Part shown: piece by piece, positions 1-64,000 of the stretch | Position numbering within the stretch: the stretch's first letter is position 1 | Layout of the letters: the number at the start of each line of letters is the position of its first letter | Assembly (NCBI GenBank): GCA_963661735.1 | Contig: CAVLCF010000111.1 | Location: 8,063 to 72,062, forward strand | DNA length: 64,000 nt | Source: a bacterium | GTDB taxonomy: Bacteria > Bacillota > Clostridia > Oscillospirales > Oscillospiraceae | Direction of reading: 5' to 3' | Translations under genes and position numbers: made by a program | The notes under the pieces: generated by a model | Seen by the model: the letters and a program-made list of their open reading frames with translations, nothing else | Databases searched by the model: none | Told to the model about the DNA's origin: nothing

Positions 1-1070
1 GCGGCACAGCTGCCGCAAAGCTGAATTTTTCTCTGGCACGGGCTCTGGACCTTTTCGGCCGCCTCAATAGCATTGTCCAGAATGTTTCCGAAAATCGTAC
101 ATACGTCAAAGCTCTCCATATAGGAGCAGGGGCGGAAGTCCAGTTCCACTGTCATTTCTATTCCATGGACAGCGGCAATGCGGATTTTTTCAGCCAGGAG
201 ACCATCCAGCAGTTCATTTCCCGTTCTGCGCAGAACCTCCAGCTTTTTCAGACTGTCCAGCATCTGTTCAATATATTCGTCCACCTTCGCAGCGTCACTC
301 TCGATACTGCGGAGCGCAAGCAGGTGGTTTTTCATATCATGGTGCAGCCGCCGGACATCCGTTTCGGCTTCCTGCCGTTCCCGCAGGGCCTCGTAGCGGT
401 ATTGCCCGGCCAAGTCCAGCATACGCTCCTTGCCGCGGCTCTCGCTGACCGCCATGTACCGCTCGAACAGGAGCATTCCACCGATAACAAAGCTCTGCAT
501 TAAAATGATATACACCGTCAGCTCCGGCTGGGCACGGCCCAGGGCGCTTGCTTTCGTGACGGCGAGCATCTGCACCAGGTAGGCCTCGCAGAAAATTACA
601 TAACCGAGCAGCAGAAAACGCTCTTTTTCAATTTTTTGAATTCGATTCATCGGAAGCAATCTGGTAAGGACAGTGATAACCAGGAAATAGGTCCCGTGCT
701 CCAGCGTCGCACCCAAAACGCGATCCCAGAGCGCGCTTCCGGTAAGAGAAATTTCTCCGCGTGTAATGCCGCTGAGCCATGGGGTAGCAAAAATCGTTGA
801 GCAGAGCGTAAAGCCGATCCACGTCAGGCAGGAAAAATACAGGCATCTTTTCCAATCAAGGCCCTTATAAAAATAAAGGAACACCGCGTTCGGGAGCAGC
901 CGAAGAACCGTGAACAGCCATACAGGCTCCAATTGATTGAACACAAGATAAAACGGAAGCCGCAGTCCAATCAGGACCAGGCAGGAAAATACTATGCTGC
1001 GCAATGACTGCCGCTTTTCTGGCTGAATCGGCGCGTAGGCCCAGAGCAATGTCAGTGTATTAAACAACAT
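1..1070 (-). CDS. Sensor histidine kinase, AgrC/LytS-like GHKL type (TCS-1); 3' end cut by window edge
   Basis: Minus-strand frame from ATG at 1070 reads MLFNTLTLLWAYAPIQPEKRQS. It has a polytopic N-terminus, an H-box RRLHHDMKNHLLALRS and an N-box CTIFGNILDNAIEAAEK. It is absent from the ORF track because it runs off the window. Paralog of 17859-19181 and 25452-26759. Confidence 0.8.
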   Translation of the reverse strand, partial: MLFNTLTLLWAYAPIQPEKRQSLRSIVFSCLVLIGLRLPFYLVFNQLEPVWLFTVLRLLPNAVFLYFYKGLDWKRCLYFSCLTWIGFTLCSTIFATPWLSGITRGEISLTGSALWDRVLGATLEHGTYFLVITVLTRLLPMNRIQKIEKERFLLLGYVIFCEAYLVQMLAVTKASALGRAQPELTVYIILMQSFVIGGMLLFERYMAVSESRGKERMLDLAGQYRYEALRERQEAETDVRRLHHDMKNHLLALRSIESDAAKVDEYIEQMLDSLKKLEVLRRTGNELLDGLLAEKIRIAAVHGIEMTVELDFRPCSYMESFDVCTIFGNILDNAIEAAEKVQSPCQRKIQLCGSCA

Positions 1071-1081
1071 CAATCGGTAAA

Positions 1082-1801
1082 TCACTGCCAATGGCTCCTT
1101 TCCGCAAACGATGAGAAGGCCAAGAGGAATTCCCTTCGCCGGTGCTTGCTCAGCGGAACCGCCTCCCCGTTGCTCATAATCAGCTGATCCTGTAAAACCC
1201 GCCGGATATGACGCAGATTCACCAGATAGCTTTTGTGGCAGCGGAAAAAGTCCTGGCCTGTCAGCTGCTGCTCCACAGTGTTCAGACGTATATAATAATT
1301 CTTTTTGTAGTCCGCCATAACAACCCGGGTCGTGTGATCCAGAACATCGAAATACAGAATATCCCTGCTGTTCAGATAATCCATGTCCACGCCGTCTTTC
1401 AGAACGATCCGCTTTCCCTTTTGCCGGTAAATCTGGTTTACGGCTTCTGTAACGCAGGCAGAAAAGCGCTCAAAGGAAATGGGCTTCGGAAGAAACGACC
1501 AGGGATGTACCTCGTAACCATCCAGGGCATATTGCACCATGGTCGTGAGAAAAATCAGGCACAGCGATTGATTTTTCCGCCGGATCTGTTTTGCGGCGTC
1601 CAGACCGGACAGCTCTCCCATGCGGATATCCAGAATCAGAAGGTCCGCCTTTTCCAGCTCCCGGCTGCGCAGGAGCTCCTCCGCGGAGCCGCAGCAGCTG
1701 ACGTGCAGGTCTCCCTCAGAAAAGGCAGGCATTCTCCCAAGATATGCTTTTACCTGCTCCAGCACAGCCTGTTCATCGTCACACAGTATAACATTCAGCA
1801 C
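1082..1801 (-). CDS. LytTR-family response regulator (TCS-1)
   Basis: GTG at 1801, 5 nt after GGAGGGG. Receiver domain VLNVILCDDEQ...LLILDIRMGELSG. C-terminal LytTR domain FFRCHKSYLVNL...PLSKHRRREF. Only the last 239 codons of the 722-aa run-on track ORF are used. Confidence 0.88.
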   Translation of the reverse strand: MLNVILCDDEQAVLEQVKAYLGRMPAFSEGDLHVSCCGSAEELLRSRELEKADLLILDIRMGELSGLDAAKQIRRKNQSLCLIFLTTMVQYALDGYEVHPWSFLPKPISFERFSACVTEAVNQIYRQKGKRIVLKDGVDMDYLNSRDILYFDVLDHTTRVVMADYKKNYYIRLNTVEQQLTGQDFFRCHKSYLVNLRHIRRVLQDQLIMSNGEAVPLSKHRRREFLLAFSSFAERSHWQ

Positions 1802-1840
1802 AATTTTCCCCTCCAGAAGGATTTTCTTTTGTATGATCTG

Positions 1841-1871
1841 CCATTGACGGTGCAAAGCCTCCCACTCACGG
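1841..1871 (+). promoter_or_regulatory. Candidate LytTR-regulator binding site: two 10-bp direct repeats with 21-bp period
   Basis: CCATTGACGG (1841-1850) and CCACTCACGG (1862-1871), 8 nt upstream of a -35 element. The 9-10 bp repeats with an ~12 bp spacer match the AgrA/LytTR box geometry. Confidence 0.55.
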
Positions 1872-1879
1872 CGATGGTC

Positions 1880-1908
1880 TTGAACCGTCAAAAAATGTCG
1901 GATATAAT
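1880..1908 (+). promoter_or_regulatory. Sigma-70-type promoter for hydrolase-membrane paralog 1
   Basis: TTGAAC (1880-1885), 17-nt spacer, TATAAT (1903-1908), about 50 nt upstream of ATG 1958. Confidence 0.55.
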
Positions 1909-1957
1909 ACAGCCAACGTATCGGGCCGATATAAAAACACAGGAAAGGGATCATACC

Positions 1958-3790
1958 ATGAAGAAATCTTCTCCAACCGCATCCGCAGAACGCTCCGGCG
2001 CAGTGCGCTTCTTCGCCATTGCGCTTGCCGTGCTTCTGCTCAGCTCCATTTTCATCTGGGGCTTCCAGACCTCTTGGGGTGATGTGCGCATTGAGCGGCT
2101 GCATCTGAATTCCCCTGACGGTACAAAGCTCAGCACACTGCTCTATATTCCCAAAAACGCGACGGCAGAGAATCCTGCTCCCTGCGCCGTCATTTATCAC
2201 GGCCGCTCCAATCAGGGCCACTCCAATGACACCTGGTCCATGGAGCTTGCCCGCAGAGGCTATGTAGTCCTCAGCCCGGACCTGACCGGCGGCGGCGAAT
2301 CCTACACCTTTGACGGAGGCTATTTCACGGATGGCCGCACCATGCAGGGTGTTGCGACACTGGATTACGCGCTGTCCCTGGACATTGTTGATCCGGAGCA
2401 GGTGAACCTCATCGGCTATTCCCTTGGCACAAACACCGCAACCCAGGTTGCCGCCGCGGAACCCGAAAAGGTCCACTCCGTCCTGAACGTTATGGGTCCC
2501 TTTATGATCCTGCGTTCCATGGATACCATCCACAAGCTGCTGACAGAGGATAATATCAGCTTTGGCATTCTGAAAGCCGACTGCGATCAGTATGACTACA
2601 GCTTTATCGGAACACCCGAGGAATGCCGTGTCAAGGTATCCGCCGCTCTGCAAATGGACACCGTGCTGACCCCGGATACAGATATTCCTTTCGGTGAAAC
2701 CAGCATCCTTCGCTACATCGAGGTATTCGGTACCATGCACCAGACGGGCAATATCAGCGCCGATACCATCAACGCCATCCTGTCCTTTGAGGATTCTCAG
2801 AACACTGCACCCATCTCTTTGGCAAACAGCGACCAGCAGTGGCTGCCTCAGCAGCTGTTCAGCGGCATCGCCTGCGTTACCATGATGTTTGCTCTGGCTG
2901 CTTTCCTGAATCTGCTGATGCAGACCCCTTTCTTCGGCTCCATCGCCTTTGCCCGTGTGCCTCGCAAGGAACTGCGCGGCGCAAAAGCCTGGCTCACAGA
3001 TATTCTTTTCACCTTCGTGATTCCCGCTGCTCTGTTCATCCCCGTATCCACATGGGGTATGAAGTGGTTTGCGAAAAGCAAAATCCTGACCTCTACAAAT
3101 CTGAACGGCATCATGCTCTGGCTGCTGATCGCCATGGGACTGATTGGCATTATCCGCATGATCGTAAAGGCGAACAAACGAAAGAAGAATGGCGAAACCA
3201 TCGCCCTCTCCGACTATTGCATCGCAGCAGCAGGAGACAACAGGTTCCATTGGAGCTATGTTGGCAAGGCATTCCTGATGGGCCTGATCGTTGTCTGCTT
3301 CTTTGGCCTCTGGATGACCGCTATGGAGGGCTTCCTGGGCATTGACTATCAGGTGTGGAACCTGTCCACTTATCTGAAGCCCAGCCCCGAGCGTATCGTA
3401 AAGTCCATTCCCTACATGATTATTATACTGATCGTTATGGGTCTTGGCAATATCAATCAGCGCGTGCTACCCTCTACCGGCAATGAACGCAAGGATCTGT
3501 GGATTGCCGTAGCTGTCAACACAGTTCTCACCGCCTCCGCCCTGTTTGTCCTGCTGGTCGTCCAGTACGGCGGAAGCCTGATGCTGGGAACCGGCCAGGT
3601 GCCCTTTGCCGGAGACGGCGGCAGCACCGGTGCTCTGGACTTCGCCTTTGGTTATTGCTACATGATGGGCGGAACCACCGGCGTTGTTACCTACCTGTAT
3701 CGGAAGCACGGTAATGTGCTTGCCGGCGTTATTCCCTGTGCCATGTTTGCCGGACTGTTCACTCTGGTTGGCTTTACACTGGTGCGCTGA
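1958..3790 (+). CDS. Signal-anchored alpha/beta-hydrolase fused to a polytopic membrane domain (paralog 1 of 5); uncharacterised family
   Basis: ATG 1958 in frame with track ORF 1208..3790. N-terminal TM segment FFAIALAVLLLSSIFIW. YIPKNATAENPAP..HG block, nucleophile elbow GYSLG, candidate His in GTMHQ. C-terminal ~300 aa is multi-TM with NQRVLPSTGNERKD and YLYRKHGN motifs. Confidence 0.8.
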   Translation: MKKSSPTASAERSGAVRFFAIALAVLLLSSIFIWGFQTSWGDVRIERLHLNSPDGTKLSTLLYIPKNATAENPAPCAVIYHGRSNQGHSNDTWSMELARRGYVVLSPDLTGGGESYTFDGGYFTDGRTMQGVATLDYALSLDIVDPEQVNLIGYSLGTNTATQVAAAEPEKVHSVLNVMGPFMILRSMDTIHKLLTEDNISFGILKADCDQYDYSFIGTPEECRVKVSAALQMDTVLTPDTDIPFGETSILRYIEVFGTMHQTGNISADTINAILSFEDSQNTAPISLANSDQQWLPQQLFSGIACVTMMFALAAFLNLLMQTPFFGSIAFARVPRKELRGAKAWLTDILFTFVIPAALFIPVSTWGMKWFAKSKILTSTNLNGIMLWLLIAMGLIGIIRMIVKANKRKKNGETIALSDYCIAAAGDNRFHWSYVGKAFLMGLIVVCFFGLWMTAMEGFLGIDYQVWNLSTYLKPSPERIVKSIPYMIIILIVMGLGNINQRVLPSTGNERKDLWIAVAVNTVLTASALFVLLVVQYGGSLMLGTGQVPFAGDGGSTGALDFAFGYCYMMGGTTGVVTYLYRKHGNVLAGVIPCAMFAGLFTLVGFTLVR

Positions 3791-3834
3791 TTCTCTGCTT
3801 CTCCTTATCCCGTTTCCAACATAGCGCTTTCTAA

Positions 3835-3880
3835 CGGATAGATGTACACGCTCAGGCAAGTACATCTATCCGATTTCTTT
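3835..3880. terminator. Bidirectional rho-independent terminator between convergent genes
   Basis: 13-bp perfect arms CGGATAGATGTAC / GTACATCTATCCG (3835-3847, 3860-3872) followed by a TTTCTTT run. Confidence 0.7.
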
Positions 3881-4319
3881 ATTTATGACCAGCCACCCCG
3901 TTCGGGCCAATCGGCACAAAGGGCATTTCCACCGCAAACATACTGAAAAGCCCCTCGCAGAGCAGCTTCCCATCCTCACTTCGGATCTCCACCCGTACGC
4001 TGCATACCGTCCGGCCGGCGTGCAGGACGGTTCCCTCGGCGTACAGCGTTCCGTCGGACACATTTCCCAGGAACTGGAGGCTGGCGTTCTGGGTAACATA
4101 CTTTCTTCCATCCGTCAGCGCCGCAAGTCCCGCGGTGGTGTCCGCCATGCTCATGTAAAACCCACCGTGGACAATGCCATAATTGTTCCGCAGCTGGGGA
4201 CGGATAGGGGCGCTGACCTGGACACGCCCCAGCTCTGCCCGGAGAATGGACAGCCGATTGTCCTTCATAAAGGGTGTATTGTCTACCCGCTCATGGAGCC
4301 TGCGCTCGATCTCCGTCAT
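3879..4319 (-). CDS. PaaI-family hotdog-fold acyl-CoA thioesterase
   Basis: 146 aa with NNYGIVHGGFYMSMADTTAG and a hotdog-like C-terminal half. Its start overlaps the upstream stop by 4 nt (4316-4319). Confidence 0.8.
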   Translation of the reverse strand: MTEIERRLHERVDNTPFMKDNRLSILRAELGRVQVSAPIRPQLRNNYGIVHGGFYMSMADTTAGLAALTDGRKYVTQNASLQFLGNVSDGTLYAEGTVLHAGRTVCSVRVEIRSEDGKLLCEGLFSMFAVEMPFVPIGPNGVAGHK

Positions 4320-5617
4320 TTTTCCGCACTCCCTTCCAGTCTTTGCTCCAAACCGGAGCGCAGCAGCTTTGCCGCGCCCTCAACACCGCAGACCGATGTA
4401 TTCAGCGTCATTGCATAGTGGCAGGCCAGGCCCCAGGGCTCCCCCGTAAAGTGGCGGCAGTAGTTCTGACGGAAGCTGTCCTCCCGGCGAAGCCGCAGCA
4501 GGGCTTCCCGCTGGGACTCCTTCTTTTCATCCCGGATCCTCTCTGCCCGGAAAGTCTCGTCAGCGGTGACAAATACATGGAAGCAGTTTGCCCTGTTGCG
4601 CAGAATATAGCTTGCCAGCCGCCCCACAATGACGCAGCTTCCCGCGGCGGCATAGTCCTCGATCACCTTGCTCTGGGCGTAAAAAATCGCATCCTGCCTG
4701 GAAATGCTCTGACTGGACGCAAAGCTGGCCTGATAGAGCCCATACAGCAGCGGGCTGGAAAGCCGCTCCTCCTGCTGCCGGATGACTTCCTCGGAGAATC
4801 CGGTTTTTTCCGCCGTCTCCGCGATCAGCGCATAGTCATAGAACGGGATCCCCAGCTCTTTGGCAATACGCTGCCCGATCTCGTGGCCGCCGCTTCCAAG
4901 CTCTCGCTCTATGGTAATTACCAGCGGCGTGCCGGATCGCGCAGCCTTCCGGTCTGCCGTCTGCTCCGTTTCAAGCAGCTTATCCAGGAAATGGAATTTT
5001 CTGCTGTAGAGCTGCACAAACAGGCCCACCAGCACTGCCGCAAGAACCGTCCCCTCCCGGATACCCTCCAATCTGCCGAAGCCGATCAGGGACACGCAGC
5101 AGCTGACGATTACAAAGCCGCAGTCCAGGCCGATCTTCACCTTGCCGAATTCCAGGTGAAATACCTGAGCAAAGGCGCTGATGGCTCCTTCCGTGGCCAT
5201 GACGATCAAACCGGCCTTTACTTCCAGGTACAGGCCGAAGCCCATAACGGCGCAGCTTACAACGCACAGCGCCAGCCGCAGAGGATAAGCCGTCACCTGC
5301 ATGGCCGCTACCAGACCGTTGGTAAAGTCCGTGAAAAAGCCAAAGCACATCACAACGGCCAACTGAAGCAGTTGAATAGGATGGTAGTTCTTTCGCAGCA
5401 GCAAAATCTGGACAAGGACAAACACGATGTTGACAATGATCGTAAACGTACCCATAGATATGGGAAAAAGTCTGCACAGCAAATATGGCAGGCTTGCCGA
5501 CGGGGAAACGCCAAGGCCCGACTTTGTGGAAAGGGCCACACCCATGGCGATGAAAAACAGGCCGCTCAACAAAACCAACAGCCGGAGAACAAAACGCTTC
5601 AGTAAGTGTTTTTTCAC
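4316..5617 (-). CDS. Fusion protein: YczE/DUF6198-like membrane domain plus cytidylate-kinase-like P-loop domain
   Basis: GTG 5617 follows AGGAGG. The N-terminal ~210 aa is polytopic (LLVLLSGLFFIAMGVALSTKSGLGVSP). The C-terminal half has ITIERELGSGGHEIGQRIAKELGIPFYD and VIVGR, typical of the cytidylate-kinase-like family. Confidence 0.7.
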   Translation of the reverse strand: MKKHLLKRFVLRLLVLLSGLFFIAMGVALSTKSGLGVSPSASLPYLLCRLFPISMGTFTIIVNIVFVLVQILLLRKNYHPIQLLQLAVVMCFGFFTDFTNGLVAAMQVTAYPLRLALCVVSCAVMGFGLYLEVKAGLIVMATEGAISAFAQVFHLEFGKVKIGLDCGFVIVSCCVSLIGFGRLEGIREGTVLAAVLVGLFVQLYSRKFHFLDKLLETEQTADRKAARSGTPLVITIERELGSGGHEIGQRIAKELGIPFYDYALIAETAEKTGFSEEVIRQQEERLSSPLLYGLYQASFASSQSISRQDAIFYAQSKVIEDYAAAGSCVIVGRLASYILRNRANCFHVFVTADETFRAERIRDEKKESQREALLRLRREDSFRQNYCRHFTGEPWGLACHYAMTLNTSVCGVEGAAKLLRSGLEQRLEGSAEK

Positions 5618-5938
5618 GGTTCCTACCTCCTGAAAGAAAATCAAAACAGGCCCGAAGCAGTGTGGGAAACAAATCCAGAACTGCATCGAGCCCGTTTTCT
5701 TATGGAATTTGCAGTTCTTCCCATGCCCTCAAAAGTGCCCGGGATGTCCGCCCGTAGTTGCACCGGGCGGATATCCCCAGGCGCCGCGCCATACCTGCCG
5801 CAGGAATCAAAGAAAGGAAAAAAGAAATTACGGCAGAAAACCCATAGCGCAGTACTGAGAAGGAGGATTCTCATAGGAACAGAAGGGAACGGCTGCCTGA
5901 CCGATTCTCTTCTCTGGGTTTTCAAAGTCAATTGCGGC

Positions 5939-7186
5939 TCAGCCGATGCGCTTTACGTCGCAGGCTTCTCCCGCCTCGAACATAGCGTCAATTTCAGCCG
6001 CCGTATAACCGGCATCTGCCAGGACCGCTCTGGTGTCCTCGCCCAGGAAGTGGGCACGCTCATAAGGCGGCAGATCGGTTTCGGTGAAGATAACAGGCGT
6101 GCGGACCATGGTGCGGCTGTTGCCGCTGGGGAAATCGACCTTTGCCAGAATGTCGCTGGCCCAAGCCTGCTTGTCTTCCAGCACCTCATTCCAGGTCTGC
6201 GCCAGCGCTACAGGCATATCCGCCTTGCCCATGGCCTCGACCCAATATGCCATAGGCTTGGAGCCGATCTCAGAGACCATAATGTCGTAGAATTCATCCA
6301 GGTGATTCTGCAGATTGGTCTGGGGGTAGAATTTTTCATTATCCACCAGGTCCGGACGTCCCAGGACCTCCCCCACGAACTTGTTGTAGCAGGCGTCGTA
6401 ACGGGGCATGGCAAACATCAGCCAGCGGCCGTCGCTGGTCTTATGGACGACCTGAAGCTGATTTGCAAGCTGCTTGCGGCTGATGGGGTACTGGGTACCG
6501 GGGTCGCCGTACTGATTGGCGGACAGATACAGCGACACATCCCATACGCCGCTGTGGAACAGGCTGACTGTTACCTGGTCTCCCTGGCCGGTGGTCTTTG
6601 CGCGCAGCAGCGCCGCCAGGATGCCGCTGGCCAGATTCATGCCCACCTGGTGATCACCAAAGCCGGCAATAGGGGTCATGGGGATGGCATTCACATCATA
6701 CATGGTGCCCATAACGCCTGCCCGGGCAAAATAGGCGGTGAAGTCAAAGCCGGGCAGATCCTTATCCGGCCCCTTCTCGCCGTAGCCGCTGACAAAGCCA
6801 TAGACCAGCGCGGGATACTTCGCGTGGAGGGTCCCATAATCCAGCCCCATACGCTTCAGCGGAGATTGCCGGTTGTTGGTCACGAACACATCTGCCTTTG
6901 CCAGCAGCCGGTCCATGGCTTCCTTGCCCTTCTCCGTCTTCAGATTCAGCGTCACGGTCTTCTTGCCGGTATTCTCCAGGGTAAAGCTGGTATCCTCCTT
7001 GTCGCCGAAGGGGCGGCCCTCATTTACGGCCGTATAGCGCAGCGCGTCGCCGTTGGGGGCCTCTACCTTAATGACCTCGGCACCCAGGTCCGCCAGGTAC
7101 CGCGTGCAGCAGGGACCGGCAATAAAGGTGGCCAGCTCCACAACGTGAATGCCCTCCAGGGGGCGTTTGATCGTACTCATAAACAC
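5939..7186 (-). CDS. Family III (CaiB/BaiF) CoA-transferase, HadA/FldA-like
   Basis: LEGIHVVELATFIAGPCCTRYLADLGAEVIKVE N-terminus. 415 aa. Last gene of the dehydratase cluster. Confidence 0.85.
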   Translation of the reverse strand: MFMSTIKRPLEGIHVVELATFIAGPCCTRYLADLGAEVIKVEAPNGDALRYTAVNEGRPFGDKEDTSFTLENTGKKTVTLNLKTEKGKEAMDRLLAKADVFVTNNRQSPLKRMGLDYGTLHAKYPALVYGFVSGYGEKGPDKDLPGFDFTAYFARAGVMGTMYDVNAIPMTPIAGFGDHQVGMNLASGILAALLRAKTTGQGDQVTVSLFHSGVWDVSLYLSANQYGDPGTQYPISRKQLANQLQVVHKTSDGRWLMFAMPRYDACYNKFVGEVLGRPDLVDNEKFYPQTNLQNHLDEFYDIMVSEIGSKPMAYWVEAMGKADMPVALAQTWNEVLEDKQAWASDILAKVDFPSGNSRTMVRTPVIFTETDLPPYERAHFLGEDTRAVLADAGYTAAEIDAMFEAGEACDVKRIG

Positions 7187-7201
7187 AGCCTCTCTTTCAA
7201 A

Positions 7202-8317
7202 TCAAAGCATTTCCTTAAAGGTTTCAATGGCCGTTCTGGCCTGCTCGTAGTTCACCATCTGCCGGTCCACTTCAATGGAGGCAAAGGGAAGCTCCGCCGC
7301 CTCGCAGGCCCTCCGGATCAGCGGCGCGTCAAATTCTTCAGGGTCGCAGAATTTCGTCAGCGCAAACAAAACACCGTCCGCCTTTCGCTGCTTTGCCTGC
7401 TCCACGATCATGGACACACGCTTCTTCTCCACATCATATAGGAGGCTGCAATTGTCCATAGCGCAGAATTTCCGCGCCAGGCGGTCCAGAGGAGAACCCT
7501 CCGCCGGAGCATCCGTGCGGTACTGCCGGCTCTCGGCCGCCACATCATCTCCGACGATCTGCATACCGTTTTCATCCAGAATATCCAGCAGCGCCGGGGC
7601 ATCCAGCAAAATGCCGGTGGTATAGATCCGGGTCTTCTTCACGCCGGGCCGGGATTTTTGCAACGCATCAACCAGCGCCAGCGCCAGAGCGGTGTGTTCC
7701 TCCTTCAGCATGAAGAACGCGCTCTTGAAAATATCACTGCGCTGCCGGTTGGTAATTTCGGGGTGGTCTGCCAGCAGACCGCTCAGCATCCGCATGACCG
7801 CATTGTGTCGGTTGTAAATTTCCAGGCTTTCCTTGAGCTTTTCTTCCTCAAAGGTATTTCCGGTGGCCTTTTCCAGATCGCTGATGACCCGCCGATAGCC
7901 TGCCAGCGTGAAATCCACGCCGAAGTCCGTCTTCCGGTTCTGGGGATAGGTCATGGGAATGAACGGAATGGATGGCACCGCGTATTTCCAGTTCTCACCC
8001 ACTACCTTCAGGCTGTCACAGAGGCTGGGGATCACAATGGCGCTGGCGCCTGCGTAGGCTCCCCGCATCCCCAGCTCCACCATGCTCTGCACAATGGAGC
8101 AGATAAAGGCTGGAAAATAGCGTTTTGCCTCTTGCAGTTCCATGTCGCCGCCCCAGGCCCCCATAGGGACCATACCCATGGCGTGGATGATCTCCTCGGG
8201 CGTATACACAGGCGCTGTCAGAACGATCTTTTTACCGGCCGCCAGATAGGCATCCATCTGTGCTTTCGGATCGGAGGCAGCCGCATGAAAACGGTCCAGA
8301 ATCTCTTGCATCGTCAT
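7202..8317 (-). CDS. 2-hydroxyacyl-CoA dehydratase, beta/small subunit (HadC/FldC/HgdB-like)
   Basis: 371 aa, HgdB-like sequence. Starts 2 nt after the alpha subunit stop, so tightly coupled. Confidence 0.85.
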   Translation of the reverse strand: MTMQEILDRFHAAASDPKAQMDAYLAAGKKIVLTAPVYTPEEIIHAMGMVPMGAWGGDMELQEAKRYFPAFICSIVQSMVELGMRGAYAGASAIVIPSLCDSLKVVGENWKYAVPSIPFIPMTYPQNRKTDFGVDFTLAGYRRVISDLEKATGNTFEEEKLKESLEIYNRHNAVMRMLSGLLADHPEITNRQRSDIFKSAFFMLKEEHTALALALVDALQKSRPGVKKTRIYTTGILLDAPALLDILDENGMQIVGDDVAAESRQYRTDAPAEGSPLDRLARKFCAMDNCSLLYDVEKKRVSMIVEQAKQRKADGVLFALTKFCDPEEFDAPLIRRACEAAELPFASIEVDRQMVNYEQARTAIETFKEML

Positions 8318-8318
8318 A

Positions 8319-9554
8319 TCAGTTTGCCTCCTTGTTTGCTTCCATGATCTCCGTCAGGCCCTGGACGCGGGTATCATACTGGGCTTCGGAGAAGTTTCTG
8401 GGGTCCGCCTGGTCGCCGTCAAAGCTCGCTACAGGAATGTCGCAGGCCTGGCCGATCTGGCGGCTCATCTCATACATAAAGCCGCTCCACAGCTTGCAGC
8501 TGCGGTTGGTATGTACCAGCAGGCCCTCCACATGGTTGTCCTTGCAGAGCTTGATTCGCTTGTCTCTGGCATATTCCAGATTAATGGCATTGGGCACCTT
8601 GCAGTAGGCCCGGCACATATCGTCGAAATCCTTATAGATAAAACCGAACGCGTCCGCGTAAATGGTCGTGACCATATTGATGCCTCTGCTCTTCAGGCCG
8701 GTGGAAGTCACCCGCAGCCAGGGCCAGCAGGCGATGCCCTCAAACATGATCCGGTACTTTTCTTCGGCCCGGAAGGTGCTGACGCCCTTTTCGTGGTTGT
8801 CCTCGTATTCCTTTAACAGCGTTTCCATGGCTTCCGCGGCTTCCTTTTTGCCCCGGGCCGTCACCATGACCGCCATGTGATTCAGCAGATCAAAGCCATT
8901 GAAAGGAGATGGCTCATAATGGGCAGTCGCGGTAGCGGCCAGCCAGGCACGGCTGGTGCGGCCGGAATACTCCATGACCTCTTTATACTTTTCATCGCTC
9001 CACTTTTTTCCGGTCAACTTCTCCAACTGGTGGATGGCATCCCAGAACTGGGCCTTGACGTAAGCCACTTCCGCATCGGAAACCTCATAATCCGGATTGA
9101 ACGGAATATCGATCAGGATCATGGGGATATTCAGCTCTTTGGACAGATTTTCATACCACTTGATCATGCAGTTGCAGATGTTGTTGCAGCACAGCAGAAA
9201 ATCCGGCTGGGGCATATTCTGCTCCGGCGCGTCCTTGATTTTCGCGTAGGCCAGACTGATCCGGGCATAGGCGCAGATGTCATTGGAATAGCCGTCCGCT
9301 TCACTGATCTCGCACAGGCGGGCTCCGCCGCCCCGGGCCGCGATACCTGCCGCCTGGTTTTCGGGATAAACCACCGCCAGGCCCAACGTTTCCGGAATTT
9401 CCACAGGGAAATTAGAGGAACACCAACCGACCATTTCGCCCCGGTCCTTTGCCGCCTGGGCATCGGAGTACGCCTTTGCCGCGATCTGTCCCAGCTTATA
9501 CTTCGCGCTGTTGGGATCCGGGGGTGATCTGTGCTTTTTGACTTCTTCTGCCAT
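8319..9554 (-). CDS. 2-hydroxyacyl-CoA dehydratase, alpha/large subunit (HadB/FldB/HgdA-like)
   Basis: ATG 9554 lies 7 nt after GGAGG. The track ORF begins at a TTG 6 nt upstream. HgdA-like sequence with conserved Cys residues. Confidence 0.85.
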   Translation of the reverse strand: MAEEVKKHRSPPDPNSAKYKLGQIAAKAYSDAQAAKDRGEMVGWCSSNFPVEIPETLGLAVVYPENQAAGIAARGGGARLCEISEADGYSNDICAYARISLAYAKIKDAPEQNMPQPDFLLCCNNICNCMIKWYENLSKELNIPMILIDIPFNPDYEVSDAEVAYVKAQFWDAIHQLEKLTGKKWSDEKYKEVMEYSGRTSRAWLAATATAHYEPSPFNGFDLLNHMAVMVTARGKKEAAEAMETLLKEYEDNHEKGVSTFRAEEKYRIMFEGIACWPWLRVTSTGLKSRGINMVTTIYADAFGFIYKDFDDMCRAYCKVPNAINLEYARDKRIKLCKDNHVEGLLVHTNRSCKLWSGFMYEMSRQIGQACDIPVASFDGDQADPRNFSEAQYDTRVQGLTEIMEANKEAN

Positions 9555-9583
9555 ATTCAAACCTCCATAACAAAACTACAGTC

Positions 9584-10357
9584 TTATTTTGCCTTTTGCC
9601 AGGCATATCTGGCCGCGCCGATGGCGCCGAAGAGCTGCGCCCACTCCGAAAAAAGGATGGGGCAGCCGATGTCGCGCTCCAATGCCAGCCGAACGCCCGC
9701 ATTCTGGGCGACCCCGCCGCTCATGCAAACGTCCTTTTCTATGGTACACCGTTTGGCGAGTGACGCTACCCGTGCCGCCACCGATTCACAGATTCCCGCA
9801 ATCAGATCTGCCCTGTCTGCGCCGTTTGCCAGCTGACTGATAACCTCGCTTTCGGCAAACACCGTACAGGTACTGCTGATGGAAACAGCCTTTTTTGCTG
9901 CCTGCGCATACCGTGCCATGTCATTGACAGGGATCTGCAAAATCGTTGCCATAACGTCCAGGAACCTGCCCGTTCCCGCGGCGCACTTGTCGTTCATGAG
10001 GAAGTTCCGCATCTTTCCGTCCTGCGTCAGGGAGATCACCTTTGCGTCCTGCCCGCCGATGTCAATGATCGTGCGAACACTCGGGAATAAAAGATTCACG
10101 CCCAGCCCATGGCAGCTCAGTTCACTGACCTGGAAATCGGCATCCTCCCAGCGGTTCCGACCATAGCCGGTAGCGGCAACAGCCTGAATATCACTTCTGT
10201 CTACCCCAAGCCGCGCCATAGCCTTTCGGACGACCTCTGCCGGACTCTCTGTCCCGATCCCGCCAACCTGCAGTGCCGAAGCAGCAATGCGGGTTCCATT
10301 TTCCAGAATCGCGCATTTTGACGTTGTGGAGCCTATATCGATGCCCATTGTTATCAT
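9584..10357 (-). CDS. 2-hydroxyacyl-CoA dehydratase activator ATPase (HadI/FldI/HgdC, BcrAD_BadFG family)
   Basis: MITMGIDIGSTTSKCAILENG, DIGGQDAK, AAGTGRFL and a cluster-bridging Cys. 257 aa. Confidence 0.88.
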   Translation of the reverse strand: MITMGIDIGSTTSKCAILENGTRIAASALQVGGIGTESPAEVVRKAMARLGVDRSDIQAVAATGYGRNRWEDADFQVSELSCHGLGVNLLFPSVRTIIDIGGQDAKVISLTQDGKMRNFLMNDKCAAGTGRFLDVMATILQIPVNDMARYAQAAKKAVSISSTCTVFAESEVISQLANGADRADLIAGICESVAARVASLAKRCTIEKDVCMSGGVAQNAGVRLALERDIGCPILFSEWAQLFGAIGAARYAWQKAK

Positions 10358-10380
10358 AAGCTATCTCTCCGTGTTTTGTC

Positions 10381-10433
10381 TAACTGGTAATACCAGTTAA
10401 CTAGATTATATAGGTTTCGCATGTATTTGTCAA
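10381..10433 (-). promoter_or_regulatory. Consensus sigma-70 promoter of the dehydratase cluster with overlapping palindromic operators
   Basis: On the minus strand: TTGACA (10428-10433), 17 nt, TATAAT (10405-10410). This is followed immediately by CTAGTTAACT (10395-10404) and the 19-bp palindrome TAACTGGTAATACCAGTTA (10381-10399). Confidence 0.65.
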
Positions 10434-10516
10434 TTCTTTATTCTGAAAGAGCTGCACGAATTTCTCCCCGATTTTTTGTGATATTTGATGATTTTTTGAT
10501 TATTACATTTTCTTGG

Positions 10517-10545
10517 TTGACTTAGTTAACTAGGTGTGCTAAATA
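10517..10545 (+). promoter_or_regulatory. Promoter of the acyl-CoA ligase gene with the TAGTTAACTA palindrome in its spacer
   Basis: TTGACT (10517-10522), then a 17-nt spacer TAGTTAACTAGGTGTGC, then TAAATA (10540-10545). 21 of 22 nt are identical to the acd operon promoter at 40101-40122 on the opposite strand. Confidence 0.6.
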
Positions 10546-10578
10546 TAATAGGAGATTATCTTGGAAGGGGGAATTTCT

Positions 10579-12177
10579 ATGGTTCCGTTAAAAGCTTTGA
10601 CCGTGGGACAACTCCTGCGCCGCACAGCCGCCAGGTACCCGGAGGCCCCCGCCGTGTGGTATGCGGGCAGATTTCAAAGCTACCGTGCGCTGAATCAGCA
10701 CATCCGCAGTGCGGCGGCTCGCCTGCTGTCGCTGGAGGTCCGTCCCGGAACGCACATTGCCCTGCTGGGAGAGCTGGACCCGGAAATGCTTGCCTTATTC
10801 TATGCCATTCAGGATGTGGGCTGCGTAGCCGTTATGCTCAACACCAGCCTTGGAAACGGAGAACTTCTTCCTCTTCTGGCCCATGCCGATGTGCGTTACC
10901 TATTTGTCGGAAGAAGCTACAAATCCGAAAGGATGCTGCTGGAGCAGACCTCGGAAATGCCGCTTCCTCTCTGCGTGCAGGAACTGCTTACGGTCGGGAA
11001 CCTATACGCTCCCGGCCGCCGCAGTCTCTCTTCTCTCCCATCCGTTTCCGAAGAAAGACTTTCCATAGCGGAAGCGCGGGTTTCCCCCGCCGATACGGCT
11101 CTGATCCTGTTCACTTCCGGCAGCACCGGCCTGCCAAAAGCCGTCATGAGCAGCCACTACTCCCGGGTCAACGGCGGCATCCAGCAGGCCCATGACATGG
11201 GTACCGATCATGAGGACCGTTTCTGCGTGACCATGCCCATCTTTCACTGCTTCTGCATTTCCGTCAATCTGATGGCAAGCCTGGCCGTTGGGGGCTGTCT
11301 GTGCATTCCAAAGGACCGTCACACCGCCAGCATTACAGAAACGGTGCGCCGCTGCGGCTGCACCGTTCTGAGTTCCGTCCCGACCATGTTCCACGCGTTG
11401 ATCTCTAAGAAAGAATACGATCCCCGGAAATTCTCCACAGTCCGTACCGGCATCATCGGCGGCGCTTTCTATTCCCCGGAGGAATTTCTGTGTATCGAAC
11501 GGGCTATCGGGCCCCAATTCTGCCTCCTTTCCAGTCTCGGACAGACGGAGACCACCGCGGGGCTGACCATTTGCGATCCTACGGACCCGGCATCCGTACG
11601 CAGCCGGACCGTTGGACATTTCATGGACCATGTAGAGGGCAAGATCGCCGATGTGTCCACCGGAAAAGCACTGCCTGTCGGCTCCTGCGGAGAGATCTGC
11701 GTGCGGGGCTACCTGACCATGCAGGGCTATTACAAAAATCCCGGGCAGACCGCCAAAACACTGGATGCCGATGGCTGGGTCCATACCGGCGATCTGGGCA
11801 TTCTGGACGCTGACGGAAACATAACGCTCAAAGGACGCCTCAAAGAGTTGATTATCCGCGGCGGTGAAAACATCAGCCCCTGCGAAATTGAGACGGCCCT
11901 TCTCTCTCTCCCGCAGATCAGCCGATGCAAAGTCGTCGGTGTGCCGGACGCACACTACGGAGAGGAAGTCTGTGCCTGCATACAGCTTTGCGCTCCCATT
12001 CGGGAAAATGCAATTCGGGCACATCTTCGGGCGCAGCTTGCCGATTACAAAATCCCCCGCTTTTTTCTCTTCTGGGACACCTTGCCGCTGACCGCCTCCG
12101 GAAAAGTCAGCGGCGCAAAATGTAAGGAGCAGGCATGTCGGCAGCTCCTGAAGCAAATTATGCCGGTACTTTCATAA
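10579..12177 (+). CDS. AMP-dependent acyl-CoA synthetase/ligase
   Basis: ATG 10579 follows GGAAGGGGG. AMP-binding motif LFTSGSTGLPKAV, YGQTE-like SLGQTET, and GWVHTGDLG. Confidence 0.85.
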   Translation: MVPLKALTVGQLLRRTAARYPEAPAVWYAGRFQSYRALNQHIRSAAARLLSLEVRPGTHIALLGELDPEMLALFYAIQDVGCVAVMLNTSLGNGELLPLLAHADVRYLFVGRSYKSERMLLEQTSEMPLPLCVQELLTVGNLYAPGRRSLSSLPSVSEERLSIAEARVSPADTALILFTSGSTGLPKAVMSSHYSRVNGGIQQAHDMGTDHEDRFCVTMPIFHCFCISVNLMASLAVGGCLCIPKDRHTASITETVRRCGCTVLSSVPTMFHALISKKEYDPRKFSTVRTGIIGGAFYSPEEFLCIERAIGPQFCLLSSLGQTETTAGLTICDPTDPASVRSRTVGHFMDHVEGKIADVSTGKALPVGSCGEICVRGYLTMQGYYKNPGQTAKTLDADGWVHTGDLGILDADGNITLKGRLKELIIRGGENISPCEIETALLSLPQISRCKVVGVPDAHYGEEVCACIQLCAPIRENAIRAHLRAQLADYKIPRFFLFWDTLPLTASGKVSGAKCKEQACRQLLKQIMPVLS

Positions 12178-12214
12178 TTTTCGGAATGTGTCCGCCCATT
12201 TTACAGAAATGCGC

Positions 12215-12243
12215 TTGTCAGGTGCTGTGAAATATGGTATGCT
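12215..12243 (+). promoter_or_regulatory. Probable promoter of the GntR gene
   Basis: TTGTCA, 17 nt, TATGCT. Followed by an imperfect TAGGTTAAATAACTA element (12243-12257). Confidence 0.4.
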
Positions 12244-12280
12244 AGGTTAAATAACTATTCAAAGGAACGGAGTACGCACT

Positions 12281-13009
12281 ATGGCAGAGCAAAATACCAC
12301 CAATATCAATTTCCAGCCGGCCGTCACCAAGCGGGCCAGCGAGATCATTTTTGACCAGGTAAAAGACATGATTATCCGCCGGGAGCTGAAGCCCGGCGAC
12401 CGGCTCCCCAGCGAACGCAACATGATGGATATGTTCCAACGCAGCCGCCCTACCATCCGGGAAGCTCTGCGGATGCTGGAGCGAGGCGGCTATATCCGCA
12501 CCATCGCCGGAAGCAATGGCGCTGTGGTTCTGGAGCCGGACAACCACAGCATTCAGCAATCCATTGAGGAAGCCCTCCAGATCGGGCAGATCGATTTGGG
12601 CGAAATGAGCGAATACCGCCGCATCAGCGAAGCCGCCACCGTCGCCTGGGCCTGCCAGCGCCGGACAGAGGAGGATATTTCCCTACTGCGCAAACAGCTG
12701 GATAAAATGGCGGAAAACCTTCAGGACCCTGCCGCCTACATCGCCATGGACCCAGAGTACCACGGTCTCATTGCCTCCGCCGGAAAGAACACCGTCAGCA
12801 TGCTCATGAGCCAGACCTTGAGCAGCATCAACCAGAATTTTATGCGCAATAAGATCTCCGCGCTCCCGGAGGTTGAGCAGCATAAGATGCTCAAAAAGGT
12901 CCACGAAAAGCATGAGGAGATTTTCCGCGCCATCCAGGCCCAGGACGAGCAGGCCGCTTGCGCCGCCATGGAGAAGCACCTGACCTCCTTCCTGGACGAC
13001 CTGAAATAA
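12281..13009 (+). CDS. GntR-family transcriptional regulator, FadR subfamily (FCD domain)
   Basis: Winged-HTH region LKPGDRLPSERNMMDMFQRSRPTIREALRMLERGGYI, with an all-helical C-terminal FCD-like domain. Confidence 0.85.
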   Translation: MAEQNTTNINFQPAVTKRASEIIFDQVKDMIIRRELKPGDRLPSERNMMDMFQRSRPTIREALRMLERGGYIRTIAGSNGAVVLEPDNHSIQQSIEEALQIGQIDLGEMSEYRRISEAATVAWACQRRTEEDISLLRKQLDKMAENLQDPAAYIAMDPEYHGLIASAGKNTVSMLMSQTLSSINQNFMRNKISALPEVEQHKMLKKVHEKHEEIFRAIQAQDEQAACAAMEKHLTSFLDDLK

Positions 13010-13172
13010 TCGACGGAACACTTCGAAGATTGCGCTTGGCTGCGGCTGCTGCATGGAAAAAGCAGCTGGCCGCAGTTGGCTTTTTATTGCATCACGTTCC
13101 CTACCCGACCGCGTTGGGGAGCGGGTCTTCTATCTGCGGACAACAATTGGTGCAAGTGTTTTTCCAAAATTT

Positions 13173-13202
13173 TTCCCGGATACGCAAACGCGTATCCGGG
13201 AA
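13173..13202. terminator. Hairpin terminator between convergent genes
   Basis: 13-bp perfect arms TTCCCGGATACGC / GCGTATCCGGGAA, flanked by A/T runs on both sides. Confidence 0.65.
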
Positions 13203-13247
13203 TTTTAAGGGTTATCGTATCCGCGCAAAACGGCGCTTCTCTTTGGC

Positions 13248-15056
13248 TTAGATGCAGGTGTTCATAACGGAGTTCACGCCCATAAACATTGCCGTTACAA
13301 AGGCCGAGGTCCATGCGTTGCCGCTCTTCCGGTAGAGGAACGTATTTATGGATGCAGCAGCCGCAATGGTAAAGGACAGGCCGAAGTGAGAGTGGGCAAC
13401 CAGGTTATTGAACGCATTTTTCACGCCCGCCTGGGTCATTGTATTATACCCGAAGAACCACTGAACCAGGAGCAAAATGGTAATGCCAAGGCCGGCAATG
13501 ACCGCGTTCACAACCAGCGCCCGCAGGGTGTCCTTCCACTCGCAGCCGGTATCCGGCAGCCGACGCTCCACATTCATGCTCAGGCAGGAGAACAGGAAGG
13601 CTACAAAGAAGCACAGCACATAGGGGATGCATACGGTAATACGGTGGGACACAATGGGCGCAAAATTGATGAACCAGAAGTGCGGTGTCAGGCCCGTGAA
13701 AACCTCGATCTCCCGCAGCACAAAATTGACGATCAGCTCAACCACCAGGCCAAGGCACAGGGTGCTGACTATGAGCTCCCAATCAATGCCCTTCACCCCT
13801 GCACGAACCAATCCGTAGCTTTCAAGGTTGCCGCCGTGCTTCTTGCCGTCCGTTGCATGGAACACAAAGAACATCACGATTCCAAACGCGGTCAGGCAAG
13901 CCAGCCACAGCATGGTCATATTCAGGAAATAGGCCGGGAATAGTTTGCTGGAACGGCGGACTCCGGAAATTGCCTTGAGTTCAAAAAACACCATTGGCAG
14001 AATCACGCCCAGAACCGCGCTGATGGCAAAGCCCATCTTATTTCCGCCTGCAAGGAAACCAACATTTTGGGGCATAGGCTGACGGATTCTTCCAAAGGAG
14101 GGAACCATATCCATCAGCATACAGGCAGTAACCGGTACCAGAACGCAGATCAGGATGGACAAAACCAGACCAAAGGCCTCCCGGATTTCCCAAACGGAGC
14201 TGTCCGGGTCCACATAACGATAGTTGCACCCGTAAGCCTCAGCGCTCTTCATTGCGAACTCCGTCAGACGCGCCGTTGTTTCATGGTTAAAGGTACCGGC
14301 CGCATGGGTCATCGCGGTCTGCCCGAAATACTTGGCAGTGCCGTCTGCAAAGCTGCCGTAAACCTTGCCGACTTCAATCTGATCGTTGCTGGTAATGCCG
14401 AATTGCTCAAAGTCGGTGTACAGAGGCGCCAGCCAGCCGTCAACCAGAATGCCCTCCTTGCCGTTCTGGGCAACGGTATCCTTGGTGCCCTGATAATACA
14501 TAACGTTGCAGGGATAGGGCTCGCACTGGTTGGTATTTACCAGAATCACGCACTTTACCTGGTCTGGGTAATCCTCCGCAAGGACACGGCAAGGATTTCC
14601 TCCCTGAGAGATGCCAGCCAGCGTAATGTTATCAGACTGAACGATGGGCAGGGTCAGCGCGTAATCCATCATCGTCTTTACCGGCTCAATAATGTAGTTG
14701 TACCGAGCATCCCGGGCAGTAACGGAATACTTTTCGGACGCACCGCCGCCGGCGCCGTCAGGCAGCAGGCACACGAAACCTCTGCGGGCCATTTCCAGGC
14801 CCCAGGTCTCCATGGCGCGGGCATCCGCGGAACCGCCGTGACAGTCCACAAACAAAGGCGCAGGATTTTCGTTGGTTGCGTTGGCAGGGATCATCATCAG
14901 ACCGCTGTAGGTCAGTCCGTCGTCACCGACCAACTCAATGCGCTTGATTTTTACAAAGCCCTTGCTGGAAGCAAAATAGGACATGCACACGGTGCACATC
15001 AAAATTGCAGCCAGCAGGATCAGGAAAACTCTTGCATAAATGGATTTCTTTTTCAT
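13248..15056 (-). CDS. Signal-anchored alpha/beta-hydrolase plus polytopic membrane domain (paralog 2 of 5)
   Basis: MKKKSIYARVFLILLAAILMC anchor, IPANATNENPAP..CHGG, elbow GISQG. C-terminal TM domain with MNVERRLPDTGCEWKD and FLYRKSGN. Confidence 0.8.
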   Translation of the reverse strand: MKKKSIYARVFLILLAAILMCTVCMSYFASSKGFVKIKRIELVGDDGLTYSGLMMIPANATNENPAPLFVDCHGGSADARAMETWGLEMARRGFVCLLPDGAGGGASEKYSVTARDARYNYIIEPVKTMMDYALTLPIVQSDNITLAGISQGGNPCRVLAEDYPDQVKCVILVNTNQCEPYPCNVMYYQGTKDTVAQNGKEGILVDGWLAPLYTDFEQFGITSNDQIEVGKVYGSFADGTAKYFGQTAMTHAAGTFNHETTARLTEFAMKSAEAYGCNYRYVDPDSSVWEIREAFGLVLSILICVLVPVTACMLMDMVPSFGRIRQPMPQNVGFLAGGNKMGFAISAVLGVILPMVFFELKAISGVRRSSKLFPAYFLNMTMLWLACLTAFGIVMFFVFHATDGKKHGGNLESYGLVRAGVKGIDWELIVSTLCLGLVVELIVNFVLREIEVFTGLTPHFWFINFAPIVSHRITVCIPYVLCFFVAFLFSCLSMNVERRLPDTGCEWKDTLRALVVNAVIAGLGITILLLVQWFFGYNTMTQAGVKNAFNNLVAHSHFGLSFTIAAAASINTFLYRKSGNAWTSAFVTAMFMGVNSVMNTCI

Positions 15057-15077
15057 AGTTGTCCGTTCCCTTTCTTT

Positions 15078-16871
15078 TTATCCGATGCTGAACGCACCCA
15101 GAGGATAGGTCTGGCCATAGAGGCAGGCAGCCAGGCAGCAGATGATACCCATCAGGAAGGCACCAAGCCAGATATTGCCGGTCTTGCGGTAAGCATAGGT
15201 ATTACCGGTGCCGGCCAGGAACATTCCCACGGGCATACCCCAGATTCTGGTAATGTCCGTTCCCCAATTCGGCAGTGCCGCCCCCTGTGTGCTGCCCATG
15301 TGGATCTGCACGGCATTTTCGATAATAACCATGACTGTAATGCTTGCGGTTGCCAGTAGGCCATTGAACAAAACAGCGATCACATCATCCAGCTTTTCGT
15401 TGCCTGTGGAGGGAAGACGGCGTTCAACATTCATGCCCACAGCGGCAATCGCGAAGCTGGGGATCCAAATCAGCAGATAAGGAATGTAATAGACGAATTT
15501 CTTCAGCTCGATATCCTTGAAACCGAAGAACAGGCAATAGAAGTCGGTACCGAGAATATCATCCTGCATCTTCATGTAGGTAAAGCCGGTAAATACGGAA
15601 AAGGCCGCCACCAGGAAAGCCTTGCCAACCATGCTCCACTGGATCTTGGTCTTGCCCTCGGCGGTCAGGCCAAGATCCCGCAGATTCGCATGGGCCTTCC
15701 TGCCGTCCGTGGCCATGTACAGGAAGAACATCAACAGGCCGAACAGATTCAGCTCCGCAACGATCACCACAGCATAGTGGGCAAAGCGTACCCGGAAGAC
15801 AGTATCCGCCAGATTTCTGGCGCCTCCCAAGGCATTGATCAGACCGAAGCCGCCAGTATAAAGCACGATCAAGGGGAAAACCAATGCCATCACAATGCTG
15901 ATCGCCAGGCCTACCCCGCGCAGGCCCACATTTCTGGGCAGCGGCTGCTTCAATTCCGCCAGAACCGGCATCTGGTCGATCAGCATCAGTGCCAGATTCA
16001 GCATAAACGCCACAAACACAAACATTCCGATCAGGCCCAGAGCATCCTTCCAGAACCAGACCTGATTCTCAGCGTCAATATACTTTACAGGGGAAACAAT
16101 CTGCTGAGAAAAGTCCAGAATAGCGGCAATATGTTTGGAATTGACAAATACACCCTCGTGGATCTGATCCTTGATCCGCACGAACTTGTGGGCATTGCCC
16201 TCCTCTATGCTGCCGTATACAACATTCTGCTCCACCGTCTCACCCCGCGCCAGGACGCCGTCATTCGCGAACTGCTTGGAGATGGTATCTTCATACTTTC
16301 CCTCGGGGCAAGCCTTGTCCGCTGTACCGGCTACAACCAGATAGGCATGCTCCAGCTGCCGTTCCGTGTTGAACTCTTTGCCGCCGCCATCTGAAACAAT
16401 GGTCAGCGCAGGCTGGAACCGCAGGCCCATCTCCTGCGTGAAATCACCGCCGATGGAGTGACCGGATAGGATGATCTTTGTGTTGTCCACAATGGGGCAG
16501 TCATACAGATAGCGGGTAAACAGGTCGCAGATTGCGTATCTGTCTCTGCCATTGTACTCACTGTTTCCGGAGCCAAGGTTGTCGACCGCGATGACAACAT
16601 AGCCGCGGCGTGCATATTCCATCGCCCATGCCTCGTGGTTTCTGCCATTGCCGGAACCACCGTGATACATCATGATGCCGGGTGCCGGCGTATCATTTGT
16701 GGCATTTTTCGGAATGTACATCAGAGCGCTGTTGCTGAGCCCATCGTCTCCGATCAGCGTCAGGCGTTGAATCTTGACATTTCCCCAGCCGGAAACCACG
16801 CCCCAATTGAGTATGGAAACCAGCAGAAGCAATACCAGATTGATGAGAAATACCTTTGTCGTTTTTTTCAT
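15078..16871 (-). CDS. Signal-anchored alpha/beta-hydrolase plus polytopic membrane domain (paralog 3 of 5)
   Basis: ATG 16871 follows GAAGGAGG (codon 28 of the track ORF). YIPKNATNDTPAP..YHGGSGNGRN, elbow GHSIG, His in QIHEG, MNVERRLPSTGNEKLD, IWGMPVGM, YAYRKTGN. Only 21 nt separate it from paralog 2, so they are likely co-transcribed. Confidence 0.82.
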   Translation of the reverse strand: MKKTTKVFLINLVLLLLVSILNWGVVSGWGNVKIQRLTLIGDDGLSNSALMYIPKNATNDTPAPGIMMYHGGSGNGRNHEAWAMEYARRGYVVIAVDNLGSGNSEYNGRDRYAICDLFTRYLYDCPIVDNTKIILSGHSIGGDFTQEMGLRFQPALTIVSDGGGKEFNTERQLEHAYLVVAGTADKACPEGKYEDTISKQFANDGVLARGETVEQNVVYGSIEEGNAHKFVRIKDQIHEGVFVNSKHIAAILDFSQQIVSPVKYIDAENQVWFWKDALGLIGMFVFVAFMLNLALMLIDQMPVLAELKQPLPRNVGLRGVGLAISIVMALVFPLIVLYTGGFGLINALGGARNLADTVFRVRFAHYAVVIVAELNLFGLLMFFLYMATDGRKAHANLRDLGLTAEGKTKIQWSMVGKAFLVAAFSVFTGFTYMKMQDDILGTDFYCLFFGFKDIELKKFVYYIPYLLIWIPSFAIAAVGMNVERRLPSTGNEKLDDVIAVLFNGLLATASITVMVIIENAVQIHMGSTQGAALPNWGTDITRIWGMPVGMFLAGTGNTYAYRKTGNIWLGAFLMGIICCLAACLYGQTYPLGAFSIG

Positions 16872-17005
16872 TGCTTTGCCTCCTTCTTTCTTCCGGACAG
16901 AGTTTTCTGTCGTTTTCGAGGCCATTGTATGCATCGACTTTGGCGCAAGCAATGCGCTGTGCGTATCTGGTCATTTTCGCTTCCTAACTGAGCATATTGA
17001 GGAAG

Positions 17006-17034
17006 TTGACATATATTCGAATCGTTGCTATAAT
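17006..17034 (+). promoter_or_regulatory. Consensus sigma-70 promoter of TCS-2
   Basis: TTGACA (17006-17011), 17 nt, TATAAT (17029-17034). Confidence 0.6.
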
Positions 17035-17145
17035 TTTCTTGTCAAAAATGCACACTTCTCCAAAAAGTCACAAATAAAAACGCATTTTGTTTCGTGGAAA
17101 ATTGAGAGAGGCATGTGCCAATCGATGTCCGGGAGGAATGCGGCC

Positions 17146-17862
17146 ATGTGGACCATTGGTATCTGTGATGACGAGCAGGATATGCGCACGCAGCTGAAGG
17201 ATGCCCTTTTGCGCTTCAGTGGGGAAGCCAATGAGCCGTTGGAATTTATTTGTTATCGAAGTGCCGAAGAGCTCATTCAGGAAATCTCCCCGAAAGTTGA
17301 CATTCTGCTGCTGGATATCCGAATGGGCAAGTTGTCCGGCATGGAGGCCGCCCGCAGACTGCGGGACAAAGGATTCCAGCTCCCCATTATTTTCATTACA
17401 ACCATGGCGCAGTATGCTATTGAGGGATACTCCGTTCATGCATTCAGCTTTCTGAAAAAGCCAATACAGTACCAGCAACTGAAGCTTGTTCTCTGCGATG
17501 CCATCCGCATGCTGCGCCGCAGCCGGGGCGATAGCATCCAGCTGACGTGGAACGGGCAGACCACGCACGTCCAGACCCAGGACATTTTGTATCTGGAGGC
17601 ATATGGGCACCGCGTGGATATGCATATGGTGAACGGAGAAATTCTCCCCTGTTCCCCCTCCCTGTCCGAACTGGAAGAGGAGCTTGGTCCGTTTGGATTC
17701 TACCGCGCGCACAAGAGTTACCTCATCAATTTTGAATATCTGCAAAAAGTCGAATTGACAGCAATCGTTTTTGCGAATGGTCTTGCGCTGCCCCTCAGCA
17801 AACATCGCCGGAAAGATCTCCGTATTGCATTTGCCAACTATTGCGGGAGGAATATACTATGA
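17146..17862 (+). CDS. LytTR-family response regulator (TCS-2)
   Basis: ATG 17146 follows GGGAGG. MWTIGICDDEQ...LLLDIRMGKLSG receiver domain. LytTR domain FYRAHKSYLINF...PLSKHRRKDL. Confidence 0.88.
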   Translation: MWTIGICDDEQDMRTQLKDALLRFSGEANEPLEFICYRSAEELIQEISPKVDILLLDIRMGKLSGMEAARRLRDKGFQLPIIFITTMAQYAIEGYSVHAFSFLKKPIQYQQLKLVLCDAIRMLRRSRGDSIQLTWNGQTTHVQTQDILYLEAYGHRVDMHMVNGEILPCSPSLSELEEELGPFGFYRAHKSYLINFEYLQKVELTAIVFANGLALPLSKHRRKDLRIAFANYCGRNIL

Positions 17863-19181
17863 GTCTCAAGCTGCGCCCTCTGCTGATGTATATTGGAGAT
17901 ACCTCCCTGGCATTTTATTTCCTTTACTGTATTTCTACCAACATTCCAAAAATGTCCGCTGTACGAAAAGTCGCCTGTGCCGCCGCCTTTATAGAGCTGT
18001 TCTATCTCTACACAACGCCCTATCTCTTTAATTTCTGGATCCGCTTTGGGTTTCGCGTCGCGGCATATTTTTTGCTGTTTCTCGCAATAAACAAGCAGAC
18101 CTTTCGTAACACTCTGTTTTTCTCCGTATTTCTGACGCTGATTTTCACTGCTTGTCAAAATATTTTTTCCGCGCCATTTTTCTATGAATTCATGCGCAAT
18201 CAACTTCCTGTTCAATCCTCTGTCATGTCGACCATTTGGGACTGCTCCACGCAATTTCTTTTGACCGGGCTTGCGCTTCTGCTCATCTGCAATACGGTTC
18301 CTCTGAAACGTATCGAAAATCCGAACCTCGCCGAGTGGTTTGTCCTGTGTCTTACCGCAATATGCGAAATCTATGTAAAGGACACTCTATACTATTTTCA
18401 GAATAAGGCCAATCAGGATATTGCGCTGACGACCTTTACACTGATGCTGCAAATCTTTCAGCTTTGTTTTCTCGCCTTTTTTGAGAGCTTTATTGCCAAT
18501 CAGCGTTTGCAAAAGGAGCAGCACATTCAGAATATTACCAACCAATACCGACTGCAAAGTCTGGAGCAAAACCAGCATTGCGAAGAAACCGTGCGTGCTC
18601 TGAACCACGACATCAAAAATCACCTGTGCGCCATACGACAGTTAGCATCCACAGAAAACAACACGCAGCTGAATGCCTATATCAATTCGCTGCTGCGTGA
18701 GGCGGAAAGCGACAGCCGGCTGGTTGAAACAGGGAATTCATTGCTGAACGGATTACTTGCGGATAAGTCCCGGCAAGCTGCGCAAAACCATATAGAAATG
18801 GATATTCTCCTGGATTTCTCGAACATTCATTTTCTGGAAGACTGGAGCTTGTGCACCATTTTCGGAAATCTCATTGACAACGCCATTGAAGCCTGCCAGC
18901 ACATTCCTGACCCCGAACCACGTCGGATCTGTGTTCGCGGAGGCGTTGCCGCCAATTTTCTGCAAATTGTCTTCCGGAACACCTGTGTCGGAACGGTCGC
19001 ACTCCAAAATGGCTTGCCATTGACCACAAAGGAGCATCCCCAGGAACACGGCATTGGTCTGCGCAACGTCCGCAGCACTATCAAAAAATACGATGGGATT
19101 CTGGCCTTTGATACCTCTGAGCCAGGCTGGTTCCAGTGTACTGTACAAATACCGCTTCCGAATCCCGAAGAGAAAAAATGA
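17859..19181 (+). CDS. Sensor histidine kinase, AgrC/LytS-like GHKL type (TCS-2)
   Basis: ATGA overlap with the regulator stop. Polytopic N-terminus, H-box VRALNHDIKNHL, N-box TIFGNLIDNAIEAC, G-box HGIGLRNV. Confidence 0.85.
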   Translation: MSLKLRPLLMYIGDTSLAFYFLYCISTNIPKMSAVRKVACAAAFIELFYLYTTPYLFNFWIRFGFRVAAYFLLFLAINKQTFRNTLFFSVFLTLIFTACQNIFSAPFFYEFMRNQLPVQSSVMSTIWDCSTQFLLTGLALLLICNTVPLKRIENPNLAEWFVLCLTAICEIYVKDTLYYFQNKANQDIALTTFTLMLQIFQLCFLAFFESFIANQRLQKEQHIQNITNQYRLQSLEQNQHCEETVRALNHDIKNHLCAIRQLASTENNTQLNAYINSLLREAESDSRLVETGNSLLNGLLADKSRQAAQNHIEMDILLDFSNIHFLEDWSLCTIFGNLIDNAIEACQHIPDPEPRRICVRGGVAANFLQIVFRNTCVGTVALQNGLPLTTKEHPQEHGIGLRNVRSTIKKYDGILAFDTSEPGWFQCTVQIPLPNPEEKK

Positions 19182-19353
19182 ATACTGCACCTTATACTCC
19201 TCAATGATCTGCTTCTTTCTCTCAAATCCTCTCCATTTTCTTTTTTTCTTTCTTGCAAAATATGCAAATTTCAGTATAATAGATAAGTAATTAAAAGCTA
19301 AAAAGGAAATGGCCCGGATGCCCCAGGGAATCCGGGCCATGGAGATGAAAATT

Positions 19354-19944
19354 ATGTCAATTCAACCAAGCAAGCAAAAGCAGCACAGCGAACAGGTAAA
19401 GATGCAGATCAGTGATACCGCTATGCTTCTGTTTCAGGAGCATGGTTTTGACCAGGTAAGTGTGAAGGACATTGCCTCTGCCATGGGGGTAACAACCGGG
19501 ACCCTGTATCATCATTTCAAGAACAAGCAGGAGATTATGGATGCCGTTTTCTCCCAACACAGGAAGGGCTTTGATAAGCTGCTGGCAATGTATCAGGATT
19601 CTGCTGACCCTGTACATGACCTTCAGGAGTTTCTGGGGGATTTTATGGTCCAGCAGGTTATTCAGGACGGGAAGGAATATACACAATACCGCGTTTCTTC
19701 TGTTCTGAAATTTGAACATACGGACTCCGTTTTTGAGAAAATTGTACTGACCCTGGTAGAGAGCGCCGTTGTAAAGGGGATGATTCGATCCGCATATACG
19801 CCGGACGAAATCAGCGATCTGCTGCTTTCTGTATACCGCGGCTCCGTGTATCAGTATGGGGTCAGCGCAGTTCCCTTTGATATCCAAACGATCACTTACC
19901 GACGAATCAAGATCGTTCTGGACGGACTTACACAGACGGTCTGA
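19354..19944 (+). CDS. TetR/AcrR-family transcriptional regulator
   Basis: HTH region FQEHGFDQVSVKDIASAMGVTTGTLYHHFKNKQEI. The start is uncertain (in-frame ATGs at 19309, 19339, 19345 and 19354). 19354 has GGAGA 8 nt upstream. Confidence 0.8.
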   Translation: MSIQPSKQKQHSEQVKMQISDTAMLLFQEHGFDQVSVKDIASAMGVTTGTLYHHFKNKQEIMDAVFSQHRKGFDKLLAMYQDSADPVHDLQEFLGDFMVQQVIQDGKEYTQYRVSSVLKFEHTDSVFEKIVLTLVESAVVKGMIRSAYTPDEISDLLLSVYRGSVYQYGVSAVPFDIQTITYRRIKIVLDGLTQTV

Positions 19945-19972
19945 ACGTATCCAATCCTTCATTTTTCGCTAA

Positions 19973-20016
19973 AAGCCTCTTATTCCGGATTCAACTCCGG
20001 AGTGAGAGGCTTTTGG
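19973..20016 (+). terminator. Rho-independent terminator after the TetR gene
   Basis: AAGCCTCT ... AGAGGCTT stem enclosing an inner TCCGGA hairpin, followed by TTTT. Confidence 0.6.
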
Positions 20017-20101
20017 TATTATCACCAAATTGATAAGCTCTGTTTTGGTATTTTTGCGATATTGCATTTCCCTTGTTACTGTGATATTATTCAAATATCA
20101 A

Positions 20102-20123
20102 ATTACGTAATGCATTACGTAAT
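20102..20123. promoter_or_regulatory. 22-bp perfect palindrome, candidate TetR operator upstream of the MBL-MFS genes
   Basis: ATTACGTAATGCATTACGTAAT is two copies of the self-complementary 10-mer ATTACGTAAT separated by GC. It lies 26 nt upstream of ATG 20149. Confidence 0.55.
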
Positions 20124-20148
20124 CAATAATGGATAGGAGAAATAAAAA

Positions 20149-20964
20149 ATGGAGAAAATTGCAGCATCCTGGCGTCCCGCCCGCCCGCACAAGCCTAACA
20201 ATCCTATGGACCCGCGCACCCCATTCCCCGCAACAAAGTTCTTTGACAACATCAGCTTTATCGGCAATGATTTTGTTGGCTGTTTTGTCCTGGAAACCTC
20301 CGCGGGCCTTGTCATGTTTGACAATATGGAGCCTACGGATGCCGAATACGTAGAGCAGGGTCTGAAAGACCTGGGGTACGATCCCGCCAATCTGAAGGCA
20401 ATCCTCGTCACCCACGGTCACGGCGATCATTACGGCAATGCCGTGTATTTCCGGAACAAATACGGCACGAAGCTGTATATGTCCAAAATTGATGAGGCAT
20501 TTGCTCAGGACCCCAACCAGCCCCGGCCCAAGGGCCAGACCGCAATGCCCTTCTCCATGGACGGCTATCTGGAAGACGGCGGCACCTTTAAGCTTGGCGA
20601 AACGGAGATCAAAACCTACCACACCCCCGGCCATACCCCCGGCTGTATGTCCTTCGTCTTTGACTGCTACGATGAAGGCCGTCACCACCGCGGTTCCCTT
20701 TGGGGCGGTACCGGCGTTCCCCGGGCCATGGCCGACAGAGAAACCCTTCTGAAGAGCTGCGACCATTTCGCGGAAATCGGTTTGGCCGAGGGCTGCGATG
20801 TGGCCATTTCCACCCACCCCTTTGTGGACTGTTCTCTGAATCGGCTTCAGCTGATCCGTACCATTGTGGACGGCGTTCCCAACCCCTTCGTTCTTGGCTA
20901 TGAAGGGTATCATCGCTTTGAACAGATGTACCACGATATGTACGTCAGAAGCCTGCAAAAGTAA
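20149..20964 (+). CDS. MBL-fold metallo-hydrolase
   Basis: HxHxDH motif in ILVTHGHGDHYGN and a later HTPGHTPG. 271 aa. Confidence 0.85.
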   Translation: MEKIAASWRPARPHKPNNPMDPRTPFPATKFFDNISFIGNDFVGCFVLETSAGLVMFDNMEPTDAEYVEQGLKDLGYDPANLKAILVTHGHGDHYGNAVYFRNKYGTKLYMSKIDEAFAQDPNQPRPKGQTAMPFSMDGYLEDGGTFKLGETEIKTYHTPGHTPGCMSFVFDCYDEGRHHRGSLWGGTGVPRAMADRETLLKSCDHFAEIGLAEGCDVAISTHPFVDCSLNRLQLIRTIVDGVPNPFVLGYEGYHRFEQMYHDMYVRSLQK

Positions 20965-20992
20965 ACCGGACTTTCAAAAGAGGTAGAGAACT

Positions 20993-22237
20993 ATGGCAAA
21001 AGAAAAATTCTCCTGGAAGGGTTATCTCGCCGGACTGAAATCCCTGCTGGCACGCAACCCTATTCTGATTATCATTATTTATTCTCTGAACCAGTACGGC
21101 AACAATATGAAAAACGGCTTCCGTACTCTGGTCGCCACCAAAATGCTTGGCCTCAGTCCTACGGTTGTTGGGTTTGCGCTGTCCGTTTTTCTGATCACAG
21201 GTCTGGTTTTCCGCACCCCCGCCGGTGCCATCACGGACACGCTGCGCTCCAAACTGAAGCCCATTATCGTTGTCTCTTTTGTTCTGAAAGGTCTTATCTG
21301 GATCGGCTTCAATTTCATTACCAATACGGTCGGCTATTATGTTCTGTTCTTCCTGGACGGTGTGATCTGGTCCTTTACAGGCACGATGCTCCCCGCCCTG
21401 ATGGCTATTTCCATTGACCGCCGGGCCATGGGCAGCGGCTACGCACTGATGATGGGCATCTGCAATATCGTGTCCGCTTCTGCCCGTTCCGCAGGCATCT
21501 CCCTGTTCAATGAGAAGGGGCTGATGACTGCCACTCTGGTGGCCGCCGCAACCGGTATTCTGACCGCTCTGGTCGCCTGCTGTCTGGACACCAAAAAGGT
21601 GGCCGGTACGCCCGCCCCCGGTGCCGGTGCTCCCAAGCCGAAGAAAAAGGGCATCCTGGCCGGGATCAGCGTATCCATGATTCCATTCTGCATCGTCGCG
21701 GCAATGCCCATCGTCCTGTTCAACGCCGAAAGCAACTTCTCCCAGATGTATTTCAATGAGCTGGGCTTTGATTTCCTGACCCCCACCACCATTGGCGGAA
21801 CTATTTATGGCTTCCTGAGCATTGCCATCGGCGTACTGTGCGACATTATGAATCCCGCGATTCTGATCACCATCGGACTGCTGGGTCAGGTTGTCGCCCC
21901 CATTATGTGGGCTGACAGCGCAAGCCCCGCCCTGATGAGTGCCGGCCTGATTATCTACTACTCCACCCGCTATTACGGCACAGCTTTCCGTGTTCTGGGT
22001 ATGAAAGCCGTCAGCCGCAGCGAGCAGGGGGCCATGTCCGCAACCATGCTGCTGTTCAACGATATTTTTTCCGTGGCCTGCACATCGATTATCGGCGTTG
22101 TCGTAACAGCCATTGGTTACGAAAAGATGTTCCTGAGTCTGGCCGTCTGGTGCGGCATCTCCACTGTCGGTTTCGTTATCCTGAATAATACCTTCCTGAA
22201 AAAGCTCAACGCCCAGCGTGCGGCAGAAACAGAATAA
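20993..22237 (+). CDS. MFS-type transporter
   Basis: 414 aa, about 12 hydrophobic segments, with a central charged loop PKPKKKG. Confidence 0.7.
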   Translation: MAKEKFSWKGYLAGLKSLLARNPILIIIIYSLNQYGNNMKNGFRTLVATKMLGLSPTVVGFALSVFLITGLVFRTPAGAITDTLRSKLKPIIVVSFVLKGLIWIGFNFITNTVGYYVLFFLDGVIWSFTGTMLPALMAISIDRRAMGSGYALMMGICNIVSASARSAGISLFNEKGLMTATLVAAATGILTALVACCLDTKKVAGTPAPGAGAPKPKKKGILAGISVSMIPFCIVAAMPIVLFNAESNFSQMYFNELGFDFLTPTTIGGTIYGFLSIAIGVLCDIMNPAILITIGLLGQVVAPIMWADSASPALMSAGLIIYYSTRYYGTAFRVLGMKAVSRSEQGAMSATMLLFNDIFSVACTSIIGVVVTAIGYEKMFLSLAVWCGISTVGFVILNNTFLKKLNAQRAAETE

Positions 22238-22261
22238 CGCATTTCTCTGCTTGCCAAAACA

Positions 22262-22305
22262 CCGCCCGATTCCACTGGAATCGGGCGGTATTTATCGTTT
22301 TTCAA
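22262..22305 (+). terminator. Rho-independent terminator after the MFS gene
   Basis: CCGCCCGATTCC / GGAATCGGGCGG stem followed by TATTTATCGTTTTT. Confidence 0.75.
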
Positions 22306-22745
22306 GGGGACCTTATATCCGTCCCAATCCGTTCAAGCAAATCCCTGGTCCGCAGCAGAAAGCCCCTGCAACAGTCCGCATTGCCGCGACGCGGTGCAGG
22401 CTTTCAAAGCGCACCGGTTTCCCTTATTGTGAATGCGTCAGCGGAAGTCTTTGGCCAACCAGGCTTCAAAAGCGTCCAACTGGGCTTAGCATATTGAAGA
22501 TTGTAAAAAAAGATGATAATCTAGCAATATCCAGGGGAAACATTGTAGAATTTGACAGTGCATACCGATTTTCCACGCCTATACATGCATTGCCTCCGGC
22601 CGGAAATTCTGCGTCTTTCCCGGAGTATGGAAGAGAATGCCATTTTTTGCCATTCCGTACCACGGCATACCTGGCGAGCCATCTTTTTCCTCACCCCGTA
22701 TAGCCGTAACTGACAAATTCCTGAAAAGAAGGAGACACGAGACCT

Positions 22746-24539
22746 ATGAACGAACGATCCTCCGTAAAAAAACATGCTGTCAGATTCTTTCTGTTTGCTT
22801 TGGCCGCCCTTCTGGTATGTTCCATTCTGAACTGGGGCGTTGTATCCAGCTGGGGCAGCGTAAAAGTAACCCGTCTTACCATTATCGGGGATGACGGCCG
22901 GCAGTACAGCGCATTATCCTACATTCCCAAAACCGCTACAAATGAAACCCCCGCGCCCGCTCTGCTCACCATTCACGGCGGCTCTTCCAATGCGAGAAAC
23001 AACGAGTCCTGGAGCATGGAATTTGCCCGACGCGGCTACGTTGTCATCGCAGTTGATAACTTTGGCGGCGGAGACAGCGAATACGTATCCGCCTACGGCC
23101 CCAATGCCGTTCCCGAAATGTTCTATGAACTTCTCCTGAGCATGGATATTGTCGATAAGGATCAGATTATCACCAACGGCCACAGCTGGGGCAACGACGC
23201 CGCCTATTCTCTTGGTCTCAAGTACAACGCGCGCGCAATTCTGATCAGTTCCGGCAATGGTTCTACCACCGGAGGCGAATTTACCGGCAACATGCTGCAG
23301 GTTTTCGGCGGCGTTGAAAACGTAGACACCGTAGAGAACAACACCGCAAACGCAGTCGCCGCCTTCAGCACAAGCTTTCCTGAGCTGACCGTCGATAACA
23401 TTGAAATCGGCAAAATCTATGGCAGCTTTGAAGAGGGCAATGCCAAGCAGCTGATAATAAGCCCTAAGCAGGTTCACGAAGGCGCAATGGTCCATACAGA
23501 CACCACAGCCGCTCTGCTGGATTTCGCCCAACAGGCAACTACAGCCCCCAATTATATCGATGCCAACAATCAGGTTTGGTATTGGAAAGACGCAGCCGGT
23601 CAGCTTGGTATCATCGCTTTCGTTGTCTTTCTGCTCAGTTTCGCAAATCTGCTGATGACCTGTGTTCCCTTCTTCTCTGCCATTGTTCAGCCTCTGCCCC
23701 GTAATATCGGTCTGAGACACACTGGCATGGCAATCAGCATCATTGCAGGTCTGGCATTCCCCGTAATTTCCTTATACACCGGCGGCTTGGGCCTAAAGAA
23801 GCTCATTGGCATTGCAGGCAAAAGCACTCTGAACCAGATTTTCTCCATGCGCGCGGGCAACTTCCCCTTCTTCGCTTTTGTGGGTATTGCGCTGCTTGGC
23901 ATCATCATGTTTTTCGTGTACCATTTCACCGACGGCAGAAAACACCACGCCAAACTATGCGATTATGGCCTTACCAGCGCCGCCAGAGACAAACTCGACT
24001 GGTCTTTGATTGGACGGAGCGCCCTTTTGGCTGCCGTCGTCATTATGGTCGGCTGGAACTATATCAACGCGCAAACCCATATTCTGGGAACTGACTTCTA
24101 CTGCCTGTACTGGGGCGTTAAGGACATCGCCAGCGTGAAATTTGTTCACTATATTCCCTATATCATTGTCTACTGTCTGCTGTTCATCCCCGCCTCCCTG
24201 GGACTGAACGTGGAGCGCCGACTGCCATCTACAGGCAAAGACAGCCTGGACTTCTTCCTGCAAACTGTCTTTAACATGTTTATGGCAAGCGCAGCCATCA
24301 CCGCAGTCGTTCTCATTCAGAACGCCATGCAGCATGCCATGGTTGGCGGCGGCAGTGCCGCTCTTGCCGGCTTCGGCATTGAAATTGTACGTATCTGGGG
24401 AATGCCTGTTGGAATGCTGGCAGCCGGTGCAGGCCAGACCTACATGTACCGGAAGTCCGGCAGTGTTTACCCCGGAGCTTTCCTGATGGGTACCTATTGT
24501 GCCCTGACCTGTGTTCTGTACGCTCAGACAAGAATCTAA
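22746..24539 (+). CDS. Signal-anchored alpha/beta-hydrolase plus polytopic membrane domain (paralog 4 of 5)
   Basis: FFLFALAALLVCSIL anchor, YIPKTATNETPAP..IHGGSSNARN, elbow GHSWG, His in QVHEG, LNVERRLPSTGKDSLD, IWGMPVGM, YMYRKSGS. Confidence 0.82.
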   Translation: MNERSSVKKHAVRFFLFALAALLVCSILNWGVVSSWGSVKVTRLTIIGDDGRQYSALSYIPKTATNETPAPALLTIHGGSSNARNNESWSMEFARRGYVVIAVDNFGGGDSEYVSAYGPNAVPEMFYELLLSMDIVDKDQIITNGHSWGNDAAYSLGLKYNARAILISSGNGSTTGGEFTGNMLQVFGGVENVDTVENNTANAVAAFSTSFPELTVDNIEIGKIYGSFEEGNAKQLIISPKQVHEGAMVHTDTTAALLDFAQQATTAPNYIDANNQVWYWKDAAGQLGIIAFVVFLLSFANLLMTCVPFFSAIVQPLPRNIGLRHTGMAISIIAGLAFPVISLYTGGLGLKKLIGIAGKSTLNQIFSMRAGNFPFFAFVGIALLGIIMFFVYHFTDGRKHHAKLCDYGLTSAARDKLDWSLIGRSALLAAVVIMVGWNYINAQTHILGTDFYCLYWGVKDIASVKFVHYIPYIIVYCLLFIPASLGLNVERRLPSTGKDSLDFFLQTVFNMFMASAAITAVVLIQNAMQHAMVGGGSAALAGFGIEIVRIWGMPVGMLAAGAGQTYMYRKSGSVYPGAFLMGTYCALTCVLYAQTRI

Positions 24540-24664
24540 CCAATATACCCGACTGTCTCCGCAAGGCAGTCGGGTCTTCGGTTCCGGCACACAATATTGC
24601 CGGAGCTTTTTTCTCGCTGTTATTGACCTTTGTATATTTGCTTCAAAACCTCCGCCTCAGCATA

Positions 24665-24714
24665 TTGATTTTTACAGCAGCATTATGCTATAATGGCAGA
24701 AGCTAGTTAACTAA
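24665..24714 (+). promoter_or_regulatory. Promoter of TCS-3 with a downstream CTAGTTAACTAA palindrome
   Basis: TTGATT (24665-24670), 18 nt, TATAAT (24689-24694), then CTAGTTAACTAA at 24703-24714. Confidence 0.5.
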
Positions 24715-24741
24715 GTATAGCAGATGCAAGGAGGAACGCAT

Positions 24742-25455
24742 ATGGTCAAAAAAATAGCCGTCTGCGATGACAGCGCTTTAGCGCTGCGGCAAACCGCCGG
24801 GTATTTTGAACAGCTCCAAAAGGAGCTGCCTTTTGAACTCTGCCCCTCCTACTTTTCCTCCGGCGAAGAGGTGCTTGCCGGGCTGGCGGAGGATACGGAC
24901 CTGCTGCTGTTGGATATTGCCATGGAGGGCATGAACGGCATTGAATGCGCCAAGGCCCTGCGGGCCAGAGGATCGAAATTTCCCATTGTGTTCATTACCA
25001 GCATGACGGAATATGCCATAGCAGGCTATGCGGTCCACGCCTTTGGCTTTCTTCCGAAGCCCGTCACCTATTCGGACTTCGCCGCCATCATAAGAGAGGC
25101 GTTGGCCGCGTCTGAAAAAAAGCCAAAAAAGCTGCTGGTCAAAACCGCAGAGGGTGTCAGCGCCATTGATCCTCAGGAGCTGATTTACGCCGAGGTTTAC
25201 CAGCATGAAACCAGCTTTCATCTGCTGACCGGACGCATTCAGGGCAATGTACAGCTTGGCTCCATCGAACCTCTGCTTCCCGCTGAAGGTTTTTTCCGCT
25301 GTCACAAAAGCTATCTTGTTTCCCTGGAGCAAATCGCATCCATCGGGCGGGACGCGCTGACAATGCGTGATGGCAGCAGCATTCCCTTGAGCAAACACCG
25401 CCGGAAAGCTTTTCTCGATGCCTACAGCCGTTTTGCGGGGGTGCGGTTTGAATGA
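24742..25455 (+). CDS. LytTR-family response regulator (TCS-3)
   Basis: ATG 24742 follows AGGAGG. KKIAVCDDS...LLLLDIAMEGMNG receiver domain. LytTR domain FFRCHKSYLVSL...PLSKHRRKAF. Confidence 0.88.
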   Translation: MVKKIAVCDDSALALRQTAGYFEQLQKELPFELCPSYFSSGEEVLAGLAEDTDLLLLDIAMEGMNGIECAKALRARGSKFPIVFITSMTEYAIAGYAVHAFGFLPKPVTYSDFAAIIREALAASEKKPKKLLVKTAEGVSAIDPQELIYAEVYQHETSFHLLTGRIQGNVQLGSIEPLLPAEGFFRCHKSYLVSLEQIASIGRDALTMRDGSSIPLSKHRRKAFLDAYSRFAGVRFE

Positions 25456-26759
25456 ATATGATCGAATGCGCAAACTTTCTCATGGATCTGCTCTTCACCC
25501 TGCTGTATTTCCGCCGGATGGACAATGCCAGTGTTCCCCCATGGCGCAGAGCGCTGGGGTTTATCTGCCTGCTGTCCACAGCAATCCTCTATCCCTCCGG
25601 CGTCTTCCCCTTTCTCTCCGGTATGGTCCAGCGCTTTTTGCTGCGGGCCGCGCTGACGCTTTTGTATGTCGTCATTGTATTCCCCATCAGCTTTTCGGCT
25701 TCCGCCTATGCCGTTGGGTATTGGTGTACCATCCATCTGCTGGTGCAGAGCCTTTTCTTCGCTCCGTTCACCTACACCCTGTTTACCGGAAAGGCAATCT
25801 TCACCGGGCAGCCCAATCTAGATACGCTTCTGTGTATCCTGCTGACTTTTCTGGTGAAGGCGATTTGCTTTCTCCCCTTCTCCTGGCTCACGCCTCTGGT
25901 TCATGTGAGTCCCGTCCGCTTTTCGGACCTGATCCCGATTTGCCTGATCGCTGCCGTAGCTCTATACGGGCGGGAACTGGCGATTCCCCTGTCGGGAGCC
26001 GAGCGCACCACCGTCTCCGAGGTCAGCAATTATTATCTGACCCTCCAGGCCGCGCTGATGGTACTTCTGGGCTATGTGGAGTATTCCCGCCGGGATCGCC
26101 GGGAAAGCGCCATGACACAGCTCAAGCAGCAGGAAGCCGAGGCGCTTCTGAAGCAGGTCCAAAACCAGGCACTCAATGCCCAGGAGGTTTCCGCCCTCCG
26201 GCACGATCTGAAAAATCATTTGCTGAGCATTCAGTTTCTGCTGTCCAAAGGAAACACAGCCGAGATCGAGCAGTATATCCAAGCCCTTCTGGAGAAAACA
26301 GTCCCCTCGCGGCGGAACTACAATACCGGTAACGAGCTTACGGACGGACTGCTGAGCATGAAGCTGGAGGACTGCCAGAGCCGCGGAACAGAAGTTACCG
26401 TAAACCTGGATATGCGCTGCGCCGACTTTCTGGACAACCTTGATCTCTGTGTCCTCTTCGGCAACATTCTCGACAACGCCCTGGAAGCCTGCGCCGAGCT
26501 GCCGCCGGAGCGCAAGGCCTACATCCGCATAACCGGCGGACAAAGCGCGAATATGTTCACGCTTCGTGTGGAAAACAGCTGCAAAAGGAACTCCGTCCTG
26601 ATCAACGGCCTGCCCGTCACCGCCAAGGCAAATGCCCAGCTTCACGGATTCGGCCTGAAAAACGTGAAAGCCGTACTGGAAAAGTACGGCGGGAGTCTTC
26701 ACGTCTTGCAGGAGGAAAGCGGTGTTTTTGTTTTGACGGCTCTGATTCCGATTCCATAA
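25452..26759 (+). CDS. Sensor histidine kinase, AgrC/LytS-like GHKL type (TCS-3)
   Basis: ATGA overlap with the regulator stop. Polytopic N-terminus, H-box VSALRHDLKNHL, N-box VLFGNILDNALEAC, G-box HGFGLKNV. Confidence 0.85.
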   Translation: MNMIECANFLMDLLFTLLYFRRMDNASVPPWRRALGFICLLSTAILYPSGVFPFLSGMVQRFLLRAALTLLYVVIVFPISFSASAYAVGYWCTIHLLVQSLFFAPFTYTLFTGKAIFTGQPNLDTLLCILLTFLVKAICFLPFSWLTPLVHVSPVRFSDLIPICLIAAVALYGRELAIPLSGAERTTVSEVSNYYLTLQAALMVLLGYVEYSRRDRRESAMTQLKQQEAEALLKQVQNQALNAQEVSALRHDLKNHLLSIQFLLSKGNTAEIEQYIQALLEKTVPSRRNYNTGNELTDGLLSMKLEDCQSRGTEVTVNLDMRCADFLDNLDLCVLFGNILDNALEACAELPPERKAYIRITGGQSANMFTLRVENSCKRNSVLINGLPVTAKANAQLHGFGLKNVKAVLEKYGGSLHVLQEESGVFVLTALIPIP

Positions 26760-26764
26760 TCCAA

Positions 26765-26798
26765 CATCAGGGGGATGCCGATTGGCATCCCCCTGATG
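26765..26798. terminator. 15-bp perfect hairpin between convergent genes (probable terminator; no clear U-tract)
   Basis: CATCAGGGGGATGCC gatt GGCATCCCCCTGATG. Confidence 0.5.
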
Positions 26799-26813
26799 CG
26801 CCGTGTAAAGAAT

Positions 26814-28724
26814 TTACATAAATCTCAGCTGCCCGAACAGCACGCACATCAGCGCGGCCACAGTACCCATAAGGATGGCGGTGAGCCAGGTGTTGCCGGT
26901 TTTGCGGAACAGATAGGTGGAGCCGCCTACGCCAACGGTCATGCCTACGGGCATACCCCAGATGCGCTGGGTGTCAGCATTGAAGGTGAACAGCCACTGG
27001 TTGTCCTGTCCCACGGACTGCAAGTGCCACTTCACCGCGATGATCACGATGATCGTAAAGGTGGCCAGGACCACATTGACGAGTACCGCCAGAATATCAT
27101 CCAGGGTCTCCTTGCCGGTGGTGGGCAGGCGGCGCTCCACGTTCATACCCATGCCAGAGAGTACAAAGCAGGCGATCCAGATCACGATGTAGATCAGCAT
27201 ATGGGGAATCTTGAACAGAGGAATGCTCTTGAAGCCGAAGAACCAGGCATAGAAATCGGTACCGGTCAGCACCTCTTGGAGCTTGATGGTGCCGAATGCC
27301 ACAGCCAGGGTCATAAGGGCAACGGCCAGGGTCTTGAGGATCATCTCACCGGAGAGCTTCTCTGCGCCGTCAGGGGCAAGACCCAGCTCGCAGAGCTTCA
27401 TCTTCTGCTGCTTGCCGTCGGTGTACTTGAACAGCAGGAACGTCAGCAGGCCCAATAGGGACATACCAATTACGGTGTAGAACGCCACATTGGAGTATGT
27501 AAAATTGAAAATACCGTAGTTCATGGCATTCTTGTTCTTCGGCGTCAGCAAACCGAAAGCGCCGGTTTTCAGAACGATCCAGGGGAACAGAATCCCGCAG
27601 ACGGCGGAGACCGCGAAGCCGCCCTTGCGCAGGCCGATATTCCGGGGCATCGGCTGCCGAACAATGGAGAATCCGGGAATCAGATCGATCAGCGCCAGCG
27701 CCACCGCGCAGATGAAAGCACCGAAGCAGAGGATGCCGAACAGGCTGGTATAATCCTTGTACATCCAAACCTGGTCATTGCTGTCGATGTAGTTGGGCAC
27801 ATTGTCCACTGCCTCCTGGGCAAACCAGACCAGCTTGCCGATGGTCCCCTGGTTTACGAAAGCCGCCTCATGGATCCGCTCATGATCCAGCGTTGCGTAG
27901 TAAGCATTGCCCTCCTCAAAAGAGCCGTACAGGGTATCCAGCTGGAAGGTATCCAAGTCTTCAAAGCCCGGGCGGGTCCTGATGGATTCCAGATTGCTCT
28001 CGGCAAACTTTTCGGGTGTCGTCTCTACGTCGCCGGTAGCGGAGAGATAATTGCCCTCATAGGCATCCCAGTAGGGCTTGTAGTCATCGGGCAGCAGGGC
28101 CACCTGAGACGCGGACATGATCGCCCTCGCGTTGTACTTCGCGCCCAGAACCATTGCGGAGGTGCAGCCCATGGAGTGACCGGCCGAGATAATATTATTG
28201 CTGTCCACAAAGCCGCAGTCCAGCAGGTAATTGTAGTAGGTCTCGCCTACCTCGACCATACATCCGTTTCCGAACCCCCATTTGTCCAGGAACTGCTCGG
28301 AGTCACCGGAACCAAACTGGTCAACGGAGAGAACGACAAAGCCCCGGCGGGCAAACTCCACCGCCCAGGACTCATGGTTTCTGGCGTTACCCGCGTTGCC
28401 GTGGAAATTGATCACCGCGGGAGCCGGATTTTCGTTGGTAGCCGTCTTTGGAACGTAGAGCAGCGCGCTGAATTGGCAGCCATCCCGGCCCACCATCGTC
28501 ATACGGGTAATTTTCACATTGCCCCAGCCTGTAATGACCCCCCAGTTGAGCAGCGCCGCCAGAATCACCAGAATCAGCGTTACGGCAAAGAAACGCTTCA
28601 CGCCCTGAGTCCTTCTCTTCTTTCCCTCCGGAGTATAGAAGTTCTTGCGGAGCTTCTCGCTGAAGTCGTAGTCCTTTTTTCGCTCCTGCTCGTCAGCTCC
28701 CATGATCTGCTTGAAATTCGCCAT
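26814..28724 (-). CDS. Signal-anchored alpha/beta-hydrolase plus polytopic membrane domain (paralog 5 of 5)
   Basis: A ~45-aa charged N-terminal extension, then the anchor FFAVTLILVILAALL. YVPKTATNENPAP..FHGNAGNARN, elbow GHSMG, His in RIHEA, MNVERRLPTTGKETLD, IWGMPVGM, YLFRKTGN. Confidence 0.82.
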   Translation of the reverse strand: MANFKQIMGADEQERKKDYDFSEKLRKNFYTPEGKKRRTQGVKRFFAVTLILVILAALLNWGVITGWGNVKITRMTMVGRDGCQFSALLYVPKTATNENPAPAVINFHGNAGNARNHESWAVEFARRGFVVLSVDQFGSGDSEQFLDKWGFGNGCMVEVGETYYNYLLDCGFVDSNNIISAGHSMGCTSAMVLGAKYNARAIMSASQVALLPDDYKPYWDAYEGNYLSATGDVETTPEKFAESNLESIRTRPGFEDLDTFQLDTLYGSFEEGNAYYATLDHERIHEAAFVNQGTIGKLVWFAQEAVDNVPNYIDSNDQVWMYKDYTSLFGILCFGAFICAVALALIDLIPGFSIVRQPMPRNIGLRKGGFAVSAVCGILFPWIVLKTGAFGLLTPKNKNAMNYGIFNFTYSNVAFYTVIGMSLLGLLTFLLFKYTDGKQQKMKLCELGLAPDGAEKLSGEMILKTLAVALMTLAVAFGTIKLQEVLTGTDFYAWFFGFKSIPLFKIPHMLIYIVIWIACFVLSGMGMNVERRLPTTGKETLDDILAVLVNVVLATFTIIVIIAVKWHLQSVGQDNQWLFTFNADTQRIWGMPVGMTVGVGGSTYLFRKTGNTWLTAILMGTVAALMCVLFGQLRFM

Positions 28725-28867
28725 GTTCTTTCTCCCTTCATTTATTTTGTCTGATAAATTGATATTTTTTCCTTATCAGCATGGCGATATTGTACAAAAA
28801 TTCTTCAAAAAGTGCAATATTTCTTGCATATATGGCACATAACGCCCCGCCACTGGGAAAGGTTTTT

Positions 28868-28898
28868 GCGTGAATGGGGCGATTTCCCGCGTGAATGG
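28868..28898 (-). promoter_or_regulatory. Candidate LytTR-regulator binding site: identical 10-bp direct repeat with 21-bp period
   Basis: GCGTGAATGG at 28868-28877 and 28889-28898. In gene orientation this reads CCATTCACGC x2, matching the boxes at 1841-1871. It lies 145-175 nt upstream of ATG 28724. Confidence 0.55.
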
Positions 28899-28921
28899 AT
28901 GCATTCTCCCTTCTCAGGGGC

Positions 28922-28970
28922 AAAAAAACCGGTCGTCTGGCTCACACAAATGGGAACAAGCCAAGCGACC
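28922..28970 (-). terminator. Rho-independent terminator ending the acd...MFS operon
   Basis: Minus-strand stem GGTCGCTTGGCT / AGCCAGACGACC (two G-U-type mismatches) followed by TTTTTTT. Confidence 0.65.
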
Positions 28971-28980
28971 GATCTTGATT

Positions 28981-30222
28981 TTATTTTCTTGCAGCCAGCT
29001 CCCGCTTATCACACATACCGATAAGCGCGGTTACAACAAATCCGCCCAGGGCCAGACCTGCCATCAGGAGGTAGGTACTCAGATAGGATTGGCTGGCATC
29101 GTACAGGGAACCGGCAATGGTGCTTCCAAAGGAAGCGATCACCAGGTTTGTGTTGATTACCGAAAAATTCATGGAGAAATTCTTCTGCCCGTAATAGCTG
29201 CTGACAAACGCGGAATTGATGGGTGTTACGCCGCCATAGGACAGGCCCCCGGTAATAAAGCCGGCAACGATCAGTGCAAAGCTCCCCGTTGTCAATCCAA
29301 GGGTCAGGATGACACTGGTAACAATGAAGGATGTGTTTACAAGATTCATAGTTGACGCCCGGCCAAGCCGGTCATACAGCATTCCGGACAGGACGCGGCC
29401 CACGGCGTTAAAAATGGAAATGAGACCAACCACCGTTGCAATGGTTCCGGCGCTGACACCGGGGCCAACCTCCGAAGCGCTTCCGGTCGCCTGGCTGATC
29501 AGTGCCAGTCCGGCGGCAGACAGCAGGATCGCCCAGATATAATACAGCCAGAAGGCTGGCTTGCGGATCATCTGTCCGGTCGTCGCCTCCATGGCCACCG
29601 GATTGGCTGCGCGCTTCTTCTGCGCGCTCCCGGTCGCCTCCGCAGGCTGGGGCTTCACAAAGAAGGGGGCGCAGAGCGCCAGCACGACAGGGATCACGAT
29701 TCCCATAAACCGGAAAGAATTCCGCCATGCGCCGATCTCGTCAGGCGTGAAAGCCTGGTAAAGCTTTCCGATGGCAAAGGCACTGACGCCAAAGCCCATC
29801 AGCAGAACTCCGGAAATCAACCCCTGCTTATCCGGAAACCATTTGGTAATGGTTCCCATGACGGCATTGTACACCAGGCCGGAGCCAAAGCCGCTGATCA
29901 CGCCAAAGCCAATGTACAGCATGGCAACGCTATGGATATTGGCGGTCATCTGAAAACCGAGCAGAAACAGCACGGCCGCCGCAACTACATAGAGCTTCGG
30001 GCTGAGCTTGGCCGACAGAAAGCCGCCGGCCATACAGCCCACGCAGAACAGAATCATCGTTATGGTAAAGGTCAGCGACAGCTGTGTTTTTGTCCACTCG
30101 GTAAATTCCGCGGCAATGGGCGCCGAGAGGACACTCCAGGCATAGATGATCCCGGCGCAGAAAAGCACCAGCACACCAACCGCCGCATATACCCAGCGAT
30201 TCAGTTTGTTCATTGATTTCAT
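28981..30222 (-). CDS. MFS transporter (oxalate/formate-antiporter-like subfamily)
   Basis: 413 aa, 12 predicted hydrophobic segments. Last gene of the operon. Confidence 0.7.
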   Translation of the reverse strand: MKSMNKLNRWVYAAVGVLVLFCAGIIYAWSVLSAPIAAEFTEWTKTQLSLTFTITMILFCVGCMAGGFLSAKLSPKLYVVAAAVLFLLGFQMTANIHSVAMLYIGFGVISGFGSGLVYNAVMGTITKWFPDKQGLISGVLLMGFGVSAFAIGKLYQAFTPDEIGAWRNSFRFMGIVIPVVLALCAPFFVKPQPAEATGSAQKKRAANPVAMEATTGQMIRKPAFWLYYIWAILLSAAGLALISQATGSASEVGPGVSAGTIATVVGLISIFNAVGRVLSGMLYDRLGRASTMNLVNTSFIVTSVILTLGLTTGSFALIVAGFITGGLSYGGVTPINSAFVSSYYGQKNFSMNFSVINTNLVIASFGSTIAGSLYDASQSYLSTYLLMAGLALGGFVVTALIGMCDKRELAARK

Positions 30223-30228
30223 ACCCTC

Positions 30229-31308
30229 TTACTTCTCTTCAAAAATGTGGGCTGTCTCCTCGCCGGCCAGGACGCGCAGCGCGCCCAACGCCAGGGCCTC
30301 CATTTCGTTTTCTCCCGCATAGACCGTCACAGGCGCAATAAAGGAAACTCTGTGGGTGATCTCACCGCAGAAATACTTGGAATAAGCAATGCCGCCGGTC
30401 AGCACGATCCGGTCAACGGAACCGTCCACCACCACGGCCAGCTTGGCAATGCTCCGGGCCACACTCAGTGCCATGGCATCGTAGACAAGCTTTGCCTGGG
30501 CATTGCCCTCTTCCAGGGCCATTTTCTCCACCGTACGGGTGTCGGAGGTCCCAAACCAGGAGGTCAGGCCGCCGCCCCGCTGGAGCAGCTTCATGGTGCC
30601 CGCGTAATCCAGATGCTTCTCCTCCAAAGCGGAGAGCATCCGGTAAATCGGCAGAGCGCCTGCCCGCTCAGGGCTGAACGCTCCTTCGTCATCGGAGATC
30701 ATATCAATGATCCGGCCCTGGCTGTGCAGACTCAGGGTAATGCCGCCGCCCAGGTGGGCCACAATGATATTGGACTTGCCATAGTCCATATTCTCTTCCC
30801 TGCACAGGCGCAGCGCGGCGGCGCGCATGTTCAGGTTATGTCCCTGTCCGAAGCGCTGGACCTCCTTCAGGCCGGTAATACGCACCAGATCAATCATTTC
30901 ATCCACGGTGACAGGGTCATAGATATAGGCCTTCACCCCTGCCTGACGGGCAATGTGCAGCGCGATCGCCGCTCCGAGATTGGAGGCATGGTGATTCACA
31001 GGCCGGTCCCGCAGGACCTCTACCATGGCGTCGTTGACTTCGTAGGCCCCGGCGCTGACTCGCCCCAGCAGTCCGCCCCGGCTGACCACGGCGCTGAGGG
31101 AATCGACCTTCTCCCCCTTGTCCGCAATGGTTTTCAGGACCAGCTGTGTGCGCATTTCCAGCTGGTCATAGATAACGGCATAGGTTTTGATCTGCGCGGG
31201 ATCGTGCTCAATATTTTCTCCCCACTTCTTCTCTTTTCCGCAGTACCAGGCAATTTTCGTGGAGGTAGAACCGGGGTTAATGACCAAAATGTTATTCATT
31301 TCTTGCAC
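30229..31308 (-). CDS. buk: Butyrate (short/branched-chain acyl) kinase
   Basis: ILVINPGSTSTKIAWY N-terminus and HLGGGITLS, ASKHA fold. 359 aa. Confidence 0.88.
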   Translation of the reverse strand: MQEMNNILVINPGSTSTKIAWYCGKEKKWGENIEHDPAQIKTYAVIYDQLEMRTQLVLKTIADKGEKVDSLSAVVSRGGLLGRVSAGAYEVNDAMVEVLRDRPVNHHASNLGAAIALHIARQAGVKAYIYDPVTVDEMIDLVRITGLKEVQRFGQGHNLNMRAAALRLCREENMDYGKSNIIVAHLGGGITLSLHSQGRIIDMISDDEGAFSPERAGALPIYRMLSALEEKHLDYAGTMKLLQRGGGLTSWFGTSDTRTVEKMALEEGNAQAKLVYDAMALSVARSIAKLAVVVDGSVDRIVLTGGIAYSKYFCGEITHRVSFIAPVTVYAGENEMEALALGALRVLAGEETAHIFEEK

Positions 31309-31419
31309 CTCTTTTTCATAATTAACAGAATACCCATACCGCCCGTTCCTCTCAAACCAGCGGTATGGGCACCTTTAGGAGGCTCGGCAGCGGGGGCTCA
31401 GACCCGCTGCCAGGAGCTG

Positions 31420-31968
31420 TCAGATTTTCTGGCTGCGGCCGATCTCCAGGCCCTTTTCAAACGCCTGGCGGTTCAGCGGCAGCAGCTTTGCCTTCTTGGC
31501 AAGCTTGTGCTCAATGGTGTTCCAAACGATCTCAGGCGCGATCACTTCGGTATAGCCGACGTAAACGCCCAGCATGATCACGTTCAGCACCTTTGCGTTT
31601 CCCATTTCCAGAGCAAGCTCGGTAACGGGAGCGCTGACAACTGTAATATCCTTGCGGTCGATCTCGTCCTTCACAATACTGCTGTTGATGAAAAGCGTAC
31701 CGCCGGAACGCAGTGTTTTCAGAAATTTATTCAGGGACGCGCCGTTCATAACGATCAGGTCGTCCATAACATCGCCCAGAGGCGCGCCAATGGGTTCATC
31801 GGAGATAACGACAAAGCAATTCGCGGTACCGCCCCGCTGCTCAGCGCCATAGGAGGGGAAAAAGGTCACGTTCTTGTCGGTGGAATTGCAGGTGGCATCC
31901 GCCAGGAACTTTCCCAGGGTCATAACGCCCTGTCCACCGAAGCCGGCAACACAAAGATTGGTTTCCAT
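31420..31968 (-). CDS. 2-oxoacid:ferredoxin oxidoreductase, gamma subunit
   Basis: CVAGFGGQGVMTLGKFLA motif. 182 aa. Confidence 0.85.
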   Translation of the reverse strand: METNLCVAGFGGQGVMTLGKFLADATCNSTDKNVTFFPSYGAEQRGGTANCFVVISDEPIGAPLGDVMDDLIVMNGASLNKFLKTLRSGGTLFINSSIVKDEIDRKDITVVSAPVTELALEMGNAKVLNVIMLGVYVGYTEVIAPEIVWNTIEHKLAKKAKLLPLNRQAFEKGLEIGRSQKI

Positions 31969-31979
31969 AGTATTCCTCC

Positions 31980-32717
31980 TTATCGGTCACGCACAATGCC
32001 CAGAGGGAATTCCGGAAGCATCTTCTCCTCCAGGAAATCCAGAGCCTTCAGTGCGTCCATTCCCCAGTTGGTGGGGCAGCTGGTGACGATTTCCACCAGA
32101 GAAAATCCCTTGCCATCCAGCTGATTCTGGAATGCCTTCTTGATATACTGCTTGGTCTTGTTGACATTCGCCGGAGTATTGCAGCTGGTTCTGGCCAGGA
32201 ATACGGGAGCACGCAGCTGGTCCAAAATTTCAACCATGTGCATGGGATAGCCATGCTCCGCGGGATCCCGGCCCTGGGGTGCGGTGGTGGCCTTCATCCC
32301 AACCAGAGTGGTCGGGGCCATCTGCCCGCCGGTCATGCCATAAATACCGTTGTTGATAAAGATAACGGAGATGTTCTCGCCCCGGTTTGCGGCGCTCATG
32401 CTCTCCGCCAGACCGATGGAAGCAAAGTCGCCGTCGCCCTGATAGGTAAACACCAGGGTATCCGGATTGCTGCGCTTGACGCCGGTTGCAACGGCGCAGG
32501 CACGTCCGTGGGGGGAGGTAATGTTGTCATAAGCAATGTAATCCATCTGCAAGCCGCAGCAGCCAATACCCAGGCAGCACAGGGTCCTGTCGACCAGGCC
32601 CATCTCGTCCAGGACCTCACCGATGAGCTTCATAACCGTGCCGTGCATACAGCCGGGGCAAAAGCCGGAGACCTTGTCCTCCTGGATCGTCTTTGTACGG
32701 GAATAGATCTTTTCCAT
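31980..32717 (-). CDS. 2-oxoacid:ferredoxin oxidoreductase, beta (TPP-binding) subunit
   Basis: FCPGCMHG and GDGDFASIG thiamine-diphosphate motif. 245 aa. Confidence 0.87.
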   Translation of the reverse strand: MEKIYSRTKTIQEDKVSGFCPGCMHGTVMKLIGEVLDEMGLVDRTLCCLGIGCCGLQMDYIAYDNITSPHGRACAVATGVKRSNPDTLVFTYQGDGDFASIGLAESMSAANRGENISVIFINNGIYGMTGGQMAPTTLVGMKATTAPQGRDPAEHGYPMHMVEILDQLRAPVFLARTSCNTPANVNKTKQYIKKAFQNQLDGKGFSLVEIVTSCPTNWGMDALKALDFLEEKMLPEFPLGIVRDR

Positions 32718-32719
32718 CT

Positions 32720-33802
32720 TTACTTGCCCTCCAAAATCGAATTGACTGCCTCGATGACCTTTTCACGGCTCATAATATTGCCGCCGGAGCAGAGGCAGGT
32801 CTGAATGGGGCAGCGCTCCTTCACGCCGGCCTTCACGTCCTCAATGAATTGGGCGGGAATGGACATTTCTACATCCAGGACCGCTTTGATGTTTGCGTAG
32901 TTCAGCCGGTCAAAGGCCTTATAGGGGAAGGGAGAAACGGTAATGGGACGAATCAGGCCCACTTTCTTCCCCTCCTTGCGCAGCATATCCACAGCGCTCT
33001 TAGCGATACGGGCGGAAATACCGTAGGCCGCGATAACGACCTGCGCATCCTCGGTCAGATATTCTTCCACCCGAACGTCCTTCTCCCAGCTCTCATACAG
33101 CGCCGCGGCTTCCTCGTTCTTCTGCTGCTGTACAATGGTGGACCACTGGCCGGGTTCAATCCAGGCGCGGTTCTTATAGTCCAGCGGGTGGCCTACGCAA
33201 GCCCATTTCCGCTTGGATTCCTTGATGGCGGCAACCTCTTCCTCGCTCTTCATCTCAGGCAGGACAACCGGCTCCATCATGGTGCCGATAACACCGTCCG
33301 CCAGGATCAGCACAGGGTTACGGTCCCGATCCGCATAGTCAAATGCCTGATAAGTCATATCAACGGCCTCCTGCACCGTGCTGGGCGCGAACACCAGCAT
33401 CCGGAAACCTCCGTTGCCGGATGCCTTGGTAGCCTGGAAATAATCCATCTGGGCAGGCTGGATAGAGCCCACGCCGGGGCCGCCGCGGCTGACATTGCAG
33501 TAAACCATAGGAATTCGGGCAGAGGCACAGTAGCTGATACCCTCGCTCTTCAGAGAAATTCCGGGGCTGGAAGAAGAAGTCATCGACCGGGTACCGGCAG
33601 CGGCCGCACCGTAGACCATGCTGATGGACGCGACCTCAGACTCACCCTGGACGAACTTTCCGCCAACCTCCGGCATCCGCCGGGCAAAATACTCGGGGAT
33701 TTCGTTCTGCGGCGTAATGGGATAACCGGCGAAGAACCGGCATCCGGCACGTACGGCTGCCTCCGCGATCGCTTCGCAGCCTTTCATAAATACACGGGCC
33801 AT
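32720..33802 (-). CDS. 2-oxoacid:ferredoxin oxidoreductase, alpha subunit
   Basis: ATG 33802 follows AGGAGG. MKGCEAIAEAAVRAGCRFFAGYPITPQNEI. Confidence 0.87.
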   Translation of the reverse strand: MARVFMKGCEAIAEAAVRAGCRFFAGYPITPQNEIPEYFARRMPEVGGKFVQGESEVASISMVYGAAAAGTRSMTSSSSPGISLKSEGISYCASARIPMVYCNVSRGGPGVGSIQPAQMDYFQATKASGNGGFRMLVFAPSTVQEAVDMTYQAFDYADRDRNPVLILADGVIGTMMEPVVLPEMKSEEEVAAIKESKRKWACVGHPLDYKNRAWIEPGQWSTIVQQQKNEEAAALYESWEKDVRVEEYLTEDAQVVIAAYGISARIAKSAVDMLRKEGKKVGLIRPITVSPFPYKAFDRLNYANIKAVLDVEMSIPAQFIEDVKAGVKERCPIQTCLCSGGNIMSREKVIEAVNSILEGK

Positions 33803-33821
33803 TTTCCTTGTCCTCCTTAAA

Positions 33822-34022
33822 TTATTTGTATACCTCAATCGCGCCGTCAGGGCACATTCTCGCGCAGATGCAGCAGCCCACGCAGCTGTCCGCGTTTACG
33901 CTCTCCACAACCTCATAGCCCTTGGAATTGACCTTTGTTCCAATCGCCAGCACATTTTTGGGGCAGAACTTCACGCAATAGCCGCAGCTCTTGCAGCGCT
34001 CCGCCACAATTTCAACCTTTGC
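33822..34022 (-). CDS. 2-oxoacid:ferredoxin oxidoreductase, delta subunit (2x[4Fe-4S] ferredoxin)
   Basis: ATG 34022 follows AAGGAGG. CKSCGYCVKFCP and CVGCCICARMCP motifs. Confidence 0.85.
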   Translation of the reverse strand, partial: AKVEIVAERCKSCGYCVKFCPKNVLAIGTKVNSKGYEVVESVNADSCVGCCICARMCPDGAIEVYK

Positions 34023-34053
34023 CATTTGACAAACCTCCTTCATGGTTTTCCTT

Positions 34054-34755
34054 TTATATCGCCTCACGCAGTTCGTCCCGTTCCCAGGGGTAGGTCAGAA
34101 ACAGCTTCACAGGGAGCCAGGCTTCCGGCTCCGTTACCTCCGAAAGCAGCCTTTCCCAAACACAGCGGAACGCAACCTCTTTGTATGCGCCAACGGTCTG
34201 CAGAACCTTTTCGGTTCCCCGGGTCACATCCTCGGCGTTGGTGTGAATGCCCAGGTTACAATTGGCGATCAGCCGGACATTTTCCAGCCGGATATGGCTG
34301 ACACCCAGTACCTGTCCCAAAACCTGATCAATATGGTCAATGTCCATAGACCAGGCCCGATAGCTGTTGATAATGTAATACACAACAGTACTCGGCGCAT
34401 TGAGCAGCGGCGCATAGCCACCAATGGAACGGGCTCCGATATAATCGCCGCCCACATCCATGATAACGTACGCTTCCGGATCCCGCAGCAGCTTCATAAC
34501 GCCGCCTGTCACCGTCGGCGCATCCATGAACTGCTCCTCGAAATGGACCTGAACGCCCGCCTGCTCCAGCCTCTGTGCCAGATCCCGGGAGCGAAACAGG
34601 GGTTTGGTCATGTCCAGATCGAAGAAGTGCACTTCCCGTCCGTCCTGCTCAGCCAGCGCGCATGCCAGATTCATTGCGATCTCGCTTTTTCCGCACCCCG
34701 CCTCACCAAGAAATACAAAATTCTTCTGTTCTCCGGCAAGCTGCTTCCACTCCAT
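34054..34755 (-). CDS. MinD/CooC-like (SIMIBI) P-loop NTPase of unknown role
   Basis: ATG 34755 follows GGGGGAGG (codon 37 of the track ORF). Walker A FLGEAGCGKSE and Walker B-like YVIMDVGGD. Confidence 0.6.
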   Translation of the reverse strand: MEWKQLAGEQKNFVFLGEAGCGKSEIAMNLACALAEQDGREVHFFDLDMTKPLFRSRDLAQRLEQAGVQVHFEEQFMDAPTVTGGVMKLLRDPEAYVIMDVGGDYIGARSIGGYAPLLNAPSTVVYYIINSYRAWSMDIDHIDQVLGQVLGVSHIRLENVRLIANCNLGIHTNAEDVTRGTEKVLQTVGAYKEVAFRCVWERLLSEVTEPEAWLPVKLFLTYPWERDELREAI

Positions 34756-34778
34756 ACCGAATCCTCCCCCGGCTATGC

Positions 34779-35684
34779 TTATACCGCGGCGGCTGCCGCC
34801 ACCACGATGGACAGGTACTTTTCTTCCTCGCTGGAACCGCGGCTGGTCATAATGATGGGACACCTGGCGCCTTCAATAAACCCGGCCATTTTTGCATGCG
34901 CTGTGCAGACCAGCATCTTGCCCATGATGTTCCCGGCGTGGATATTGGGCGCTACCAGCACATCCACATCCCCGGCGATCCGGCTTTCGTAGCCCTTGAA
35001 ATCAGCGATTTCCTTATCTACAGCGCAGTCATAGCTAATGGGGCCCTCAACGATGCAGCCGGTGATCTCGCCATGCTCGTTCATCTCCTGCAGGGCACGT
35101 CCGTCTACGGTCTCCGGCATTTTGGGGTCCAGCTTCTCCTTGCAGGCCAGCACACCGACCTTGGGGCAATCGTAACCGATCCGGTGCAGAACGCTGACGG
35201 TATTTTCGATGATTGCCTTTTTCTGATCCAGCGTAGGATAGGGCACCATGCCGCCGTCCACAGGAACCAGCAGCTTATGATAGGTGGGGACCTCGAACAG
35301 GGTAACGTGGCTCATAATGCCGCCTTTCCCCAGGCCATGCTCCTTATTGACGACCTCCCGCAGGAAAATGCTGGTATCCACCTTTCCCTTCATCAGGAAG
35401 TCGCCTTTGCCCTCCCGAACCAGCTGCACAGCCAGCTGACAGGTCTCTTTCAGACCGGTGCAGTCATAAAGCTCCACATCCGCATCCACGGCATCCAGTT
35501 CCCGGAGAATCGCTTTCATTACATCGGTCTCGCCCACCAGGATCGGGTGGACAATCCCCTCCTTCATGGCGTTCAGCGCGGCGCCAATGGAGTGGGAATC
35601 ATTGGCGCAGGCGACAACCATGCGCTTCCGGCCGGGAGCCGCCTTAACGTGCTCGATCAACTCGGCAAAATTTCGATATGCCAT
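34779..35684 (-). CDS. ptb: Phosphate butyryl/acyl-transferase (PTA_PTB family)
   Basis: 301 aa. RMVVACANDSHSIGA, ILVGE and MTSRGSS motifs typical of Ptb. Confidence 0.85.
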   Translation of the reverse strand: MAYRNFAELIEHVKAAPGRKRMVVACANDSHSIGAALNAMKEGIVHPILVGETDVMKAILRELDAVDADVELYDCTGLKETCQLAVQLVREGKGDFLMKGKVDTSIFLREVVNKEHGLGKGGIMSHVTLFEVPTYHKLLVPVDGGMVPYPTLDQKKAIIENTVSVLHRIGYDCPKVGVLACKEKLDPKMPETVDGRALQEMNEHGEITGCIVEGPISYDCAVDKEIADFKGYESRIAGDVDVLVAPNIHAGNIMGKMLVCTAHAKMAGFIEGARCPIIMTSRGSSEEEKYLSIVVAAAAAV

Positions 35685-35699
35685 TTGTAAAACCTCCCA

Positions 35700-37130
35700 T
35701 TATCCTTCCCGCTTCAGCTGATAACACACCTTGCCGGGGTTCAGCAGCAGCTTGGGGTCAAATACCTTCTTGATCTGTCGCATCAGATCCATGACAACGC
35801 TTCCAAGGTCTTCTTCCAGATAACGCACCTTGGCAGAGCCAATTCCGTGCTCACCGGAAATCAGACCGCCCAGCTCCTTGCCCTTTGCATAGGCAAGCTC
35901 CATAAAGCGGTCCACCCGCGACGCAAATTCCGCAGGGTCCATATCCTTCGCGCAAACATTCACATGCACATTTCCGTCTCCCGCATGGCCGGTGCAGCGG
36001 ACCGTCAGGCCCACTTCCTTTTCAAGCCCTGCGACATACTCAATAAAATCCGCAACCTTGGGCAGCGGAACCACCACGTCGCACTCATCCATCTGCTTGT
36101 AATTGGCAAGAATTGCCTCCAACGTCGCGCCGCGGACAGCCCAGGCATTCCGGAGCGCTTCGGGGGTGTCGTAAACCACCACATCCAAAGCCCCGTTCTC
36201 CATAAGGGTCTCGGCGGCGTGCTCCATAATGGCATCCATTTCCTCCTCCATAGCGCAGTCAAAGGTCGTCAGCAGGTAGTAGCCCACATCAACACCGTCT
36301 GCCTTGGCAGGATACACCGTTTTTCCAAGATACGCCTCAATATCCACAACGTTGGTCCGGCTGATCAGCTCCAGGGCCTGGGGGTCCAGACCGGCTGGCT
36401 TGATTTTACTGACGCAGGAAACGCAGGTGCTCAGGTCCTCAAACAGTGCCAGAAGGCTGATCGTATACTTTTGAGGAACGATGACTTTCAGACTCAGCTC
36501 GGTGATGATGCCCAGAGTTCCCTCAGAGCCGATCATCAGGTGCATCAGGTTGTAGCCGGAAGTATTCTTGTTGACCTCCGCACCGAATTTCACAATTTCG
36601 CCGTTGGGTAGAACAACCGTCATGGCGCGGACATAATCCCGGGTCGTGCCGTACTTGACCGCCCGCATTCCGCCGGCGTTGACCGCCACATTGCCGCCGA
36701 TGGTGGCGAACTTCTCGCCGGGGTCCGGCGGATACATAACGCCGTGGGCCAGGCAGTCCTGGGCCAGGTCGTTCAGCAATACGCCCGACTCGGCACGGAC
36801 CGTAAAGTTTTCCAGATCATAGCTCAGAATATGGTTCATTCTGGTAATATCCAGAACAATACCGCCGTACAGAGCAACGCAGCCGCCGCTGAGGCCCGTG
36901 CCCGCGCCCCTGGGAATGATGGGAACATCATTCTCATAGCAGAGCTTGCAGACCGCGGAAACCTCTTCCGTCGTTTCCGCCATGACCACGGCATCCGGAG
37001 TCCGGGTTCCGTAGAGCGGGGTTTCATCGTGGGAATAATCGTCATTAATATCGCTGCCCGTAAAAACGCGGCCGGGAAGCATGGCGTTCAGCCGCGCAAT
37101 CACCTCAGCGGAGGGGACTTTATACTGCAT
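35700..37130 (-). CDS. FAD-linked oxidase (GlcD / D-2-hydroxyacid dehydrogenase-like)
   Basis: ATG 37130 follows GGGAGG. FAD-binding PRGAGTGLSGG, and a C-terminal FAD-oxidase_C-like GGLISGEHGIG. Confidence 0.82.
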   Translation of the reverse strand: MQYKVPSAEVIARLNAMLPGRVFTGSDINDDYSHDETPLYGTRTPDAVVMAETTEEVSAVCKLCYENDVPIIPRGAGTGLSGGCVALYGGIVLDITRMNHILSYDLENFTVRAESGVLLNDLAQDCLAHGVMYPPDPGEKFATIGGNVAVNAGGMRAVKYGTTRDYVRAMTVVLPNGEIVKFGAEVNKNTSGYNLMHLMIGSEGTLGIITELSLKVIVPQKYTISLLALFEDLSTCVSCVSKIKPAGLDPQALELISRTNVVDIEAYLGKTVYPAKADGVDVGYYLLTTFDCAMEEEMDAIMEHAAETLMENGALDVVVYDTPEALRNAWAVRGATLEAILANYKQMDECDVVVPLPKVADFIEYVAGLEKEVGLTVRCTGHAGDGNVHVNVCAKDMDPAEFASRVDRFMELAYAKGKELGGLISGEHGIGSAKVRYLEEDLGSVVMDLMRQIKKVFDPKLLLNPGKVCYQLKREG

Positions 37131-37143
37131 ATTCCTACCTCCC

Positions 37144-38082
37144 TTATGCTCTGTGCTGCCGAATCTGCTCAATCAGCAGCGGCAGGATAACTTTTACATC
37201 TCCAACGACACCGACATCCGCAATATCAAAAATGGAGGCGCTCTCGTCCTTGTTAATGGCAACAATGTACTTGCTGTCCATTACGCCGGAAATATGCTGC
37301 ATGGCCCCGGAAATGCCGCATGCAATGTAGAGCTTCGGCGCGACGATCTTGCCGCTCTGGCCGATCTGGTGTGCGCGGGTGGTCCAGCCCTCTTCAATGG
37401 CGGGGCGGGATGCGCCGACCACGCCGCCCAGCAGTGCGGCAAGCTCCTCAACCAGCTTGAAGCCTTCGGCATCGCCCATGCCCCGACCACCGGCTACGAT
37501 TACATCCGCGCCTTCCAGGTCGATCGTCTCCGTGATTTCCTTTGCGATCTCCACGATTTTTGCCTTCACGGAATCGCCCGCCGCAGGTGCGGCAATCTCC
37601 GTTACCTCGGCGTGTACCGACGCGGGTTTCTGATAAGAGCCGCTGCGGACCGTCGCAAACTGGACCTTATCCTGCGCCAGACGAATTTGCTCAAAGACCG
37701 TGCCGCCGAATGCGGGACGGGTATATACCACGCCATCGGCGGTAACTTCCATCGCCGTCACATCCGTGACGCAGCCGCCGCCAAATCTCTGGGCCAGCCG
37801 GGGGGCCAGCTCCTTCCCCAGCAGGCTGCCGCTGAACAGCACCACATCGGGCTTCCGCTCCCGAATGTACGCCTCCAAAGCGGAAACCTGCGCATCAGGG
37901 CAGGCATCGCCGGTTTTCAGCAATGCAACGGGTACACCGTAACCTGCGGCATCCTGCGCTGTTTCGGCATCCTCCACCACGACGGCGGAAGCGCTGCCCA
38001 TAGCAGAACCGGCACTCAGCAGTTCCAGGCTTCCGCCCAGGGCCTTGTTTTCCTTGGATTCTATGTAGATCAGAATATTCAT
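37144..38082 (-). CDS. etfA: Electron transfer flavoprotein, alpha subunit
   Basis: 312 aa. VVAGGRG, GASRP and IACGISGAMQHI motifs. Confidence 0.88.
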   Translation of the reverse strand: MNILIYIESKENKALGGSLELLSAGSAMGSASAVVVEDAETAQDAAGYGVPVALLKTGDACPDAQVSALEAYIRERKPDVVLFSGSLLGKELAPRLAQRFGGGCVTDVTAMEVTADGVVYTRPAFGGTVFEQIRLAQDKVQFATVRSGSYQKPASVHAEVTEIAAPAAGDSVKAKIVEIAKEITETIDLEGADVIVAGGRGMGDAEGFKLVEELAALLGGVVGASRPAIEEGWTTRAHQIGQSGKIVAPKLYIACGISGAMQHISGVMDSKYIVAINKDESASIFDIADVGVVGDVKVILPLLIEQIRQHRA

Positions 38083-38094
38083 TTGGAGACCCCC

Positions 38095-38883
38095 TTACAG
38101 AACCTTATCCTGAAGCAGGACCGTCATCAGCTTGCTGACAGCGTCCGCCGCCTCTTTTTCCTGGATCTTTACACCGGCGCTGCGCTTGGCAGGCTCCGTA
38201 TAGCCGATGCATTCTGCCACAGCCGCGTGCTTTTCGATCCCGGCATCTTCCGCGGAGATCACAGGCACGGTGGCCTTACGTGCCGCCATCTTCGCCTTGA
38301 TATTCGGATAACGGGGATCGTAAGCAGGCTTGGACACCGTAAAGAGCGCGGGAGCGTCTACAGTAAACTTCACATAGCCCTCTTCCGTCTCCTGCCTGGC
38401 GGCCAGCTTACCGTTTTCCGTCTGCACATCCACGACACCGGAAACAAAGCCTCTGTCCAGCAGTTCTGCCAGCCGCGCGCCTACCTGGCCGCTGATCTCG
38501 TCTGTGGACTCCTTGCCGCACAGAATCAGATCGTAGCTTTCGCCGCTGAGCGCCTCACACTTTTTCACGACAGCCGCAAGATATGCCGCAACGGCTGCCT
38601 CATCGTCATTCTCCAGGCCCTTGGTATCAAAAACGTAGGCTTTTTTCGCGCCGACTGCCAGCAGATTTTTCATCATACTCACAGTGCTTTCCGGGCCCAT
38701 GCCCGCCACAGTCACTTCGCCGCCCTCGGCCTCGCAAAGGCGGGCCGCCATTTCCAGCGCATAGGTATCAAAGGCGTTGGCAACCTTCTCCGCCCCCGCG
38801 GTAGCAGGGCGCCCGGTAGCGGGGTCCAGCCGGATCTCCGCAAAATCGTCCGGGACCTGCTTGACGCATACCAGAATATTCAT
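38095..38883 (-). CDS. etfB: Electron transfer flavoprotein, beta subunit
   Basis: MNILVCVKQVPD start at 38883 (alternative at 38889), following GAGGGGGG. The 88-codon upstream extension of the track ORF overlaps acd and is not used. Confidence 0.87.
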   Translation of the reverse strand: MNILVCVKQVPDDFAEIRLDPATGRPATAGAEKVANAFDTYALEMAARLCEAEGGEVTVAGMGPESTVSMMKNLLAVGAKKAYVFDTKGLENDDEAAVAAYLAAVVKKCEALSGESYDLILCGKESTDEISGQVGARLAELLDRGFVSGVVDVQTENGKLAARQETEEGYVKFTVDAPALFTVSKPAYDPRYPNIKAKMAARKATVPVISAEDAGIEKHAAVAECIGYTEPAKRSAGVKIQEKEAADAVSKLMTVLLQDKVL

Positions 38884-38902
38884 GGTCATTTTCCCCCCTC
38901 TA

Positions 38903-40042
38903 TCAGATCTTGCCGATGACCTCGCGGCTGACAACCACCCGCTGGATCTCGTTGGTTCCCTCAAAAATCTGGAAAATCTTGGCATCCCGCATGAGCTTTT
39001 CCACAGGATACTCACGGCTGTAGCCATAGCCGCCCAGGATCTGCACAGCGTCGATGGCAGTCTGCATAACGCTGTCGCCCGCAAAGCACTTGGCAGAGGC
39101 GGATTCCTTGCTGAAGGGACGGCCCATGTCTGCCAGGCGAATCGCATGGGCGATCAGCTGGCGGGAAGCCTCCGTACGAATCTCCATATCGGCGATCTTA
39201 AACTGAATCGCCTGAAGCTTGGCAATGGGACGGCCAAACTGCACGCGCTGCTTTGCGTAGGCAACAGACTCGTCGATGCACCGCTGGGCCACGCCTGCGG
39301 CAATGACCGCACACCAGGTACGCGCCAGGTCCAGCGTCTTCATAGCGGTAATAAAGCCGGTACCCTCTTCGCCCAGGCGGTTTTCCGCGGGAATGCGGAC
39401 ATCCTCCAGCAGCAAATCGCTGGTGGTAGAGCAGCGAACGCCCATCTTATTCTCGTGATTGCCAACACTCAGACCGGGCGTTCCCTTATACACCAGGAAC
39501 GCGGACATGCCTCTGGTCCCCTTGGTCTTGTCTGTCATGGCCGTCACCACAAAGAAATCGGCAACGCTGGCATTGGTGATGAAGCACTTGCGGCCATTCA
39601 GCACATACTCGTCGCCTTCCCGGACCGCGGTGGTCTTGCCGGCCGCGGCATCGCAGCCCGCGTTGGGCTCGGTCAGCGCGAAAGCACCCCATCCGCCATT
39701 CACGATAATATCGGCGCACTTCTGCTTTTGCGCTTCGTTACCGGCGATCAGCACAGGTTTCAGTGCCAGGCCATTTCCGTTGAGTGTTACGGCAACACCG
39801 GCATCCGCCTTTGCGATCTCCTCCACGATGGCCGCCTGGTCCATATGATCCAGGCCCAGCCCGCCGTACTCTTCGGGAACATCCATCATATGCAGCTGCA
39901 TTTCGATTGCCTTTTCATAGATCTCCCGGGGCCATTCTCCGGAAATATCGTAGGCCTTCACCTGCTCCTTGACTTCGTTCTCACAGAATTCGTGCACATC
40001 CTTCAGCAGCTCCTGTGCGTCCTCGGAAATGATATACGCCAT
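38903..40042 (-). CDS. Acyl-CoA dehydrogenase (butyryl-CoA dehydrogenase / AcdB-like)
   Basis: 379 aa. FALTEPNAGCD, catalytic-base region YEGTNEIQ-like IFEGTNEIQ. First gene of the operon. Confidence 0.88.
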   Translation of the reverse strand: MAYIISEDAQELLKDVHEFCENEVKEQVKAYDISGEWPREIYEKAIEMQLHMMDVPEEYGGLGLDHMDQAAIVEEIAKADAGVAVTLNGNGLALKPVLIAGNEAQKQKCADIIVNGGWGAFALTEPNAGCDAAAGKTTAVREGDEYVLNGRKCFITNASVADFFVVTAMTDKTKGTRGMSAFLVYKGTPGLSVGNHENKMGVRCSTTSDLLLEDVRIPAENRLGEEGTGFITAMKTLDLARTWCAVIAAGVAQRCIDESVAYAKQRVQFGRPIAKLQAIQFKIADMEIRTEASRQLIAHAIRLADMGRPFSKESASAKCFAGDSVMQTAIDAVQILGGYGYSREYPVEKLMRDAKIFQIFEGTNEIQRVVVSREVIGKI

Positions 40043-40093
40043 TTTGATTCCTCCTAAAAATCGTCCGTTGACTAACGGCTTCTTCTGCTTTAG

Positions 40094-40122
40094 ATTCTAT
40101 CACACCTAGTTAACTAGGTCAA
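40094..40122 (-). promoter_or_regulatory. Promoter of the acd-etf...buk operon with the CCTAGTTAACTAGG palindrome in its spacer
   Basis: Minus strand: TTGACC (40117-40122), 17-nt spacer TAGTTAACTAGGTGTGA, TAGAAT (40094-40099). The 14-bp perfect palindrome lies at 40105-40118. Confidence 0.6.
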
Positions 40123-40337
40123 CTAAGTTATACTACGATAGCTTCCAAAATTTTTCTTGTTTTTTTGTGGAATTTCAACAATCCACCTCTCTGCTATAAA
40201 AAGGCTTCACACTATAGCGTATTTGAGCCGTTTCCAAGGCAGTATAATTTGAACCCTTATTTTGATTCTGGCAGCTTTGTTGCCAGTGGTTCAGTCCATC
40301 TTCTGTCAAACTCCTCATTTTTGGTATTGCGAATAAG

Positions 40338-41762
40338 CTACATCGTAATATTCTCAATCATATGCTTTTCTCCTTCCTTGTTTTGTATCTTCATTTCCGT
40401 AATAAGCCCTTGCAACCTCAGTTCGCATTCTTCTTTAGTTTTAGCGTAAACATTTTTTGCCACCCTCTTACCATTTTCATCCCTGCGTGAATAACGTCCC
40501 TCCCAGAGATGATCCCCGATCTGATGCAGGCACCCTGTCCCTGGCCTCCGGCGATTTCCTTCCACCGCTTGAAAGTTTCGCTGATCCTTCACCCGTGGTT
40601 TTTCTGCCTGCGGCAGCGGGGTATCATCCCTGCTAAACTTTCTGTCTATCTTAATGGCCGCCTGCTGCTCCATCGTATCCGTCACATGGGAATAGACATC
40701 CAGCGTTGTAGCGGCAGACACATGCCCCAGCATTTCGGACAGTGTTTTCACATCCATACCATTTTCAAGCGCCATAGTTGCGAATGTGTGTCGAAGATCG
40801 TGAAAACGTACATTTTTGCATTCCGCCCGTTCTAACGTCCCTTTCAAACGCTTTCGGATTGCGGACGGGTGCAGGGGCAAATTTCTTCTCTGGGAGGGAA
40901 ATATCCAATCGGAGTCCACAGCTTTCCCATACTCACGCAATACTTCAAGGATTGGCTTCGAGAGATACACCGTCCGAATAGATGCCGGTGTTTTCGGTTC
41001 AGAAATCGTGGCTTTTCCATGTACTGTGGTCAGCTGCTTAGACACATGCAGCGCTCCGGTTTTGAAATTAATATCTTTCCATTGGAGTGCCAACAGTTCC
41101 CCCAAACGAAGACCGGTTGAGAGTTCCAGCAGGTACAACTCATATAAGCCATCGTACTTCGCTTGGATGAGAAACCGCTGCATTTCTTCTATCGAAAGGA
41201 TCTGCATCATCGGGCCTCTTTTGGGTGGAAGTTTGCATCCCACATTTGGATTTTTTCGCAAGAAGCCACTCTCAATGGCTTTTTCCAAAGCCGCTCCGCA
41301 CAGCACATGCATTTTTCGGACAATAGAAGCGGATAAGCCTTCTCCGTATTGCTCGGCTCGAATCACCCGACCACTTTTCAGCATTTTTGAATAGAATTGC
41401 TGCAAGTCGCTTTCAGACAGTTGATTCAGCGGTATTTTCCCAAGTTCTGGGATAATATGGTTATAGATGTTATTCTCGTATGCATCTCTGGTCGACTCCC
41501 GAACACCTGGCTTAACATAATTCTGATACCAAAAGTCGACCCACACACCAAATGGCATATCCGGGGTCAGTTTTCTGCTGGGCGAAAGTGTTTTCTCTAT
41601 TAAATCATTTAGCTTATCCTGACACTCTGTCCTGGTTTTGGCCAGGACATTTTTTGTAACTGGATTTCCATTTTCCTTATAGGAGACAACGACGCGCCCC
41701 TCCCAACGTCCGTCTTTCCTCTTTCGGATTGTTCCCGCTCCATTTTTTCTTCTGCCTGCCAT
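40338..41762 (-). CDS. Tyrosine recombinase/integrase with arm-type DNA-binding domains at both termini
   Basis: Catalytic HDLRHTFAT...LGHVSAATTLDVYSHV. N-terminal GTIRKRKDGRWEGRVVV...AKTRTEC, and a second similar block near the C-terminus: HLWEGRYSRRDENGKRVAKNVYAKTKEEC. Confidence 0.88.
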   Translation of the reverse strand: MAGRRKNGAGTIRKRKDGRWEGRVVVSYKENGNPVTKNVLAKTRTECQDKLNDLIEKTLSPSRKLTPDMPFGVWVDFWYQNYVKPGVRESTRDAYENNIYNHIIPELGKIPLNQLSESDLQQFYSKMLKSGRVIRAEQYGEGLSASIVRKMHVLCGAALEKAIESGFLRKNPNVGCKLPPKRGPMMQILSIEEMQRFLIQAKYDGLYELYLLELSTGLRLGELLALQWKDINFKTGALHVSKQLTTVHGKATISEPKTPASIRTVYLSKPILEVLREYGKAVDSDWIFPSQRRNLPLHPSAIRKRLKGTLERAECKNVRFHDLRHTFATMALENGMDVKTLSEMLGHVSAATTLDVYSHVTDTMEQQAAIKIDRKFSRDDTPLPQAEKPRVKDQRNFQAVEGNRRRPGTGCLHQIGDHLWEGRYSRRDENGKRVAKNVYAKTKEECELRLQGLITEMKIQNKEGEKHMIENITM

Positions 41763-41774
41763 TACCTTTTCCTC

Positions 41775-42926
41775 CTACATGATCTGACCAAGAAAGTCTC
41801 CAACGACATTTGCGGCCTGCTCCCGCATATCTTTGGTCACATGGGTATAAGTATCCAACGTAAAGGAGGCGTTTGTGTGCCCCAATATCCCAGCCAATGT
41901 TTTCGCATCGACTCCGCTTGTCAGGGCATGTGTAGCAAATGTGTGACGCAGATCGTGGAAGCGGATAGGCGGCAATCCCGCTTGCTTGAGTAGCCGTTTC
42001 ATTTGATGATAGGGAGTAGAGGGTGTCATTGGCGCTTCCGGACGAACAGGATTCGGAAAAATCCACTGGCTATAGGATGTTTTCTTCCGATTTTTAAGCA
42101 GTTCCAAAGTATGAGGCGGTAATGTAATGGTACGCTTGCCCGCATTGGTCTTCGTTTCACCTACACAGCATGGCTGATGCTTCATCGCTATTACCGCACG
42201 GCGTATCCGCAGCTTCCCCGTGGTGAAATCTAAGTCCTGCCATTGCAGGCCGCAAATTTCTCCACGGCGAAGCCCTGTTGTCAGCTCTGTATAGAAAAAA
42301 TCGTGCCAGACAGCATCACTCTCCAGCTCTGTCATAAACCGCTCCATCTGCTCCTCCGTCAAAATTTGCTTTGGAGGATAGTTCGGCTTTGGGATTCTCG
42401 TACCATTCGTTGGATTGTCTACTACCAGATGTTCCCGCACGGCAGCATCCATAGCCTCATGAAGCATCATATGGATTCTGCGAATAGAACTATCCGCAAG
42501 CTGAAACCCCATGATATCATGCTCATTGATCCTGCCATTTTCTTTCAGTCCGTTGTACATCTGCTGAATATCTTCTGTGGTAACATCCGAAATTCGCATC
42601 GTCCCCAAGCGTGGCTTGATATAGTTTTCAATCATACTTTCGTAGCTGGATAAAGTATTTGGCCGTACCGCATACGCCGCATAGTTTTCTTTCCATCGGT
42701 CCAGCCACTCACCCAAGGGCATATCGCAGTCCTCGGACAGTTCCACATCCCGGTATGTTTCAATGTGCTGGTGAAGTTTCTCCATCAACATTTTCTGTGT
42801 TTTGGCGAAGACGGAGCGGAAGATTGGAGTACCATTGGCTTTATGCCCGACAACAATCCGGCCTTCCCATCTTCCATCCTTCCTTTTTCGCACCAGGCCA
42901 TCGCCATCCGGTCTTTTGTTTGCCAT
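41775..42926 (-). CDS. Tyrosine recombinase/integrase
   Basis: ATG 42926 follows AGGAGGG. LVRKRKDGRWEGRIVV arm domain. HDLRHTFATHAL...LGHTNASFTLDTYTHV. Confidence 0.88.
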   Translation of the reverse strand: MANKRPDGDGLVRKRKDGRWEGRIVVGHKANGTPIFRSVFAKTQKMLMEKLHQHIETYRDVELSEDCDMPLGEWLDRWKENYAAYAVRPNTLSSYESMIENYIKPRLGTMRISDVTTEDIQQMYNGLKENGRINEHDIMGFQLADSSIRRIHMMLHEAMDAAVREHLVVDNPTNGTRIPKPNYPPKQILTEEQMERFMTELESDAVWHDFFYTELTTGLRRGEICGLQWQDLDFTTGKLRIRRAVIAMKHQPCCVGETKTNAGKRTITLPPHTLELLKNRKKTSYSQWIFPNPVRPEAPMTPSTPYHQMKRLLKQAGLPPIRFHDLRHTFATHALTSGVDAKTLAGILGHTNASFTLDTYTHVTKDMREQAANVVGDFLGQIM

Positions 42927-43006
42927 TTCGTATCCCTCCTTTTTTCCAAACACATATCACAGAATTTCATAAATATCCAGGTGGCAAAACGGAGAAAAAG
43001 CACCTC

Positions 43007-44834
43007 CTATGCGGCATTTCCATTGCGTATTGCAAGCAGGATACCCTGCATAACATAATCCACACACGGAATCGCCACACTATTTCCAAGGGCCTTATAC
43101 CGTGCCGCGTCGGAAGCTCCGGTGATATCTGTCCAATGGTCAGGAAAACCTTGCAGGCGCTCACATTCCAGTGGTGTCAGGCGGCGAATCAGGTTTTGGG
43201 ATCCCACAACGCACTTATCATTGCTGACATACTGATTGCCAATACCCTTATGGTCTGACCGGACTAGCGTACCGACTACATTTTGATAGGGCTGCGCCAC
43301 TAGGTCTGTAGCATCCTTGTGCTGTCGGGCGCTTTCGGTGCTGACTACTCCGTTCTCCGCAAAAACATCCACCCGTTGACGGCTGAAGACCGCATGGTGA
43401 TCTGTCGCCGTCAGGGTATAAGCAATGTCCTTCTGATAGCCGATACCGTTACCGCCATTCTGAGGCTGACGGTCAATGGCATTGCCATCAATGCAAAAGA
43501 CTTCAGGGTCATTTCCTACCAAGGGCACATTATTGCCGCCAGTACCGCATCTTGCTGATATCGTCGGAACCACACCCAGTGGACCTTTGTACCTTGCGTC
43601 TATTCCATGATTCTCGTACACCATAGGGACATAGCCGCCTCCCATTCCCATGGATGCCGGAAGCGTTGTAGAGATACCATCCGTTCTGACAGTGGCATGG
43701 TTTTGATTGGATTCCAACAATAGTGGCTGATGTCCATGCTCCTGGGCACGCAGCGTCCCAGCGATATTTTCCGTACAATGCATAATCTGCCCACCTTGAT
43801 CATTGAGGCACAGAATGTTCAGCTTTTCTTTCAAATCTTTTTCTGAGGTATCAGCTGCAATCTGTGCCTGCTGCTTCTCCGATTGGGTTCCCAGCAATAT
43901 AGAGCTTTCTCCATCGCCGTCGTTAACACCTTGGCGGGCCTGAGTAACAACGGAACGCATTTGCATGTTTCGTGTTGCCATCAGAGCACCGGACAGGCCA
44001 CCCAAGTCAATTCCCTCGTTTCGCTGATTGATATGATAAGACGCACCTACAGGTGGAGGCATATTTGTATTTCTTAGTCCTGCCTGTACTTCCAACGCTT
44101 CTTTAAGCCGCGGAGGCAGTTCTTTCCCTCGCTCCATACTGCGGCGGAGTATACCCAGACAAGCTTTCTTGGTCAAATAGTATTTGGAGTGCGGCTGTTC
44201 CTCCAAAATCTGCCACAAGGAAGATTCTTTTCCTTCTCTGGGGCACACCCCAGTATTGAGCGTCCAGGCATCGCCACGCCAAGGAGAAAGAATCTCCCAA
44301 TACGATTCCCCCAGCAGATTCCCAGCGTCCTCGGACAGGTCGAGGAACAGATACGGTATCGAACTTAATTCGGACAATTTCTTCGAGAACGATACGAAAA
44401 TCTTCGCCTTTGGGCTGCCCACTGGAGAATGCTCCTGGGACGTTTTCCCAGCATAAAAATCTTGGTCGAACAGAGATGCCTGTCCGTCCTCGAAGTAAAT
44501 CAGCACATCTCATCTCCTTTGTAATTCTCGTCTGCTCCAAGAACAAGCCGGAGTGCGTACCGGCTAACCCCGCACGCGCCCCAGCAACGGATAGATCCTG
44601 GCATGGACTCCCGCCGCAGATAATATCTACCGGCGGAAGCGTCCCACCATTCAATTTCGTAATATCCCCAACGTGCACCATGTTGGGAAAACGCTGCTTT
44701 GTTACCTCTATGGGAAATGTTTCGATTTCACTTGCCCATAGAGGTATCATTCCACAGTGAACTGCCGCCAGCGGGAATCCTCCGATACCATCGAATAGGC
44801 TTCCCATAGTAATTGGCTGCAGATCGTCACGCAC
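43007..44834 (-). pseudogene. DNA (cytosine-5) methyltransferase split into two overlapping reading frames (44834-44103 and 44506-43007)
   Basis: The N-terminal frame carries FDGIGGF, GGSPCQDLS, ENVPG and QRRKRIFLV. The C-terminal frame carries RRLTPLECERLQGFP and GNSVAIP. The frames overlap by ~400 nt, implying a frameshift, a sequencing error, or a two-piece enzyme. Confidence 0.65.
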
Positions 44835-47103
44835 TTGCTCTACCGCCTTCCAGATATTCCGTTCCTTTCACAGAGGAAATAAACTGTTCGACACCATAAA
44901 TAGACGGCATCAATGGATACTGGCTCAATGCCGTCAGTACCCTTTCCCGATAAGGGCCATTCTTTGCCGCTCTGGAATCCAGGATCGCAATCACCCCTGT
45001 GTCATTCTCCGTTCGGATCAGCCGTCCGGCTCCTTGACGCAGCTTTATGATCATCTGCGGAATTGCGCACTCTTGGACAAATTCTCGGACGGTATCGTAC
45101 TGTGTTTTCTTGTACTCCATGAGCTGCGATCTGAGAGGGAAGGGAAGTCGGACAATAATCACGGAGGAAAGCACATCTCCAGCGCAATCCACACCCTCCC
45201 ACATGCTCCCGGATGCAAACAATACACTATTCTTTTCCCTTTTGAATTGCCCAATGGCAGTCTTGTCACTGCGCGTCATCTGAATCAAATGATAGTCCAG
45301 CAATCGGTTTTTTACCTTTTCATAAACCATGCGAAGCATCCGGTAGGATGTAAACAGGATTGCGGTATGTCCTCTGGTTGCGTGCACCAACTTGACGATC
45401 TCATCGCACACAGCTTGGATGTATTCGGGATCGTCCATATCCGGGAACGGGACATTTTCAGATATATAGAGCCGTGTGTGATTCTTGTAGTCAAATGGCG
45501 AACCGTTGCTATGCTCCAGCGTGGCACCTTCCGGGATGTTTCCGCTGATTCCCAGCTCATATTTGAAATAGCGGAACCCCGTATCATCTTTCATTGTCCC
45601 AGATGTGAGCACCCAATGGGTATTGGGCATGGACCACAAATTTCTGTTTAGTTCGCCACGCATCGCCGTAGGAACACCACACAAAGATAGCATTCCATTA
45701 CCTCTATCCAGCTCCATCCAGCAGAGGTAGTCCCCAGGATGCATGAACACGGAGAACTGCTCCATGACTATCTTGCATTCCCGTTTCTTTCTCGAATCCG
45801 TTTGGAACTCCTCTATTTTTCGGAGATTTTCCAAAATACCGGAAATATCTTTTATCGTCCGCTCATTCAGCTCAATGGTACACCGATCTTCACCATCATC
45901 CAAGCACAACCCAATATTCCGAAAAATATCGGCGTTCTTTTCCAATGTCTTTGTGAGCAACTGCCGATACTGTTTCCGAGCATGTTTATCCTTGCTGGCA
46001 TACTTTACGGAATCCAGCAAGTCAGGGATGGTATTCTGCATAATCTCTGCCCCATAAACGGAGTTTGCCGCTTCCAGCAGTTGATGTGCCTCATCAATAA
46101 TGTAGTAATTGCTGTCCAGCAGCACACCATGGCCGGTACTATTCTTCAGCCGCTGGGAGGTCAACAGCAGGTTATGGTTTGTAATCTGGAAGTCAAACTT
46201 CCGGGTTGCGGATGCCTGCTTTAAGAATTGGGCATACCGACACTGATTTCGATACCCACATTGTCTGCAGCTCCCGTTGGCACAGATTTTTGCCTTTACA
46301 TAGCTTGGGAGTTGTACTGTATCCAGGTCGAAGCCCCTTACAGGTAAATTCAACATATCCAGCAGGCAGAGGGTATCACTATACTGTTCGCCTGCATCCA
46401 TTAGACCATTCACATAGTCATGGTAACGCCGCAGGCAAAAGTAATGTTCTTTTCCCTTCCTCAAAATTGCCTGGAGAGGGCGGTCTAAAATACCCGCATT
46501 CTGAAGGACCTGGGACAGACGGGGAATCTCTTTTTCCATGATCTCTCGCTGAAGATCAATGCTGGACGTGGAAATCGTAATCGGGTTAGCCGCATACTGA
46601 TATGTCCCATCCATCCGGGACGCGACAAAAGCCGCCGCCAAATATGCCATTGTCTTCCCGGTACCAACTCCGGCCTCGCAAAGGGTGACTTTCTTTCCAA
46701 CAAGGCCATTGTACATCACATTGGCCATTCTCACCTGATCCTCCCGCACAGAAAATCCAATTTGCGGAAGCAGGCAGTGGAAAATCATGTCAATCCAGTT
46801 ACCTCGCTGGATTTGTTCGCCCATATTCATCCGTCTGTCACCAGTGTACTTGATGGCATAGAGGATAGCTGGAATCATCATCGGGTAGTTGTGATCATCC
46901 ATACGTTCTCTCGTCATCATCACAAAGGAGCCAAGCCCTGTTGTCTTATCCAACGCAATATAGTGATTCATCACCTGATGACGGTAGTGATAAATAATAT
47001 AGCGTCCCTCAAACGTAAAGTCATAGATCCCGCTGGGGTCTGCTTTCATCCGATCCGGCATCATCCGAAAGCTCATGAAGTCATTTTTCTGGATTTCAAA
47101 CAT
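44827..47103 (-). CDS. DinG/Rad3(XPD)-like superfamily-2 DNA helicase
   Basis: Walker A CEAGVGTGKTMAYL, DEAH box IIDEAHQL, and a Cys cluster CANGSCRQCGYRNQCRY consistent with an Fe-S domain. 758 aa. Confidence 0.8.
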   Translation of the reverse strand: MFEIQKNDFMSFRMMPDRMKADPSGIYDFTFEGRYIIYHYRHQVMNHYIALDKTTGLGSFVMMTRERMDDHNYPMMIPAILYAIKYTGDRRMNMGEQIQRGNWIDMIFHCLLPQIGFSVREDQVRMANVMYNGLVGKKVTLCEAGVGTGKTMAYLAAAFVASRMDGTYQYAANPITISTSSIDLQREIMEKEIPRLSQVLQNAGILDRPLQAILRKGKEHYFCLRRYHDYVNGLMDAGEQYSDTLCLLDMLNLPVRGFDLDTVQLPSYVKAKICANGSCRQCGYRNQCRYAQFLKQASATRKFDFQITNHNLLLTSQRLKNSTGHGVLLDSNYYIIDEAHQLLEAANSVYGAEIMQNTIPDLLDSVKYASKDKHARKQYRQLLTKTLEKNADIFRNIGLCLDDGEDRCTIELNERTIKDISGILENLRKIEEFQTDSRKKRECKIVMEQFSVFMHPGDYLCWMELDRGNGMLSLCGVPTAMRGELNRNLWSMPNTHWVLTSGTMKDDTGFRYFKYELGISGNIPEGATLEHSNGSPFDYKNHTRLYISENVPFPDMDDPEYIQAVCDEIVKLVHATRGHTAILFTSYRMLRMVYEKVKNRLLDYHLIQMTRSDKTAIGQFKREKNSVLFASGSMWEGVDCAGDVLSSVIIVRLPFPLRSQLMEYKKTQYDTVREFVQECAIPQMIIKLRQGAGRLIRTENDTGVIAILDSRAAKNGPYRERVLTALSQYPLMPSIYGVEQFISSVKGTEYLEGGRASA

Positions 47104-47182
47104 AATGGTATCCTCCTATATATCTTGTGAACCATACTGCATGATCCACTATTTTACTTGATTCCTACGACTCGCTGCTTAC

Positions 47183-47734
47183 TTAGGAATAAAACGTCCC
47201 AACAAATTTCTCAAACTGTCGCTTGTACTTCCTCGCCACCTGTTCAGAAACACCGCACCGTCTGGCCACTTCAGCAGTACAGGATGTCTTCTTTCCATCC
47301 ATATAGTAGTCCATCAGCATCGGTGCCCAATTGTGCCACTCTGCTACTGACTGCCGCAGCTGTGCGCATGTGAGGCGGCTTACCGCGGAATCTGCAATAT
47401 CTTCACTTTCAAGCCCCACATTTACTAAAATATCATCTTGCATGGTGAGCATGGACTCCACCGGGATATGCTCATACTGCTTTCTGTGTTGGAGGTTATC
47501 CCGAATCTTTCGCTGCTCCCGATCCCACTCCTGCCACGTCTCTTTTGTTGTTTCAATGAACATGCAGTCCACGCCTTTGTCATCCGGAATAACATCACGG
47601 ATAAAGTAGCGGCGCTGATCTGTGGGGAGCTTTGCGCATGCCTGGACAATCGCATGCCAGTCTTTCGCAGTCGTTTCTACCAGGCGGGTACTCCCGTCCA
47701 ACTGTTTTTCTTGAAGCAGATACGTTGTTCGCAT
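47183..47734 (-). CDS. Small sigma-70 region-4-like HTH protein (ICE regulatory protein)
   Basis: ATG 47734 follows AGGAGGG. C-terminal TSCTAEVARRCGVSEQVARKYKRQ resembles a region-4 HTH. Confidence 0.5.
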   Translation of the reverse strand: MRTTYLLQEKQLDGSTRLVETTAKDWHAIVQACAKLPTDQRRYFIRDVIPDDKGVDCMFIETTKETWQEWDREQRKIRDNLQHRKQYEHIPVESMLTMQDDILVNVGLESEDIADSAVSRLTCAQLRQSVAEWHNWAPMLMDYYMDGKKTSCTAEVARRCGVSEQVARKYKRQFEKFVGTFYS

Positions 47735-47905
47735 TCTTATATCCCTCCTGTGCAAAATAAAAAGCCGGGCGCAAAGACAGAGTATCTCTACTCTAACTTC
47801 ACGCCCGACCTATGTTGTCATACTGTACGTCAGCACAATAGACCTTACTCTGTGTCATGATACGATTCCAATATGCATTTTTCTTTGTTTACGGAGTACA
47901 AAGAT

Positions 47906-48133
47906 TTATGAGACTGTTGCCCGCCAGATATATGTGCCTGTGCCCTTAGCCGTTCTGTAATCGAGCTTTCCCTTTGCCCTGCGCAGAGAAAGATTTACAA
48001 CTGCGGTCCTACCACATTTCTGGCACTTGAGTTCGACCAAACCGCTGGCGGCGCTCATTTTATAACACAATATGCGCCCGCAGGTTTTACAGCGAACCTC
48101 CACTCGAATAGGTTGGTCTTCTTTTGAGACCAT
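47906..48133 (-). CDS. Com-like zinc-ribbon protein
   Basis: CKTCGRIL...CQKCGR pair of CxxC motifs. ATG 48133 lies 1 nt after the ImmA-like stop, following GAGAGGAG. Confidence 0.6.
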   Translation of the reverse strand: MVSKEDQPIRVEVRCKTCGRILCYKMSAASGLVELKCQKCGRTAVVNLSLRRAKGKLDYRTAKGTGTYIWRATVS

Positions 48134-48134
48134 C

Positions 48135-48842
48135 TCAACCAACTCCTCTCCTGGCTCTGGCCTCCGCAATCAGCTCATTTCGCTCCAGCAATCCAAGCTG
48201 CTCCATCCGGAAAGGTAACGCACTTCTGGATACCCCAAGCGCATCTGCCATATCGCAAAAGCACTGATATTTGTATTCTGAGTATTTCCGGCTCAAAACT
48301 TTCACCTTATCACCCAGACCATACACGAACATAGCATCTTTCACCGCGTCTTCAGGAAGCAGGAGGCACGCTGCCAATGCATCTGCCTGCCATTCTTCCC
48401 AATCCGCAATCTTTCTCTTGGGCGCATTGTTTCGTCTATAATCACAAAGCACACGCTGATTTGGTCCATAAATCTCCGGGTACAGATGATACAATATCTG
48501 GTGGGCACACTCATGTGCAATCGTGAAATTTCGACGTCCCTTTGCCTTTGGGGAATGGTTCAAACACGACTCAATCAAAACTGTCTTACCGTCCAAAATA
48601 AAAATGGATTTCTCATTGTTCTCGTCGAAAATCGGAACCATTACTTCATCCGGCGCTGTCATTCCTAAAATCGAATGATCAGAAGACAACTGGCGAAAGT
48701 AAACAGACAGCCCAAGCATTTCGGCTAACTCCATAGGATCAACACAATAGCAAAGCCTTTTGGGGGGAATGTAGCGCAGTTTGTACTGGTCTATGATCCG
48801 ATTTGCAATAGCTTCAATATCTATTTTTGATAGATACGGCAT
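48135..48842 (-). CDS. ImmA/IrrE-family metallopeptidase with a C-terminal HTH-like segment
   Basis: HEXXH in FTIAHECAHQILYH. C-terminal DMADALGVSRSALPFRMEQLGLL. ATG 48842 follows GGGAGAG. Confidence 0.72.
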   Translation of the reverse strand: MPYLSKIDIEAIANRIIDQYKLRYIPPKRLCYCVDPMELAEMLGLSVYFRQLSSDHSILGMTAPDEVMVPIFDENNEKSIFILDGKTVLIESCLNHSPKAKGRRNFTIAHECAHQILYHLYPEIYGPNQRVLCDYRRNNAPKRKIADWEEWQADALAACLLLPEDAVKDAMFVYGLGDKVKVLSRKYSEYKYQCFCDMADALGVSRSALPFRMEQLGLLERNELIAEARARRGVG

Positions 48843-48995
48843 AGCTTTCTCTCCCATTACGCAGTACTGATCTATGGTTTCGCTACACATTGGGTAGCTG
48901 TTTCTCTGTTCGTGTTTCTATTATAGAACGTATGTTCATGTTTGTCAAGAACTTTTTATGTCAACACTGCATTTTATGTTTTCTCGCTTTCGCCA

Positions 48996-50954
48996 CTACC
49001 TTCCATCTGAGATGTTGAATCTTTTTTTGAACCTTTCTCTTGCTTGTCTCCTGGCCTGCAAATTATCTGGACGATAGCGATCCGGGGGAGGCATTACACC
49101 ACCTGCTCTACAGAACCCGTCCATCTTTCTGCCTACCTGGGATTTCTCTTGGACGGTCTGGTGCAGACGTGCTTTTGCACTGGCTGGGGGAATATCATAC
49201 GGCACAACTTCTTCCGAGATCGACTCAAAAACCGCAACTCTCTGTGGGTATTTTTGATCCAGCGCCCGGAGTACTGTATCTTTTCCCGCATAGTGAACGG
49301 GGCGTGCGGCTTTATCTTCCAGCTCGCATTTTCCCATATTGAACTCTATTCCCCATTTTGTAAACAGCTTTAGCCTGGAAATAAATGGATGTGCTCCTGT
49401 TTTCATCACAATGAATGAGCCTGGACGCATCGACTTCAGCTCATCCGCACTCATCAAAGGTCGCTCTGTCATCTGCAAACTTTCCGATGCGTTCTCATGG
49501 CCCCGGCTTACAGAGCCGGTCATAACCGTTCGTGAGCCAAGTGCTTTGGAGATAATATCTGCTGTTTCGCTGGTTGGCGCAAATCCTCCAGCGATGGTAA
49601 GCTGGCAGTTGTCCTGAATAATTGCCGCTCCCTCTTTTCCGTAGTTCTTTTCAAGCTGCTGGTAACTCTGAATGATACTGACGATGCTCAGCTTTCTGGA
49701 ACGAGACGCGCTATACATCACCTCCGCAGAGCTGATTGGCGGCAGGGAGCCAAACTCATCGCAGTAAAACATAACACGGTTATCCAGCGCCCCGCCTTTT
49801 TCATCCGCAACAGTCAGAATCTCTCGGTACAGCTGCTGGATCAGCAGTGACACCATAAAGTAAGTATTCGGATTTTCCTCCGGTAAAACGACAAACACGG
49901 CACATTTCTCATTGCAGAATTTCTCCGCGTCTATCGCAGTATCAAAGCAAAGGATTTGTTCCAGTTCCGAATCCAGGAAAGCATTGAGCCGAGACATTGC
50001 CGTGGACATAACGGATTGCATGGCCTGTTCAGAGGTATTCAGCGCCGCACCCGCAAACCATCTGGCCTTATGCTCCGCTGGCAGGCGCTCCATCAGCAGT
50101 TGAAACTGATTCTTGTCTTTTACCTCAGACGGCCCAAGCAGGTCTTGAATCAGCTTGAATACAGAGACGATGTGACGCTGCTCCGGGTCCGCAAACTCAG
50201 CAATCAGAAGAATTGTCGAGGTCATCAAGCCCTCAGCGGCATCATAGAAGAATGCGTTTTGTCCATAAGAAGACGCATCTCCATCGCTGTAAATAAGTGT
50301 TTTAGCAACGATCTTGGCATACTTTTCTGCCTTAGCTTTATACGACAGTTTGGGATCTTGCTTGTATAGGTCCGTGTATTTGTTCACCAGATGCAGTAGA
50401 TTAAAGCTATCCGACCTTGTAGGGTTTCGCAAATCAATGACGGATGTCGAATACCCATAGGCTTTGCAGATGTTCATGTAATTGCGGTAGAGATCACCTT
50501 TGGTATCGGTAGTGAGAAAAGACATGCCCGCAGCGCAGGCATATTCCAGATTGGGGTACAGCCAAAATGCGGTTTTGCCACAGCCAGCCGCGCCGATCAT
50601 CATGGTGTGGACATCTCCTGTATCTACCAGAGCATACGTTGTTTTCTGAATGGAAACAGGAAAAGCACGACCACCATTTGAATTCAACCGCAGGCTATAT
50701 TTTGTTTGACAACCAACGACCACCCCCTGCGGTAACTTTAGCTGTGTACACTGGTTCCCCAAGCTGCGCCATCGCTGAGGTGTAAACGGAATTTTGCGAA
50801 ATGTTCGAGTCAGTTCCTGTGCCGTAGCAAAACGGGCCGCGCCATGCTGACCATCACCCACAGTTTTCGATTTGATACCATTTAGATTGTACATATGCGA
50901 TGCCGCGGAAATGAGTGCCAGGATTCCCAGCATACTTCCGCAGACAAGAATCAA
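48996..50954 (-). CDS. Type IV secretion coupling protein (VirD4/TraG family)
   Basis: N-terminal TM segment, Walker A MIGAAGCGKTA, and Walker B-like FYCDEFGSL. 652 aa. Confidence 0.85.
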   Translation of the reverse strand: MILVCGSMLGILALISAASHMYNLNGIKSKTVGDGQHGAARFATAQELTRTFRKIPFTPQRWRSLGNQCTQLKLPQGVVVGCQTKYSLRLNSNGGRAFPVSIQKTTYALVDTGDVHTMMIGAAGCGKTAFWLYPNLEYACAAGMSFLTTDTKGDLYRNYMNICKAYGYSTSVIDLRNPTRSDSFNLLHLVNKYTDLYKQDPKLSYKAKAEKYAKIVAKTLIYSDGDASSYGQNAFFYDAAEGLMTSTILLIAEFADPEQRHIVSVFKLIQDLLGPSEVKDKNQFQLLMERLPAEHKARWFAGAALNTSEQAMQSVMSTAMSRLNAFLDSELEQILCFDTAIDAEKFCNEKCAVFVVLPEENPNTYFMVSLLIQQLYREILTVADEKGGALDNRVMFYCDEFGSLPPISSAEVMYSASRSRKLSIVSIIQSYQQLEKNYGKEGAAIIQDNCQLTIAGGFAPTSETADIISKALGSRTVMTGSVSRGHENASESLQMTERPLMSADELKSMRPGSFIVMKTGAHPFISRLKLFTKWGIEFNMGKCELEDKAARPVHYAGKDTVLRALDQKYPQRVAVFESISEEVVPYDIPPASAKARLHQTVQEKSQVGRKMDGFCRAGGVMPPPDRYRPDNLQARRQARERFKKRFNISDGR

Positions 50955-51071
50955 AATTGTTTTTCCTTCCAGATGATACCCTCCTTTTCAGTTCAGAAGT
51001 ATAATTACAAATTCTGAACAATGGCTTCACATTACTACCCCAGCTACTCCCACATGTCAAGCGTCTAAACT

Positions 51072-51174
51072 TGAAATTACTTCTTGCTTTTTGCGGGTGA
51101 AATTTCAGAAAACCCGTTTTATTGAAATTTCATTCTTATAGGGACTTCAAGATGTGTCGTTTCACTGAAATTAC
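51072..51174. repeat. Four copies of TGAAATT(A/T)C in the region upstream of the coupling-protein gene
   Basis: Copies at 51072-51080, 51098-51106, 51123-51131 and 51166-51174. Confidence 0.6.
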
Positions 51175-51443
51175 CTTACAGGAAACCTTTACTCTGATTT
51201 CATTTTTTTACAGTTCGAGTTTTTCTTTTAATCATTATTCTTCAACACCCCCTAGTTTATCTTTCACTGCAAATGTTCATAATATGAAAACAGCAGTGAG
51301 TTTTATACACTTTGCCCGCACAAATTAGTAGTTCAAATTCTCATTATGGAATATTAAATTCCTTTTTCCTATTTAATCATTGACTATTTGCGTTATTCAT
51401 GTTACACTGCCTATAGAGTTTTCTGTGACGAGGAGGTCATTGT

Positions 51444-52859
51444 ATGGGTCAAACTACAGTAAGAGTCGAGAGTATCGAAATTGGCAATTTCAAAAATGTG
51501 AGCTTTGGCAAACTAGTACTTGAAAACACCAAGCCGGAATACAGGGCAAGCATTCTCGGTCTATACGGTCAAAACGGTTCTGGTAAGACCGCCTTGATCG
51601 ATGCCTTGGAATTGTTGAAGCTCGTACTGTCCGGAAAGAGTATCCCAAGTTTTTTTGCCGACTATATCAATGTAGATAGTGCATTCGCTACGCTTAAATA
51701 CGGATTCAAGGTTGAAGATAGTAGTAAAAAGAATATATACCATGTATTTTACGAAGTGTGCCTGCGTAAAGACATTAATGATAGCGAGTATAACACGAAA
51801 GAGATTGTGGCCAATCCCGCTCATAAAGTCACACTTTTTGATGAAGTATTATCCTATTCCTGCGAATCTAACGGCAAAAAAAGTCGCCTCTCTCCAATAA
51901 TCGATACGCGACCCACGTCAGAGCTCCCATTTATCCCGAAGGTCAAATACAATAAGCTTATTGGTCGAGAGAAAGAGGCTGCAACCAATCTTACTGTCGC
52001 TAAGCAACTTGCCTGTGAAACTTCACGCTCTTTTATCTTTTCCAAATCACTCCTTAACCAAATTCGTAAAAACTGCACAGATGTTAGCTGCCAATTCCTG
52101 ATAGAGAGTCTCATTTTCTTTGGGAATTATAGATTGTTTGTGATTAACACGACCAACACTGGGCTTATCAGCATGAACATTTTGCCGCTTGCTTTTAACT
52201 ACGCTGAGCATGGCACAGCTTCTGTTGGCAATCTTATGCTCAAACTTGACGAACCATCTTCAATCCCAGAGGGGGCACTCTCGCTTGTTCATAAAGTTGT
52301 CAACAGCATGAATATCGTTTTGAATCAGCTTATCCCTGGCTTAACAATCGATGTAAAAACTGTTGGGCAACAATTACAGTCTAATGGTGCCCGCGAATAT
52401 CTTGTTCAGCTTATTTCAAGGAAGAACAGCAAAGAGATTCCGTTGCGATACGAGTCCGAGGGTATAAAGAAGCTTGTATCTGTCTTACAGCTATTGATTG
52501 TTGCCTATAACGAACCTTGCATGACTGTTGCCATTGATGAGTTGGACTCCGGTATTTTTGAATACTTGCTTGGAGAAATTCTTCGCATTCTCTCTGAAAA
52601 AGGAAAGGGACAGCTGATTTTTACCTCTCATAATCTGCGCCCATTGGAAACTATTGATAAGAGCTTTATAGCTTTCACCACAACAAATCCGCATAACCGA
52701 TATATTCGCTTGTGTAATGTAAAGGCTACCAACAATCTCCGAGACTTTTACTATCGCGATATCGTCCTTGGCTCCCAAAGCGAGTCTGTCTATGAACCAA
52801 CAAACAATAGTGAAATTGCAATGGCCTTTAGAGAGGCGGGGATTCGAGATGACACGTAA
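51444..52859 (+). CDS. ABC/AAA_21-type ATPase (AbiLi / RloA / AriA-like), candidate defence ATPase
   Basis: Promoter TTGACT-17-TACACT (51380-51408), RBS GAGGAGG. Walker A GQNGSGKT, signature-like ESEGIKKL, Walker B VAIDELDSG, H-loop FTSHN. Confidence 0.75.
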   Translation: MGQTTVRVESIEIGNFKNVSFGKLVLENTKPEYRASILGLYGQNGSGKTALIDALELLKLVLSGKSIPSFFADYINVDSAFATLKYGFKVEDSSKKNIYHVFYEVCLRKDINDSEYNTKEIVANPAHKVTLFDEVLSYSCESNGKKSRLSPIIDTRPTSELPFIPKVKYNKLIGREKEAATNLTVAKQLACETSRSFIFSKSLLNQIRKNCTDVSCQFLIESLIFFGNYRLFVINTTNTGLISMNILPLAFNYAEHGTASVGNLMLKLDEPSSIPEGALSLVHKVVNSMNIVLNQLIPGLTIDVKTVGQQLQSNGAREYLVQLISRKNSKEIPLRYESEGIKKLVSVLQLLIVAYNEPCMTVAIDELDSGIFEYLLGEILRILSEKGKGQLIFTSHNLRPLETIDKSFIAFTTTNPHNRYIRLCNVKATNNLRDFYYRDIVLGSQSESVYEPTNNSEIAMAFREAGIRDDT

Positions 52860-53559
52860 AAAAATTGTCTTTGTTATAGTGGAAGGTCCCTCAGATGATG
52901 ACGCTCTTGGCGTAGTATTTTCAAAATTCTACAACAAAGATGAAGTTCATGTTGAGGTCATGCACTGCGATATTACAACAGATTTTGGGCGCACTCCAAT
53001 CGTTTCAAAAATTGGGAATGTGGTAAAAAGCTATGCGGGTCACACTTTTAAGCAAAGTGATTTCCGTCAGATTATCCACATCGTAGATATGGACGGAGCC
53101 TATATTCCAGACGAGAACATTGTTGAAGACCCAGATGCTACAAAACCGTACTATTCAACCACTGATATACGCACATGTAATAAAGTCGGAATTGAAAATC
53201 GTAATAGGCAAAAGCGTGATAACTTAAATCGTCTAACATCTATTTCTCAGGTATGGAAAATCCCTTATTCTGTTTTCTATATGTCTTCCAACCTAGACCA
53301 CGCACTTTATGGAAAGCTCAACAGCACGGATGACGAGAAAGAACACGACGCATTTTATTTTTCAATGAAATATAAAAATAACCTTCCGTTATTCATCCAA
53401 TTCATCTCCGAGTCCGAATTTTCCGTATGTAATGACTACAAGGAGTCATGGCGTTTTATAAAAGGGGCCTTACACTCTTTAGAGCGCCATACAAACTTGG
53501 GCCTATGTTTTACTACGGCTGAGCCTCACAGCGATAATTTTTCTACACCTAATGCATAA
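52849..53559 (+). CDS. RloB/TOPRIM-like protein, partner of the upstream ATPase
   Basis: ATG 52849 overlaps the ATPase stop by 11 nt. IVFVIVEGPSDDDAL (TOPRIM Glu) and IVDMDGAY (DxD). Confidence 0.6.
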   Translation: MTRKKIVFVIVEGPSDDDALGVVFSKFYNKDEVHVEVMHCDITTDFGRTPIVSKIGNVVKSYAGHTFKQSDFRQIIHIVDMDGAYIPDENIVEDPDATKPYYSTTDIRTCNKVGIENRNRQKRDNLNRLTSISQVWKIPYSVFYMSSNLDHALYGKLNSTDDEKEHDAFYFSMKYKNNLPLFIQFISESEFSVCNDYKESWRFIKGALHSLERHTNLGLCFTTAEPHSDNFSTPNA

Positions 53560-53771
53560 TTTTCAATCATATAGGACTACAGCAATCCCATAGGTAAACT
53601 TACCAAACTTCAAGAGCAGTTTAATTCTACTGAAAAAACCACATCACCAATTCTTTCTGAACTGGTCGATGTGGTTTTTCTCATAGATGCGTTTTCCAAC
53701 ACCCAAGCTTGGTTATTGTGAACTTACTTAGCCAAATTAGTCAACATACGTGTGAATGGACACAAACAAAA

Positions 53772-54098
53772 TTACTGCTCAATGAGTTTCCGGACGGCAT
53801 CTCTTCCCGAATCAGGTAATTCCAAGAACTGCATTGCCTCCTCCACAGAGAGGGACATCTTGGCCATAACATTACGGACTGCTCTTGCGCTCGATTCGAT
53901 GTTTCCTTCTGCACGGCCTTCTGCGCGGCCTTCTGCGCGGCCTTCTGCACGACCTTCATCCCGTTCAGCCATTACTAATTTCTCAACTTCTCTGCACATG
54001 GTGGTTACTCCTTTCACATTTTCTTTGAAATACCTTACGCGCTCGGCAAGAACTGGGTAGTGCATATCATTTGCTTTGGTACAGGAAAAATCATGCAT
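53772..54098 (-). CDS. Small conserved helical protein with an (EGRA)4 tandem repeat
   Basis: RVRYFKENVKGVTTMC block, then EGRAEGRAEGRAEGRAEG, then a helical tail. Resembles C-terminal tails of Rpn/YhgA-type proteins. Alternative start at 54065. Confidence 0.45.
   Translation of the reverse strand: MHDFSCTKANDMHYPVLAERVRYFKENVKGVTTMCREVEKLVMAERDEGRAEGRAEGRAEGRAEGNIESSARAVRNVMAKMSLSVEEAMQFLELPDSGRDAVRKLIEQ
53905..53957. repeat. 12-bp in-frame tandem repeat, 4.4 copies
   Basis: CCTTCTGCRCGR units at 53905, 53917, 53929 and 53941, plus a partial copy. Confidence 0.9.
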
Positions 54099-54151
54099 CA
54101 GCTTACCCAGAGGCGTATCGTTTTTGTGCTGTGCATTGACATATATGAGCT

Positions 54152-54670
54152 TTACTTTAGTAAGTCAAACAGACTGTATTCTCCTTTGGGAATATTGGCT
54201 GTCCTATGGTATTCTCTTATCGCCCTTACCAAAGTCTGCGGATTTTCGAAATATCCTTTCACGAAATCATATGTTTTTACATTGTGCATATGAAGATCCA
54301 CTTTACAAAATTCACTTGGCTTCTTTCCAGAACGTTTAAAGTGATCGTAAGCTCCCTCGCTGTGGATAATTAACATCTCTATTTCCGGAGCGGTTATAAC
54401 ATTGATAACATCTATTTTATGTTGATATGCTTTACTAAGACGGAAATCCTCTCGCCTGGAATCCAGAATTCGCACAACAGAAATCTGGTCTGAAAAGCTC
54501 TTACGTAAGTACCGCTCCTCAAACTTTTTTGCATCTCTGCAACGAATAACCTCGCCGTCCAGCATTTCTTCTCTGGTGAAAATCAAGAGCTCGTTGTCAA
54601 CTAATATGTCAATGATTGCCGTCTCTGCTGATCCTTCGCAAATACACGCTTTATATTTTGCCAATTTCAT
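54152..54670 (-). CDS. Small protein with an N-terminal TOPRIM/DUF4276-like CEGxxE motif, partner of the upstream ATPase
   Basis: KACICEGSAETAIIDILV N-terminus. 172 aa. Lies 12 nt downstream of the ATPase gene. Confidence 0.45.
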   Translation of the reverse strand: MKLAKYKACICEGSAETAIIDILVDNELLIFTREEMLDGEVIRCRDAKKFEERYLRKSFSDQISVVRILDSRREDFRLSKAYQHKIDVINVITAPEIEMLIIHSEGAYDHFKRSGKKPSEFCKVDLHMHNVKTYDFVKGYFENPQTLVRAIREYHRTANIPKGEYSLFDLLK

Positions 54671-54682
54671 TCAGCCGCCTCC

Positions 54683-55834
54683 TTAGTCGATTGAGGCGGC
54701 CAATTTCTTCTTCAGTCCCATATACGCTTCATATGCGGGTGTCGTTCCTGCCAGGTAGCCGCTTTGATATGCGTCACTCTTTTTGATATCATTACGCTTC
54801 AGCAGATAACTTAAATTTTCCACCGTAATTCCGTTTTGGTTCCTCACGATGTAAATTCCGTCATTCCGATCATATTCATCGAGCAGTTCCGGATAATGGG
54901 TAGTAAATATCAGCGTTCCACCTTTTGAGTTGAGACGGCTATCCATAAAAAAGCGCATCAAGGATGTTACTATTGCCTTGTTAAAATGGTTTTCGATTTC
55001 ATCAATTAGAAGATACCCCCCTGACTGAAGGACCTCCTTTACCATTGAAAATGTAATGATACCTTTGATCGTGCCCGATGACAAATACTGTTCAAGGTCT
55101 ACGGAATTGTTCAAAACGATCTCGTCTTTACCCCTGAATTTTAAATGGATAAATGTTTTTCCCTCTGTTTGCTCAAAACATAGCTTCTCAATTGTGGGGT
55201 CAAGGAAAGCGATCAGTTCCAGAGGAATATCATCAGTAACTGGCAAAATATTTACATTTGTATAAGAAAGCAGACTGAATACTTCCACTGTATCATTTGT
55301 GTTTTTGTTATGCGCAATGATAAAACTGACATCATCTGAAAGGTAGGCCTCTTTGCTGTTACGAAATGCTATTGGCTCTATTCCTGAAAAATCAGTCAAA
55401 TATTTTTTTGACTTAACACTTGCAATAGACTTTTCCCATAATCTTTCGGATATGATTGAGTACACAAAGTCTCCAGTCTTCGCTTTCTTAGACGCAATCG
55501 TTGTTTCCAAGCAGCAAATATACTTGCGATTATCATAAAAATAGATGCAGATTGTAGCCCTTTCAGTTCCACCGAGAATGTTTTTTGCTTCTGCGTGGTT
55601 GATAGGTTCATTTTTCACAATACTAAGTGCCAAGTTAATTGTCTTTAACACTGAAGTCTTGCCGGCTGCATTAATACCAATAAACGCACAGGTTGGATGA
55701 AGGTAATAGTTCCCCTCCATTTTGTATAGGCTTTCTTTGTCATCTTCGCTCATGCGCTGCTGGGTATAAAAACACACATCCAACTTTTCCTTAAATAACG
55801 GAATGCCCTCTGCTGTGATACGAAGTATTTTCAT
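54683..55834 (-). CDS. ABC/AAA_21-type ATPase, second candidate defence ATPase
   Basis: Start at MKILRI (55834; the track ORF extends to 55921, where a TATAAT lies). Walker A GINAAGKTS, signature LSSGTIKG, Walker B LLIDEIENH, FTTHY. Confidence 0.72.
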   Translation of the reverse strand: MKILRITAEGIPLFKEKLDVCFYTQQRMSEDDKESLYKMEGNYYLHPTCAFIGINAAGKTSVLKTINLALSIVKNEPINHAEAKNILGGTERATICIYFYDNRKYICCLETTIASKKAKTGDFVYSIISERLWEKSIASVKSKKYLTDFSGIEPIAFRNSKEAYLSDDVSFIIAHNKNTNDTVEVFSLLSYTNVNILPVTDDIPLELIAFLDPTIEKLCFEQTEGKTFIHLKFRGKDEIVLNNSVDLEQYLSSGTIKGIITFSMVKEVLQSGGYLLIDEIENHFNKAIVTSLMRFFMDSRLNSKGGTLIFTTHYPELLDEYDRNDGIYIVRNQNGITVENLSYLLKRNDIKKSDAYQSGYLAGTTPAYEAYMGLKKKLAASID

Positions 55835-55982
55835 GTGTCCATCGCCCTTTCTAAAAACGTAATTTTCGTTTTTATTTTCCCATGTCCACATTATACCCCA
55901 TCTGCTAGAAATTATCAACAAATTTTTTGATTTTATTTTCTACGCATTCATCCAGCAAAATTCAACTCATATTCTCTCAGTT

Positions 55983-56012
55983 GCCAGCGTGTGCAGCAAC
56001 GCACACGCTGGC
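55983..56012. terminator. 12-bp perfect hairpin downstream of the relaxase gene
   Basis: GCCAGCGTGTGC agcaac GCACACGCTGGC, with a T-rich run on the plus side only. Confidence 0.5.
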
Positions 56013-56036
56013 ATATTTTCGTTTTTAACGGGATTT

Positions 56037-58910
56037 TCACCCGATTCTCTGTCCATGCGCCTGCTTCTTTTCCGCAATCTTCCGTCGCAGCTTTCGGTCT
56101 ATCTTGCTCACATTCCTATGATCTTTCTCAATATTTTCTTGAAAAATCTGCGCAAAATTGGAAGCAAGTCGAATGCAAATAGCACAGATTGGTTGTTTTC
56201 CATAGCTCTCCAGTATCCTCTGCGCATAAATATTTCCTTGCTCCGCAGAAGCACTCAGTAATTTCTTCCCCAATTCTTCGTCCTTGTCAACATTCTGTCC
56301 GAACAGATACATCTTCCCAAGCTGATATAGAGCGTAGCTGTCCCCTTGGTTTCCGGCTTTCCATAGCCAATACAATGCGCGTTCAATATCTTGCGGCAGC
56401 GCATCACCAGTCAAGTAAAGCTTACCCAGCGCATATTGCGCCGGTGTAAACGTACCATTCGCCGCGGCTGTCAGCAGCTCCTCAGCACGTTTTACATCGA
56501 CAGGTATCCGTTCTCCAGACAACATTTCTCTCCCAAGGAAATATGCCGCATACGGATTCTTCTGCGCAATTGCGCACTCCAGCAATTCCAGTGCTTTTTC
56601 GGAATTAGGCTCAATAAGCTCTCCTTGAAGCAATGTCTTCCCCAGCAAATACTGTGCATGTTGATTTCCATGCTCTGCAGACCGCTCCAGCCAGAGGACT
56701 CCCTCCGAAGTATTCTGCAGAATCGCTTTCCCCTGCAAATAGGTTTTCCCCAGCAAGTATTGGGCATAATCATGATCCTTTTCCGCTGCCTGCGTCAGGT
56801 AGTCTATGGCTTTTTTCGGGTTTCTGTTTGGGTAATCCGCTCTGAGCAGCAGTTTACCCAGCCCATACATAGCGTCTGTATTCCCCAAGTTCACTGCCTT
56901 TGTAAAGTATCCAGCAGCCAAGTTCAAATTTACATCTGTCCCCGTGCCAGCTAAATTCATGCTGCCGAGGCGATAATACAACCGATCATCGGCCATCGTC
57001 TGCTCGATACGCAGAAACCCCTGATACGCCAGTGCATTCCATTTCTGAGCCGCAGCTGCATCTACAGCAGTCCCGCACCCATCCGCATACATTTTTCCAA
57101 GCTGATATTGTGCGTAAGCGTTCGGCCTTTTTTCATCCGCAGCCGCTATGGTGAACAGTTTGAATGCGCGAGTATCATCTTTTTCTACACCTTGTCCCCG
57201 ATAGTATTGACCCCCAAGAGCGTAAGCCGCAAGCGAATTTCCGGAAGCCATTGCCTTTGCAAACCACTCCGCGGATTGTTTATAGTCCTGCTCTATGCCA
57301 TGCCCAAGCGCATACAGCTTGCCGATCCGGTACTGCCAGTAGCCTTTCTTCTTGTCTGTCCGCTCCATTTGCAAGAAGGCATTATAGGCACGAGTGAACC
57401 AGTGCTGCGCCGTTGCTTCATCCGTACAGCCTCCCAAACCAGACATATACATTTTTCCTAAGTCATACATCGCCAAACCATTGCCCGCTTCTGCCTCTTG
57501 CGTCATGAGCATAAGGGCTTCCGCATGATCCGGCTGCCGCTCCTTTGTCCCATAAAGGGACTCCCTAGCCGCTTGGTATTGCTCTGACCACCAGCTCCCA
57601 CTTTTCTTCACTGGCGGCGGATTGTTTCCAGCTGAATGGTAATTTTGTGATTCTACTTCTGGTATGCTATCCGGCATATCTATCTCCTCTGACGTTAAAA
57701 CGACAGGCAATTCATCGCCGGCATCTGGAACTACTTTGGGAAAAATGTGTGCCAGATCCTCTTGTGCGGCGATTTCTTCAGCAGGAATCAGAGGTGTGTC
57801 TGGTAAGATGTTCAACGCCTCATGAATAATAATATTCTTGATGGCGTGGAATGTCTTATTCTGTGATAGGGGAACACGCTTCTCCGCACTTTCCTGATAG
57901 GTCTGTACAACTAGGTAACGCTGGTCATACCACAGTGCGTACAGCCTGCCAAGCCTTTCGTCCTTCATCAATTCATCCATAATGGCATTGACCAAATTTC
58001 TGGCGGGTGCGGACAAGTATCCATATACTTTTTTACCTTTGGTCGCCTGCAGCCTTGCGGCAAGCTGACGCAGCATCAGCGCCACTGTATCATCACGGTA
58101 AGGGTTTTCGTTCAAATCAGCGACAATTTGAGTAACCAAAGCTTTAACGTCCGCATTGAATTCATTGCGATACCTGGTTTGCGTGTCATAAATCTGAATC
58201 AAATCCTGGTGGAATATCGCTCTGGCAAAAGATGATTTCAAATTGAGCAGACCTTGTTTGGTCATGTATGGATCTTTCCCCACAGAATAGGAAATGATAT
58301 GGCAATGCGGATGGTGTCCCTCATTATGAAATGCCGCATACCATCGCAGGTCTTCAATGGGGATATCCATGGCCTTTGCTAGTTCGTCGGCCTGCTCTCG
58401 GAGCATATCACGCCACACTTCACCCTTTTCATATCCAAGTCTGGCCGCGTCTTCCCGCCGCAGTGACAATATTTGTGTCATCAAAATACCGTCGTGTTCT
58501 GCCACCTCTTTTGCTACCTGATTCAAATTTATTGGAACATCCGCATCGGTGAATAACCCATGGGAACCAAATCTCTGGACACGAGGGCGGTTTGCAATGT
58601 ATCGAACATAGTTTTCACGAGTATCAACGCGATCAACATTTTCCTCTATACTATGCGTAATAAACTCCGAAGCATTTCCTTGTGTCGGGCCATTCAAGTA
58701 GTCTTGATATTCATAGCTGTCAGCAGTATCCGGAAAATCCTTTAGAAGCTGCTCGATCATTTTCTTTTGCTGAACAGTGACCGGAAGGGATTTCCAGCTG
58801 TCATCTATTTTCTCCACGCCATCTCGTTTGGCAATATACTTCACCAAATTCTGATTATGATTCCTCGCCCCCGGTTTCAGATATCTCCATTTGAGGATGA
58901 TTTTTGCCAC
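56037..58910 (-). CDS. MobL-like relaxase fused to a long C-terminal Sel1-like repeat array
   Basis: N-terminal KWRYLKPG...VKYIAKRDGVEK and WYAAFHNEGHHPHCHII (His-rich relaxase motif). From ~aa 470 onward there are about a dozen repeats of the type YxLGxMYxxGxGxxxDxxxAxxWFxKA. Confidence 0.8.
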   Translation of the reverse strand: MAKIILKWRYLKPGARNHNQNLVKYIAKRDGVEKIDDSWKSLPVTVQQKKMIEQLLKDFPDTADSYEYQDYLNGPTQGNASEFITHSIEENVDRVDTRENYVRYIANRPRVQRFGSHGLFTDADVPINLNQVAKEVAEHDGILMTQILSLRREDAARLGYEKGEVWRDMLREQADELAKAMDIPIEDLRWYAAFHNEGHHPHCHIISYSVGKDPYMTKQGLLNLKSSFARAIFHQDLIQIYDTQTRYRNEFNADVKALVTQIVADLNENPYRDDTVALMLRQLAARLQATKGKKVYGYLSAPARNLVNAIMDELMKDERLGRLYALWYDQRYLVVQTYQESAEKRVPLSQNKTFHAIKNIIIHEALNILPDTPLIPAEEIAAQEDLAHIFPKVVPDAGDELPVVLTSEEIDMPDSIPEVESQNYHSAGNNPPPVKKSGSWWSEQYQAARESLYGTKERQPDHAEALMLMTQEAEAGNGLAMYDLGKMYMSGLGGCTDEATAQHWFTRAYNAFLQMERTDKKKGYWQYRIGKLYALGHGIEQDYKQSAEWFAKAMASGNSLAAYALGGQYYRGQGVEKDDTRAFKLFTIAAADEKRPNAYAQYQLGKMYADGCGTAVDAAAAQKWNALAYQGFLRIEQTMADDRLYYRLGSMNLAGTGTDVNLNLAAGYFTKAVNLGNTDAMYGLGKLLLRADYPNRNPKKAIDYLTQAAEKDHDYAQYLLGKTYLQGKAILQNTSEGVLWLERSAEHGNQHAQYLLGKTLLQGELIEPNSEKALELLECAIAQKNPYAAYFLGREMLSGERIPVDVKRAEELLTAAANGTFTPAQYALGKLYLTGDALPQDIERALYWLWKAGNQGDSYALYQLGKMYLFGQNVDKDEELGKKLLSASAEQGNIYAQRILESYGKQPICAICIRLASNFAQIFQENIEKDHRNVSKIDRKLRRKIAEKKQAHGQRIG

Positions 58911-58921
58911 ACATGATCACC

Positions 58922-59326
58922 TTAATCTCTCTGGAACCGAACGATATCATCGAGATTTAAGGAGCCGTTGATTGCTTTCACATCATCCACACACATCCGT
59001 CTGACCTCTCGCAGTGTCCGCTCATCAATATCATTTGCGGCAGCAATAATGTGCTGGAGGATAGCTAATTCCACTGTGTTCTTAAAAAGCAGATTGGAAA
59101 GCCGGTGTTCCAGAGATCCCAGCGCTCCTTTCATTGTAGAGATCACAATATTAGGAAGATATCCACTATAGTCCTTGGCGTTCAAAAATCCAATGTAGAA
59201 CTGTATCGCCGCGTCAATAAATTCAGACCTGCTCCTACATCCATGAAGCTTATACTGCTTCTCAACCAATTCCGCAGTTTTGGGTAGCACATAGGCAGTG
59301 ATCTTTATCTTCTGTTTTTCCATCAC
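58922..59326 (-). CDS. Ribbon-helix-helix relaxosome accessory protein (MobC-like role)
   Basis: KITAYVLPKTAELVEK...SRSEFIDAAIQFY RHH signature. Ends 11 nt before the relaxase start. Confidence 0.6.
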   Translation of the reverse strand: MMEKQKIKITAYVLPKTAELVEKQYKLHGCRSRSEFIDAAIQFYIGFLNAKDYSGYLPNIVISTMKGALGSLEHRLSNLLFKNTVELAILQHIIAAANDIDERTLREVRRMCVDDVKAINGSLNLDDIVRFQRD

Positions 59327-59356
59327 ACCCTCCTCTCAAAGATTCTTTGCGCTCCG

Positions 59357-59580
59357 TTTCCCTAATTTTGGAAATAGGGGAAATTCAAACATACAGCTGC
59401 GGGTCAAACCCCAAAGTCTCCCCAATAATTGGCTTTTCACTAAGGCAAGAAACCGTTTTGTCTCCAAGGCTCTTAAAACGGGGTTATTTTGTCTCCAACC
59501 TTGAAATCCGAAAAAGCCGCATGCGACCAGCGTTGCTGGGCGCTGTTCCTTGGGCTGGAGGCTCAAAAGTCTCCAGCCCT
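59357..59580. other. Candidate origin of transfer (oriT): repeat- and hairpin-rich non-coding region
   Basis: TTTTGTCTCCAA at 59456 and 59487. AAAGTCTCC at 59413 and 59566. Inverted repeats GGGCTGGAG/CTCCAGCCC (59552-59579) and TTTCCCTA/TAGGGGAAA (59357-59385). Lies directly upstream of the RHH-relaxase genes. Confidence 0.45.
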
Positions 59581-59755
59581 TATTCCTGCAAACCTTTCGT
59601 ACCGCAATTTCTGCCCTCGAATCCCGAACTTTTTTCGTCATTGCACGATTCCGTTTCTGCTTCGGTTTACCGTCCAAAGCACCTTGTTAGGTGGCCGTGT
59701 TCCACCAGCACGGAACAGAGCCGACACGCGGGCACCAGGCGGCCCACAGCTGTGG

Positions 59756-60046
59756 TTATTCTTCCAGCGGCTCCTCGACTTGGGCTGCCGGGATAGCCAT
59801 GGAATTGTCATCCTCCACAATTCTTTTCCGGTACTTCCGTGGCCTTATAACCGGTGTCTGTTCACCATCCTCACCGTTTACCATGCCGATGTACTCCCGA
59901 ACCCCTGCGGGAACTATCTTTGTATATAGCGTTTCAAATATTTCAACAATCTCATCTTCAAGCTTGCTGTCTTTTCGCTCCAGGTAAATCCGAAGCGCTT
60001 TCACTTTTTCTTCATCGACGGAAATGGTTAATGTGGTTTTTCGCAA
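59756..60046 (-). CDS. Small conserved ICE protein of unknown function
   Basis: 96 aa. MRKTTLTISVDEEKVKALRIYLERK has a beta-strand/helix (RHH-like) start and an acidic tail. Confidence 0.5.
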   Translation of the reverse strand: MRKTTLTISVDEEKVKALRIYLERKDSKLEDEIVEIFETLYTKIVPAGVREYIGMVNGEDGEQTPVIRPRKYRKRIVEDDNSMAIPAAQVEEPLEE

Positions 60047-60229
60047 ATCATCGCTCTCCTTTCGTATCGATTATTTTTCTGCGGATAGGGTATCATTCCC
60101 TTATTGAGAAGTTCTACATATATGTGTTAAACTTCTCAGCCGAACATTTGACTTCTTCTCTGGGGTATGCTATTCTATTGATAAGTATTACACCATATTG
60201 CAAAACTTATCAATGAAAGGATGGGCTAT

Positions 60230-61537
60230 ATGGAAATCAGGCGAGATCGCTATCTGCAAAAACTCATTGGCTACATGTGGGATGGTCAGGTAAAGGTCAT
60301 CACAGGAATCCGCAGATGTGGAAAGTCCTATCTGCTGCGCACCATTTTTAAACAGCACCTCCTTTCCCAGGGTGTGAATTCTCAAAATATCATTTCGATT
60401 GAATTGGATCTAACCAGGGATATTCGCTTCCGGAATCCTTTGGAACTGGCATCCTACGTCAGGGGGATCGTTGAGAACAGCAACGAAGAATTCTACCTGT
60501 TCATTGACGAAATTCAAATGTCAGATCAAGTGCCAAACCCCTACAATGCAGCAGGAAAGCCAATCACTTTTTACGACGCTCTCAATGATTTGAAGTCCCT
60601 GCCCAATCTGGATGTTTACGTTACCGGCAGCAACTCCAAAATGCTTTCCAGTGATATCCTGACAGAGTTCCGCGGAAGAAGTGACGAGATTCGCGTACAC
60701 CCATTATCCTTTTCCGAATACTATGCCGCAGTCGGCGGCGATAAAAATGAAGCGTTCGATACCTACTCTTTCTTCGGAGGTATGCCGCTCATTTTGTCCC
60801 GCCCGAATGATGCCGCAAAAATGAATTATCTGAAATCTCTGTTTTCTGAGGTCTACTTGAAAGACATCATTGAACGAAAGGGCATCGAGCGGCAAGATAT
60901 CTTGGAGCAGATTTTGGATCTGCTTTGCTCATCCATCGGATCTCTCACAAATCCAAATAAAATTTTCAACACCCTCAAAACAAAGTACGGCACAAATGTA
61001 GGAGAGATGGTTTCCGCCAATACTGTCAAAGCATATATCACTCATTTGGAAGACGCCTTTCTCTTTAGTGAAAGCAAGCGTTATGATGTCCGTGGAAAAT
61101 CCTACTTTGATTTTCCCAACAAATACTATTGTGAAGATGTGGGGCTGAGAAACGCCAGAATCGGTTTTCGCCAACAAGAGCCTACGCATCTCATGGAAAA
61201 CATTCTCTACAATGATTTGCTTATCCGGGATCTCTCTGTAGACATTGGTGTCGTGTATTCCAATGAAAAAAACAAACAGGGAAGCACCGTAAAAGTCGCT
61301 CGTGAAATTGATTTTGTGGCTACACAGGGTGGTTGTGGAAAAAAGGTATACATCCAATCTGCCTACGCAATGAGTGATCCTGAAAAGGCCGCGCAGGAGT
61401 TACTTCCATTTTCCTTAACCAGAGATTCCTTTCCCAAAATCGTTGTACGCAAAGATATTGGCAGACGATGGTATGACGATTTAGGCTACCTCAACATCAA
61501 TATCATAGATTTTCTGTTGGACGACAACATCATATAG
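60230..61537 (+). CDS. AAA+ ATPase of the AAA_14/DUF4143 type (COG1373-like)
   Basis: MEIRRDRYLQKL...VITGIRRCGKSYLL Walker A, LFIDEIQ Walker B. It is on the opposite strand to the ICE backbone genes. Confidence 0.75.
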   Translation: MEIRRDRYLQKLIGYMWDGQVKVITGIRRCGKSYLLRTIFKQHLLSQGVNSQNIISIELDLTRDIRFRNPLELASYVRGIVENSNEEFYLFIDEIQMSDQVPNPYNAAGKPITFYDALNDLKSLPNLDVYVTGSNSKMLSSDILTEFRGRSDEIRVHPLSFSEYYAAVGGDKNEAFDTYSFFGGMPLILSRPNDAAKMNYLKSLFSEVYLKDIIERKGIERQDILEQILDLLCSSIGSLTNPNKIFNTLKTKYGTNVGEMVSANTVKAYITHLEDAFLFSESKRYDVRGKSYFDFPNKYYCEDVGLRNARIGFRQQEPTHLMENILYNDLLIRDLSVDIGVVYSNEKNKQGSTVKVAREIDFVATQGGCGKKVYIQSAYAMSDPEKAAQELLPFSLTRDSFPKIVVRKDIGRRWYDDLGYLNINIIDFLLDDNII

Positions 61538-61544
61538 CCATCCG

Positions 61545-61581
61545 AAAGCCTCTGCGGTCACGAATAAACCGCAGGGGCTTT
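61545..61581. terminator. Bidirectional hairpin terminator between convergent genes
   Basis: AAAGCCTCTGCGGT / ACCGCAGGGGCTTT arms with one bulge. Confidence 0.55.
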
Positions 61582-62460
61582 TCATTCACGATAAACCACG
61601 TCCTCCTCGTTTCCCCAAAGACTCATCTGATCTTTATCGGCCTTAGAACGAGTGCCCTCCCATAGCCACCACTGCATAACCTCCTCACCTGATTTCCATT
61701 GCGTGTACGGTTTTCCGTTATCCCTTCGCTTGATAATCATTTTCTCAAAGGCACGAATGTACGCATCCTTGTATTTTGGGTATCTTGCAAATTCCGCTTT
61801 CATCTGCGTCGGTCCTGCCAGAGGACAACCAATACAACCTATCCGAGAATAGCCCTCATCGTATAAGCAGCAGTGTGGTATATTTCTGGAATTCAGATAT
61901 TCCCACACTTCAGCCGCCGTCCAGTCAATAATTGGATTCAATGTATGGCGGCTTTTTATGGTACAGGTTTCAAATAAACGTCGGGCATCATCATTGTCAT
62001 TCATGAGCCGCACCATGGCTTTGGTATCATTGTTCAATTCAAGCAATCCACGACTATGTTTTCTCCTGCTGCTTTCCCCCCAGCGAACTCCCGTAACAAC
62101 AATACGTCCCTTGCCGCCGCCCTCCTTTAGCTCGTCGCAGCAATAGCGTACCACACGGGTCGGAGGCATTCCTTTTTTAACGATGAGCTTCCACATTGTT
62201 GTGCCATGGTAATCCACAATAACGTCCGGGTAATATTTTCGCCGGAAGTAAATCACTTCCGGTGGATCTACTGTTGTGTGATTATAGTGCGCGTCAAATT
62301 TTACACCGGCTTCCTTGCACAGATGATACACAACTTGGCTGTCTTTCCCTCCGCTGAAAGCAACGTAGTACCCTTCGCTTGGCTCAAACGCCCGCAGTCG
62401 TTCGATTGCGATCTGCACTTTGTCTTGAGTTCCAAAAAGCGTTTCTTCCACCAGCGCCAT
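61582..62460 (-). CDS. PAPS-reductase-family (PP-loop ATP pyrophosphatase) protein, IbrA/DndC-like
   Basis: PP-loop YVAFSGGKDSQV. ATG 62460 overlaps the upstream stop (TAATG). Cys-rich C-terminal half IGCIGCPLA. Confidence 0.78.
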   Translation of the reverse strand: MALVEETLFGTQDKVQIAIERLRAFEPSEGYYVAFSGGKDSQVVYHLCKEAGVKFDAHYNHTTVDPPEVIYFRRKYYPDVIVDYHGTTMWKLIVKKGMPPTRVVRYCCDELKEGGGKGRIVVTGVRWGESSRRKHSRGLLELNNDTKAMVRLMNDNDDARRLFETCTIKSRHTLNPIIDWTAAEVWEYLNSRNIPHCCLYDEGYSRIGCIGCPLAGPTQMKAEFARYPKYKDAYIRAFEKMIIKRRDNGKPYTQWKSGEEVMQWWLWEGTRSKADKDQMSLWGNEEDVVYRE

Positions 62461-62966
62461 TAAGCATATCTCCAATCATAGCTGCCATGTGCTTCTACAG
62501 AATCTCGCAGCAACGAGTACACAGGAGATGGGAGGAAATGGAAATTGACATATTTTTCTCCCGCGATTTCGGGTGTGTACCAATAATCGAACGCATCAAA
62601 GTTTTTAAGGAAATAACGCTGATTGAAACTCTGAGGCTCGACGCAATGGAGTTCGGAAATACCTTCCGGCGTGAACAGATCCATATGTGTCAGTTTGCCT
62701 GCCATGTGCATATCCAGCACGGCCAGCCCTAACGTCAGGATCCCATTTCTCCGACCACGCACCACCACAGGCACATCCACAAATTGCTCGGATGGCTGCT
62801 TAATGAAATCTGTGCCATAGGCTTCCACAAAGGCACGGTGCAATTGGCAAAGCACACGCTTCGCCAATTGCTGATTGCCGCTATTGCAGGAATGAATCAC
62901 CGCAGGAAAATCAATGTGCCGTAAAATTTCATTTACCGCATCCACAAATCTTTCCTGCGGACTCAT
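62460..62966 (-). CDS. Hypothetical protein, translationally coupled on both sides
   Basis: ATG 62966 sits in an ATGA overlap with the upstream gene. 168 aa. No motif recognised. Confidence 0.5.
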   Translation of the reverse strand: MSPQERFVDAVNEILRHIDFPAVIHSCNSGNQQLAKRVLCQLHRAFVEAYGTDFIKQPSEQFVDVPVVVRGRRNGILTLGLAVLDMHMAGKLTHMDLFTPEGISELHCVEPQSFNQRYFLKNFDAFDYWYTPEIAGEKYVNFHFLPSPVYSLLRDSVEAHGSYDWRYA

Positions 62967-63952
62967 TGCATTCCGCCCATGGTTACTTCCTGTTTTGTCT
63001 GTTCCCGGGATTGGTATGCCGCAGGATCTGCGCCTGGAACATCCCAGCCGCTCATGGAGCCGCACTCCATAGCCTTCCTCTGGGCATCCGTGACACCGAG
63101 TCTTGCGTTGTTGTAATCTGCCAACGCTTTGTTCTCCGCACGATCTTCTGTACTCCAGTCAGAGCGGTAATACCCACGTTCACCGCGCTTTATGCAAATG
63201 AGTTCACCGGTAGATGCCAGCGTTGAGAAGCAAAGATCCGGAAGACCTTCCGCAAGCCTGGGTTCAAATCTCTCTTGCTCTGTCAGGATATCCCAATTCT
63301 CCCAATTCCACAAATGCACATACATATCTCCATCACTTGTAGGAATCTCCCGCTGCTCAAATCCTTCTCCCCAGCCATCCGATGCCTGTCCGGAAATGTA
63401 TTCCTTCAGTGTTTCCAATTCAGAATCTGACAGCGTTCCAACAATTCTGCACTGGGCTACTCCCCAGAGTTTACCTTCACGTTCTTCTGCTGTGAATACA
63501 ACGGACTGTACTTTTTCGTCAACAGAATCACCATGGTTATACCAGCGCATAATTCCACGTTCGGCTTCTTCCGGGCACTGGTTTCTAACCATTGCGGCAA
63601 CAATAGCATCCTCATACCGCAATATCTCCCTGTCTGTCATTTCCTCCGGCTCGTCACTTGGGCCATCCCAGGGGTCTGTCCGAAACACTTCCGCACAGAG
63701 CGGCATATACAACTTGAGGGTTACAGGCTCCGGAGGAAGAACACTGAACGAGTCGTGTCCAGGAATCAAGCAGCTTGTCTGCCCATCTTTCCACTGGATA
63801 TGAAATTTTGCGTCCTCGTCAATCTCCACCAGAGTTCCCAGTCTTCCCTTGGAGAATCCGTCCTGTGGATTCTCCAATTCACGCAGACGGATCTGTGCTC
63901 CAACGGGATATTGATCTCGGAAAAAGTTCAGCCATTCCTTTTCTACCGCCAT
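62963..63952 (-). CDS. DUF4314-type N-terminal domain protein, common in Clostridia conjugative elements
   Basis: GAQIRLRELENPQDGFSKGRLGTLVEIDEDAKFHIQWKDGQTSCLIPGHDSF matches the DUF4314 pattern. 329 aa. RBS GGAGGTG. Confidence 0.6.
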   Translation of the reverse strand: MAVEKEWLNFFRDQYPVGAQIRLRELENPQDGFSKGRLGTLVEIDEDAKFHIQWKDGQTSCLIPGHDSFSVLPPEPVTLKLYMPLCAEVFRTDPWDGPSDEPEEMTDREILRYEDAIVAAMVRNQCPEEAERGIMRWYNHGDSVDEKVQSVVFTAEEREGKLWGVAQCRIVGTLSDSELETLKEYISGQASDGWGEGFEQREIPTSDGDMYVHLWNWENWDILTEQERFEPRLAEGLPDLCFSTLASTGELICIKRGERGYYRSDWSTEDRAENKALADYNNARLGVTDAQRKAMECGSMSGWDVPGADPAAYQSREQTKQEVTMGGMQ

Positions 63953-64000
63953 TACACACCTCCAAACTGAATTTCTGTGCCTGCAATCTCACTGACATTT

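Follow-up and report, generated by a model that had tools for sequence, protein, structure and literature searches.

Putative outward-facing esterases associated with AgrCA-type sensor pairs and a predicted 2-hydroxy-acid fermentation island in Oscillospiraceae

The 64-kb stretch of Oscillospiraceae DNA analysed here (64,000 nucleotides; hereafter the window) encodes five related proteins, H1 to H5, in which an alpha/beta-hydrolase domain is followed by a polytopic membrane domain, together with three pairs of AgrC-type histidine kinase and LytTR response regulator. We predict that the H proteins are membrane-integral, outward-facing serine esterases and tentatively, with somewhat less than even confidence in the reading as a whole, propose that the modules are inducible sense-and-hydrolyse units for esters yielding fermentable organic acids. 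The preliminary description of this DNA proposed a sensor/regulator/membrane-enzyme module, which proves to be real and conserved, and interpreted it as a signalling or envelope-remodelling system. That interpretation is not favoured by the genomic context: the occurrence of H genes in dehydratase operons, in pairs with LuxR regulators and in a predicted fermentation island instead suggests inducible ester hydrolysis feeding catabolism, or detoxification, and points away from quorum sensing and wall remodelling.

Architecture of the hydrolase-membrane fusion proteins

The five reading frames, each encoding ~600 amino acids, are as follows.

1958-3790, + strand: H1, the most divergent fusion paralog, 24-28% identical to the other four
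13248-15056, - strand: H2, fusion paralog, 21 nt downstream of H3
15078-16871, - strand: H3, fusion paralog, whose exact 597-aa product is recorded in NCBI
22746-24539, + strand: H4, fusion paralog, a separate transcription unit
26814-28724, - strand: H5, fusion paralog, convergent with HK3

All five had been recognised previously, and a hidden Markov model built from them matches these five and no others in the window, with E values of ~1e-250 to 1e-289; a chance explanation of the matches is excluded. H1-H5 are old paralogs, with pairwise full-length identities of 24-46%. Divergence is concentrated in the lid region, which is 18% identical among the paralogs vs 43% for the catalytic core. 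H2 is probably co-transcribed with H3. Three motifs described as shared by all copies, NVERRLP(S/T)TG, IWGMPVGM and YRK(S/T)GN, are exact in H3-H5, whereas H2 retains NVERRLPDTG and YRKSGN and lacks IWGMPVGM, and H1 carries the variants NINQRVLPSTG and YRKHGN.

A hydrophobic N-terminal helix, as expected of the proposed signal anchor, is found in the paralogs and precedes a domain matched at residues ~50-200 by the Pfam models Abhydrolase_1, Hydrolase_4 and Peptidase_S9-type. The GxSxG serine and conserved histidine noted earlier are invariant in 57 of 57 homologs, as is an acidic residue; in H4 numbering the triad comprises S147, D/E191 and H244, placed after beta5, beta7 and beta8 in an AlphaFold2 model. 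Both the nucleophile elbow and the HG motif can be aligned with their counterparts in PET46 and a MHETase, and sequence-profile matches to solved structures include 9pjb (1.7e-20) and 8b4u (6.6e-18). Foldseek assigns a probability of 1.0 to matches with esterases, feruloyl esterases and monoacylglycerol lipases; models of quorum-quenching lactonases and lasso-peptide isopeptidases match weakly, far below cutoff.

The C-terminal polytopic domain comprises ~320 residues and eight helices. The AlphaFold2 model of H4 (pLDDT 93.6, pTM 0.93) presents hydrolase and membrane domain as one rigid two-domain unit, as judged from its pTM. Predicted cytoplasmic loops carry a mean of 16.6 lysines and arginines vs 4.5 for predicted outer loops, and this positive-inside charge bias predicts an extracellular hydrolase domain. 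In the predicted topology the most conserved motifs of the membrane domain face the cytoplasm, and conserved basic residues lie at the same face.

Separate searches of the two halves bear out the statement that the family could not be placed. Generic alpha/beta-hydrolase models match the N-terminal half only, the membrane domain has no Pfam, NCBIfam or PDB match by sequence or fold, and the full fusion maps to no described family; homologs are named in databases only as 'hypothetical protein', 'alpha/beta hydrolase' or 'pimeloyl-ACP methyl ester carboxylesterase'. A profile of the membrane domain finds 1048 cluster representatives (50% identity), nearly all of them ~600 aa long, in which this domain spans residues ~270-600. 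Distant members likewise have Abhydrolase N-terminal halves, and apparent 'stand-alone' membrane-domain proteins of 350 aa are N-truncated fragments. In the sequences recovered, the membrane domain thus appears essentially always fused to a hydrolase.

Sensor-regulator pairs and upstream boxes

The three kinase-regulator pairs were confirmed by Pfam (HATPase_c_5, Response_reg, LytTR) and local HMMs.

<1-1070, - strand: HK1, AgrC-type (HPK10-like) histidine kinase, truncated at the C-terminus by the window edge (local HK HMM, E 3.9e-49)
1082-1801, - strand: RR1, REC+LytTR response regulator with a GTG start (RR HMM, E 4e-127)
17146-17862, + strand: RR2 (Pfam Response_reg, LytTR)
17859-19181, + strand: HK2 (Pfam HATPase_c_5; H-box HDIKNH)
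24742-25455, + strand: RR3 (Pfam Response_reg and LytTR); the RR3-HK3 pair has its own promoter-like site at 24665-24694
25452-26759, + strand: HK3 (Pfam HATPase_c_5)
1841-1870, + strand: tandem LytTR-type boxes of H1, CCATTGACG-N12-CCACTCACG
16962-16991, - strand: tandem LytTR-type boxes of H3, TCAGTTAGG-N12-CCAGATACG, read from the sequence
28869-28898, - strand: perfect tandem LytTR-type boxes of H5, CCATTCACG-N12-CCATTCACG

HK1 has a polytopic N-terminus and the H-box HDMKNH, and the kinases possess no extracytoplasmic domain. The claim that every H copy lies beside such a pair holds for H1 and H3, which are divergent from RR1 and RR2, respectively, and for H5. H2 is adjacent only through H3, and although H4 sits upstream of RR3, terminators and a distinct promoter intervene. 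Terminator-like hairpins flank H4 on both sides (22261-22289 before, 24548-24607 after), and no clear LytTR box was found upstream of it. Consistent with the absence of agrB/agrD reported earlier, no AgrB-like gene occurs in the assigned reading frames or in two ~500-nt gaps, a peptide of AgrD size being beyond the reach of the tools used. A small reading frame conserved alongside the module was not found, either in the window or among the other loci inspected. In locus L002, an 84-aa reading frame lies between regulator and H.

The H1 boxes end 9 nt upstream of a promoter-like TTGAAC-17-TATAAT (1880-1908), and those of H3 end 9 nt upstream of TTGCTT-17-TACAAT (16952-16924). The H3 boxes are weaker than those of H1 and H5 and are absent from a stringent scan because their copies agree at only 6 of 9 positions. 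A hairpin at 28931-28970, seen by eye and unlisted in the terminator scan, lies downstream of an MFS gene and precedes the H5 boxes. Of 23 windows upstream of H genes linked to two-component systems, 10 contain tandem YCNNTNNNG boxes spaced 20-22 bp apart, vs 1 of 15 windows of genes not so linked (background, 0.023 per window). The AgrCA-type pairs appear to switch on at least three H genes.

Fermentation genes and conserved neighbourhoods

The H copies are interleaved with the following genes, assigned by Pfam/NCBIfam (12281-13009 by NCBIfam).

3879-4319, - strand: PaaI/4HBT thioesterase
4316-5686, - strand: DUF6198-cytidylate-kinase-like protein
5939-7186, - strand: family III CoA-transferase
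7202-8317, - strand: HadC-like subunit
8319-9560, - strand: HadB-like subunit (PDB 3o3m HadB match, 1e-122)
9584-10357, - strand: activase
10561-12177, + strand: acyl-CoA ligase
12281-13009, + strand: GntR/FadR-type regulator resembling NanR/LldR
28981-40042, - strand: predicted oxidative and electron-transfer branch

By gene content, positions 3879-12177 are predicted to encode the reductive branch of a 2-hydroxy-acid pathway. In falling coordinates, 28981-40042 encodes acyl-CoA dehydrogenase, EtfB, EtfA, an FAD-linked (GlcD-type) 2-hydroxy-acid dehydrogenase and phosphotransacylase, followed by 2-oxoacid:ferredoxin oxidoreductase alpha/beta/gamma, butyrate kinase and a lactate-transporter-like MFS protein. 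The part of the window from 3.9 to 40 kb is therefore annotated as a putative 2-hydroxy-acid fermentation island. Among equivalogs, 2-hydroxyisocaproyl-CoA dehydratase comes closest to the linked dehydratase.

This association recurs elsewhere. In other genomes, H homologs lie next to or within the reductive-branch genes, and in Oscillospiraceae and Ellagibacter H lies inside operons of HadBC-like 2-hydroxyacyl-CoA dehydratase, CoA-transferase and GntR. Four loci (L007, L013, L019, L020) share the order hgdC-hgdA-hgdB-H-(CoA-transferase) with ~20-nt gaps, and these clusters lack both a separate permease and a 2-hydroxy-acid dehydrogenase; in L029 and L030 H lies beside CoAT-HgdA-HgdB. Dehydratase linkage is found in 6 of 40 loci and in the window, and homologs of the window's GntR gene adjoin H in seven (L007, L013, L014, L019, L020, L021, L042). 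Other contexts also belong to organic-acid catabolism, namely POR, CoA-transferase, flavin reductase and MFS genes, or malic enzyme with a CE2 esterase.

Linkage to LytTR systems in other genomes, proposed earlier as a check, was found in 21 of 40 species-representative loci and on further metagenome contigs, a kinase-LytTR pair adjoining H in L002, L004, L047 and L052. H5-type and HK3/RR3-type genes are paired in L004, L008, L016, L017, L022-L024, L033 and L034, making H5 the apparent cognate of HK3/RR3, and H1-type homologs in other genomes are also linked to two-component systems. In Coriobacteriia, homologs and membrane LuxR regulators of ~460 aa form divergent pairs, which may represent analogous logic in another phylum. 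Family members that have no adjacent kinase comprise the dehydratase-operon, LuxR-partnered and distant ones. In many genomes the conserved unit is HK-RR-H alone among unrelated genes, IS elements or conjugation genes, and in L021 a T4SS coupling protein lies nearby. Annotated flanks (±6 kb) place H beside fermentation, regulator and mobile-element genes; the sole wall-related call, in L002/L003, is a CHAP-domain protein among the conjugation genes.

Candidate functions of the modules

We infer what induces the modules, which class of substrate they act on, what the membrane domain does and how the product is passed on to metabolism, as follows. The signal-anchor helix would export the hydrolase domain, seated rigidly on the eight-helix membrane domain. 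The AgrC-type intramembrane kinase may detect a compound of hydrophobic or ester type, or the product made from it, and phosphorylate the LytTR regulator. By binding the tandem 9-bp boxes next to the -35 element, the regulator would induce the cognate H. The esterase would then cleave the compound at the cell surface, while the fused membrane domain might present a membrane-partitioned substrate to the active site or import the acid product; an uptake role is purely speculative, since similarity to any transporter fold and an internal repeat were both sought in the membrane domain and not found. The neighbouring pathway (HadBC-like dehydratase and CoA-transferase, and the dehydrogenase/Etf/oxidoreductase/kinase branch) would ferment at least one of the products, probably a 2-hydroxy or related organic acid, and five paralogs with hypervariable lids may handle different esters. 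Against this reading, dehydratase linkage is confined to 6 of the 40 loci plus the window, no LytTR box could be recognised at H4, and HK-RR-H units amid unrelated, IS or conjugation genes form a pattern met more typically in cassettes for resistance or detoxification than in catabolic operons.

That same self-contained, mobile-type setting, including the coupling protein in L021, favours a module that senses and destroys membrane-active cyclic lactones or depsipeptides, either ionophoric depsipeptides of 2-hydroxy acids or foreign AIP-type (thio)lactone signals. Detection of the cyclic ester within the membrane would fall to the kinase, its extraction to the 8-TM domain and its linearisation and inactivation to the esterase, after which freed 2-hydroxy acids could be fermented. 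Cyclic (thio)lactone peptides are the native ligands of AgrC-type receptors, AgrB/AgrD genes were not seen in the loci examined, so that the signal would be exogenous, and a hydrolase modelled as stacked rigidly on its membrane domain suits a membrane-partitioned substrate. Depsipeptides are built from 2-hydroxy acids such as the 2-hydroxyisocaproyl type, in keeping with the nearest equivalog of the linked dehydratase, and the sub-cutoff lactonase and isopeptidase matches point the same way. We nevertheless consider this rather unlikely: five paralogs per genome and tight catabolic operons fit nutrition at least equally, PADLOC returned no matches, and the closest solved hydrolases are aryl/polyester esterases, not peptide lactonases. 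A role in envelope remodelling seems improbable. In that case the outer hydrolase would deacylate or transacylate a lipid, lipoteichoic acid or glycolipid bound by the membrane domain, upon envelope stress sensed by the two-component system. LtaS, EptA and OatA-type enzymes do pair a polytopic with an extracytoplasmic catalytic domain, as in H, the cytoplasmic-face basic residues could bind lipid head groups, and the fold matches include monoacylglycerol lipases; yet housekeeping enzymes are not usually five 25%-identical paralogs with hypervariable lids, nor usually found inside 2-hydroxyacyl-CoA dehydratase operons or beside IS/conjugation genes, and the flanks hold that single wall-related call.

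H might instead act mainly as a co-sensor, its membrane domain contacting the kinase and its turnover reporting substrate load, by analogy with BceAB-BceS flux sensing. Tight genetic coupling, the co-occurrence of H-type with HK-type, a kinase that, having no extracytoplasmic domain, might rely on a partner to perceive substrates outside the cell and cytoplasm-facing motifs that could contact it are all compatible with this. The many family members that have no adjacent kinase argue that such a partnership cannot be the membrane domain's core function. By its LytTR boxes, H stands downstream of the two-component system, a position that is compatible with feedback but does not require it; we judge this reading doubtful. 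Far less plausible still is a non-canonical Agr-like quorum-sensing system in which H replaces AgrB and processes or cyclises a small precursor peptide through an acyl-serine intermediate. The two-component system is AgrCA-type, alpha/beta-hydrolase thioesterases can macrocyclise peptides, and the L002 reading frame offers a single candidate precursor, but no conserved counterpart was found in the window or other loci, AgrB acts at the inner face whereas the H hydrolase is predicted to be extracellular, and members in dehydratase operons and LuxR pairs occur with no two-component system at all.

Read as inducible units for ester hydrolysis, these gut-anaerobe modules suggest that ester compounds are sensed and cleaved in a manner not studied so far.

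Five paralogs of a hydrolase-membrane fusion

The five open reading frames of about 600 residues claimed in the preliminary description, here H1 to H5 (with H for any member of the hydrolase-membrane fusion family), are all present where it placed them:

1958-3790, plus strand: H1
13248-15056, minus strand: H2
15078-16871, minus strand: H3
22746-24539, plus strand: H4
26814-28724, minus strand: H5

A profile built from these five sequences recovers exactly five copies in the 64-kb window, with E values of ~1e-250 to 1e-289, and nothing further. H3, H4 and H5 share 40-46% identity with one another, and H1 and H2 are each 24-31% identical to every other copy; judged by their sequences, the five are ancient paralogs. 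Identity among them is 18% in the lid/beta7-beta8 region compared with 43% in the catalytic core, which suggests that the paralogs differ in their substrates. Terminator-like hairpins on either side set H4 off as a separate transcription unit. The exact translation of H1 from the ATG at 1958 is absent from a collection of 15 billion proteins in which H2-H5 are present; possible reasons are a different start codon in the deposited gene call and a difference between this copy and its counterpart in the deposited assembly. The H1 frame stays open up to 1208, antisense to the neighboring regulator gene RR1.

The preliminary description regarded the full-length family as unrecognised, and this holds: Pfam, NCBIfam and PADLOC yield generic hydrolase matches only, restricted to the N-terminal half. 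The Pfam and NCBIfam matches (Abhydrolase_1, Hydrolase_4, Peptidase_S9/S15, AXE1, DLH) cover only residues ~50-200, and the C-terminal ~320 residues match no model in either library. Neither H1-H5 nor the third kinase-regulator pair, HK3 and RR3, match the PADLOC models of anti-phage defence. A structural model of H4 was computed with AlphaFold2 from an alignment of 57 homologs (pLDDT 93.6, pTM 0.93) and comprises the following elements:

residues 2-33: N-terminal helix
residues 39-264: canonical alpha/beta-hydrolase sandwich
residues 278-590: eight further long helices, with a short beta-hairpin at 451-458

The G-x-S-x-G nucleophile elbows of the paralogs read GYSLG, GISQG, GHSIG, GHSWG and GHSMG. 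The elbow serine is invariant in all 57 homologs and aligns with the GLSMGG elbow of the solved structures 8b4u and 9pjb. Across the same alignment S147, D/E191 and H244 (H4 numbering) are conserved in every sequence, as are E92, R95, R96 and D104. The triad, in the order Ser-acid-His, follows strands beta5, beta7 and beta8 of the model, as in active hydrolases, with D/E191 and H244 coming after strands 182-188 and 234-239. Foldseek assigns the model to the hydrolase fold with a match probability of 1.0, its matches being esterases, feruloyl esterases, monoacylglycerol lipases and S9 peptidases. Profile searches retrieve MHETase (9pjb, 1.7e-20) and PET46, a feruloyl-esterase-like archaeal enzyme (8b4u, 6.6e-18), with oxyanion and nucleophile motifs aligned. 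Among solved structures, PET46, feruloyl esterases, and MHETase-like and TTL-type esterases (8b4u, 9pjb, 7q4h, 2wtm) stand closest to the hydrolase domain. They share its HG oxyanion motif and G-x-S-x-G elbow, at 11-16% identity in structural alignments. Unlike H, which is fused to a membrane domain, they are soluble single-domain enzymes, and because the lid is not conserved their substrate specificity is not transferable to H.

The pTM of 0.93 implies that the hydrolase and membrane halves are predicted as one rigid body. Lysine and arginine number 16.6 in the N-terminus and alternate loops versus 4.5 in the remaining loops, a bias that would place the hydrolase domain, the GTDFY hairpin and the RIWGMPVGM loop on the outside, and the NVERRLPSTG and YRKTGN motifs at the cytoplasmic face. 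Taken together, H is predicted to be a catalytically intact serine hydrolase, outward-facing and rigidly joined to a conserved domain of eight transmembrane helices.

Modelled separately, the C-terminal domain reaches a pLDDT of 89.7. Its best PDB match in Foldseek, a method weak on helical membrane proteins, has an E value of 0.048 and a TM-score of 0.15; Foldseek finds no match in BFVD, a profile search finds none in the PDB, and hhalign detects no internal repeat between helices 2-5 and helices 6-9. Searched exhaustively with a profile of the domain, 1.84 billion cluster representatives yield 1048 proteins at E<=1e-3, 226 of them at E<=1e-30, nearly all ~600 residues long with the domain at residues ~270-600. 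Apparent stand-alone membrane-domain proteins of ~350 residues retain the end of the hydrolase domain (HPW.HFS) and are truncated gene calls. Since even distant members keep the N-terminal Abhydrolase domain and the short versions are truncations, the fusion appears obligate. The family comprises ~1000 clusters at 50% identity from Oscillospiraceae, Lachnospiraceae, Erysipelotrichaceae and Coriobacteriia, with distant members in Bacilli and Dehalococcoidia, and its only database names are 'hypothetical protein', 'alpha/beta hydrolase' and 'pimeloyl-ACP methyl ester carboxylesterase'.

Fusions of comparable design exist. The passage of PMC11878206 on predicted 'transmembrane lipases' attributes to Lazniewski et al. 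(2011) the families Abhydrolase_9 (PF10081) with Abhydrolase_9_N (PF15420), and DUF687. As that passage describes them, the Abhydrolase_9 lipases resemble H in joining an alpha/beta-hydrolase to a multi-helix membrane domain and in being known by prediction, but have the opposite domain order (PMC11878206). The H membrane domain differs from theirs in having eight helices and motifs of its own, and H1-H5 have no Pfam match to PF10081, PF15420 or PF05095 at E<=1. The AT3-SGNH enzymes OatA/OafA, as well as LtaS and EptA, follow the same general plan: the catalytic domain lies outside, stacked on a multi-helix membrane domain, and the latter handles a substrate that is membrane-borne or translocated. 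H has no sequence or fold similarity to them and no AT3, SGNH or sulfatase match in Pfam, and its genomic context is catabolic rather than related to the cell wall. CPBP/Abi (Rce1-like) proteases serve as immunity proteins of LytTR-regulated bacteriocin loci. This identity, which would call for PF02517 and the motifs EExxxR, FxxxH and HxxxN, was rejected for the membrane domain, which has no such Pfam match and no conserved histidine.

AgrCA-type sensor pairs and candidate operator boxes

The three sensor pairs next to the H genes (HK1/RR1, RR2/HK2 at 17146-19181 and RR3/HK3 at 24742-26759) are, by their domain content, genuine AgrCA-type systems. The kinases match Pfam HATPase_c_5 at 1e-22 and 4e-24 and, weakly, the SpoOB-type helical domain SPOB_a (25.1 and 22.2 bits, under the 28.1 cutoff). 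They carry an HDxKNH H-box and four to five hydrophobic segments in the first ~205 residues, with no extracellular domain; HK1 is truncated by the window edge. The regulators combine REC and LytTR domains, identified by Pfam in RR2 and RR3 and by HMM in RR1. A polytopic kinase N-terminus, HDxKNH, HATPase_c_5 and a REC-LytTR regulator are shared with the HPK10 and LytTR systems Agr, ComDE, BlpRH and PlnBCD, as are two 9-bp direct repeats ~21 bp apart beside the -35 element of the putative target promoters. Unlike those systems, the pairs described here lack AgrB, AgrD or other genes for peptide pheromones or their export, occur as three paralogous copies inside 29 kb, and have as their conserved, presumably regulated partner a hydrolase-membrane fusion rather than a pheromone operon, bacteriocin or toxin. 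The absence of agrB and agrD noted in the preliminary description is upheld by the window map, which contains no AgrB-like open reading frame (small unannotated peptides being outside its reach). The two ~500-nt gaps of the window hold only unconvincing small open reading frames as AgrD-like candidates, and the genes called in four metagenome contigs (L002, L004, L047, L052) include no recorded AgrB domain (PF04647). A search of window positions 1-32 kb at the Rfam gathering threshold finds no RNA elements.

Upstream of H genes lie tandem 9-bp direct repeats of the form YCNNTNNNG spaced by 20-22 bp, for example CCAGTTGCG, CCATTCATG and CCACTTGGG. Tandem YCNNTNNNG repeats with a ~12-bp spacer have the architecture of a LytTR operator, and the following are therefore candidate operator boxes:

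1841-1870, plus strand: H1 box, ending 9 nt before a -35-like hexamer
16991-16962, minus strand: H3 box, ending 9 nt before a -35-like hexamer
28898-28869, minus strand: H5 box, a perfect repeat, not at the canonical distance from the clearest promoter

No convincing tandem box is found in the region upstream of H4. Across the H genes compared, tandem boxes occur in 10 of 23 upstream windows where a two-component system (TCS) is linked, versus 1 of 15 where none is, with a background of 0.023 per 360 nt. The half-sites of H1 (1841-1870) and H5 (28869-28898) are nearly identical, CCAYTSACG versus CCATTCACG, although the two genes lie beside different pairs, which raises the possibility of cross-regulation by one regulator.

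The preliminary description asked whether the linkage of H to LytTR systems extends to other genomes, and it does: a histidine kinase and LytTR regulator lie within 6 kb of H in 21 of 40 loci. These loci came from species-representative genomes, including Oscillospiraceae, Faecalibacterium, Pseudoflavonifractor, Intestinimonas, Lachnospiraceae, Blautia, Erysipelotrichaceae and Coriobacteriia, scanned with a closer subset of the 57-sequence alignment. Metagenome contigs show the same arrangement, at times with two modules adjoining. H5-type proteins accompany HK3/RR3-type pairs (in L008 at identities of 84% for H, 57% for the kinase and 68% for the regulator; similarly in L017 and L033), and this co-occurrence marks H5 as the probable cognate partner of the convergent HK3/RR3. 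H1-type proteins are TCS-linked as well (L039, L047, L052).

Several of these loci have further features. Two kinase-regulator-H modules (HK-RR-H) share one contig amid conjugation genes (PrgI, a TraG-like ATPase, CHAP) in L002/L003 and amid IS21, IS110 and DDE transposases in L052/L053, surroundings which suggest that the cassette may be mobile. An H5-type module 74% identical to the window copy occurs in a bin labelled Bacteroidaceae (L017), and an H3-type module at 43%, adjoining a T4SS coupling protein, in one labelled Sphaerochaetaceae (L021); their presence in non-Firmicutes bins suggests horizontal transfer or mis-binning. Four H homologs are apparently split by frameshifts or stops into two or more open reading frames (L010 4128-7815, L019 5980-7775, L020 5893-7884, L039 6001-7738) and may be pseudogenes or errors of metagenome assembly.

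Organic-acid catabolism around H genes

Most H loci with adequate flanks and no TCS lie in or next to a 2-hydroxyacyl-CoA dehydratase cluster. Such co-location is found in six of the 40 loci, four of them tight operons; as a ±6-kb neighborhood represents, by a rough estimate, ~0.5% of a genome, fewer than one case would be expected by chance. In L007, L013, L019 and L020 the order is activase-HgdA-HgdB-H-(family III CoA-transferase), with gaps of ~20-30 nt and flanking GntR regulators. In Ellagibacter (L029, L030) H is followed by CoA-transferase-HgdA-HgdB. Both H3-type and H5-type proteins are found in dehydratase operons. No permease or 2-hydroxy-acid dehydrogenase is obvious among the open reading frames around H in L007, L013 and L019, whose flanking frames were partly checked against Pfam.

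Other contexts likewise concern organic-acid catabolism, and the window conforms to the pattern. Between H1 and H2 it encodes a PaaI thioesterase, a family III CoA-transferase, HadC- and HadB-like subunits, an activase, an acyl-CoA ligase and a GntR regulator. The HadB-like subunit matches PDB 3o3m at 1e-122 and an NCBIfam model at 496 bits, under the 750 equivalog cutoff. The CoA-transferase, HadB/C-like dehydratase and activase match Had/Fld/Lcd-type 2-hydroxyacyl-CoA dehydratase pathways in type, with scores that fall under equivalog cutoffs. We know of no description of a membrane esterase within such an operon. Upstream of H5, a long operon (28981-40042, minus strand) encodes acyl-CoA dehydrogenase, EtfB, EtfA, a GlcD-type FAD 2-hydroxy-acid dehydrogenase, a phosphotransacylase, a CbiA-like ATPase and the alpha, beta and gamma subunits of a 2-oxoacid:ferredoxin oxidoreductase, and ends with butyrate kinase and a lactate-transporter-like (SfMCT-like) MFS protein. 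It looks like an lct-type cluster for lactate/2-hydroxy-acid utilisation to which an oxidative branch has been joined.

In Coriobacteriia, every H gene examined (Ellagibacter, Eggerthellaceae, Coriobacteriaceae) is divergently paired with a LuxR(GerE) regulator of ~460 residues and multiple transmembrane segments. The membrane-LuxR/catabolic-enzyme modules of Eggerthella type resemble HK-RR-H in setting a membrane sensor next to an inducible enzyme, but their sensor family differs from AgrC-type kinases, and their known enzymes are reductases, not esterases. A sensor domain common to the AgrC-type kinases and the Coriobacteriia regulators was considered and rejected (hhalign probability <1%).

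Other genes of the window include a DUF6198 membrane domain fused to a cytidylate-kinase-like domain (PF13189; 4316-5686, minus strand); near H in L004 and L025 there are likewise DUF6198 genes or homologs of the complete fusion. Between the second TCS and H4 (19309-22237) lie a TetR regulator, a metallo-beta-lactamase-fold protein and an MFS transporter; a homolog of the metallo-beta-lactamase-fold protein adjoins an H fragment in L046. The segment 40338-64000 has lower GC (39-49% versus ~55% elsewhere) and looks like an integrative conjugative or mobilisable element. It holds two tandem tyrosine integrase-like genes at 40338-42926 (Pfam confirms the first, 40338-41762), a T4SS coupling protein (48996-50933), a MobL relaxase with Sel1 repeats (56037-58760), a PAPS-reductase-domain protein (61582-62460), and a DNA-methyltransferase-like frame, a helicase and two AAA_21 ATPases that may be defence genes.

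Possible function and meaning

The sensor-regulators adjoining H are of two unrelated kinds, both membrane-embedded and conserved in their adjacency. We tentatively propose a general model, perhaps nearly as probable as not, of sensor-induced surface ester cleavage feeding organic-acid fermentation. The sensor would detect a hydrophobic or ester compound and induce the cognate esterase; hydrolysis at the surface would release an organic acid, often a 2-hydroxy acid, to be fermented; and the membrane domain would present the substrate or import the product. The main rival holds that the modules destroy membrane-active depsipeptides or foreign autoinducers. We consider it unlikely as a whole, but HK-RR-H is often a self-contained cassette amid IS and conjugation genes, AgrC-type receptors natively bind cyclic (thio)lactones, and the link to HadBC-like dehydratases would fit as well, since 2-hydroxy acids are the building blocks of such compounds. 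Envelope remodelling by the outward-facing enzyme is improbable, as is a role of H as co-sensor of the adjoining kinase; both fit the genomic contexts less well than ester cleavage for fermentation. That H replaces AgrB hardly merits belief.

A more specific proposal, quite unlikely in its entirety, is that HK-RR-H forms a horizontally mobile system that senses, extracts and cleaves. An orphan AgrC-type receptor would detect a cyclic ester that comes from outside and partitions into the membrane, for instance a depsipeptide ionophore or foreign (thio)lactone autoinducer; the eight-helix domain, with a fold of its own, would draw the compound from the bilayer into the esterase; and some lineages would channel the released 2-hydroxy acids into the radical dehydratase pathway. 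In that case detoxification, or the quenching of a quorum signal, would at the same time feed the cell.

The two-component systems and the hydrolase fold are of kinds already known. The literature and family libraries searched contain no account of an obligate hydrolase fusion to this membrane domain, of such a fusion as the conserved output of orphan AgrCA-type systems, or of H or another esterase inserted in radical (Had-type) dehydratase operons. The membrane domain, with neither Pfam model nor structural relative yet confidently modelled, is a good target for structural and functional work; this fold-orphan, together with a connection to the ester metabolism of gut and rumen anaerobes that can be tested, makes the family attractive for study. 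In gut Clostridia, AgrCA-type pairs lacking AgrBD are frequent, and what they do is for the most part obscure. The pairs described here, with a conserved adjoining output gene and candidate operator boxes, offer a handle on what such pairs sense: very likely small compounds of hydrophobic or ester type, and not peptides of the cell's own making. Finally, the repeated insertion of H in 2-hydroxyacyl-CoA dehydratase operons suggests that extracellular ester cleavage is an entry step, so far overlooked, to a fermentation route yielding health-relevant acids in gut and rumen communities.

Follow-up and report, generated by a model that had tools for sequence, protein, structure and literature searches.

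The LytTR regulator ComE acts on 9-bp direct repeats separated by a 12-bp spacer. For VirR, the motif CCAnTT(n15)CCAGTT places two boxes in a 21-nt register, on one face of the helix and directly before the -35 element; both boxes are required, and 5-bp insertions between them impair activation (PMC4963840, PMC2838878). The sites of AgrA are 9-bp imperfect repeats ([TA][AC][CA]GTTN[AG][TG]), located 12-13 bp apart and upstream of the -35 (PMC5600425). Promoters of the HdrR/BrsR type carry the arrangement ACCACTTAC-12-ACCACTTAC, that is, 9-12-9 repeats lying 8-10 bp before the -35, and a position of the repeats 4-11 bp before the -35 serves as the criterion for placement relative to the promoter (PMC6193735).

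A comparable arrangement is present in the window, the whole stretch of 64,000 nucleotides that was analysed, within the 156-nt divergent spacer (1802-1957) that separates the regulator gene RR-1 on the minus strand from the hydrolase gene hyd-1 on the plus strand. The features of this locus are listed below.

1-1091, minus strand: HK-1, an AgrC/HPK10-like histidine kinase with a multi-TM N-terminus, the H-box HHDMKNH and the N-box GNILDNAIE
1082-1801, minus strand: RR-1, with a GTG start preceded by GGAGGGG; receiver (PF00072) and LytTR (PF04397) domains
1841-1850, plus strand: distal LytTR-type box 1, CCATTGACGG, centred at about -70 relative to the predicted transcription start (near 1915); score 11.2 with the other-genome matrix
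1862-1871, plus strand: proximal LytTR-type box 2, CCACTCACGG, centred at about -49; score 12.5 with the same matrix
1880-1908, plus strand: hyd-1 core promoter TTGAAC-17-TATAAT, 8 nt past box 2, with 10/12 consensus positions
1958-3790, plus strand: hyd-1, a membrane hydrolase of 610 aa with an N-terminal TM anchor, an alpha/beta-hydrolase domain and about 7 C-terminal TM helices

The initial annotation had described repeats 21 nt apart that end 8 nt before TTGAAC-17-TATAAT, and all of these elements were found where it had placed them; the genes are also as it described, the regulator at 1082-1801 being composed of a receiver and a LytTR domain. The two boxes are identical at 8 of 10 positions and are separated by an 11-nt spacer, giving 21 nt from start to start. 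Box 2 is followed by a gap of 8 nt (1872-1879), TTGAAC (1880-1885) and TATAAT (1903-1908). In a consensus scan of 1700-2100, this was the sole promoter-like site, and no minus-strand promoter for RR-1/HK-1 was detected in that interval. The hyd-1 ATG, preceded by AGGAAAGGG, is located at 1958, with the promoter 49 nt upstream. Recast as 9-mers, the site reads GCCATTGAC-12-CCCACTCAC-10-TTGAAC. The geometry had initially been assigned to AgrA; the layout does match published LytTR promoters, but the resemblance to AgrA itself holds for geometry only.

Both PF04397 and PF00072 match the three LytTR regulators of the window (RR-1, RR-2, and RR-3), and the phospho-acceptor residues are intact in all of them. 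RR-1 carries the acidic pocket Asp8/Asp9, together with Asp58, Thr86, and Lys106. The best solved relative of RR-1 is ComE (4cbv, E 3.9e-11), with a match that spans the receiver and LytTR domains; the AgrA LytTR similarity is weak (E ~5e-4). HK-1 is cut by the window start and has a full length of 439 aa in strain variants. NCBIfam provided no equivalog model at cut-off for the three hydrolases, two regulators, and one kinase that were scanned, RR-1 and RR-2 being among them.

In the hyd-1 family, Ser155 (in GYSLG), Asp210, and His261 occupy invariant alignment columns and probably constitute the catalytic triad. The AlphaFold model of hyd-1 has a mean pLDDT of 77 and a pTM of 0.78. A fold search of the PDB related the N-terminal domain to feruloyl esterases, thermophilic lipases, and the PET46 esterase (E ~1e-8 to 1e-9), and at the sequence level hyd-1 matches MHETase and the PET46 alpha/beta hydrolase (9pjb, 8b4u). 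The highly conserved C-terminal TM domain had no relative in the PDB, the fold search hitting the N-terminal hydrolase domain alone. Pfam, searched with E values up to 1, likewise gave only sub-threshold hits for this domain, and its assignment to FAR-17a/AIG1 was rejected because that hit reaches 19 bits where 24.5 are required. The hydrolase family comprises at least 739 homologues, mainly from gut and rumen Clostridia; the relatives are Oscillospiraceae, Faecalibacterium, and Flavonifractor-like MAGs.

Taken alone, the repeat before hyd-1 is only marginally beyond chance. Markov resampling of the 156-nt spacer produced a match of 8/10 at exactly 21 nt in 3.9% of cases (P~0.04), or in 17.7% when the register was widened to 19-23 nt, and among 410 actual 156-nt tiles taken from the window, 26 (6%) equal it. 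A repeat finder based on exact seeds listed no direct repeat in this region, because the boxes have no exact 6-mer in common; the perfect 10-mers at hyd-2 were listed. In context, the repeat is clearly beyond chance. When at most 3 mismatches are allowed, the window contains 3 copies of the paired pattern, where 0.03 would be expected, and the other two occurrences overlap mutually and lie upstream of hyd-2. A 10-mer matrix was built from 20 loci of other genomes, with no window sequence included (consensus sCAnTTACGr), and was used to scan both strands of the 64-kb window. The pair at 1841-1871 ranks first (pair score 23.8), followed by the hyd-2 promoter at 28898-28847 (ranks 2 and 3, scores 23.2 and 23.0), a site within a coding region (rank 4, 17.9), and the hyd-4 boxes at 16991-16961 (rank 5, 15.9). 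The pairs of ranks 1-3 and 5 are each located directly before a hydrolase paralog, on the same strand as the gene. In random 64-kb sequences the maximum pair score had a mean of 17.1 (sd 2.6) and a highest value of 25.8. The score of 23.8 falls in this random range, and it is thus the location and conservation of the site, rather than its score alone, that make the case.

The window contains three two-component systems and five hydrolase paralogs, and the same circuit is found in it three times (hyd-1; hyd-2; hyd-4/hyd-5). The features of the other two modules are as follows.

13248-15056, minus strand: hyd-5, hydrolase paralog, 22 nt from hyd-4
15078-16871, minus strand: hyd-4, hydrolase paralog
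16924-16952, minus strand: hyd-4 core promoter TTGCTT-17-TACAAT, 8 nt past the proximal box, read from the sequence
16991-16982 and 16970-16961, minus strand: hyd-4 boxes TCAGTTAGGA and CCAGATACGC, 11 nt between them; pair score 15.9
17006-17034: own promoter of RR-3/HK-3, 12/12 consensus, without boxes
17146-17862, plus strand: RR-3 (LytTR), divergent from hyd-4
to 19181, plus strand: HK-3
24665-24694: own promoter of RR-2/HK-2, 10/12 consensus, without boxes
24742-25455, plus strand: RR-2 (LytTR)
25452-26759, plus strand: HK-2 (HATPase_c_5)
26814-28724, minus strand: hyd-2, 636 aa, a hyd-1 paralog, 26% identical along the full length
28789-28817, minus strand: hyd-2 core promoter TTGCAC-17-TACAAT, 8 nt past the fourth box and 29 nt past box 3
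28835-28826, minus strand: degenerate fourth hyd-2 box, CCATATATGC
28898-28889, 28877-28868 and 28856-28847, minus strand: hyd-2 boxes CCATTCACGC, CCATTCACGC and CCAGTGGCGG, in a 21-nt register

Each of the three promoters is preceded by at least two imperfect direct repeats of 9-10 bp (two at hyd-1, three to four at hyd-2, two at hyd-4), and the register is 21 nt throughout, as expected of LytTR operators, in which 12-13 bp between the 9-mers (a 21-22-nt register) keep the repeats on the same helix face. The repeats stand directly before the -35 and are oriented to the gene, the gap being 8 nt when counted from the 10-mer and 10 nt when counted from the 9-mer. A LytTR-domain regulator is encoded nearby, and this adjacency is kept across genomes. 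The initial annotation had counted four boxes at two loci, which proved too low, as at least 8-9 boxes are spread over three loci. The third module (hyd-4/hyd-5 with RR-3/HK-3), which that annotation did not contain, follows the same promoter grammar, and hyd-4 and hyd-5 likely form one operon. The -35 elements of the hyd-2 and hyd-4 promoters match the consensus at 3/6 positions each, and this weak -35 is why the hyd-2 promoter is missing from the list given by the consensus scan. The remaining paralog, hyd-3 (22746-24539), has no upstream box pair and was not counted as a target; a single reverse-oriented box at 22704-22713 is compatible with chance. A cluster of dehydratase, activator, CoA-transferase, and thioesterase genes is located at 3879-10357 of the window.

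In other genomes, 63 loci (one genome per species) and 15 from contig look-ups were sampled, 58 of them being non-redundant. In 25 of these 58, a LytTR regulator and a kinase directly adjoin the hydrolase (tblastn); among the sampled hyd-1 loci, the share with an adjacent two-component system is about 40%. The arrangement is either divergent or runs from regulator to kinase to hydrolase, as in 15 of the 25 system-adjacent loci. Since the other neighbours vary between loci, the trio of kinase, regulator, and hydrolase represents the conserved unit. At the system-adjacent loci, direct repeats in a 20-21-nt register precede the hydrolase, for example, TCACTTACGA twice or GCAGTTGCGA/GCAGTTACGC, and a 70%-identical ortholog carries the pair CCAGTTGCGG/CCATTGACGG. 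In the family consensus sCAnTTACGr, the positions C2, A3, T5, C8, and G9 are nearly invariant; the two boxes before hyd-1 differ from it at position 6, with G and C instead of T. Compared by eye, the family core C2 A3 T5 T6 (A/G)7 C8 G9 resembles the LytTR consensuses CCAGTT (VirR), [CA]GTT (AgrA), and CCACTTAC (HdrR/BrsR type), and the two hyd-1 boxes deviate at T6.

Box pairs before the hydrolase were found only where a system adjoins it. Strong pairs (score at least 19.7), counted in other genomes just upstream of the hydrolase and on its strand, occur in 20/25 system-adjacent loci vs 0/33 loci without a system (Fisher P=2.9e-11). Their register is 21 nt in 17 cases and 20 nt in 3, and the five lower-scoring system loci form one subgroup with variant boxes (GCAYTTAGGA, GCAGATATGC). 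When 572 kb from related loci were scanned, 25 pairs reached a score of at least 18, and 23 of these stood just before the hydrolase and on its strand, duplicate contigs included and with a family matrix that had been refined on the same loci and is thus partly circular; no box pair preceded the regulator in the co-directional loci of that scan. Because the matrix behind the 20/25 count had likewise been refined on these loci, two non-circular tests were run, namely, the window scan described above and a matrix made from the four window boxes alone. The four-box matrix splits the foreign loci with a system from those lacking it (Mann-Whitney P=8.6e-10) and favours the hydrolase strand (Wilcoxon P=7e-4).

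The spacing to the promoter is also conserved. A -35-like TTGnnn lies exactly 8 nt past the proximal box in 16/27 promoters, with the -10 at 16-18 nt. Most of the remaining offsets are 28, 29, or 49 nt, which equals 8 plus one or two steps of 20-21 nt and is consistent with the presence of extra, degenerate boxes; six loci had no promoter that passed the filter. At one locus whose adjacent regulator is RR-2-like (L004, 47%), four boxes are followed by 8 nt and by TTTACA-17-TAATCT. All loci with regulators at least 47% identical to RR-1 have CCAnTnnCGG boxes, and the distant regulator clades have GCA/TCAnTTACGA boxes. Among strain variants (L073-L078), box 2, the gap, the -35, and the -10 are all invariant, and most differences fall between the RR-1 start and box 1. 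Box 1 reads CCATTGGCGG in a strain variant; this one A-to-G substitution falls at position 7 of the matrix, where the family as a whole has A or G. Locus L064, an ortholog with 84% identity, keeps box 2 intact and has TTGAAA and TATAGT as hexamers.

Homologues that lack a two-component system would be regulated differently. Many of them carry paired palindromes ATAACrYGTTAT, none of which occurs in the window; others are located directly 3' of a 2-hydroxyacyl-CoA dehydratase gene, and some seem to follow a butyrate-kinase-like gene, as read by eye from the translated upstream fragment.

The best explanation of these data, to which we assign a probability of about 0.8, is that the boxes are functional LytTR sites of the adjacent RR-1 and, together with the promoter, drive hyd-1 as a LytTR-activated gene. 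The proposal of the initial annotation that the hydrolase is the direct output of the neighbouring system is thus favoured by the conserved trio, the system-dependent boxes, the fixed spacing, and the clade-matched boxes, all read from sequence comparison. It is proposed that HK-1, a polytopic kinase of the AgrC type, senses a membrane or extracellular cue and phosphorylates RR-1 at Asp58. Two LytTR domains of RR-1 would then bind the direct repeats at the computed positions of about -70 and -49; the box centres are two helical turns apart, and therefore both lie on one DNA face. Bound RR-1 would recruit or position RNA polymerase at TTGAAC-17-TATAAT, as AgrA and VirR do. The predicted output is an extracytoplasmic, membrane-tethered enzyme with a carboxylesterase-like fold, followed by about 7 TM helices. 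The core promoter of hyd-1 is already good (10/12) and might therefore fire without an activator, which is the main internal caveat on strict dependence. The poor -35 elements of hyd-2 and hyd-4, taken together with the strong box-free promoters of RR-2/HK-2 and RR-3/HK-3, would fit targets that depend on an activator, and with these regulator-kinase promoters free of boxes there appears to be no sign of positive autoregulation.

It could also be considered that RR-1 binds the boxes mainly to repress or autoregulate the divergent regulator-kinase operon and not to activate hyd-1. Box 1 is only 39 nt from the RR-1 start codon, and the operon promoter must therefore overlap the boxes; the intergenic region is compact (156 nt), and a weak minus-strand candidate, TTGCAC (1856-1851)-16-TACAAA (1834-1829), overlaps box 1, the consensus scan having shown no other promoter on that strand. 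However, the -10 of this candidate becomes CACAAA in strain variants, and the candidate was set aside. In 70%-identical orthologs, the likely -10 of the regulator (TATAAT within TTATTATAAT) is located ~50-90 nt from the boxes. In the 15/25 loci with the order regulator-kinase-hydrolase, the boxes come after the stop codon of the kinase and before the start of the hydrolase, with none ahead of the regulator, and both the box orientation and the fixed 8-nt offset point to the hydrolase promoter. Repression as the main role is thus quite unlikely, although some negative feedback alongside activation is possible, given an RR-1/HK-1 promoter that overlaps the boxes.

The second debatable issue is which protein reads the sites. 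With three paralogous regulators and similar boxes in one window, the binder of a given site is uncertain, and the boxes might be LytTR sites read mainly by RR-2 or RR-3, or by several regulators, so that hyd-1 would not be a private output. The 35-37% identity of the paralogous regulators to RR-1 and the core CCA/CAnTnnCG common to all window boxes would agree with such sharing, but the one-to-one adjacency of regulator and hydrolase is kept across genomes and the box flavour tracks the regulator clade, with CCAnTnnCGG in the RR-1 clade, boxes ending in C at hyd-2, and TCAGTTAGGA/CCAGATACGC at hyd-4; reading by other regulators is therefore very unlikely. It is most improbable that the repeat is a chance likeness or a part of another element, for example, of the inverted repeat TTGACGGTGCAA (1844-1855)/TTGAACCGTCAA (1880-1891). 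The modest statistics of the isolated repeat (P~0.04 for 8/10 at 21 nt, with 6% of real tiles alike) would allow the former, and the inverted repeat, 12 nt long and 92% complementary, does span box 1 and the -35. Nevertheless, the same design is seen at three paralogous promoters of the window and at no fewer than 20 orthologous or paralogous promoters elsewhere, whereas the inverted repeat is absent in L064 and L001 and is reduced to 9/12 without compensation in strain variants, and was rejected as not conserved. An Rfam scan of the whole window gave no family matches, and no riboswitch or leader therefore accounts for the region.

Beyond activation of hyd-1 by RR-1, a wider role of the enzyme can be imagined. 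The hydrolase might be both the sole dedicated output and a co-sensor, its C-terminal domain reporting turnover to the kinase, with the esterase tuned to the ester supply for the 2-hydroxyacyl-CoA dehydratase/CoA-transferase genes. The kinase has no obvious extracellular domain, and the pair may in this respect be likened to transporter/kinase pairs of the Bce type, but the full proposal is unlikely. The hydrolase could plausibly serve to free fermentable acids from esters, but this is speculation. Elsewhere, the hydrolases often adjoin 2-hydroxyacyl-CoA dehydratase or acyl-kinase genes.

The cis-element is an ordinary LytTR design, and the understanding of such regulators is unchanged by it. 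The uncharacterised part is the module of kinase, regulator, and membrane esterase, together with its threefold expansion in the window; a literature search for a LytTR-hydrolase module found nothing relevant. The trio may represent a signalling module that is widespread among gut and rumen Clostridia, and what the present analysis contributes is a connection, open to testing, of regulator, operator, and target in a three-gene module common in these bacteria. As the hydrolases have a feruloyl-esterase/lipase-like domain and metabolic neighbours, the boxes offer a reporter handle for the signal and then for the substrate, that is, a way to the inducing signal, and hence to the substrate, of membrane esterases in the microbiome.

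Among the described systems, AgrA at P2/P3 of Staphylococcus aureus shares with this locus the 9-bp repeats and an AgrC-like HPK10 kinase with HATPase_c_5. Pfam detected no AgrB or AgrD among the called neighbours in ~15 related loci or among the window ORFs scanned. Boxes of the Agr autoactivation type are missing before the co-directional regulators, and the promoters of RR-2/HK-2 and RR-3/HK-3 are box-free. The locus is therefore not of the Agr quorum-sensing type: these searches gave neither AgrB nor AgrD, and nothing points to positive autoregulation. ComE of Streptococcus pneumoniae is a competence regulator that responds to a peptide pheromone; its partners ComC/ComAB are all absent here. 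The HdrRM/BrsRM systems (Streptococcus mutans and others) have a promoter grammar identical to that found here, and ACCACTTAC overlaps the family core CCAcTTAC. Their regulators, however, lack a receiver, are restrained by a small membrane inhibitor with no kinase involved, and activate the operon that encodes them, whereas here the target is a separate hydrolase gene; the receiver domain and the adjacent HATPase_c_5 kinase therefore exclude a system of the HdrRM type. VirS/VirR of Clostridium perfringens (pfoA, vrr, ccp) likewise consists of a clostridial LytTR regulator and a polytopic kinase. Its boxes, as here, are two imperfect repeats of the CCAnTT/CCAGTT type in a 21-nt register before the -35, and the closest orthologs of the present locus carry CCAGTTGCGG. 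The 3' half of the box differs, being ...GCGG/ACGG here and ...nnnCAC in VirR boxes, and so do the targets, since VirR controls toxins and a regulatory RNA, whereas the system described here is paired with a single adjacent membrane hydrolase.

The window holds a third module of kinase, LytTR response regulator and membrane hydrolase at 13248-19181, absent from the finding of the initial annotation, in which two hydrolase paralogs (hyd-5 and hyd-4) accompany the regulator RR-3 and its partner kinase HK-3. Its features are as follows.

13248-15056, minus strand: hyd-5
15078-16871, minus strand: hyd-4, divergent from RR-3/HK-3
16991-16961: predicted regulator boxes TCAGTTAGGA and CCAGATACGC, ending 8 nt before TTGCTT-17-TACAAT
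17006-17034: predicted promoter of the RR-3/HK-3 operon, a perfect TTGACA-17-TATAAT
17146-17862, plus strand: RR-3
to 19181, plus strand: HK-3

This module brings the number of hydrolase paralogs in the window to five and that of LytTR systems to three.

At the hyd-2 promoter (28826-28898, minus strand), the predicted boxes go beyond two perfect copies: three good ones are joined by a fourth, degenerate box, and each keeps the 21-nt register. The 8-nt distance to the -35 holds there only when counted from this fourth box. The same four-box layout occurs in L004, a related hydrolase locus of another genome with an RR-2-like regulator. Between the hyd-2 boxes and an MFS transporter gene (28981-30222, minus strand), an inverted repeat of 18 nt with a T-run after it is found at 28925-28976; it looks like a terminator insulating hyd-2 from upstream transcription, and it is missing from the output of a strict terminator scan. 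The hyd-3 gene (22746-24539) lies directly upstream of the second system, RR-2/HK-2, from which it is parted by a terminator-like hairpin at 24580-24607. No box pair was found for hyd-3; a single reverse-oriented box, TCAGTTACGG (22704-22713, minus strand), lies 33 nt before its ATG, and its occurrence is compatible with chance.

In the spacer between RR-1 and hyd-1, an inverted repeat of 12 nt, 92% complementary, is formed by TTGACGGTGCAA (1844-1855) and TTGAACCGTCAA (1880-1891), extending across both box 1 and the -35. Neither orthologs nor strain variants conserve this repeat, which is therefore probably fortuitous. A single intergenic allele, distinct from that of the window in a comparison over 1802-1860, is common to L073-L078, six close-strain metagenome contigs whose RR-1 protein belongs to the same 90%-identity cluster. 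The stretch from the RR-1 start codon to box 1 contains most of the differences, and the candidate -10 of RR-1/HK-1 is altered in this allele.

Where hydrolase homologues have no two-component system next to them (L012-L017, L022, L026, L031, L033, L034, L042, L043, L046, L052 and L053), a palindrome of 12 bp, ATAACrYGTTAT, occurs twice over the promoter, some 40-100 nt before the start of the hydrolase gene. The pair resembles an operator, one that would serve a different regulator, and the palindrome is absent from the 64-kb window.

The C-terminal domain of the hydrolases, with about seven TM helices (2822-3790, hyd-1 residues about 290-610), is highly conserved in hyd-1 and in the same region of all paralogs, with motifs such as TSxNLNGIMxWL and GALDFAFGYCYMMGGTTGVVTYLYRK. 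It is without a Pfam family or PDB fold match; the sole hit, to FAR-17a/AIG1, falls below threshold (19 bits vs a cut-off of 24.5). In several genomes (L002, L005, L027 and L035-L040), the gene immediately before the hydrolase encodes a 2-hydroxyacyl-CoA dehydratase or a butyrate-kinase-like protein, the latter label coming from a by-eye reading of the translated upstream fragment. The neighbours of hyd-1 in the window (3879-10357) encode a thioesterase, a DUF6198/cytidylate-kinase-like protein, a family III CoA-transferase, and two HGD-D dehydratase subunits with their activator. Taken together, these neighbourhoods hint that the esterases are metabolically linked to 2-hydroxy-acid fermentation.

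Follow-up and report, generated by a model that had tools for sequence, protein, structure and literature searches.

A predicted four-box LytTR operator upstream of a putative membrane hydrolase gene in a clostridial genome

What could two identical 10-mers be doing upstream of a hydrolase gene when the nearest recognizable promoter lies some 50 nt away from them? We address this question in a window of 64,000 nt, which here means the whole stretch of DNA that was analyzed. A first-pass annotation had reported an identical 10-mer repeated with a 21-nt period, placed it between the preceding terminator and hydrolase paralog 5, and matched it to the consensus of boxes upstream of paralog 1. These observations hold. 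On the minus strand the sequence CCATTCACGC has exactly two copies, at 28889-28898 and 28868-28877, which are separated by 11 nt and thus recur with a period of 21 bp. Both copies fit the degenerate consensus CCAYTSACGS, as do the paralog 1 boxes, and both lie between a hairpin with U7 (28976-28923) and the paralog 5 ATG (28724), 144-174 nt upstream of the latter and, for box 1, about 24-27 nt downstream of the terminator U-run. The features of this region, which includes the paralog 5 promoter (P5), are listed below; box positions relative to transcription assume a start 7 nt after the -10 element.

28981-30222, minus strand: MFS (lactate/oxalate-formate type) transporter gene, upstream of the boxes
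28923-28976, minus strand: intrinsic terminator of the upstream MFS gene; hairpin of -23.8 kcal/mol (z = -3.5), then U7
28889-28898, minus strand: box 1 (distal), CCATTCACGC, exact match; predicted about -116 to -107
28868-28877, minus strand: box 2, CCATTCACGC, exact match; predicted about -95 to -86
28847-28856, minus strand: box 3, CCAGTGGCGG, degenerate and in exact phase, +21 relative to box 2; predicted about -74 to -65
28826-28835, minus strand: box 4 (promoter-proximal), CCATATATGC, degenerate and in exact phase, +42 relative to box 2; predicted about -53 to -44
28812-28817, minus strand: putative -35 element TTGCAC, 3/6 consensus positions, 8 nt after box 4
28789-28794, minus strand: putative -10 element TACAAT, 5/6 consensus positions, after a 17-nt spacer
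28731-28738, minus strand: SD of paralog 5, AAGGGAGA
26814-28724, minus strand: paralog 5, the target gene; 636 aa, Pfam Abhydrolase_1/Hydrolase_4/AXE1

Read along the minus strand, the MFS stop codon is followed by the hairpin and U7, box 1, box 2, 50 nt, TTGCAC-17-TACAAT, a 64-nt leader with the SD, and the ATG. Judged by its sequence, the CCATTCACGC pair is the distal half of a four-box array phased at 21 bp (28826-28898), in which all three spacers measure 11 nt and the period is 21 throughout. Box 1 has a PWM score of 10.9, within the top 7e-5 of window positions. A PWM trained solely on the boxes of other promoters (paralog 1 and related hydrolase loci, designated here by L numbers) gives box 3 a score of 9.35 (top 1.7e-4 of window positions) and box 4 a score of 3.58 (top 4.5e-3), and every offset of up to 3 nt on either side of box 3 or box 4 scores negative. 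A motif-free measure points the same way, the self-similarity of the array reaching 0.48 and 0.52 at lags 21 and 42, where other lags give about 0.24. Box 3 resembles the proximal boxes of L005 (CCACTGGYGC) and L006 (CCAGTGGGGC), and the register of box 4 is shared by the fourth boxes of L001, L005, L014, L081, and L082, all anchored on the -10 element.

The first-pass annotation had described a good sigma-70 promoter about 50 nt from the boxes and found the activation geometry unclear. The distance is correct, with TTGCAC-17-TACAAT (28817-28789) lying 50 nt after box 2, but the promoter is not a good one: it agrees with the consensus at 8/12 positions, and the core promoter stays below the threshold of the promoter scan, which needs at least 4/6 at the -35 element. 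A -35 element with only 3/6 matches fits an activator-dependent promoter. The geometry is settled by the degenerate boxes, as box 4 leaves a gap of 8 nt to the -35 and of 31 nt to the -10 element, just as the proximal box does at paralog 1. With a transcription start predicted near 28782, the box centers would lie near -111, -90, -69, and -48, and the center of the proximal pair near -59.

The window holds further copies of the same arrangement, which we list together with the remaining hydrolase paralogs and two-component systems.

1082-1801, minus strand: RR1, LytTR response regulator, divergent from paralog 1; its kinase, HK1, runs off the window start
1841-1871, plus strand: sister site P1, CCATTGACGG (1841-1850) and CCACTCACGG (1862-1871)
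1958-3790, plus strand: paralog 1, hydrolase
13248-15056, minus strand: paralog 2, hydrolase
15078-16871, minus strand: paralog 3, hydrolase
16961-16991, minus strand: sister site P3, TCAGTTAGGA and CCAGATACGC, then 8 nt, then TTGCTT-17-TACAAT (16952-16924)
17125-17862, plus strand: RR2, LytTR response regulator, divergent from paralogs 3 and 2
17841-19181, plus strand: HK2, AgrC-like (HATPase_c_5) membrane kinase
22746-24539, plus strand: paralog 4, hydrolase
24724-25455, plus strand: RR3, Pfam Response_reg and LytTR (LytTR E = 8e-16)
25452-26759, plus strand: HK3, AgrC-like (HATPase_c_5) membrane histidine kinase with N-terminal TM segments

All three LytTR regulators are paired with an AgrC-like (HATPase_c_5) kinase, and the three box-bearing promoters of the window (P1, P3, and P5) each lie beside one such pair. 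P1 stands upstream of paralog 1 (ATG 1958), divergent from RR1; its second box is followed after 8 nt by TTGAAC-17-TATAAT (1880-1908), which leaves 31 nt to the -10 element, and this promoter was called independently by the scan tool. P3, which precedes paralogs 3 and 2 and diverges from RR2, is the fourth-best phased pair in the window and had been missed by the consensus of the first-pass annotation. RR3 and HK3 lie immediately downstream of paralog 5 and are convergent with it. No forward phased array was found upstream of paralog 4, and none upstream of the RR3 operon, unlike in many autoregulated LytTR systems. Among the larger ORFs around the three modules there is no AgrB-like gene. In the whole window CCAYTSACGS has five matches, namely P5 boxes 1 and 2, the two paralog 1 boxes, and one site at 22969 inside the paralog 4 coding sequence. 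We rejected the last as a regulatory site and regard it as a coding coincidence, because it corresponds to codons of a conserved L-T-I-H-G-G motif and recurs inside homologous genes of unrelated genomes.

The 8-nt gap between the proximal box and the -35 element is likewise present at P1, P3, and L014, and also at L081 and L082. Box-to-promoter spacing agrees within 1-2 nt at L001, L004, L005, L006, L025, L081, and both L082 promoters, an agreement that is partly circular in that knowledge of the expected spacing guided the choice, by eye, of the -10 hexamers at most related loci; only the P1 and L014 promoters were called by the scan tool, and P5 was called in the first-pass annotation. At L014 the scan tool places TTGAAC-17-TATAAT 8 nt after the last of four boxes. 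The spacing rule (proximal box, 8 nt, -35 element; 31 nt to the -10 element) offers an aid for annotating promoters of this kind and also helps to correct start codons, for example that of paralog 3 in the window.

Conservation among close relatives separates the boxes from their surroundings. L079 and L080 carry hydrolases 98% identical to paralog 5, and their RR3 and HK3 are 93-96% identical to those of the window. Boxes 1 and 3 are identical in both; box 2 is the same in L079, and in L080 a single substitution turns it into CCATTCGCGC, the box sequence of L005; and box 4 is the same in L080 and differs by one substitution in L079. Across the window, L079, and L080, variable columns number 2 of 40 in the boxes against 15 of 33 in the inter-box spacers (Fisher p = 5e-5). 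A third relative, L001, is a MAG labeled Faecalibacterium sp., with a hydrolase 83%, an RR3 68%, and an HK3 57% identical to those of the window; its alignment with the window is gapless between the terminator T-run and the -10 element, and its boxes have diverged to CCAGTTGCGC, CCGGTTGCGC, CCGCTTGTTC, and CCGGATGCGC. TACAAT is invariant in all three relatives. The DNA 5' of box 1 is unrelated among these loci (the MFS gene in the window, an extra MATE-like gene in L079 and L080, another gene in L001), which argues that the array belongs to the hydrolase gene, and each time the array begins right after a terminator. Orthologs of RR3/HK3 and of paralog 5 adjoin in L001, L079, and L080, while neighbors such as paralog 4 vary: paralog 4 is missing from L080, and in L079 its place is taken by a different kinase/regulator pair.

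A genome scan with the alignment of the five paralogs returned 78 hydrolase loci, to which a metagenome scan with paralog 5 added 4 more. By tblastn, a LytTR regulator and an AgrC-like (HATPase_c_5) kinase lie beside the hydrolase at 18 loci, all from Clostridia, and phased boxes precede the hydrolase at 17 of these 18; no two-component system adjoins the hydrolase homologs of Chloroflexota, Syntrophales, and other groups. When both strands of 0.93 Mb of loci were searched, 27 of 31 high-scoring phased pairs had the orientation of the hydrolase, most of them no more than 250 nt from its start, and two further phased pairs precede the regulator gene in regulator-kinase-hydrolase operons (L017 and L020). 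Four-box arrays in the same register and with diverged boxes occur at the RR3-like modules L001, L005, L007, L014, L081, and L082, whose RR3-like regulators, L001 aside, are 39-49% identical. The boxes of L005 are two copies of CCATTCGCGC followed by CCACTGGTGC and CCACTGGCGC, and those of L081 are CTATTCGCGC, CTATTCGCGA, CGATTGAAGG, and CTATTGGCGC. In L005, L081, and L082 the RR3-like regulator is transcribed divergently from the four-box promoter. Arrays of two boxes, equally far from the -10 element, are found at L004, L006, L012, L015, L016, L017, L025, L032, L068, and a second L082 module. Information content in six independent four-box promoters separates boxes (0.86 bits) only weakly from spacers (0.65 bits), because box sequences differ from regulator to regulator and registers shift by 1 nt; the footprint among close strains is the better test of box conservation.

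The conservation of the boxes against diverged spacers, together with the phased boxes that precede homologous hydrolases beside LytTR systems, supports, as far as sequence comparison reaches, a real cis-regulatory motif tied to LytTR regulators. To that extent the regulon motif proposed in the first-pass annotation stands; at least as likely as one regulon shared by paralogs 1 and 5, however, are three parallel modules that are related in specificity and may engage in cross-talk.

We propose that boxes 1 and 2 are part of a four-box operator through which RR3, the most probable regulator, would activate P5 and thereby paralog 5, and we consider this reading likely. On a signal, HK3 would phosphorylate RR3, and dimers of phosphorylated RR3 would occupy the distal pair (boxes 1 and 2, about -111 and -90) before the weaker proximal pair (boxes 3 and 4, about -69 and -48) is loaded, probably cooperatively. 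With two helical turns per box, loading would take place on the same face of the DNA. From boxes 3 and 4 the regulator could then recruit RNA polymerase to a sigma-70-type promoter with a poor -35 element. The sequences themselves show the anatomy of the site, its phase, its conservation, and its association with LytTR systems; we infer binding, its order and cooperativity, activation as opposed to repression, the start site, and the identity of the regulator. In several four-box promoters (the window, L005, L081, and L001), conservation and self-similarity are highest in the distal pair, and the third box is notably weaker; from the stronger distal pair we infer hierarchical loading, with a cooperative filling of the boxes by analogy to YpdB and PlnC and to the three-repeat operators of RcoM1 and CoxC. 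RR3 is the likely cognate binder of the P5 array, since RR3, HK3, and paralog 5 form a unit that is kept in different strains and species, with variable neighbors. The lack of boxes at the RR3 operon itself counts against the proposal. The P1 and P5 boxes have nearly the same consensus, so adjacency alone is no proof of RR3 over RR1.

This last point bears on an alternative that we consider unlikely, in which the sites are genuine LytTR sites bound mainly by RR1, or by several regulators, and paralogs 1 and 5 make up one regulon. Cross-talk between paralogous LytTR systems is plausible, and the P1 boxes (CCATTGACGG and CCACTCACGG) and P5 boxes 1 and 2 (CCATTCACGC) share CCAYTSACG. Yet RR1 and RR3 are only 35% identical, each box-bearing promoter adjoins its own regulator/kinase pair, the RR3/HK3/paralog 5 unit is kept as a block in L001, L079, and L080, and in L005, L081, and L082 it is an RR3-like regulator that diverges from the four-box promoter itself. 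A different division of the locus, which seems to us quite improbable, would have only boxes 1 and 2 at work, serving a separate weak upstream promoter, with TTGCAC-17-TACAAT independent and constitutive. Its -10 element would be the A/T-rich stretch CCATATAT at about 28835-28829 (TG-n-CATATA). The 33-35 nt from box 2 to CATATAT come near the canonical 31 nt, a TG precedes CATATAT, and box 4 is both weak as a box (3.58) and A/T-rich, so that it could be a -10-like element. Against this, the same register is G/C-rich and box-like in L001 (CCGGATGCGC), L005 (CCACTGGCGC), L081 (CTATTGGCGC), L014, and L082; box 3, for which this arrangement offers no explanation, scores strongly as a box and does not vary in close strains; and the distance of 49-50 nt to the downstream -35 element is kept between the window and L001 in a gapless alignment. 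A two-box site with a CATATAT -10 element was rejected as the main model because the equivalent position elsewhere is a G/C-rich box.

The array could also have another role altogether, as a repressor or roadblock site, as a target of some other direct-repeat-binding factor, or as part of an RNA element, which we hold to be very improbable. VirR has been reported to stimulate or repress its targets (PMC4877802), and CoxC, a LytTR repressor, uses three repeats (PMC11347149). Unlike the CoxC operator, however, the P5 array lies wholly upstream of the -35 element without overlap; its 21-bp period and 10-nt boxes fit LytTR, and its co-occurrence with LytTR systems is strong. As to an RNA element, the array lies upstream of the predicted start and would not be transcribed from the P5 promoter, and an Rfam scan of 28600-29050 gave nothing relevant and no match for the array region. 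A search of public sequencing runs for this sequence reached a best share of sampled words of 0.09 and yielded no RNA runs. There remains a chance repeat without function, to which we assign next to no probability. Taken alone, the bare 10-mer repeat is marginally unusual: the window has one exact repeat at lag 21, where first-order Markov simulations lead one to expect 0.05, or about 1 in 20 per window at one lag, and exact 10-mer repeats at nearby lags are common (9 at any lag from 11 to 40, against 1.8 expected). The best three pairs phased at 20-22 bp by PWM in the window, however, are P5 boxes 1/2, P1, and P5 boxes 2/3, and three phased pairs reach a summed score of at least 18 where shuffles give 0.2. 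Chance becomes untenable in view of the match to the P1 consensus, the in-phase boxes 3 and 4, the conservation against diverged spacers (p = 5e-5), and the recurrence in more than 15 homologous loci; the comparative data effectively refute it.

Paralog 5, the presumed target, has an alpha/beta-hydrolase domain of about 255 aa and, by hydropathy, one N-terminal TM helix and about 7 C-terminal TM helices; the hydrolase domain carries a GHSxG nucleophile elbow, and the C-terminal TM region a conserved NVERRLP(S/T)TG motif. The other paralogs of the window are 23-41% identical to it. Pfam, NCBIfam, and the PDB return just generic alpha/beta-hydrolase or esterase matches. An AlphaFold model built from the five paralogs is mediocre (pLDDT 63), and with this low-confidence model Foldseek matches the hydrolase domain only, to PETase, feruloyl-esterase, and DPP4-type folds; sequence and fold searches together point to generic esterase or peptidase relatives only (PET46, feruloyl esterases, and the catalytic domain of DPP4) and gave no match for the 7-TM membrane domain. 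We propose that paralog 5 is a membrane-anchored serine esterase or peptidase.

LytTR systems have been examined in depth in pathogens (agr, VirSR, com, and blp) and, to our knowledge, hardly at all in commensal gut Clostridia. Our literature search found no paper describing four-repeat LytTR operators, and none on this hydrolase family or linking LytTR systems to it. More tentatively, and with slightly less than even confidence, we suggest that the four-box array (strong distal pair, weak proximal pair, 8-nt gap) is an undescribed, conserved higher-order LytTR operator and at the same time marks a widespread, uncharacterized signaling cassette of gut and rumen Clostridia. If so, the array would give threshold-like induction through the sequential loading of two regulator dimers, and the cassette would consist of an AgrC-like kinase and a LytTR regulator dedicated to one membrane-anchored esterase or peptidase with a 7-TM tail; a genome would often carry several copies of the cassette (three here), with gains and losses from strain to strain. 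Both the conserved four-box layout and the dedicated cassette of kinase, regulator, and hydrolase in gut Clostridia are new to a modest degree. P5 provides a precisely defined candidate operator, with four boxes, a fixed 8-nt gap, natural variants, a one-gene output, and a probable cognate regulator. Three questions thereby come within reach: in what way LytTR dimers exploit repeats beyond the first two, how paralogous modules, three in one genome, are insulated from one another or engage in cross-talk, and which signal controls an unstudied family of membrane hydrolases.

Published LytTR sites consist of 9-11-nt repeats with 11-13-nt spacers (PMC4847170) or are described as two 9-bp repeats that are separated by 10-13 bp and precede the -35 element (PMC11347149). 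Operators of this class comprise at least two imperfect direct repeats of 9-11 (12) nt, for which P5 has two exact and two degenerate in-phase 10-mers, and their spacers of 10-13 nt (a period of about 20-22 bp) correspond to those of the array. They sit at a fixed distance just upstream of the -35 element, a position that the array occupies relative to the predicted promoter and that the two perfect boxes alone, at 50 nt, do not. Their LytTR regulator is typically encoded nearby, and here RR3/HK3 adjoin the target, with RR1 and RR2 also in the window. Such sites are conserved in orthologous promoters and co-occur with the regulator, as the array does (p = 5e-5; 17 of 18 loci). On this evidence the P5 array appears to belong to the known class of LytTR direct-repeat operators, its four-box layout being a modest and modestly new variant.

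Several characterized systems share parts of this arrangement. AgrA, a LytTR response regulator with the kinase AgrC, binds as a dimer at Staphylococcus aureus agr P2/P3, where the proximal repeats are centered at approximately -60 (PMC4227749). P5 resembles the AgrA boxes in its direct repeats of about 9-10 nt, which recur about every 21 bp and precede a sub-optimal sigma-70-type promoter, in the placement of its proximal pair near -59, and in its kinase, HK3 being of the same AgrC-like HATPase_c_5 type. The box sequence differs, however, and P5 has four phased boxes per promoter where agr has one pair; its target is a membrane hydrolase, whereas the agr targets are a regulatory RNA or the system's own operon. 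The promoter defect is also different, an over-long spacer of 18-20 nt at agr as opposed to a 17-nt spacer with a weak -35 element at P5.

VirR boxes of Clostridium perfringens are two imperfect 12-bp direct repeats whose integrity and spatial organization are critical (PMC2688746). P5 shares with VirR, and with RgaR of C. difficile, direct repeats upstream of a target promoter in a clostridial LytTR system, and departs from VirR in having four boxes rather than two and an uncharacterized hydrolase as its target rather than toxins or sRNAs. The L001 boxes begin with CCCAGTT, like the VirR box, and we take them to fit the VirR consensus in part; the window boxes (CCATTCACGC) presumably do not fit it. 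We do not file the P5 array as a VirR box.

LytTR domains that use more than two evenly spaced direct repeats are also found in RcoM1 and CoxC, which have three 8-bp repeats with 12-13-bp spacers, all of them needed for efficient binding (PMC11347149). Those proteins are one-component sensors (haem-PAS or MHYT) with three repeats, whereas P5 would be served by a two-component system with four, and the CoxC operator overlaps the -35 element and represses, whereas the P5 array ends 8 nt upstream of it. At E. coli yhjX, YpdB fills two direct repeats (GGCATTTCAT, sites A and B) sequentially and cooperatively, with the high-affinity site loading the weaker one, and cooperative binding of PlnC to tandem sites has been reported at plnA (PMC4847170). 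YpdB differs in having two sites only, a LytS-type kinase that responds to pyruvate, and boxes without sequence similarity to those of P5. Together, YpdB and PlnC provide the template for the hierarchy that we propose at P5, in which a strong distal pair would load a weak proximal one.

Paralog 3, a membrane alpha/beta-hydrolase gene, is preceded by a promoter carrying two 10-nt LytTR-type boxes. Back-to-back with it stands a promoter directed at the LytTR response regulator RR2 and its AgrC-like kinase HK2:

16924-16991 (-), third box-bearing promoter, 5' of paralog 3: TCAGTTAGGA / CCAGATACGC, 8 nt, TTGCTT-17-TACAAT
17006-17034 (+), perfect sigma-70 consensus promoter directed at RR2/HK2: TTGACA-17-TATAAT with TG upstream

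The box-bearing promoter at 16924-16991 is additional to those named in the first-pass annotation. The mechanical ORF start of paralog 3, TTG 16952, falls within this promoter; the true start is probably ATG 16871 (16869-16871; MKKTTKVF..., SD GAAGGAGG), which would give a leader of ~45 nt. Paralog 2 (13248-15056) begins 21 nt after paralog 3 and is probably driven by the same box-bearing promoter. Because a perfect consensus promoter points at RR2/HK2, this pair looks constitutive rather than autoregulated, judging from sequence. Likewise, the region upstream of the regulator RR3 (24540-24723) holds a promoter, TTGATT-18-TATAAT, and no boxes.

The sole match to the box consensus within paralog 4, CCATTCACGG at 22969-22978 (+), is made up of codons for the hydrolase's conserved L-T-I-H-G-G motif (oxyanion HG), and the same in-gene match recurs inside homologous genes of four related loci (L054, L060, L067 and L070). 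We reject it as a regulatory site; it is a coding coincidence. The region 5' of paralog 4 contains CCA-initiated decamers with a 10-bp period at 22640-22689 (+), namely CCATTTTTTG, CCATTCCGTA, CCACGGCATA, CCTGGCGAGC and CCATCTTTTT, as well as a box-like TCAGTTACGG in inverted orientation at 22704-22713 (-). Neither a 21-bp-phased forward array nor an obvious promoter was found in this upstream region.

We compared window positions 20993-24723 with the corresponding segments of two close strains, L079 (7993-9908) and L080 (7996-9908). In L080, the gene immediately after RR3 is homologous to the MFS gene at 20993-22237, so both paralog 4 and the ~500 nt preceding it are absent from that strain; in L079, another LytTR regulator/kinase pair is found there. 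In both strains, an additional MATE-like transporter gene (462 aa) separates box 1, the distal box before paralog 5, from the MFS gene upstream of it. The comparison shows plasticity at the strain level, with hydrolase/two-component modules acting like cassettes that are gained and lost. An inverted repeat, CTGATAA-N15-TTATCAG (28743-28771, -), lies in the 5' leader predicted for paralog 5, where L079 and L080 have GATAAGG-aaaa-CCTTATC instead; it might form a hairpin in the leader or serve as another operator.

The edge of the window and the metabolic surroundings comprise the following:

1-1070 (-), HK1, kinase partner of the regulator RR1, extending beyond the window start
7202-12177 and 30229-33838, two 2-hydroxyacyl-CoA dehydratase subunits with activator, acyl-CoA synthetase, butyrate kinase and 2-oxoacid:ferredoxin oxidoreductase subunits

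Since the visible part of HK1 includes an HHDMKNH H-box and the start of a HATPase_c_5 domain, the RR1/HK1 module is whole in the genome and truncated only by the window edge. The neighbouring metabolic genes point to a butyrate-forming member of the Clostridia that ferments amino acids or organic acids. The nearest genome match carries the label Faecalibacterium sp., which we consider doubtful because the window has 51% G+C and butyrate kinase is present.

A related locus, L082, carries two tandem regulator-kinase/hydrolase modules on a single metagenomic contig, with their promoter regions at 8646-8740 and 3806-3912. One promoter has four boxes; the other has two, and reads CCATTTGCGC / CTATTGACGA, 8 nt, TTGAAT-17-TTAAAT. 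The two layouts thus coexist in one genome, as they do in the window.

Follow-up and report, generated by a model that had tools for sequence, protein, structure and literature searches.

Two nearly identical promoter blocks, 30 kb apart in the 64,000-nucleotide stretch of Oscillospiraceae DNA analysed here (the window), one before the acd operon and the other before an acyl-CoA ligase gene, carry a palindrome of the form GT-N2-AC between their -35 and -10 elements. The reading we favour, with a probability of roughly two in three, is that both copies are sigma-A-type promoters with an operator in the spacer, belonging to one regulon, the most likely repressor being an FCD-type GntR protein of the clade represented in the window by the gene at 12281-13009. 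The cassette is real and conserved, but of an ordinary kind: this would be a FadR-type GntR repressor regulon, and the type of mechanism is not new.

The cassette in the window and in other genomes

According to the initial annotation, TTGACTTAGTTAACTAGGTGTG (10517-10538, forward strand), upstream of the ligase gene, and TTGACCTAGTTAACTAGGTGTG (40122-40101, reverse strand), upstream of acd, are identical at 21 of 22 positions; coordinates and letters check out, and the single mismatch is C/T at position 6. No other match to the 22-mer was found in the 64 kb with up to three mismatches permitted, and 100 dinucleotide-preserving shuffles gave none. The 12-mer core, with at most one mismatch, is present in four copies in the window, all four intergenic, against an expectation of 0.78 calculated at up to two mismatches. 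The shared element, which we call motif A, is the 16-bp palindrome AC[C/T]TAGTTAACTAGGT, which can also be written AC[C/T]T[A/G]GT-TA-AC[T/C]A[G/A]GT; it is perfect over 16 bp in the acd copy (ACCTAGTTAACTAGGT, 40119-40104) and matches at 15 of 16 positions in the ligase copy (ACTTAGTTAACTAGGT, 10520-10535).

The acd-operon cassette (40094..40122, reverse strand) is composed of a -35 TTGACC at 40122-40117, operator A at 40119-40104, TG at 40102-40101 and a -10 TAGAAT at 40099-40094, and a consensus promoter scan returns exactly 40122..40094, with a 17-nt spacer and 10 of 12 matches plus TG. Its counterpart before ligase and GntR (10517..10545, forward strand) has a -35 TTGACT at 10517-10522, operator A at 10520-10535, TG at 10537-10538 and a -10 TAAATA at 10540-10545; here the final T of the -10 is absent, which fails the scan's rule, and the TG at 10537-10538 may make up for this weakness. 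At 17 nt, the distance between the hexamers at both loci falls within the 16-18 nt of sigma-70/sigma-A promoters. Operator A begins in the -35 hexamer (at about position 5, with about two bases in common) and stops one base short of the extended -10 TG. Beyond the block of about 30 bp, the flanks of the acd and ligase loci are unrelated, so the pair is not part of a larger duplication.

A position weight matrix made from the motif A copies finds three strong copies in the window (at 10520, 24701 and 40104). The third, AGCTAGTTAACTAAGT (24701..24716, 23 bits), lies 6 nt 3' of the -10 TGCTATAAT and precedes a LytTR response regulator and GHKL kinase pair (24724-26759). Among sequencing runs, the window sequence matched only low-share metagenomic contigs, and no RNA run was found that contains it.

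Comparison loci (given L-numbers) were gathered by a genome scan for GntR homologues, by look-ups of the encoding contigs and by a metagenome scan with the 22-mer; the last, run strictly, gave five loci, four of them near-identical relatives, which helped to place the edge of the mobile element but added little diversity. The initial annotation had placed the palindrome in the -35/-10 spacer at both window loci, and this arrangement not only holds for the two sigma-70-type promoters concerned but is kept in 17 non-redundant cassettes from 12 loci (Oscillospiraceae and two spirochaetes), in which the whole block aligns in identical register. The consensus is gTTGAC-yTAGTTAACTAgGTgTG-nTAnaaT, with 1.5-2 bits within the block and background immediately outside, and the spacer is 17 bp in every one of the 17 cassettes. 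The two spirochaete loci, in Alkalispirochaeta alkalica (L003, DSM 8900) and in an Oceanispirochaeta metagenome-assembled genome, have TATA rather than TTAA at the operator centre. A possible third half-site, T[A/G]G, directly upstream of TTGAC reaches 0.7-0.9 bit, a conservation too low for us to claim it.

Presence in orthologous promoters was a point on which the initial proposal turned, and motif A was indeed found upstream of acd operons (L083/84, L085, L090, L091, L096 and L003) and of ligase operons (L081/82, L090, L091, L094 and L006). The cassette furthermore stands ahead of CoA-transferase-acd-etf (L002, L093), of ptb-...-vor-buk-MFS (L004, L089), of buk-MFS (L096) and of a gene for a DUF6198 membrane protein (L025). 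Matches of at least 17 bits are limited to short fragments of the same operons (L083-L085) and to loci whose GntR belongs to one of three clades, namely that of the window, its sister or the one of L003/L006. Control loci from the surroundings of more distant GntRs, about 1.2 Mb in all, contain no strong motif A and a single weak 13-bit match. At the activase promoter of L090 and at 24701-24716 in the window, the palindrome lies a short way downstream of a -10 instead of in the spacer; it is therefore predicted to be a protein-binding site and not a feature of sigma recognition.

The predicted leader of acd has a short hairpin (CCGTTAGTCAACGG, 40065-40078) followed by a T-rich stretch that reaches the ribosome-binding site, and L083/84 differ from it in the loop only. 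Immediately upstream of the acd promoter are two tyrosine-integrase genes (40338-41762 and 41775-42953), and from 40184 to 64000 the GC content is about 0.46, down from about 0.57. Homology with the close relatives L083/L084, which are without integrases, spans the cassette and breaks off 61 bp upstream of the -35, at 40183, and an integrative element appears to have inserted at this point; its far end was not found within the window. We rejected an att site as the nature of the cassette: no tRNA was found, and the cassette, which is not within the integrase element, is kept in genomes that do not have one. An RNA element was rejected likewise, with no Rfam family matched and the palindrome located upstream of the predicted start.

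The genes of the two loci and the extent of the predicted regulon

Behind the cassette at 40094-40122 is a tightly packed operon (28981..40042, reverse strand) running from acd to an MFS transporter: acd (38903-40042), etfB (38095-38889), etfA (37144-38082), a GlcD-like FAD oxidase (35700-37130), ptb (34779-35684), a CbiA-like P-loop protein (34054-34755), a ferredoxin (33822-34025), the alpha, beta and gamma subunits of a VorB-type 2-oxoacid:ferredoxin oxidoreductase (32720-33802, 31980-32717 and 31420-31968), a butyrate-kinase-type kinase (30229-31299) and the MFS transporter (28981-30222). VorB scores above its subfamily cut-off. The GlcD-like, FAD-linked oxidase lies directly 3' of etfBA, as it does in L091 and L096, a placement that suggests an Etf-coupled 2-hydroxyacid dehydrogenase (as LctBCD), not the NAD-dependent LdhA of C. 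difficile. The P-loop protein (CbiA/ParA-like) is kept between ptb and ferredoxin-vorABC, also in L004, L089 and L096.

The other cassette stands before the AMP-binding acyl-CoA ligase gene (10561..12177, forward strand; the likely true start is ATG 10580, with the ribosome-binding site GGAAGGGGG) and the gene of the GntR-family regulator (12281..13009, forward strand), which has a terminator-like hairpin (13063-13081) on its 3' side. Divergent from this pair is the reductive-branch operon (3879..10357, reverse strand), which extends from the dehydratase activase (9584-10357) through the two subunits of a HadB/HadC-like 2-hydroxyacyl-CoA dehydratase (8319-9560 and 7202-8317), a family III CoA-transferase (5939-7186) and a protein of fused DUF6198 and cytidylate-kinase-like domains (4316-5686) to a 4HBT thioesterase (3879-4319). 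The dehydratase subunits score under the HadB/HadC equivalog cut-offs (496 vs 750 and 432 vs 700), and the substrate is therefore not fixed.

Going by the predicted functions of their genes, the two loci together make up a Stickland-like amino-acid fermentation (2-hydroxyacid / branched-chain 2-oxoacid), with both its reductive and its oxidative branch. The same enzymes (family III CoA-transferase, activase, HadB/HadC-like dehydratase and Acd-EtfBA) are found in the reductive Stickland operons hadAIBC-acdB-etfBA of Clostridioides difficile and fldAIBC of Clostridium sporogenes, whereas in the window they are divided over two loci and joined to Vor-Ptb-Buk. No published GntR, operator or regulator for had/fld-type operons or for this pathway was found in our literature search.

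Two further gene families touch on the pathway. Paralogues of an alpha/beta-hydrolase of about 600 aa (peptidase S9/S33-like) are dispersed between both loci (13248-15056, 15078-16952, 22746-24539 and 26814-28724, and also 1208-3790), homologues adjoin GntR/dehydratase genes in L002, L005, L007, L011 and L090, and these enzymes may provide amino-acid substrates. DUF6198 membrane proteins recur in the regulon, at 4316-5686 in the window, between ligase and GntR in L003 (9253-10011) and behind motif A in L025 (8950-9681), and are candidate transporters.

The proposal that the acd-to-buk operon and the dehydratase/ligase locus form one regulon stood for the most part but needs a correction at the dehydratase genes. 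The acd and ligase loci are joined by motif A and are merged elsewhere (L090, L091, L096), but the dehydratase operon itself has another promoter, TTGACA-17-TATAAT (10405..10433, reverse strand), matching the consensus at 12 of 12 positions, and another palindrome, motif B. This operator B, ACTGGTAATACCAGT (10383..10397), has the core ACTGGTnnnACCAGT within an extended palindrome CTAACTGGTAATACCAGTTAG (10380-10400), is of the GT-N3-AC or PdhR/LldR type, and starts 8 nt downstream of the -10; a degenerate copy of motif A, TACCAGTTAACTAGAT (10391-10406), overlaps it. The gene order in L096 is ligase-acd-etfBA-FADox-ptb-Ploop-fdx-vorABC-GntR-buk-MFS. In L090 a LytTR two-component system and GntR are followed by motif A and acd-etfBA-MFS, then by the ligase and, after two motif A copies, by activase-dehydratase-CoA-transferase; the arrangement in L091 resembles these two. 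Both window loci being fused in other genomes, the neighbourhoods give independent support for a single regulon, and the comparison supports a predicted regulon that unites the oxidative (Vor-Ptb-Buk) and the reductive (dehydratase, Acd-Etf) branches.

The candidate regulator and two predicted operator types

The GntR-family protein encoded at 12281-13009, a member of the FadR subfamily, has a winged helix-turn-helix at the N terminus (PF00392, E 9e-16, residues 21-78) and a C-terminal all-helical FCD domain (PF07729, E 1.3e-20, residues 108-235). It aligns end to end with the NanR and LldR structures, and its closest solved relatives are NanR, LldR, DgoR and PdhR. In 19 homologues, D157, H161, H211 and H233 of the FCD domain do not vary; these residues may form the usual FCD metal site.

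An FCD-type GntR gene is the only regulator found in all full-length motif A loci. Motif A follows the GntR stop codon at 48 bp (L001, L086, L087, L088 and L089), about 160 bp (L004) or 106 bp (L090); in the window, L003, L091 and L096 it heads operons with GntR as the last gene, and in L025 the GntR gene is divergent from it. Other regulator families do not recur across the motif A loci: LytTR is absent from L003 and L006, and TetR from L090, L091, L093 and L094. Because motif A and the GntR gene are found together both in the neighbourhoods and across the lineages, GntR is the predicted binder, and the FCD-type GntR of the window clade most likely binds motif A. In one group of loci (L086-L089 and L001) the identical GntR protein P0015 is found with the cassette 48 bp downstream and with differing contig neighbours (IleRS in L088); the leader of about 320 nt in this group carries GC-rich REP-like repeats, so some of the junctions may be assembly chimeras.

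Operators of the FadR subfamily have the form NyGTNxACNy with an A/T-rich centre, x being typically 3 and in some orthologous groups 2, and are TKGT/ACMA palindromes in which K is G or T (PMC4494728). Motif A, as TAGT-TA-ACTA with x = 2, has this form; its half-sites are mostly TAGT/ACTA, as opposed to the T[G/T]GT of the subfamily, which is a point against the assignment. TGGT/ACCA variants of motif A are found at the acd operon of L091 (both arms) and at L094 and the ligase of L090 (one arm each), and both TGGTTAACCA, the L091 variant, and TAGTATACTA, that of the spirochaetes, look like classic FadR-subfamily boxes.

PdhR and LldR of E. coli and Corynebacterium glutamicum, FadR-subfamily FCD repressors of 2-oxo- and 2-hydroxy-acid catabolism, share the domain architecture of the window protein and are among its best NCBIfam and PDB matches. 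They are autoregulated and bind palindromic operators over the promoter, from which a small carboxylate releases them, and their box, TGGTnnnACCA, is of the same type as motif B. The window protein scores under the LldR and PdhR equivalog cut-offs (87 vs 311 bits and 78 vs 330) and is therefore not an orthologue of either; the 2-nt centre and TAGT half-sites of motif A also differ from these systems, as do the targets, which here belong to a 2-hydroxyacyl-CoA dehydratase / Vor-Ptb-Buk fermentation. GT-N2-AC operators are known from the FadR-subfamily groups of UxuR, B. subtilis GntR, HypR and PrpR (PMC4494728). These groups share with motif A the 2-nt spacing and the A/T-rich centre, and TAGTATACTA and TGGTTAACCA are much like their T[G/T]GTATAC[C/A]A-type boxes; the window protein is not close to them in sequence (UxuR, 65 bits), and they control sugar-acid and organic-acid regulons, not amino-acid fermentation. 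The closest solved structure is that of E. coli NanR (PDB 6ON4, 6WFQ; E 2.6e-22), also the best NCBIfam match, although at 132 bits it falls short of the 260 bits set as the NanR cut-off. The sites of NanR are tandem GGTATA direct repeats (PMC4494728), whereas the window sites are inverted repeats.

Motif B is anchored to this family as well. It is kept at the activase (activator) promoters of L002, L006, L007, L009, L011, L013-16, L085, L091, L093 and L094 and at the head of complete dehydratase-acd-etf-GntR operons (L008-L017), and in L002, L005 and L093, whose regulators belong to the sister clade and have DNA-contacting residues almost identical to those of the window protein, the -10 of the GntR gene shares bases with a perfect ACTGGTnnnACCAGT. 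With copies on GntR promoters and on whole operons, motif B is clearly also a predicted operator of this GntR family; that the operator type at the family's own promoters is motif B counts against the assignment of motif A. The two differ in centre spacing, GT-N2-AC against GT-N3-AC. Loci with only motif A, with only motif B and with both all have the recognition helix RSRPTIREALRMLE unchanged, and no residue that tracks the motif type was found in helix, wing or linker, whether in A-only, B-only and both-motif loci, in the L093 paralogues or between distant N2 and N3 homologues; the sequence thus cannot tell which spacing the window protein prefers.

Both spacings occur within the wider family. 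Among distant homologues, whose loci were gathered via the PGDRLPSER pattern and do not have the window's recognition helix in common, operators upstream of the regulator gene are of the N3 type in 22 of 54 loci and of the N2 type in 4 of 54, with 0.03 expected per locus. In the divergent region of five loci, the centres of motif B and motif A are 137.5-141.5 bp apart, and L090 has the same 141-bp architecture with motif A replacing motif B at the activase promoter. On the strength of this swap, the two operator types would be functionally interchangeable at one promoter, as far as sequence can indicate. In L093, CoA-transferase-acd-etf is preceded by a spacer copy of motif A together with a leader copy of motif B; the same locus has two tandem GntR/FCD paralogues (10001-11608), 72% identical, with a motif B box before each. 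Two readings remain: a single regulator accepts both spacings, or the spacing preference co-evolves outside the contact residues, genomes with both motifs having two paralogues.

The second of these leads to the rival that deserves most weight, although we consider it rather unlikely: the window GntR would bind motif B (10383-10397) only and motif A would be read by a closely related GntR paralogue whose gene lies beyond the window, or vice versa, which leaves both the regulon and the repression unchanged. Dimers usually have a fixed half-site spacing, and FadR-subfamily orthologous groups are described with either 3-nt or 2-nt centres; to this may be added the presence of motif B on the GntR genes' own promoters, and the fact that a two-regulator arrangement exists in nature, in the tandem pair of L093 and in L006, which like L091 holds a second GntR. 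Against it, a single FCD-type GntR is found in the 64-kb window and in each of L090, L094 and L096, and in L003, L090 and L096 motif A is the only type and a single GntR belongs to the same operon. The position of motif A in L090, exactly where other genomes have motif B, is more easily explained by co-evolution of one orthologous regulator.

That motif A belongs to a regulator of another family we judge improbable. The candidates would be LytTR proteins (24724-25455 and about 1082-1800), a TetR (19309-19944) or a global regulator of redox or carbon metabolism, for instance Rex. The motif A core AGTTAA looks like a stretch of the AgrA-type LytTR box, the window, L004 and L090 all contain LytTR two-component systems, and a LytTR gene follows one of the motif A copies; acd-etf and ptb-buk, for their part, are typical Rex targets in clostridia. 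The LytTR and TetR genes are missing, however, from several motif A loci (L003, L006, L091, L093), and motif A is restricted to pathway promoters in all scanned loci. The gene driven by motif A in L025, considered as a LytTR regulator, is by Pfam a DUF6198 membrane protein, which leaves the link to LytTR with the window's third copy only. LytTR sites are pairs of direct repeats of about 9 bp, 12-13 bp apart and upstream of the -35, while motif A is a single inverted repeat within the spacer and its flanks have no conserved repeat; the Rex operator is an 18-bp inverted repeat, TTGTTAA-N4-TTAACAA, while the GTTAA/TTAAC halves of motif A overlap with no spacer between them. A MerR-type spacer operator, characterised by an over-long 19-20-bp spacer, does not agree with the 17 bp seen in all 17 cassettes. 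Least probable of all, to the point that we give it hardly any credence, is that there is no operator and that the identity comes from a strong promoter consensus together with recent copying or gene conversion of a promoter segment. TTGAC and TG are indeed generic and account for about 7 of the 22 common bases, but the remaining bases are a perfect 16-bp palindrome, which is kept across genomes of two phyla with proteins only 40-70% identical, and which also occurs outside the spacer context and between unrelated flanks. (L090's LytTR system adjoins the pathway genes, as in L004, but is without motif A.)

Proposed mechanism and meaning

Under the favoured reading of one GntR repressor, judged from the position of the operator, a GntR dimer on motif A would mask the DNA that sigma regions 4 and 3 need, from the -35 through the extended -10, and so exclude RNA polymerase. 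A repressor bound to motif B would instead block at the transcription start of the dehydratase operon, which the ACTGGTnnnACCAGT core over its start would tie to the same circuit. Ligase and GntR are predicted to be co-transcribed from one cassette, which would make GntR autoregulated. By analogy with PdhR, LldR, DgoR and FadR, the repressor may be released when its FCD domain binds a pathway metabolite, be it an acyl-CoA or a 2-oxo- or 2-hydroxy-acid. The predicted regulon would then include, in its reductive branch, the FAD-dependent 2-hydroxyacid dehydrogenase, the CoA-transferase, the Had-type dehydratase, Acd-EtfBA and the priming ligase, and, in its oxidative branch, Vor, Ptb and Buk with the MFS transporter.

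A bolder reading is offered tentatively, as the odds are somewhat against it: a FadR-type lineage with an unchanged helix may use two operator geometries (N2 and N3) in one regulon, by a flexible dimer or by repeated switches of preference outside the DNA-contacting residues, and the 30-bp block may be a portable module, set in identical register ahead of at least five operon types, that has moved from Clostridia into Spirochaetes.

Our literature search found no prior description of this regulon. The occurrence of 2-nt and 3-nt operators alongside near-identical DNA-binding domains is a moderately interesting twist, and would be a convenient case in which to study what determines the distance between half-sites in GntR/FadR proteins. 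The operator would unite dispersed genes (the priming ligase, the DUF6198 membrane protein and the MFS transporter) in one functional unit, which would aid the annotation of the pathway in metagenomes. For the largely uncultured gut Oscillospiraceae, makers of branched-chain and related fatty acids, the predicted regulon would be a concrete one for 2-hydroxyacyl-CoA-dehydratase / Vor-Ptb-Buk fermentation.
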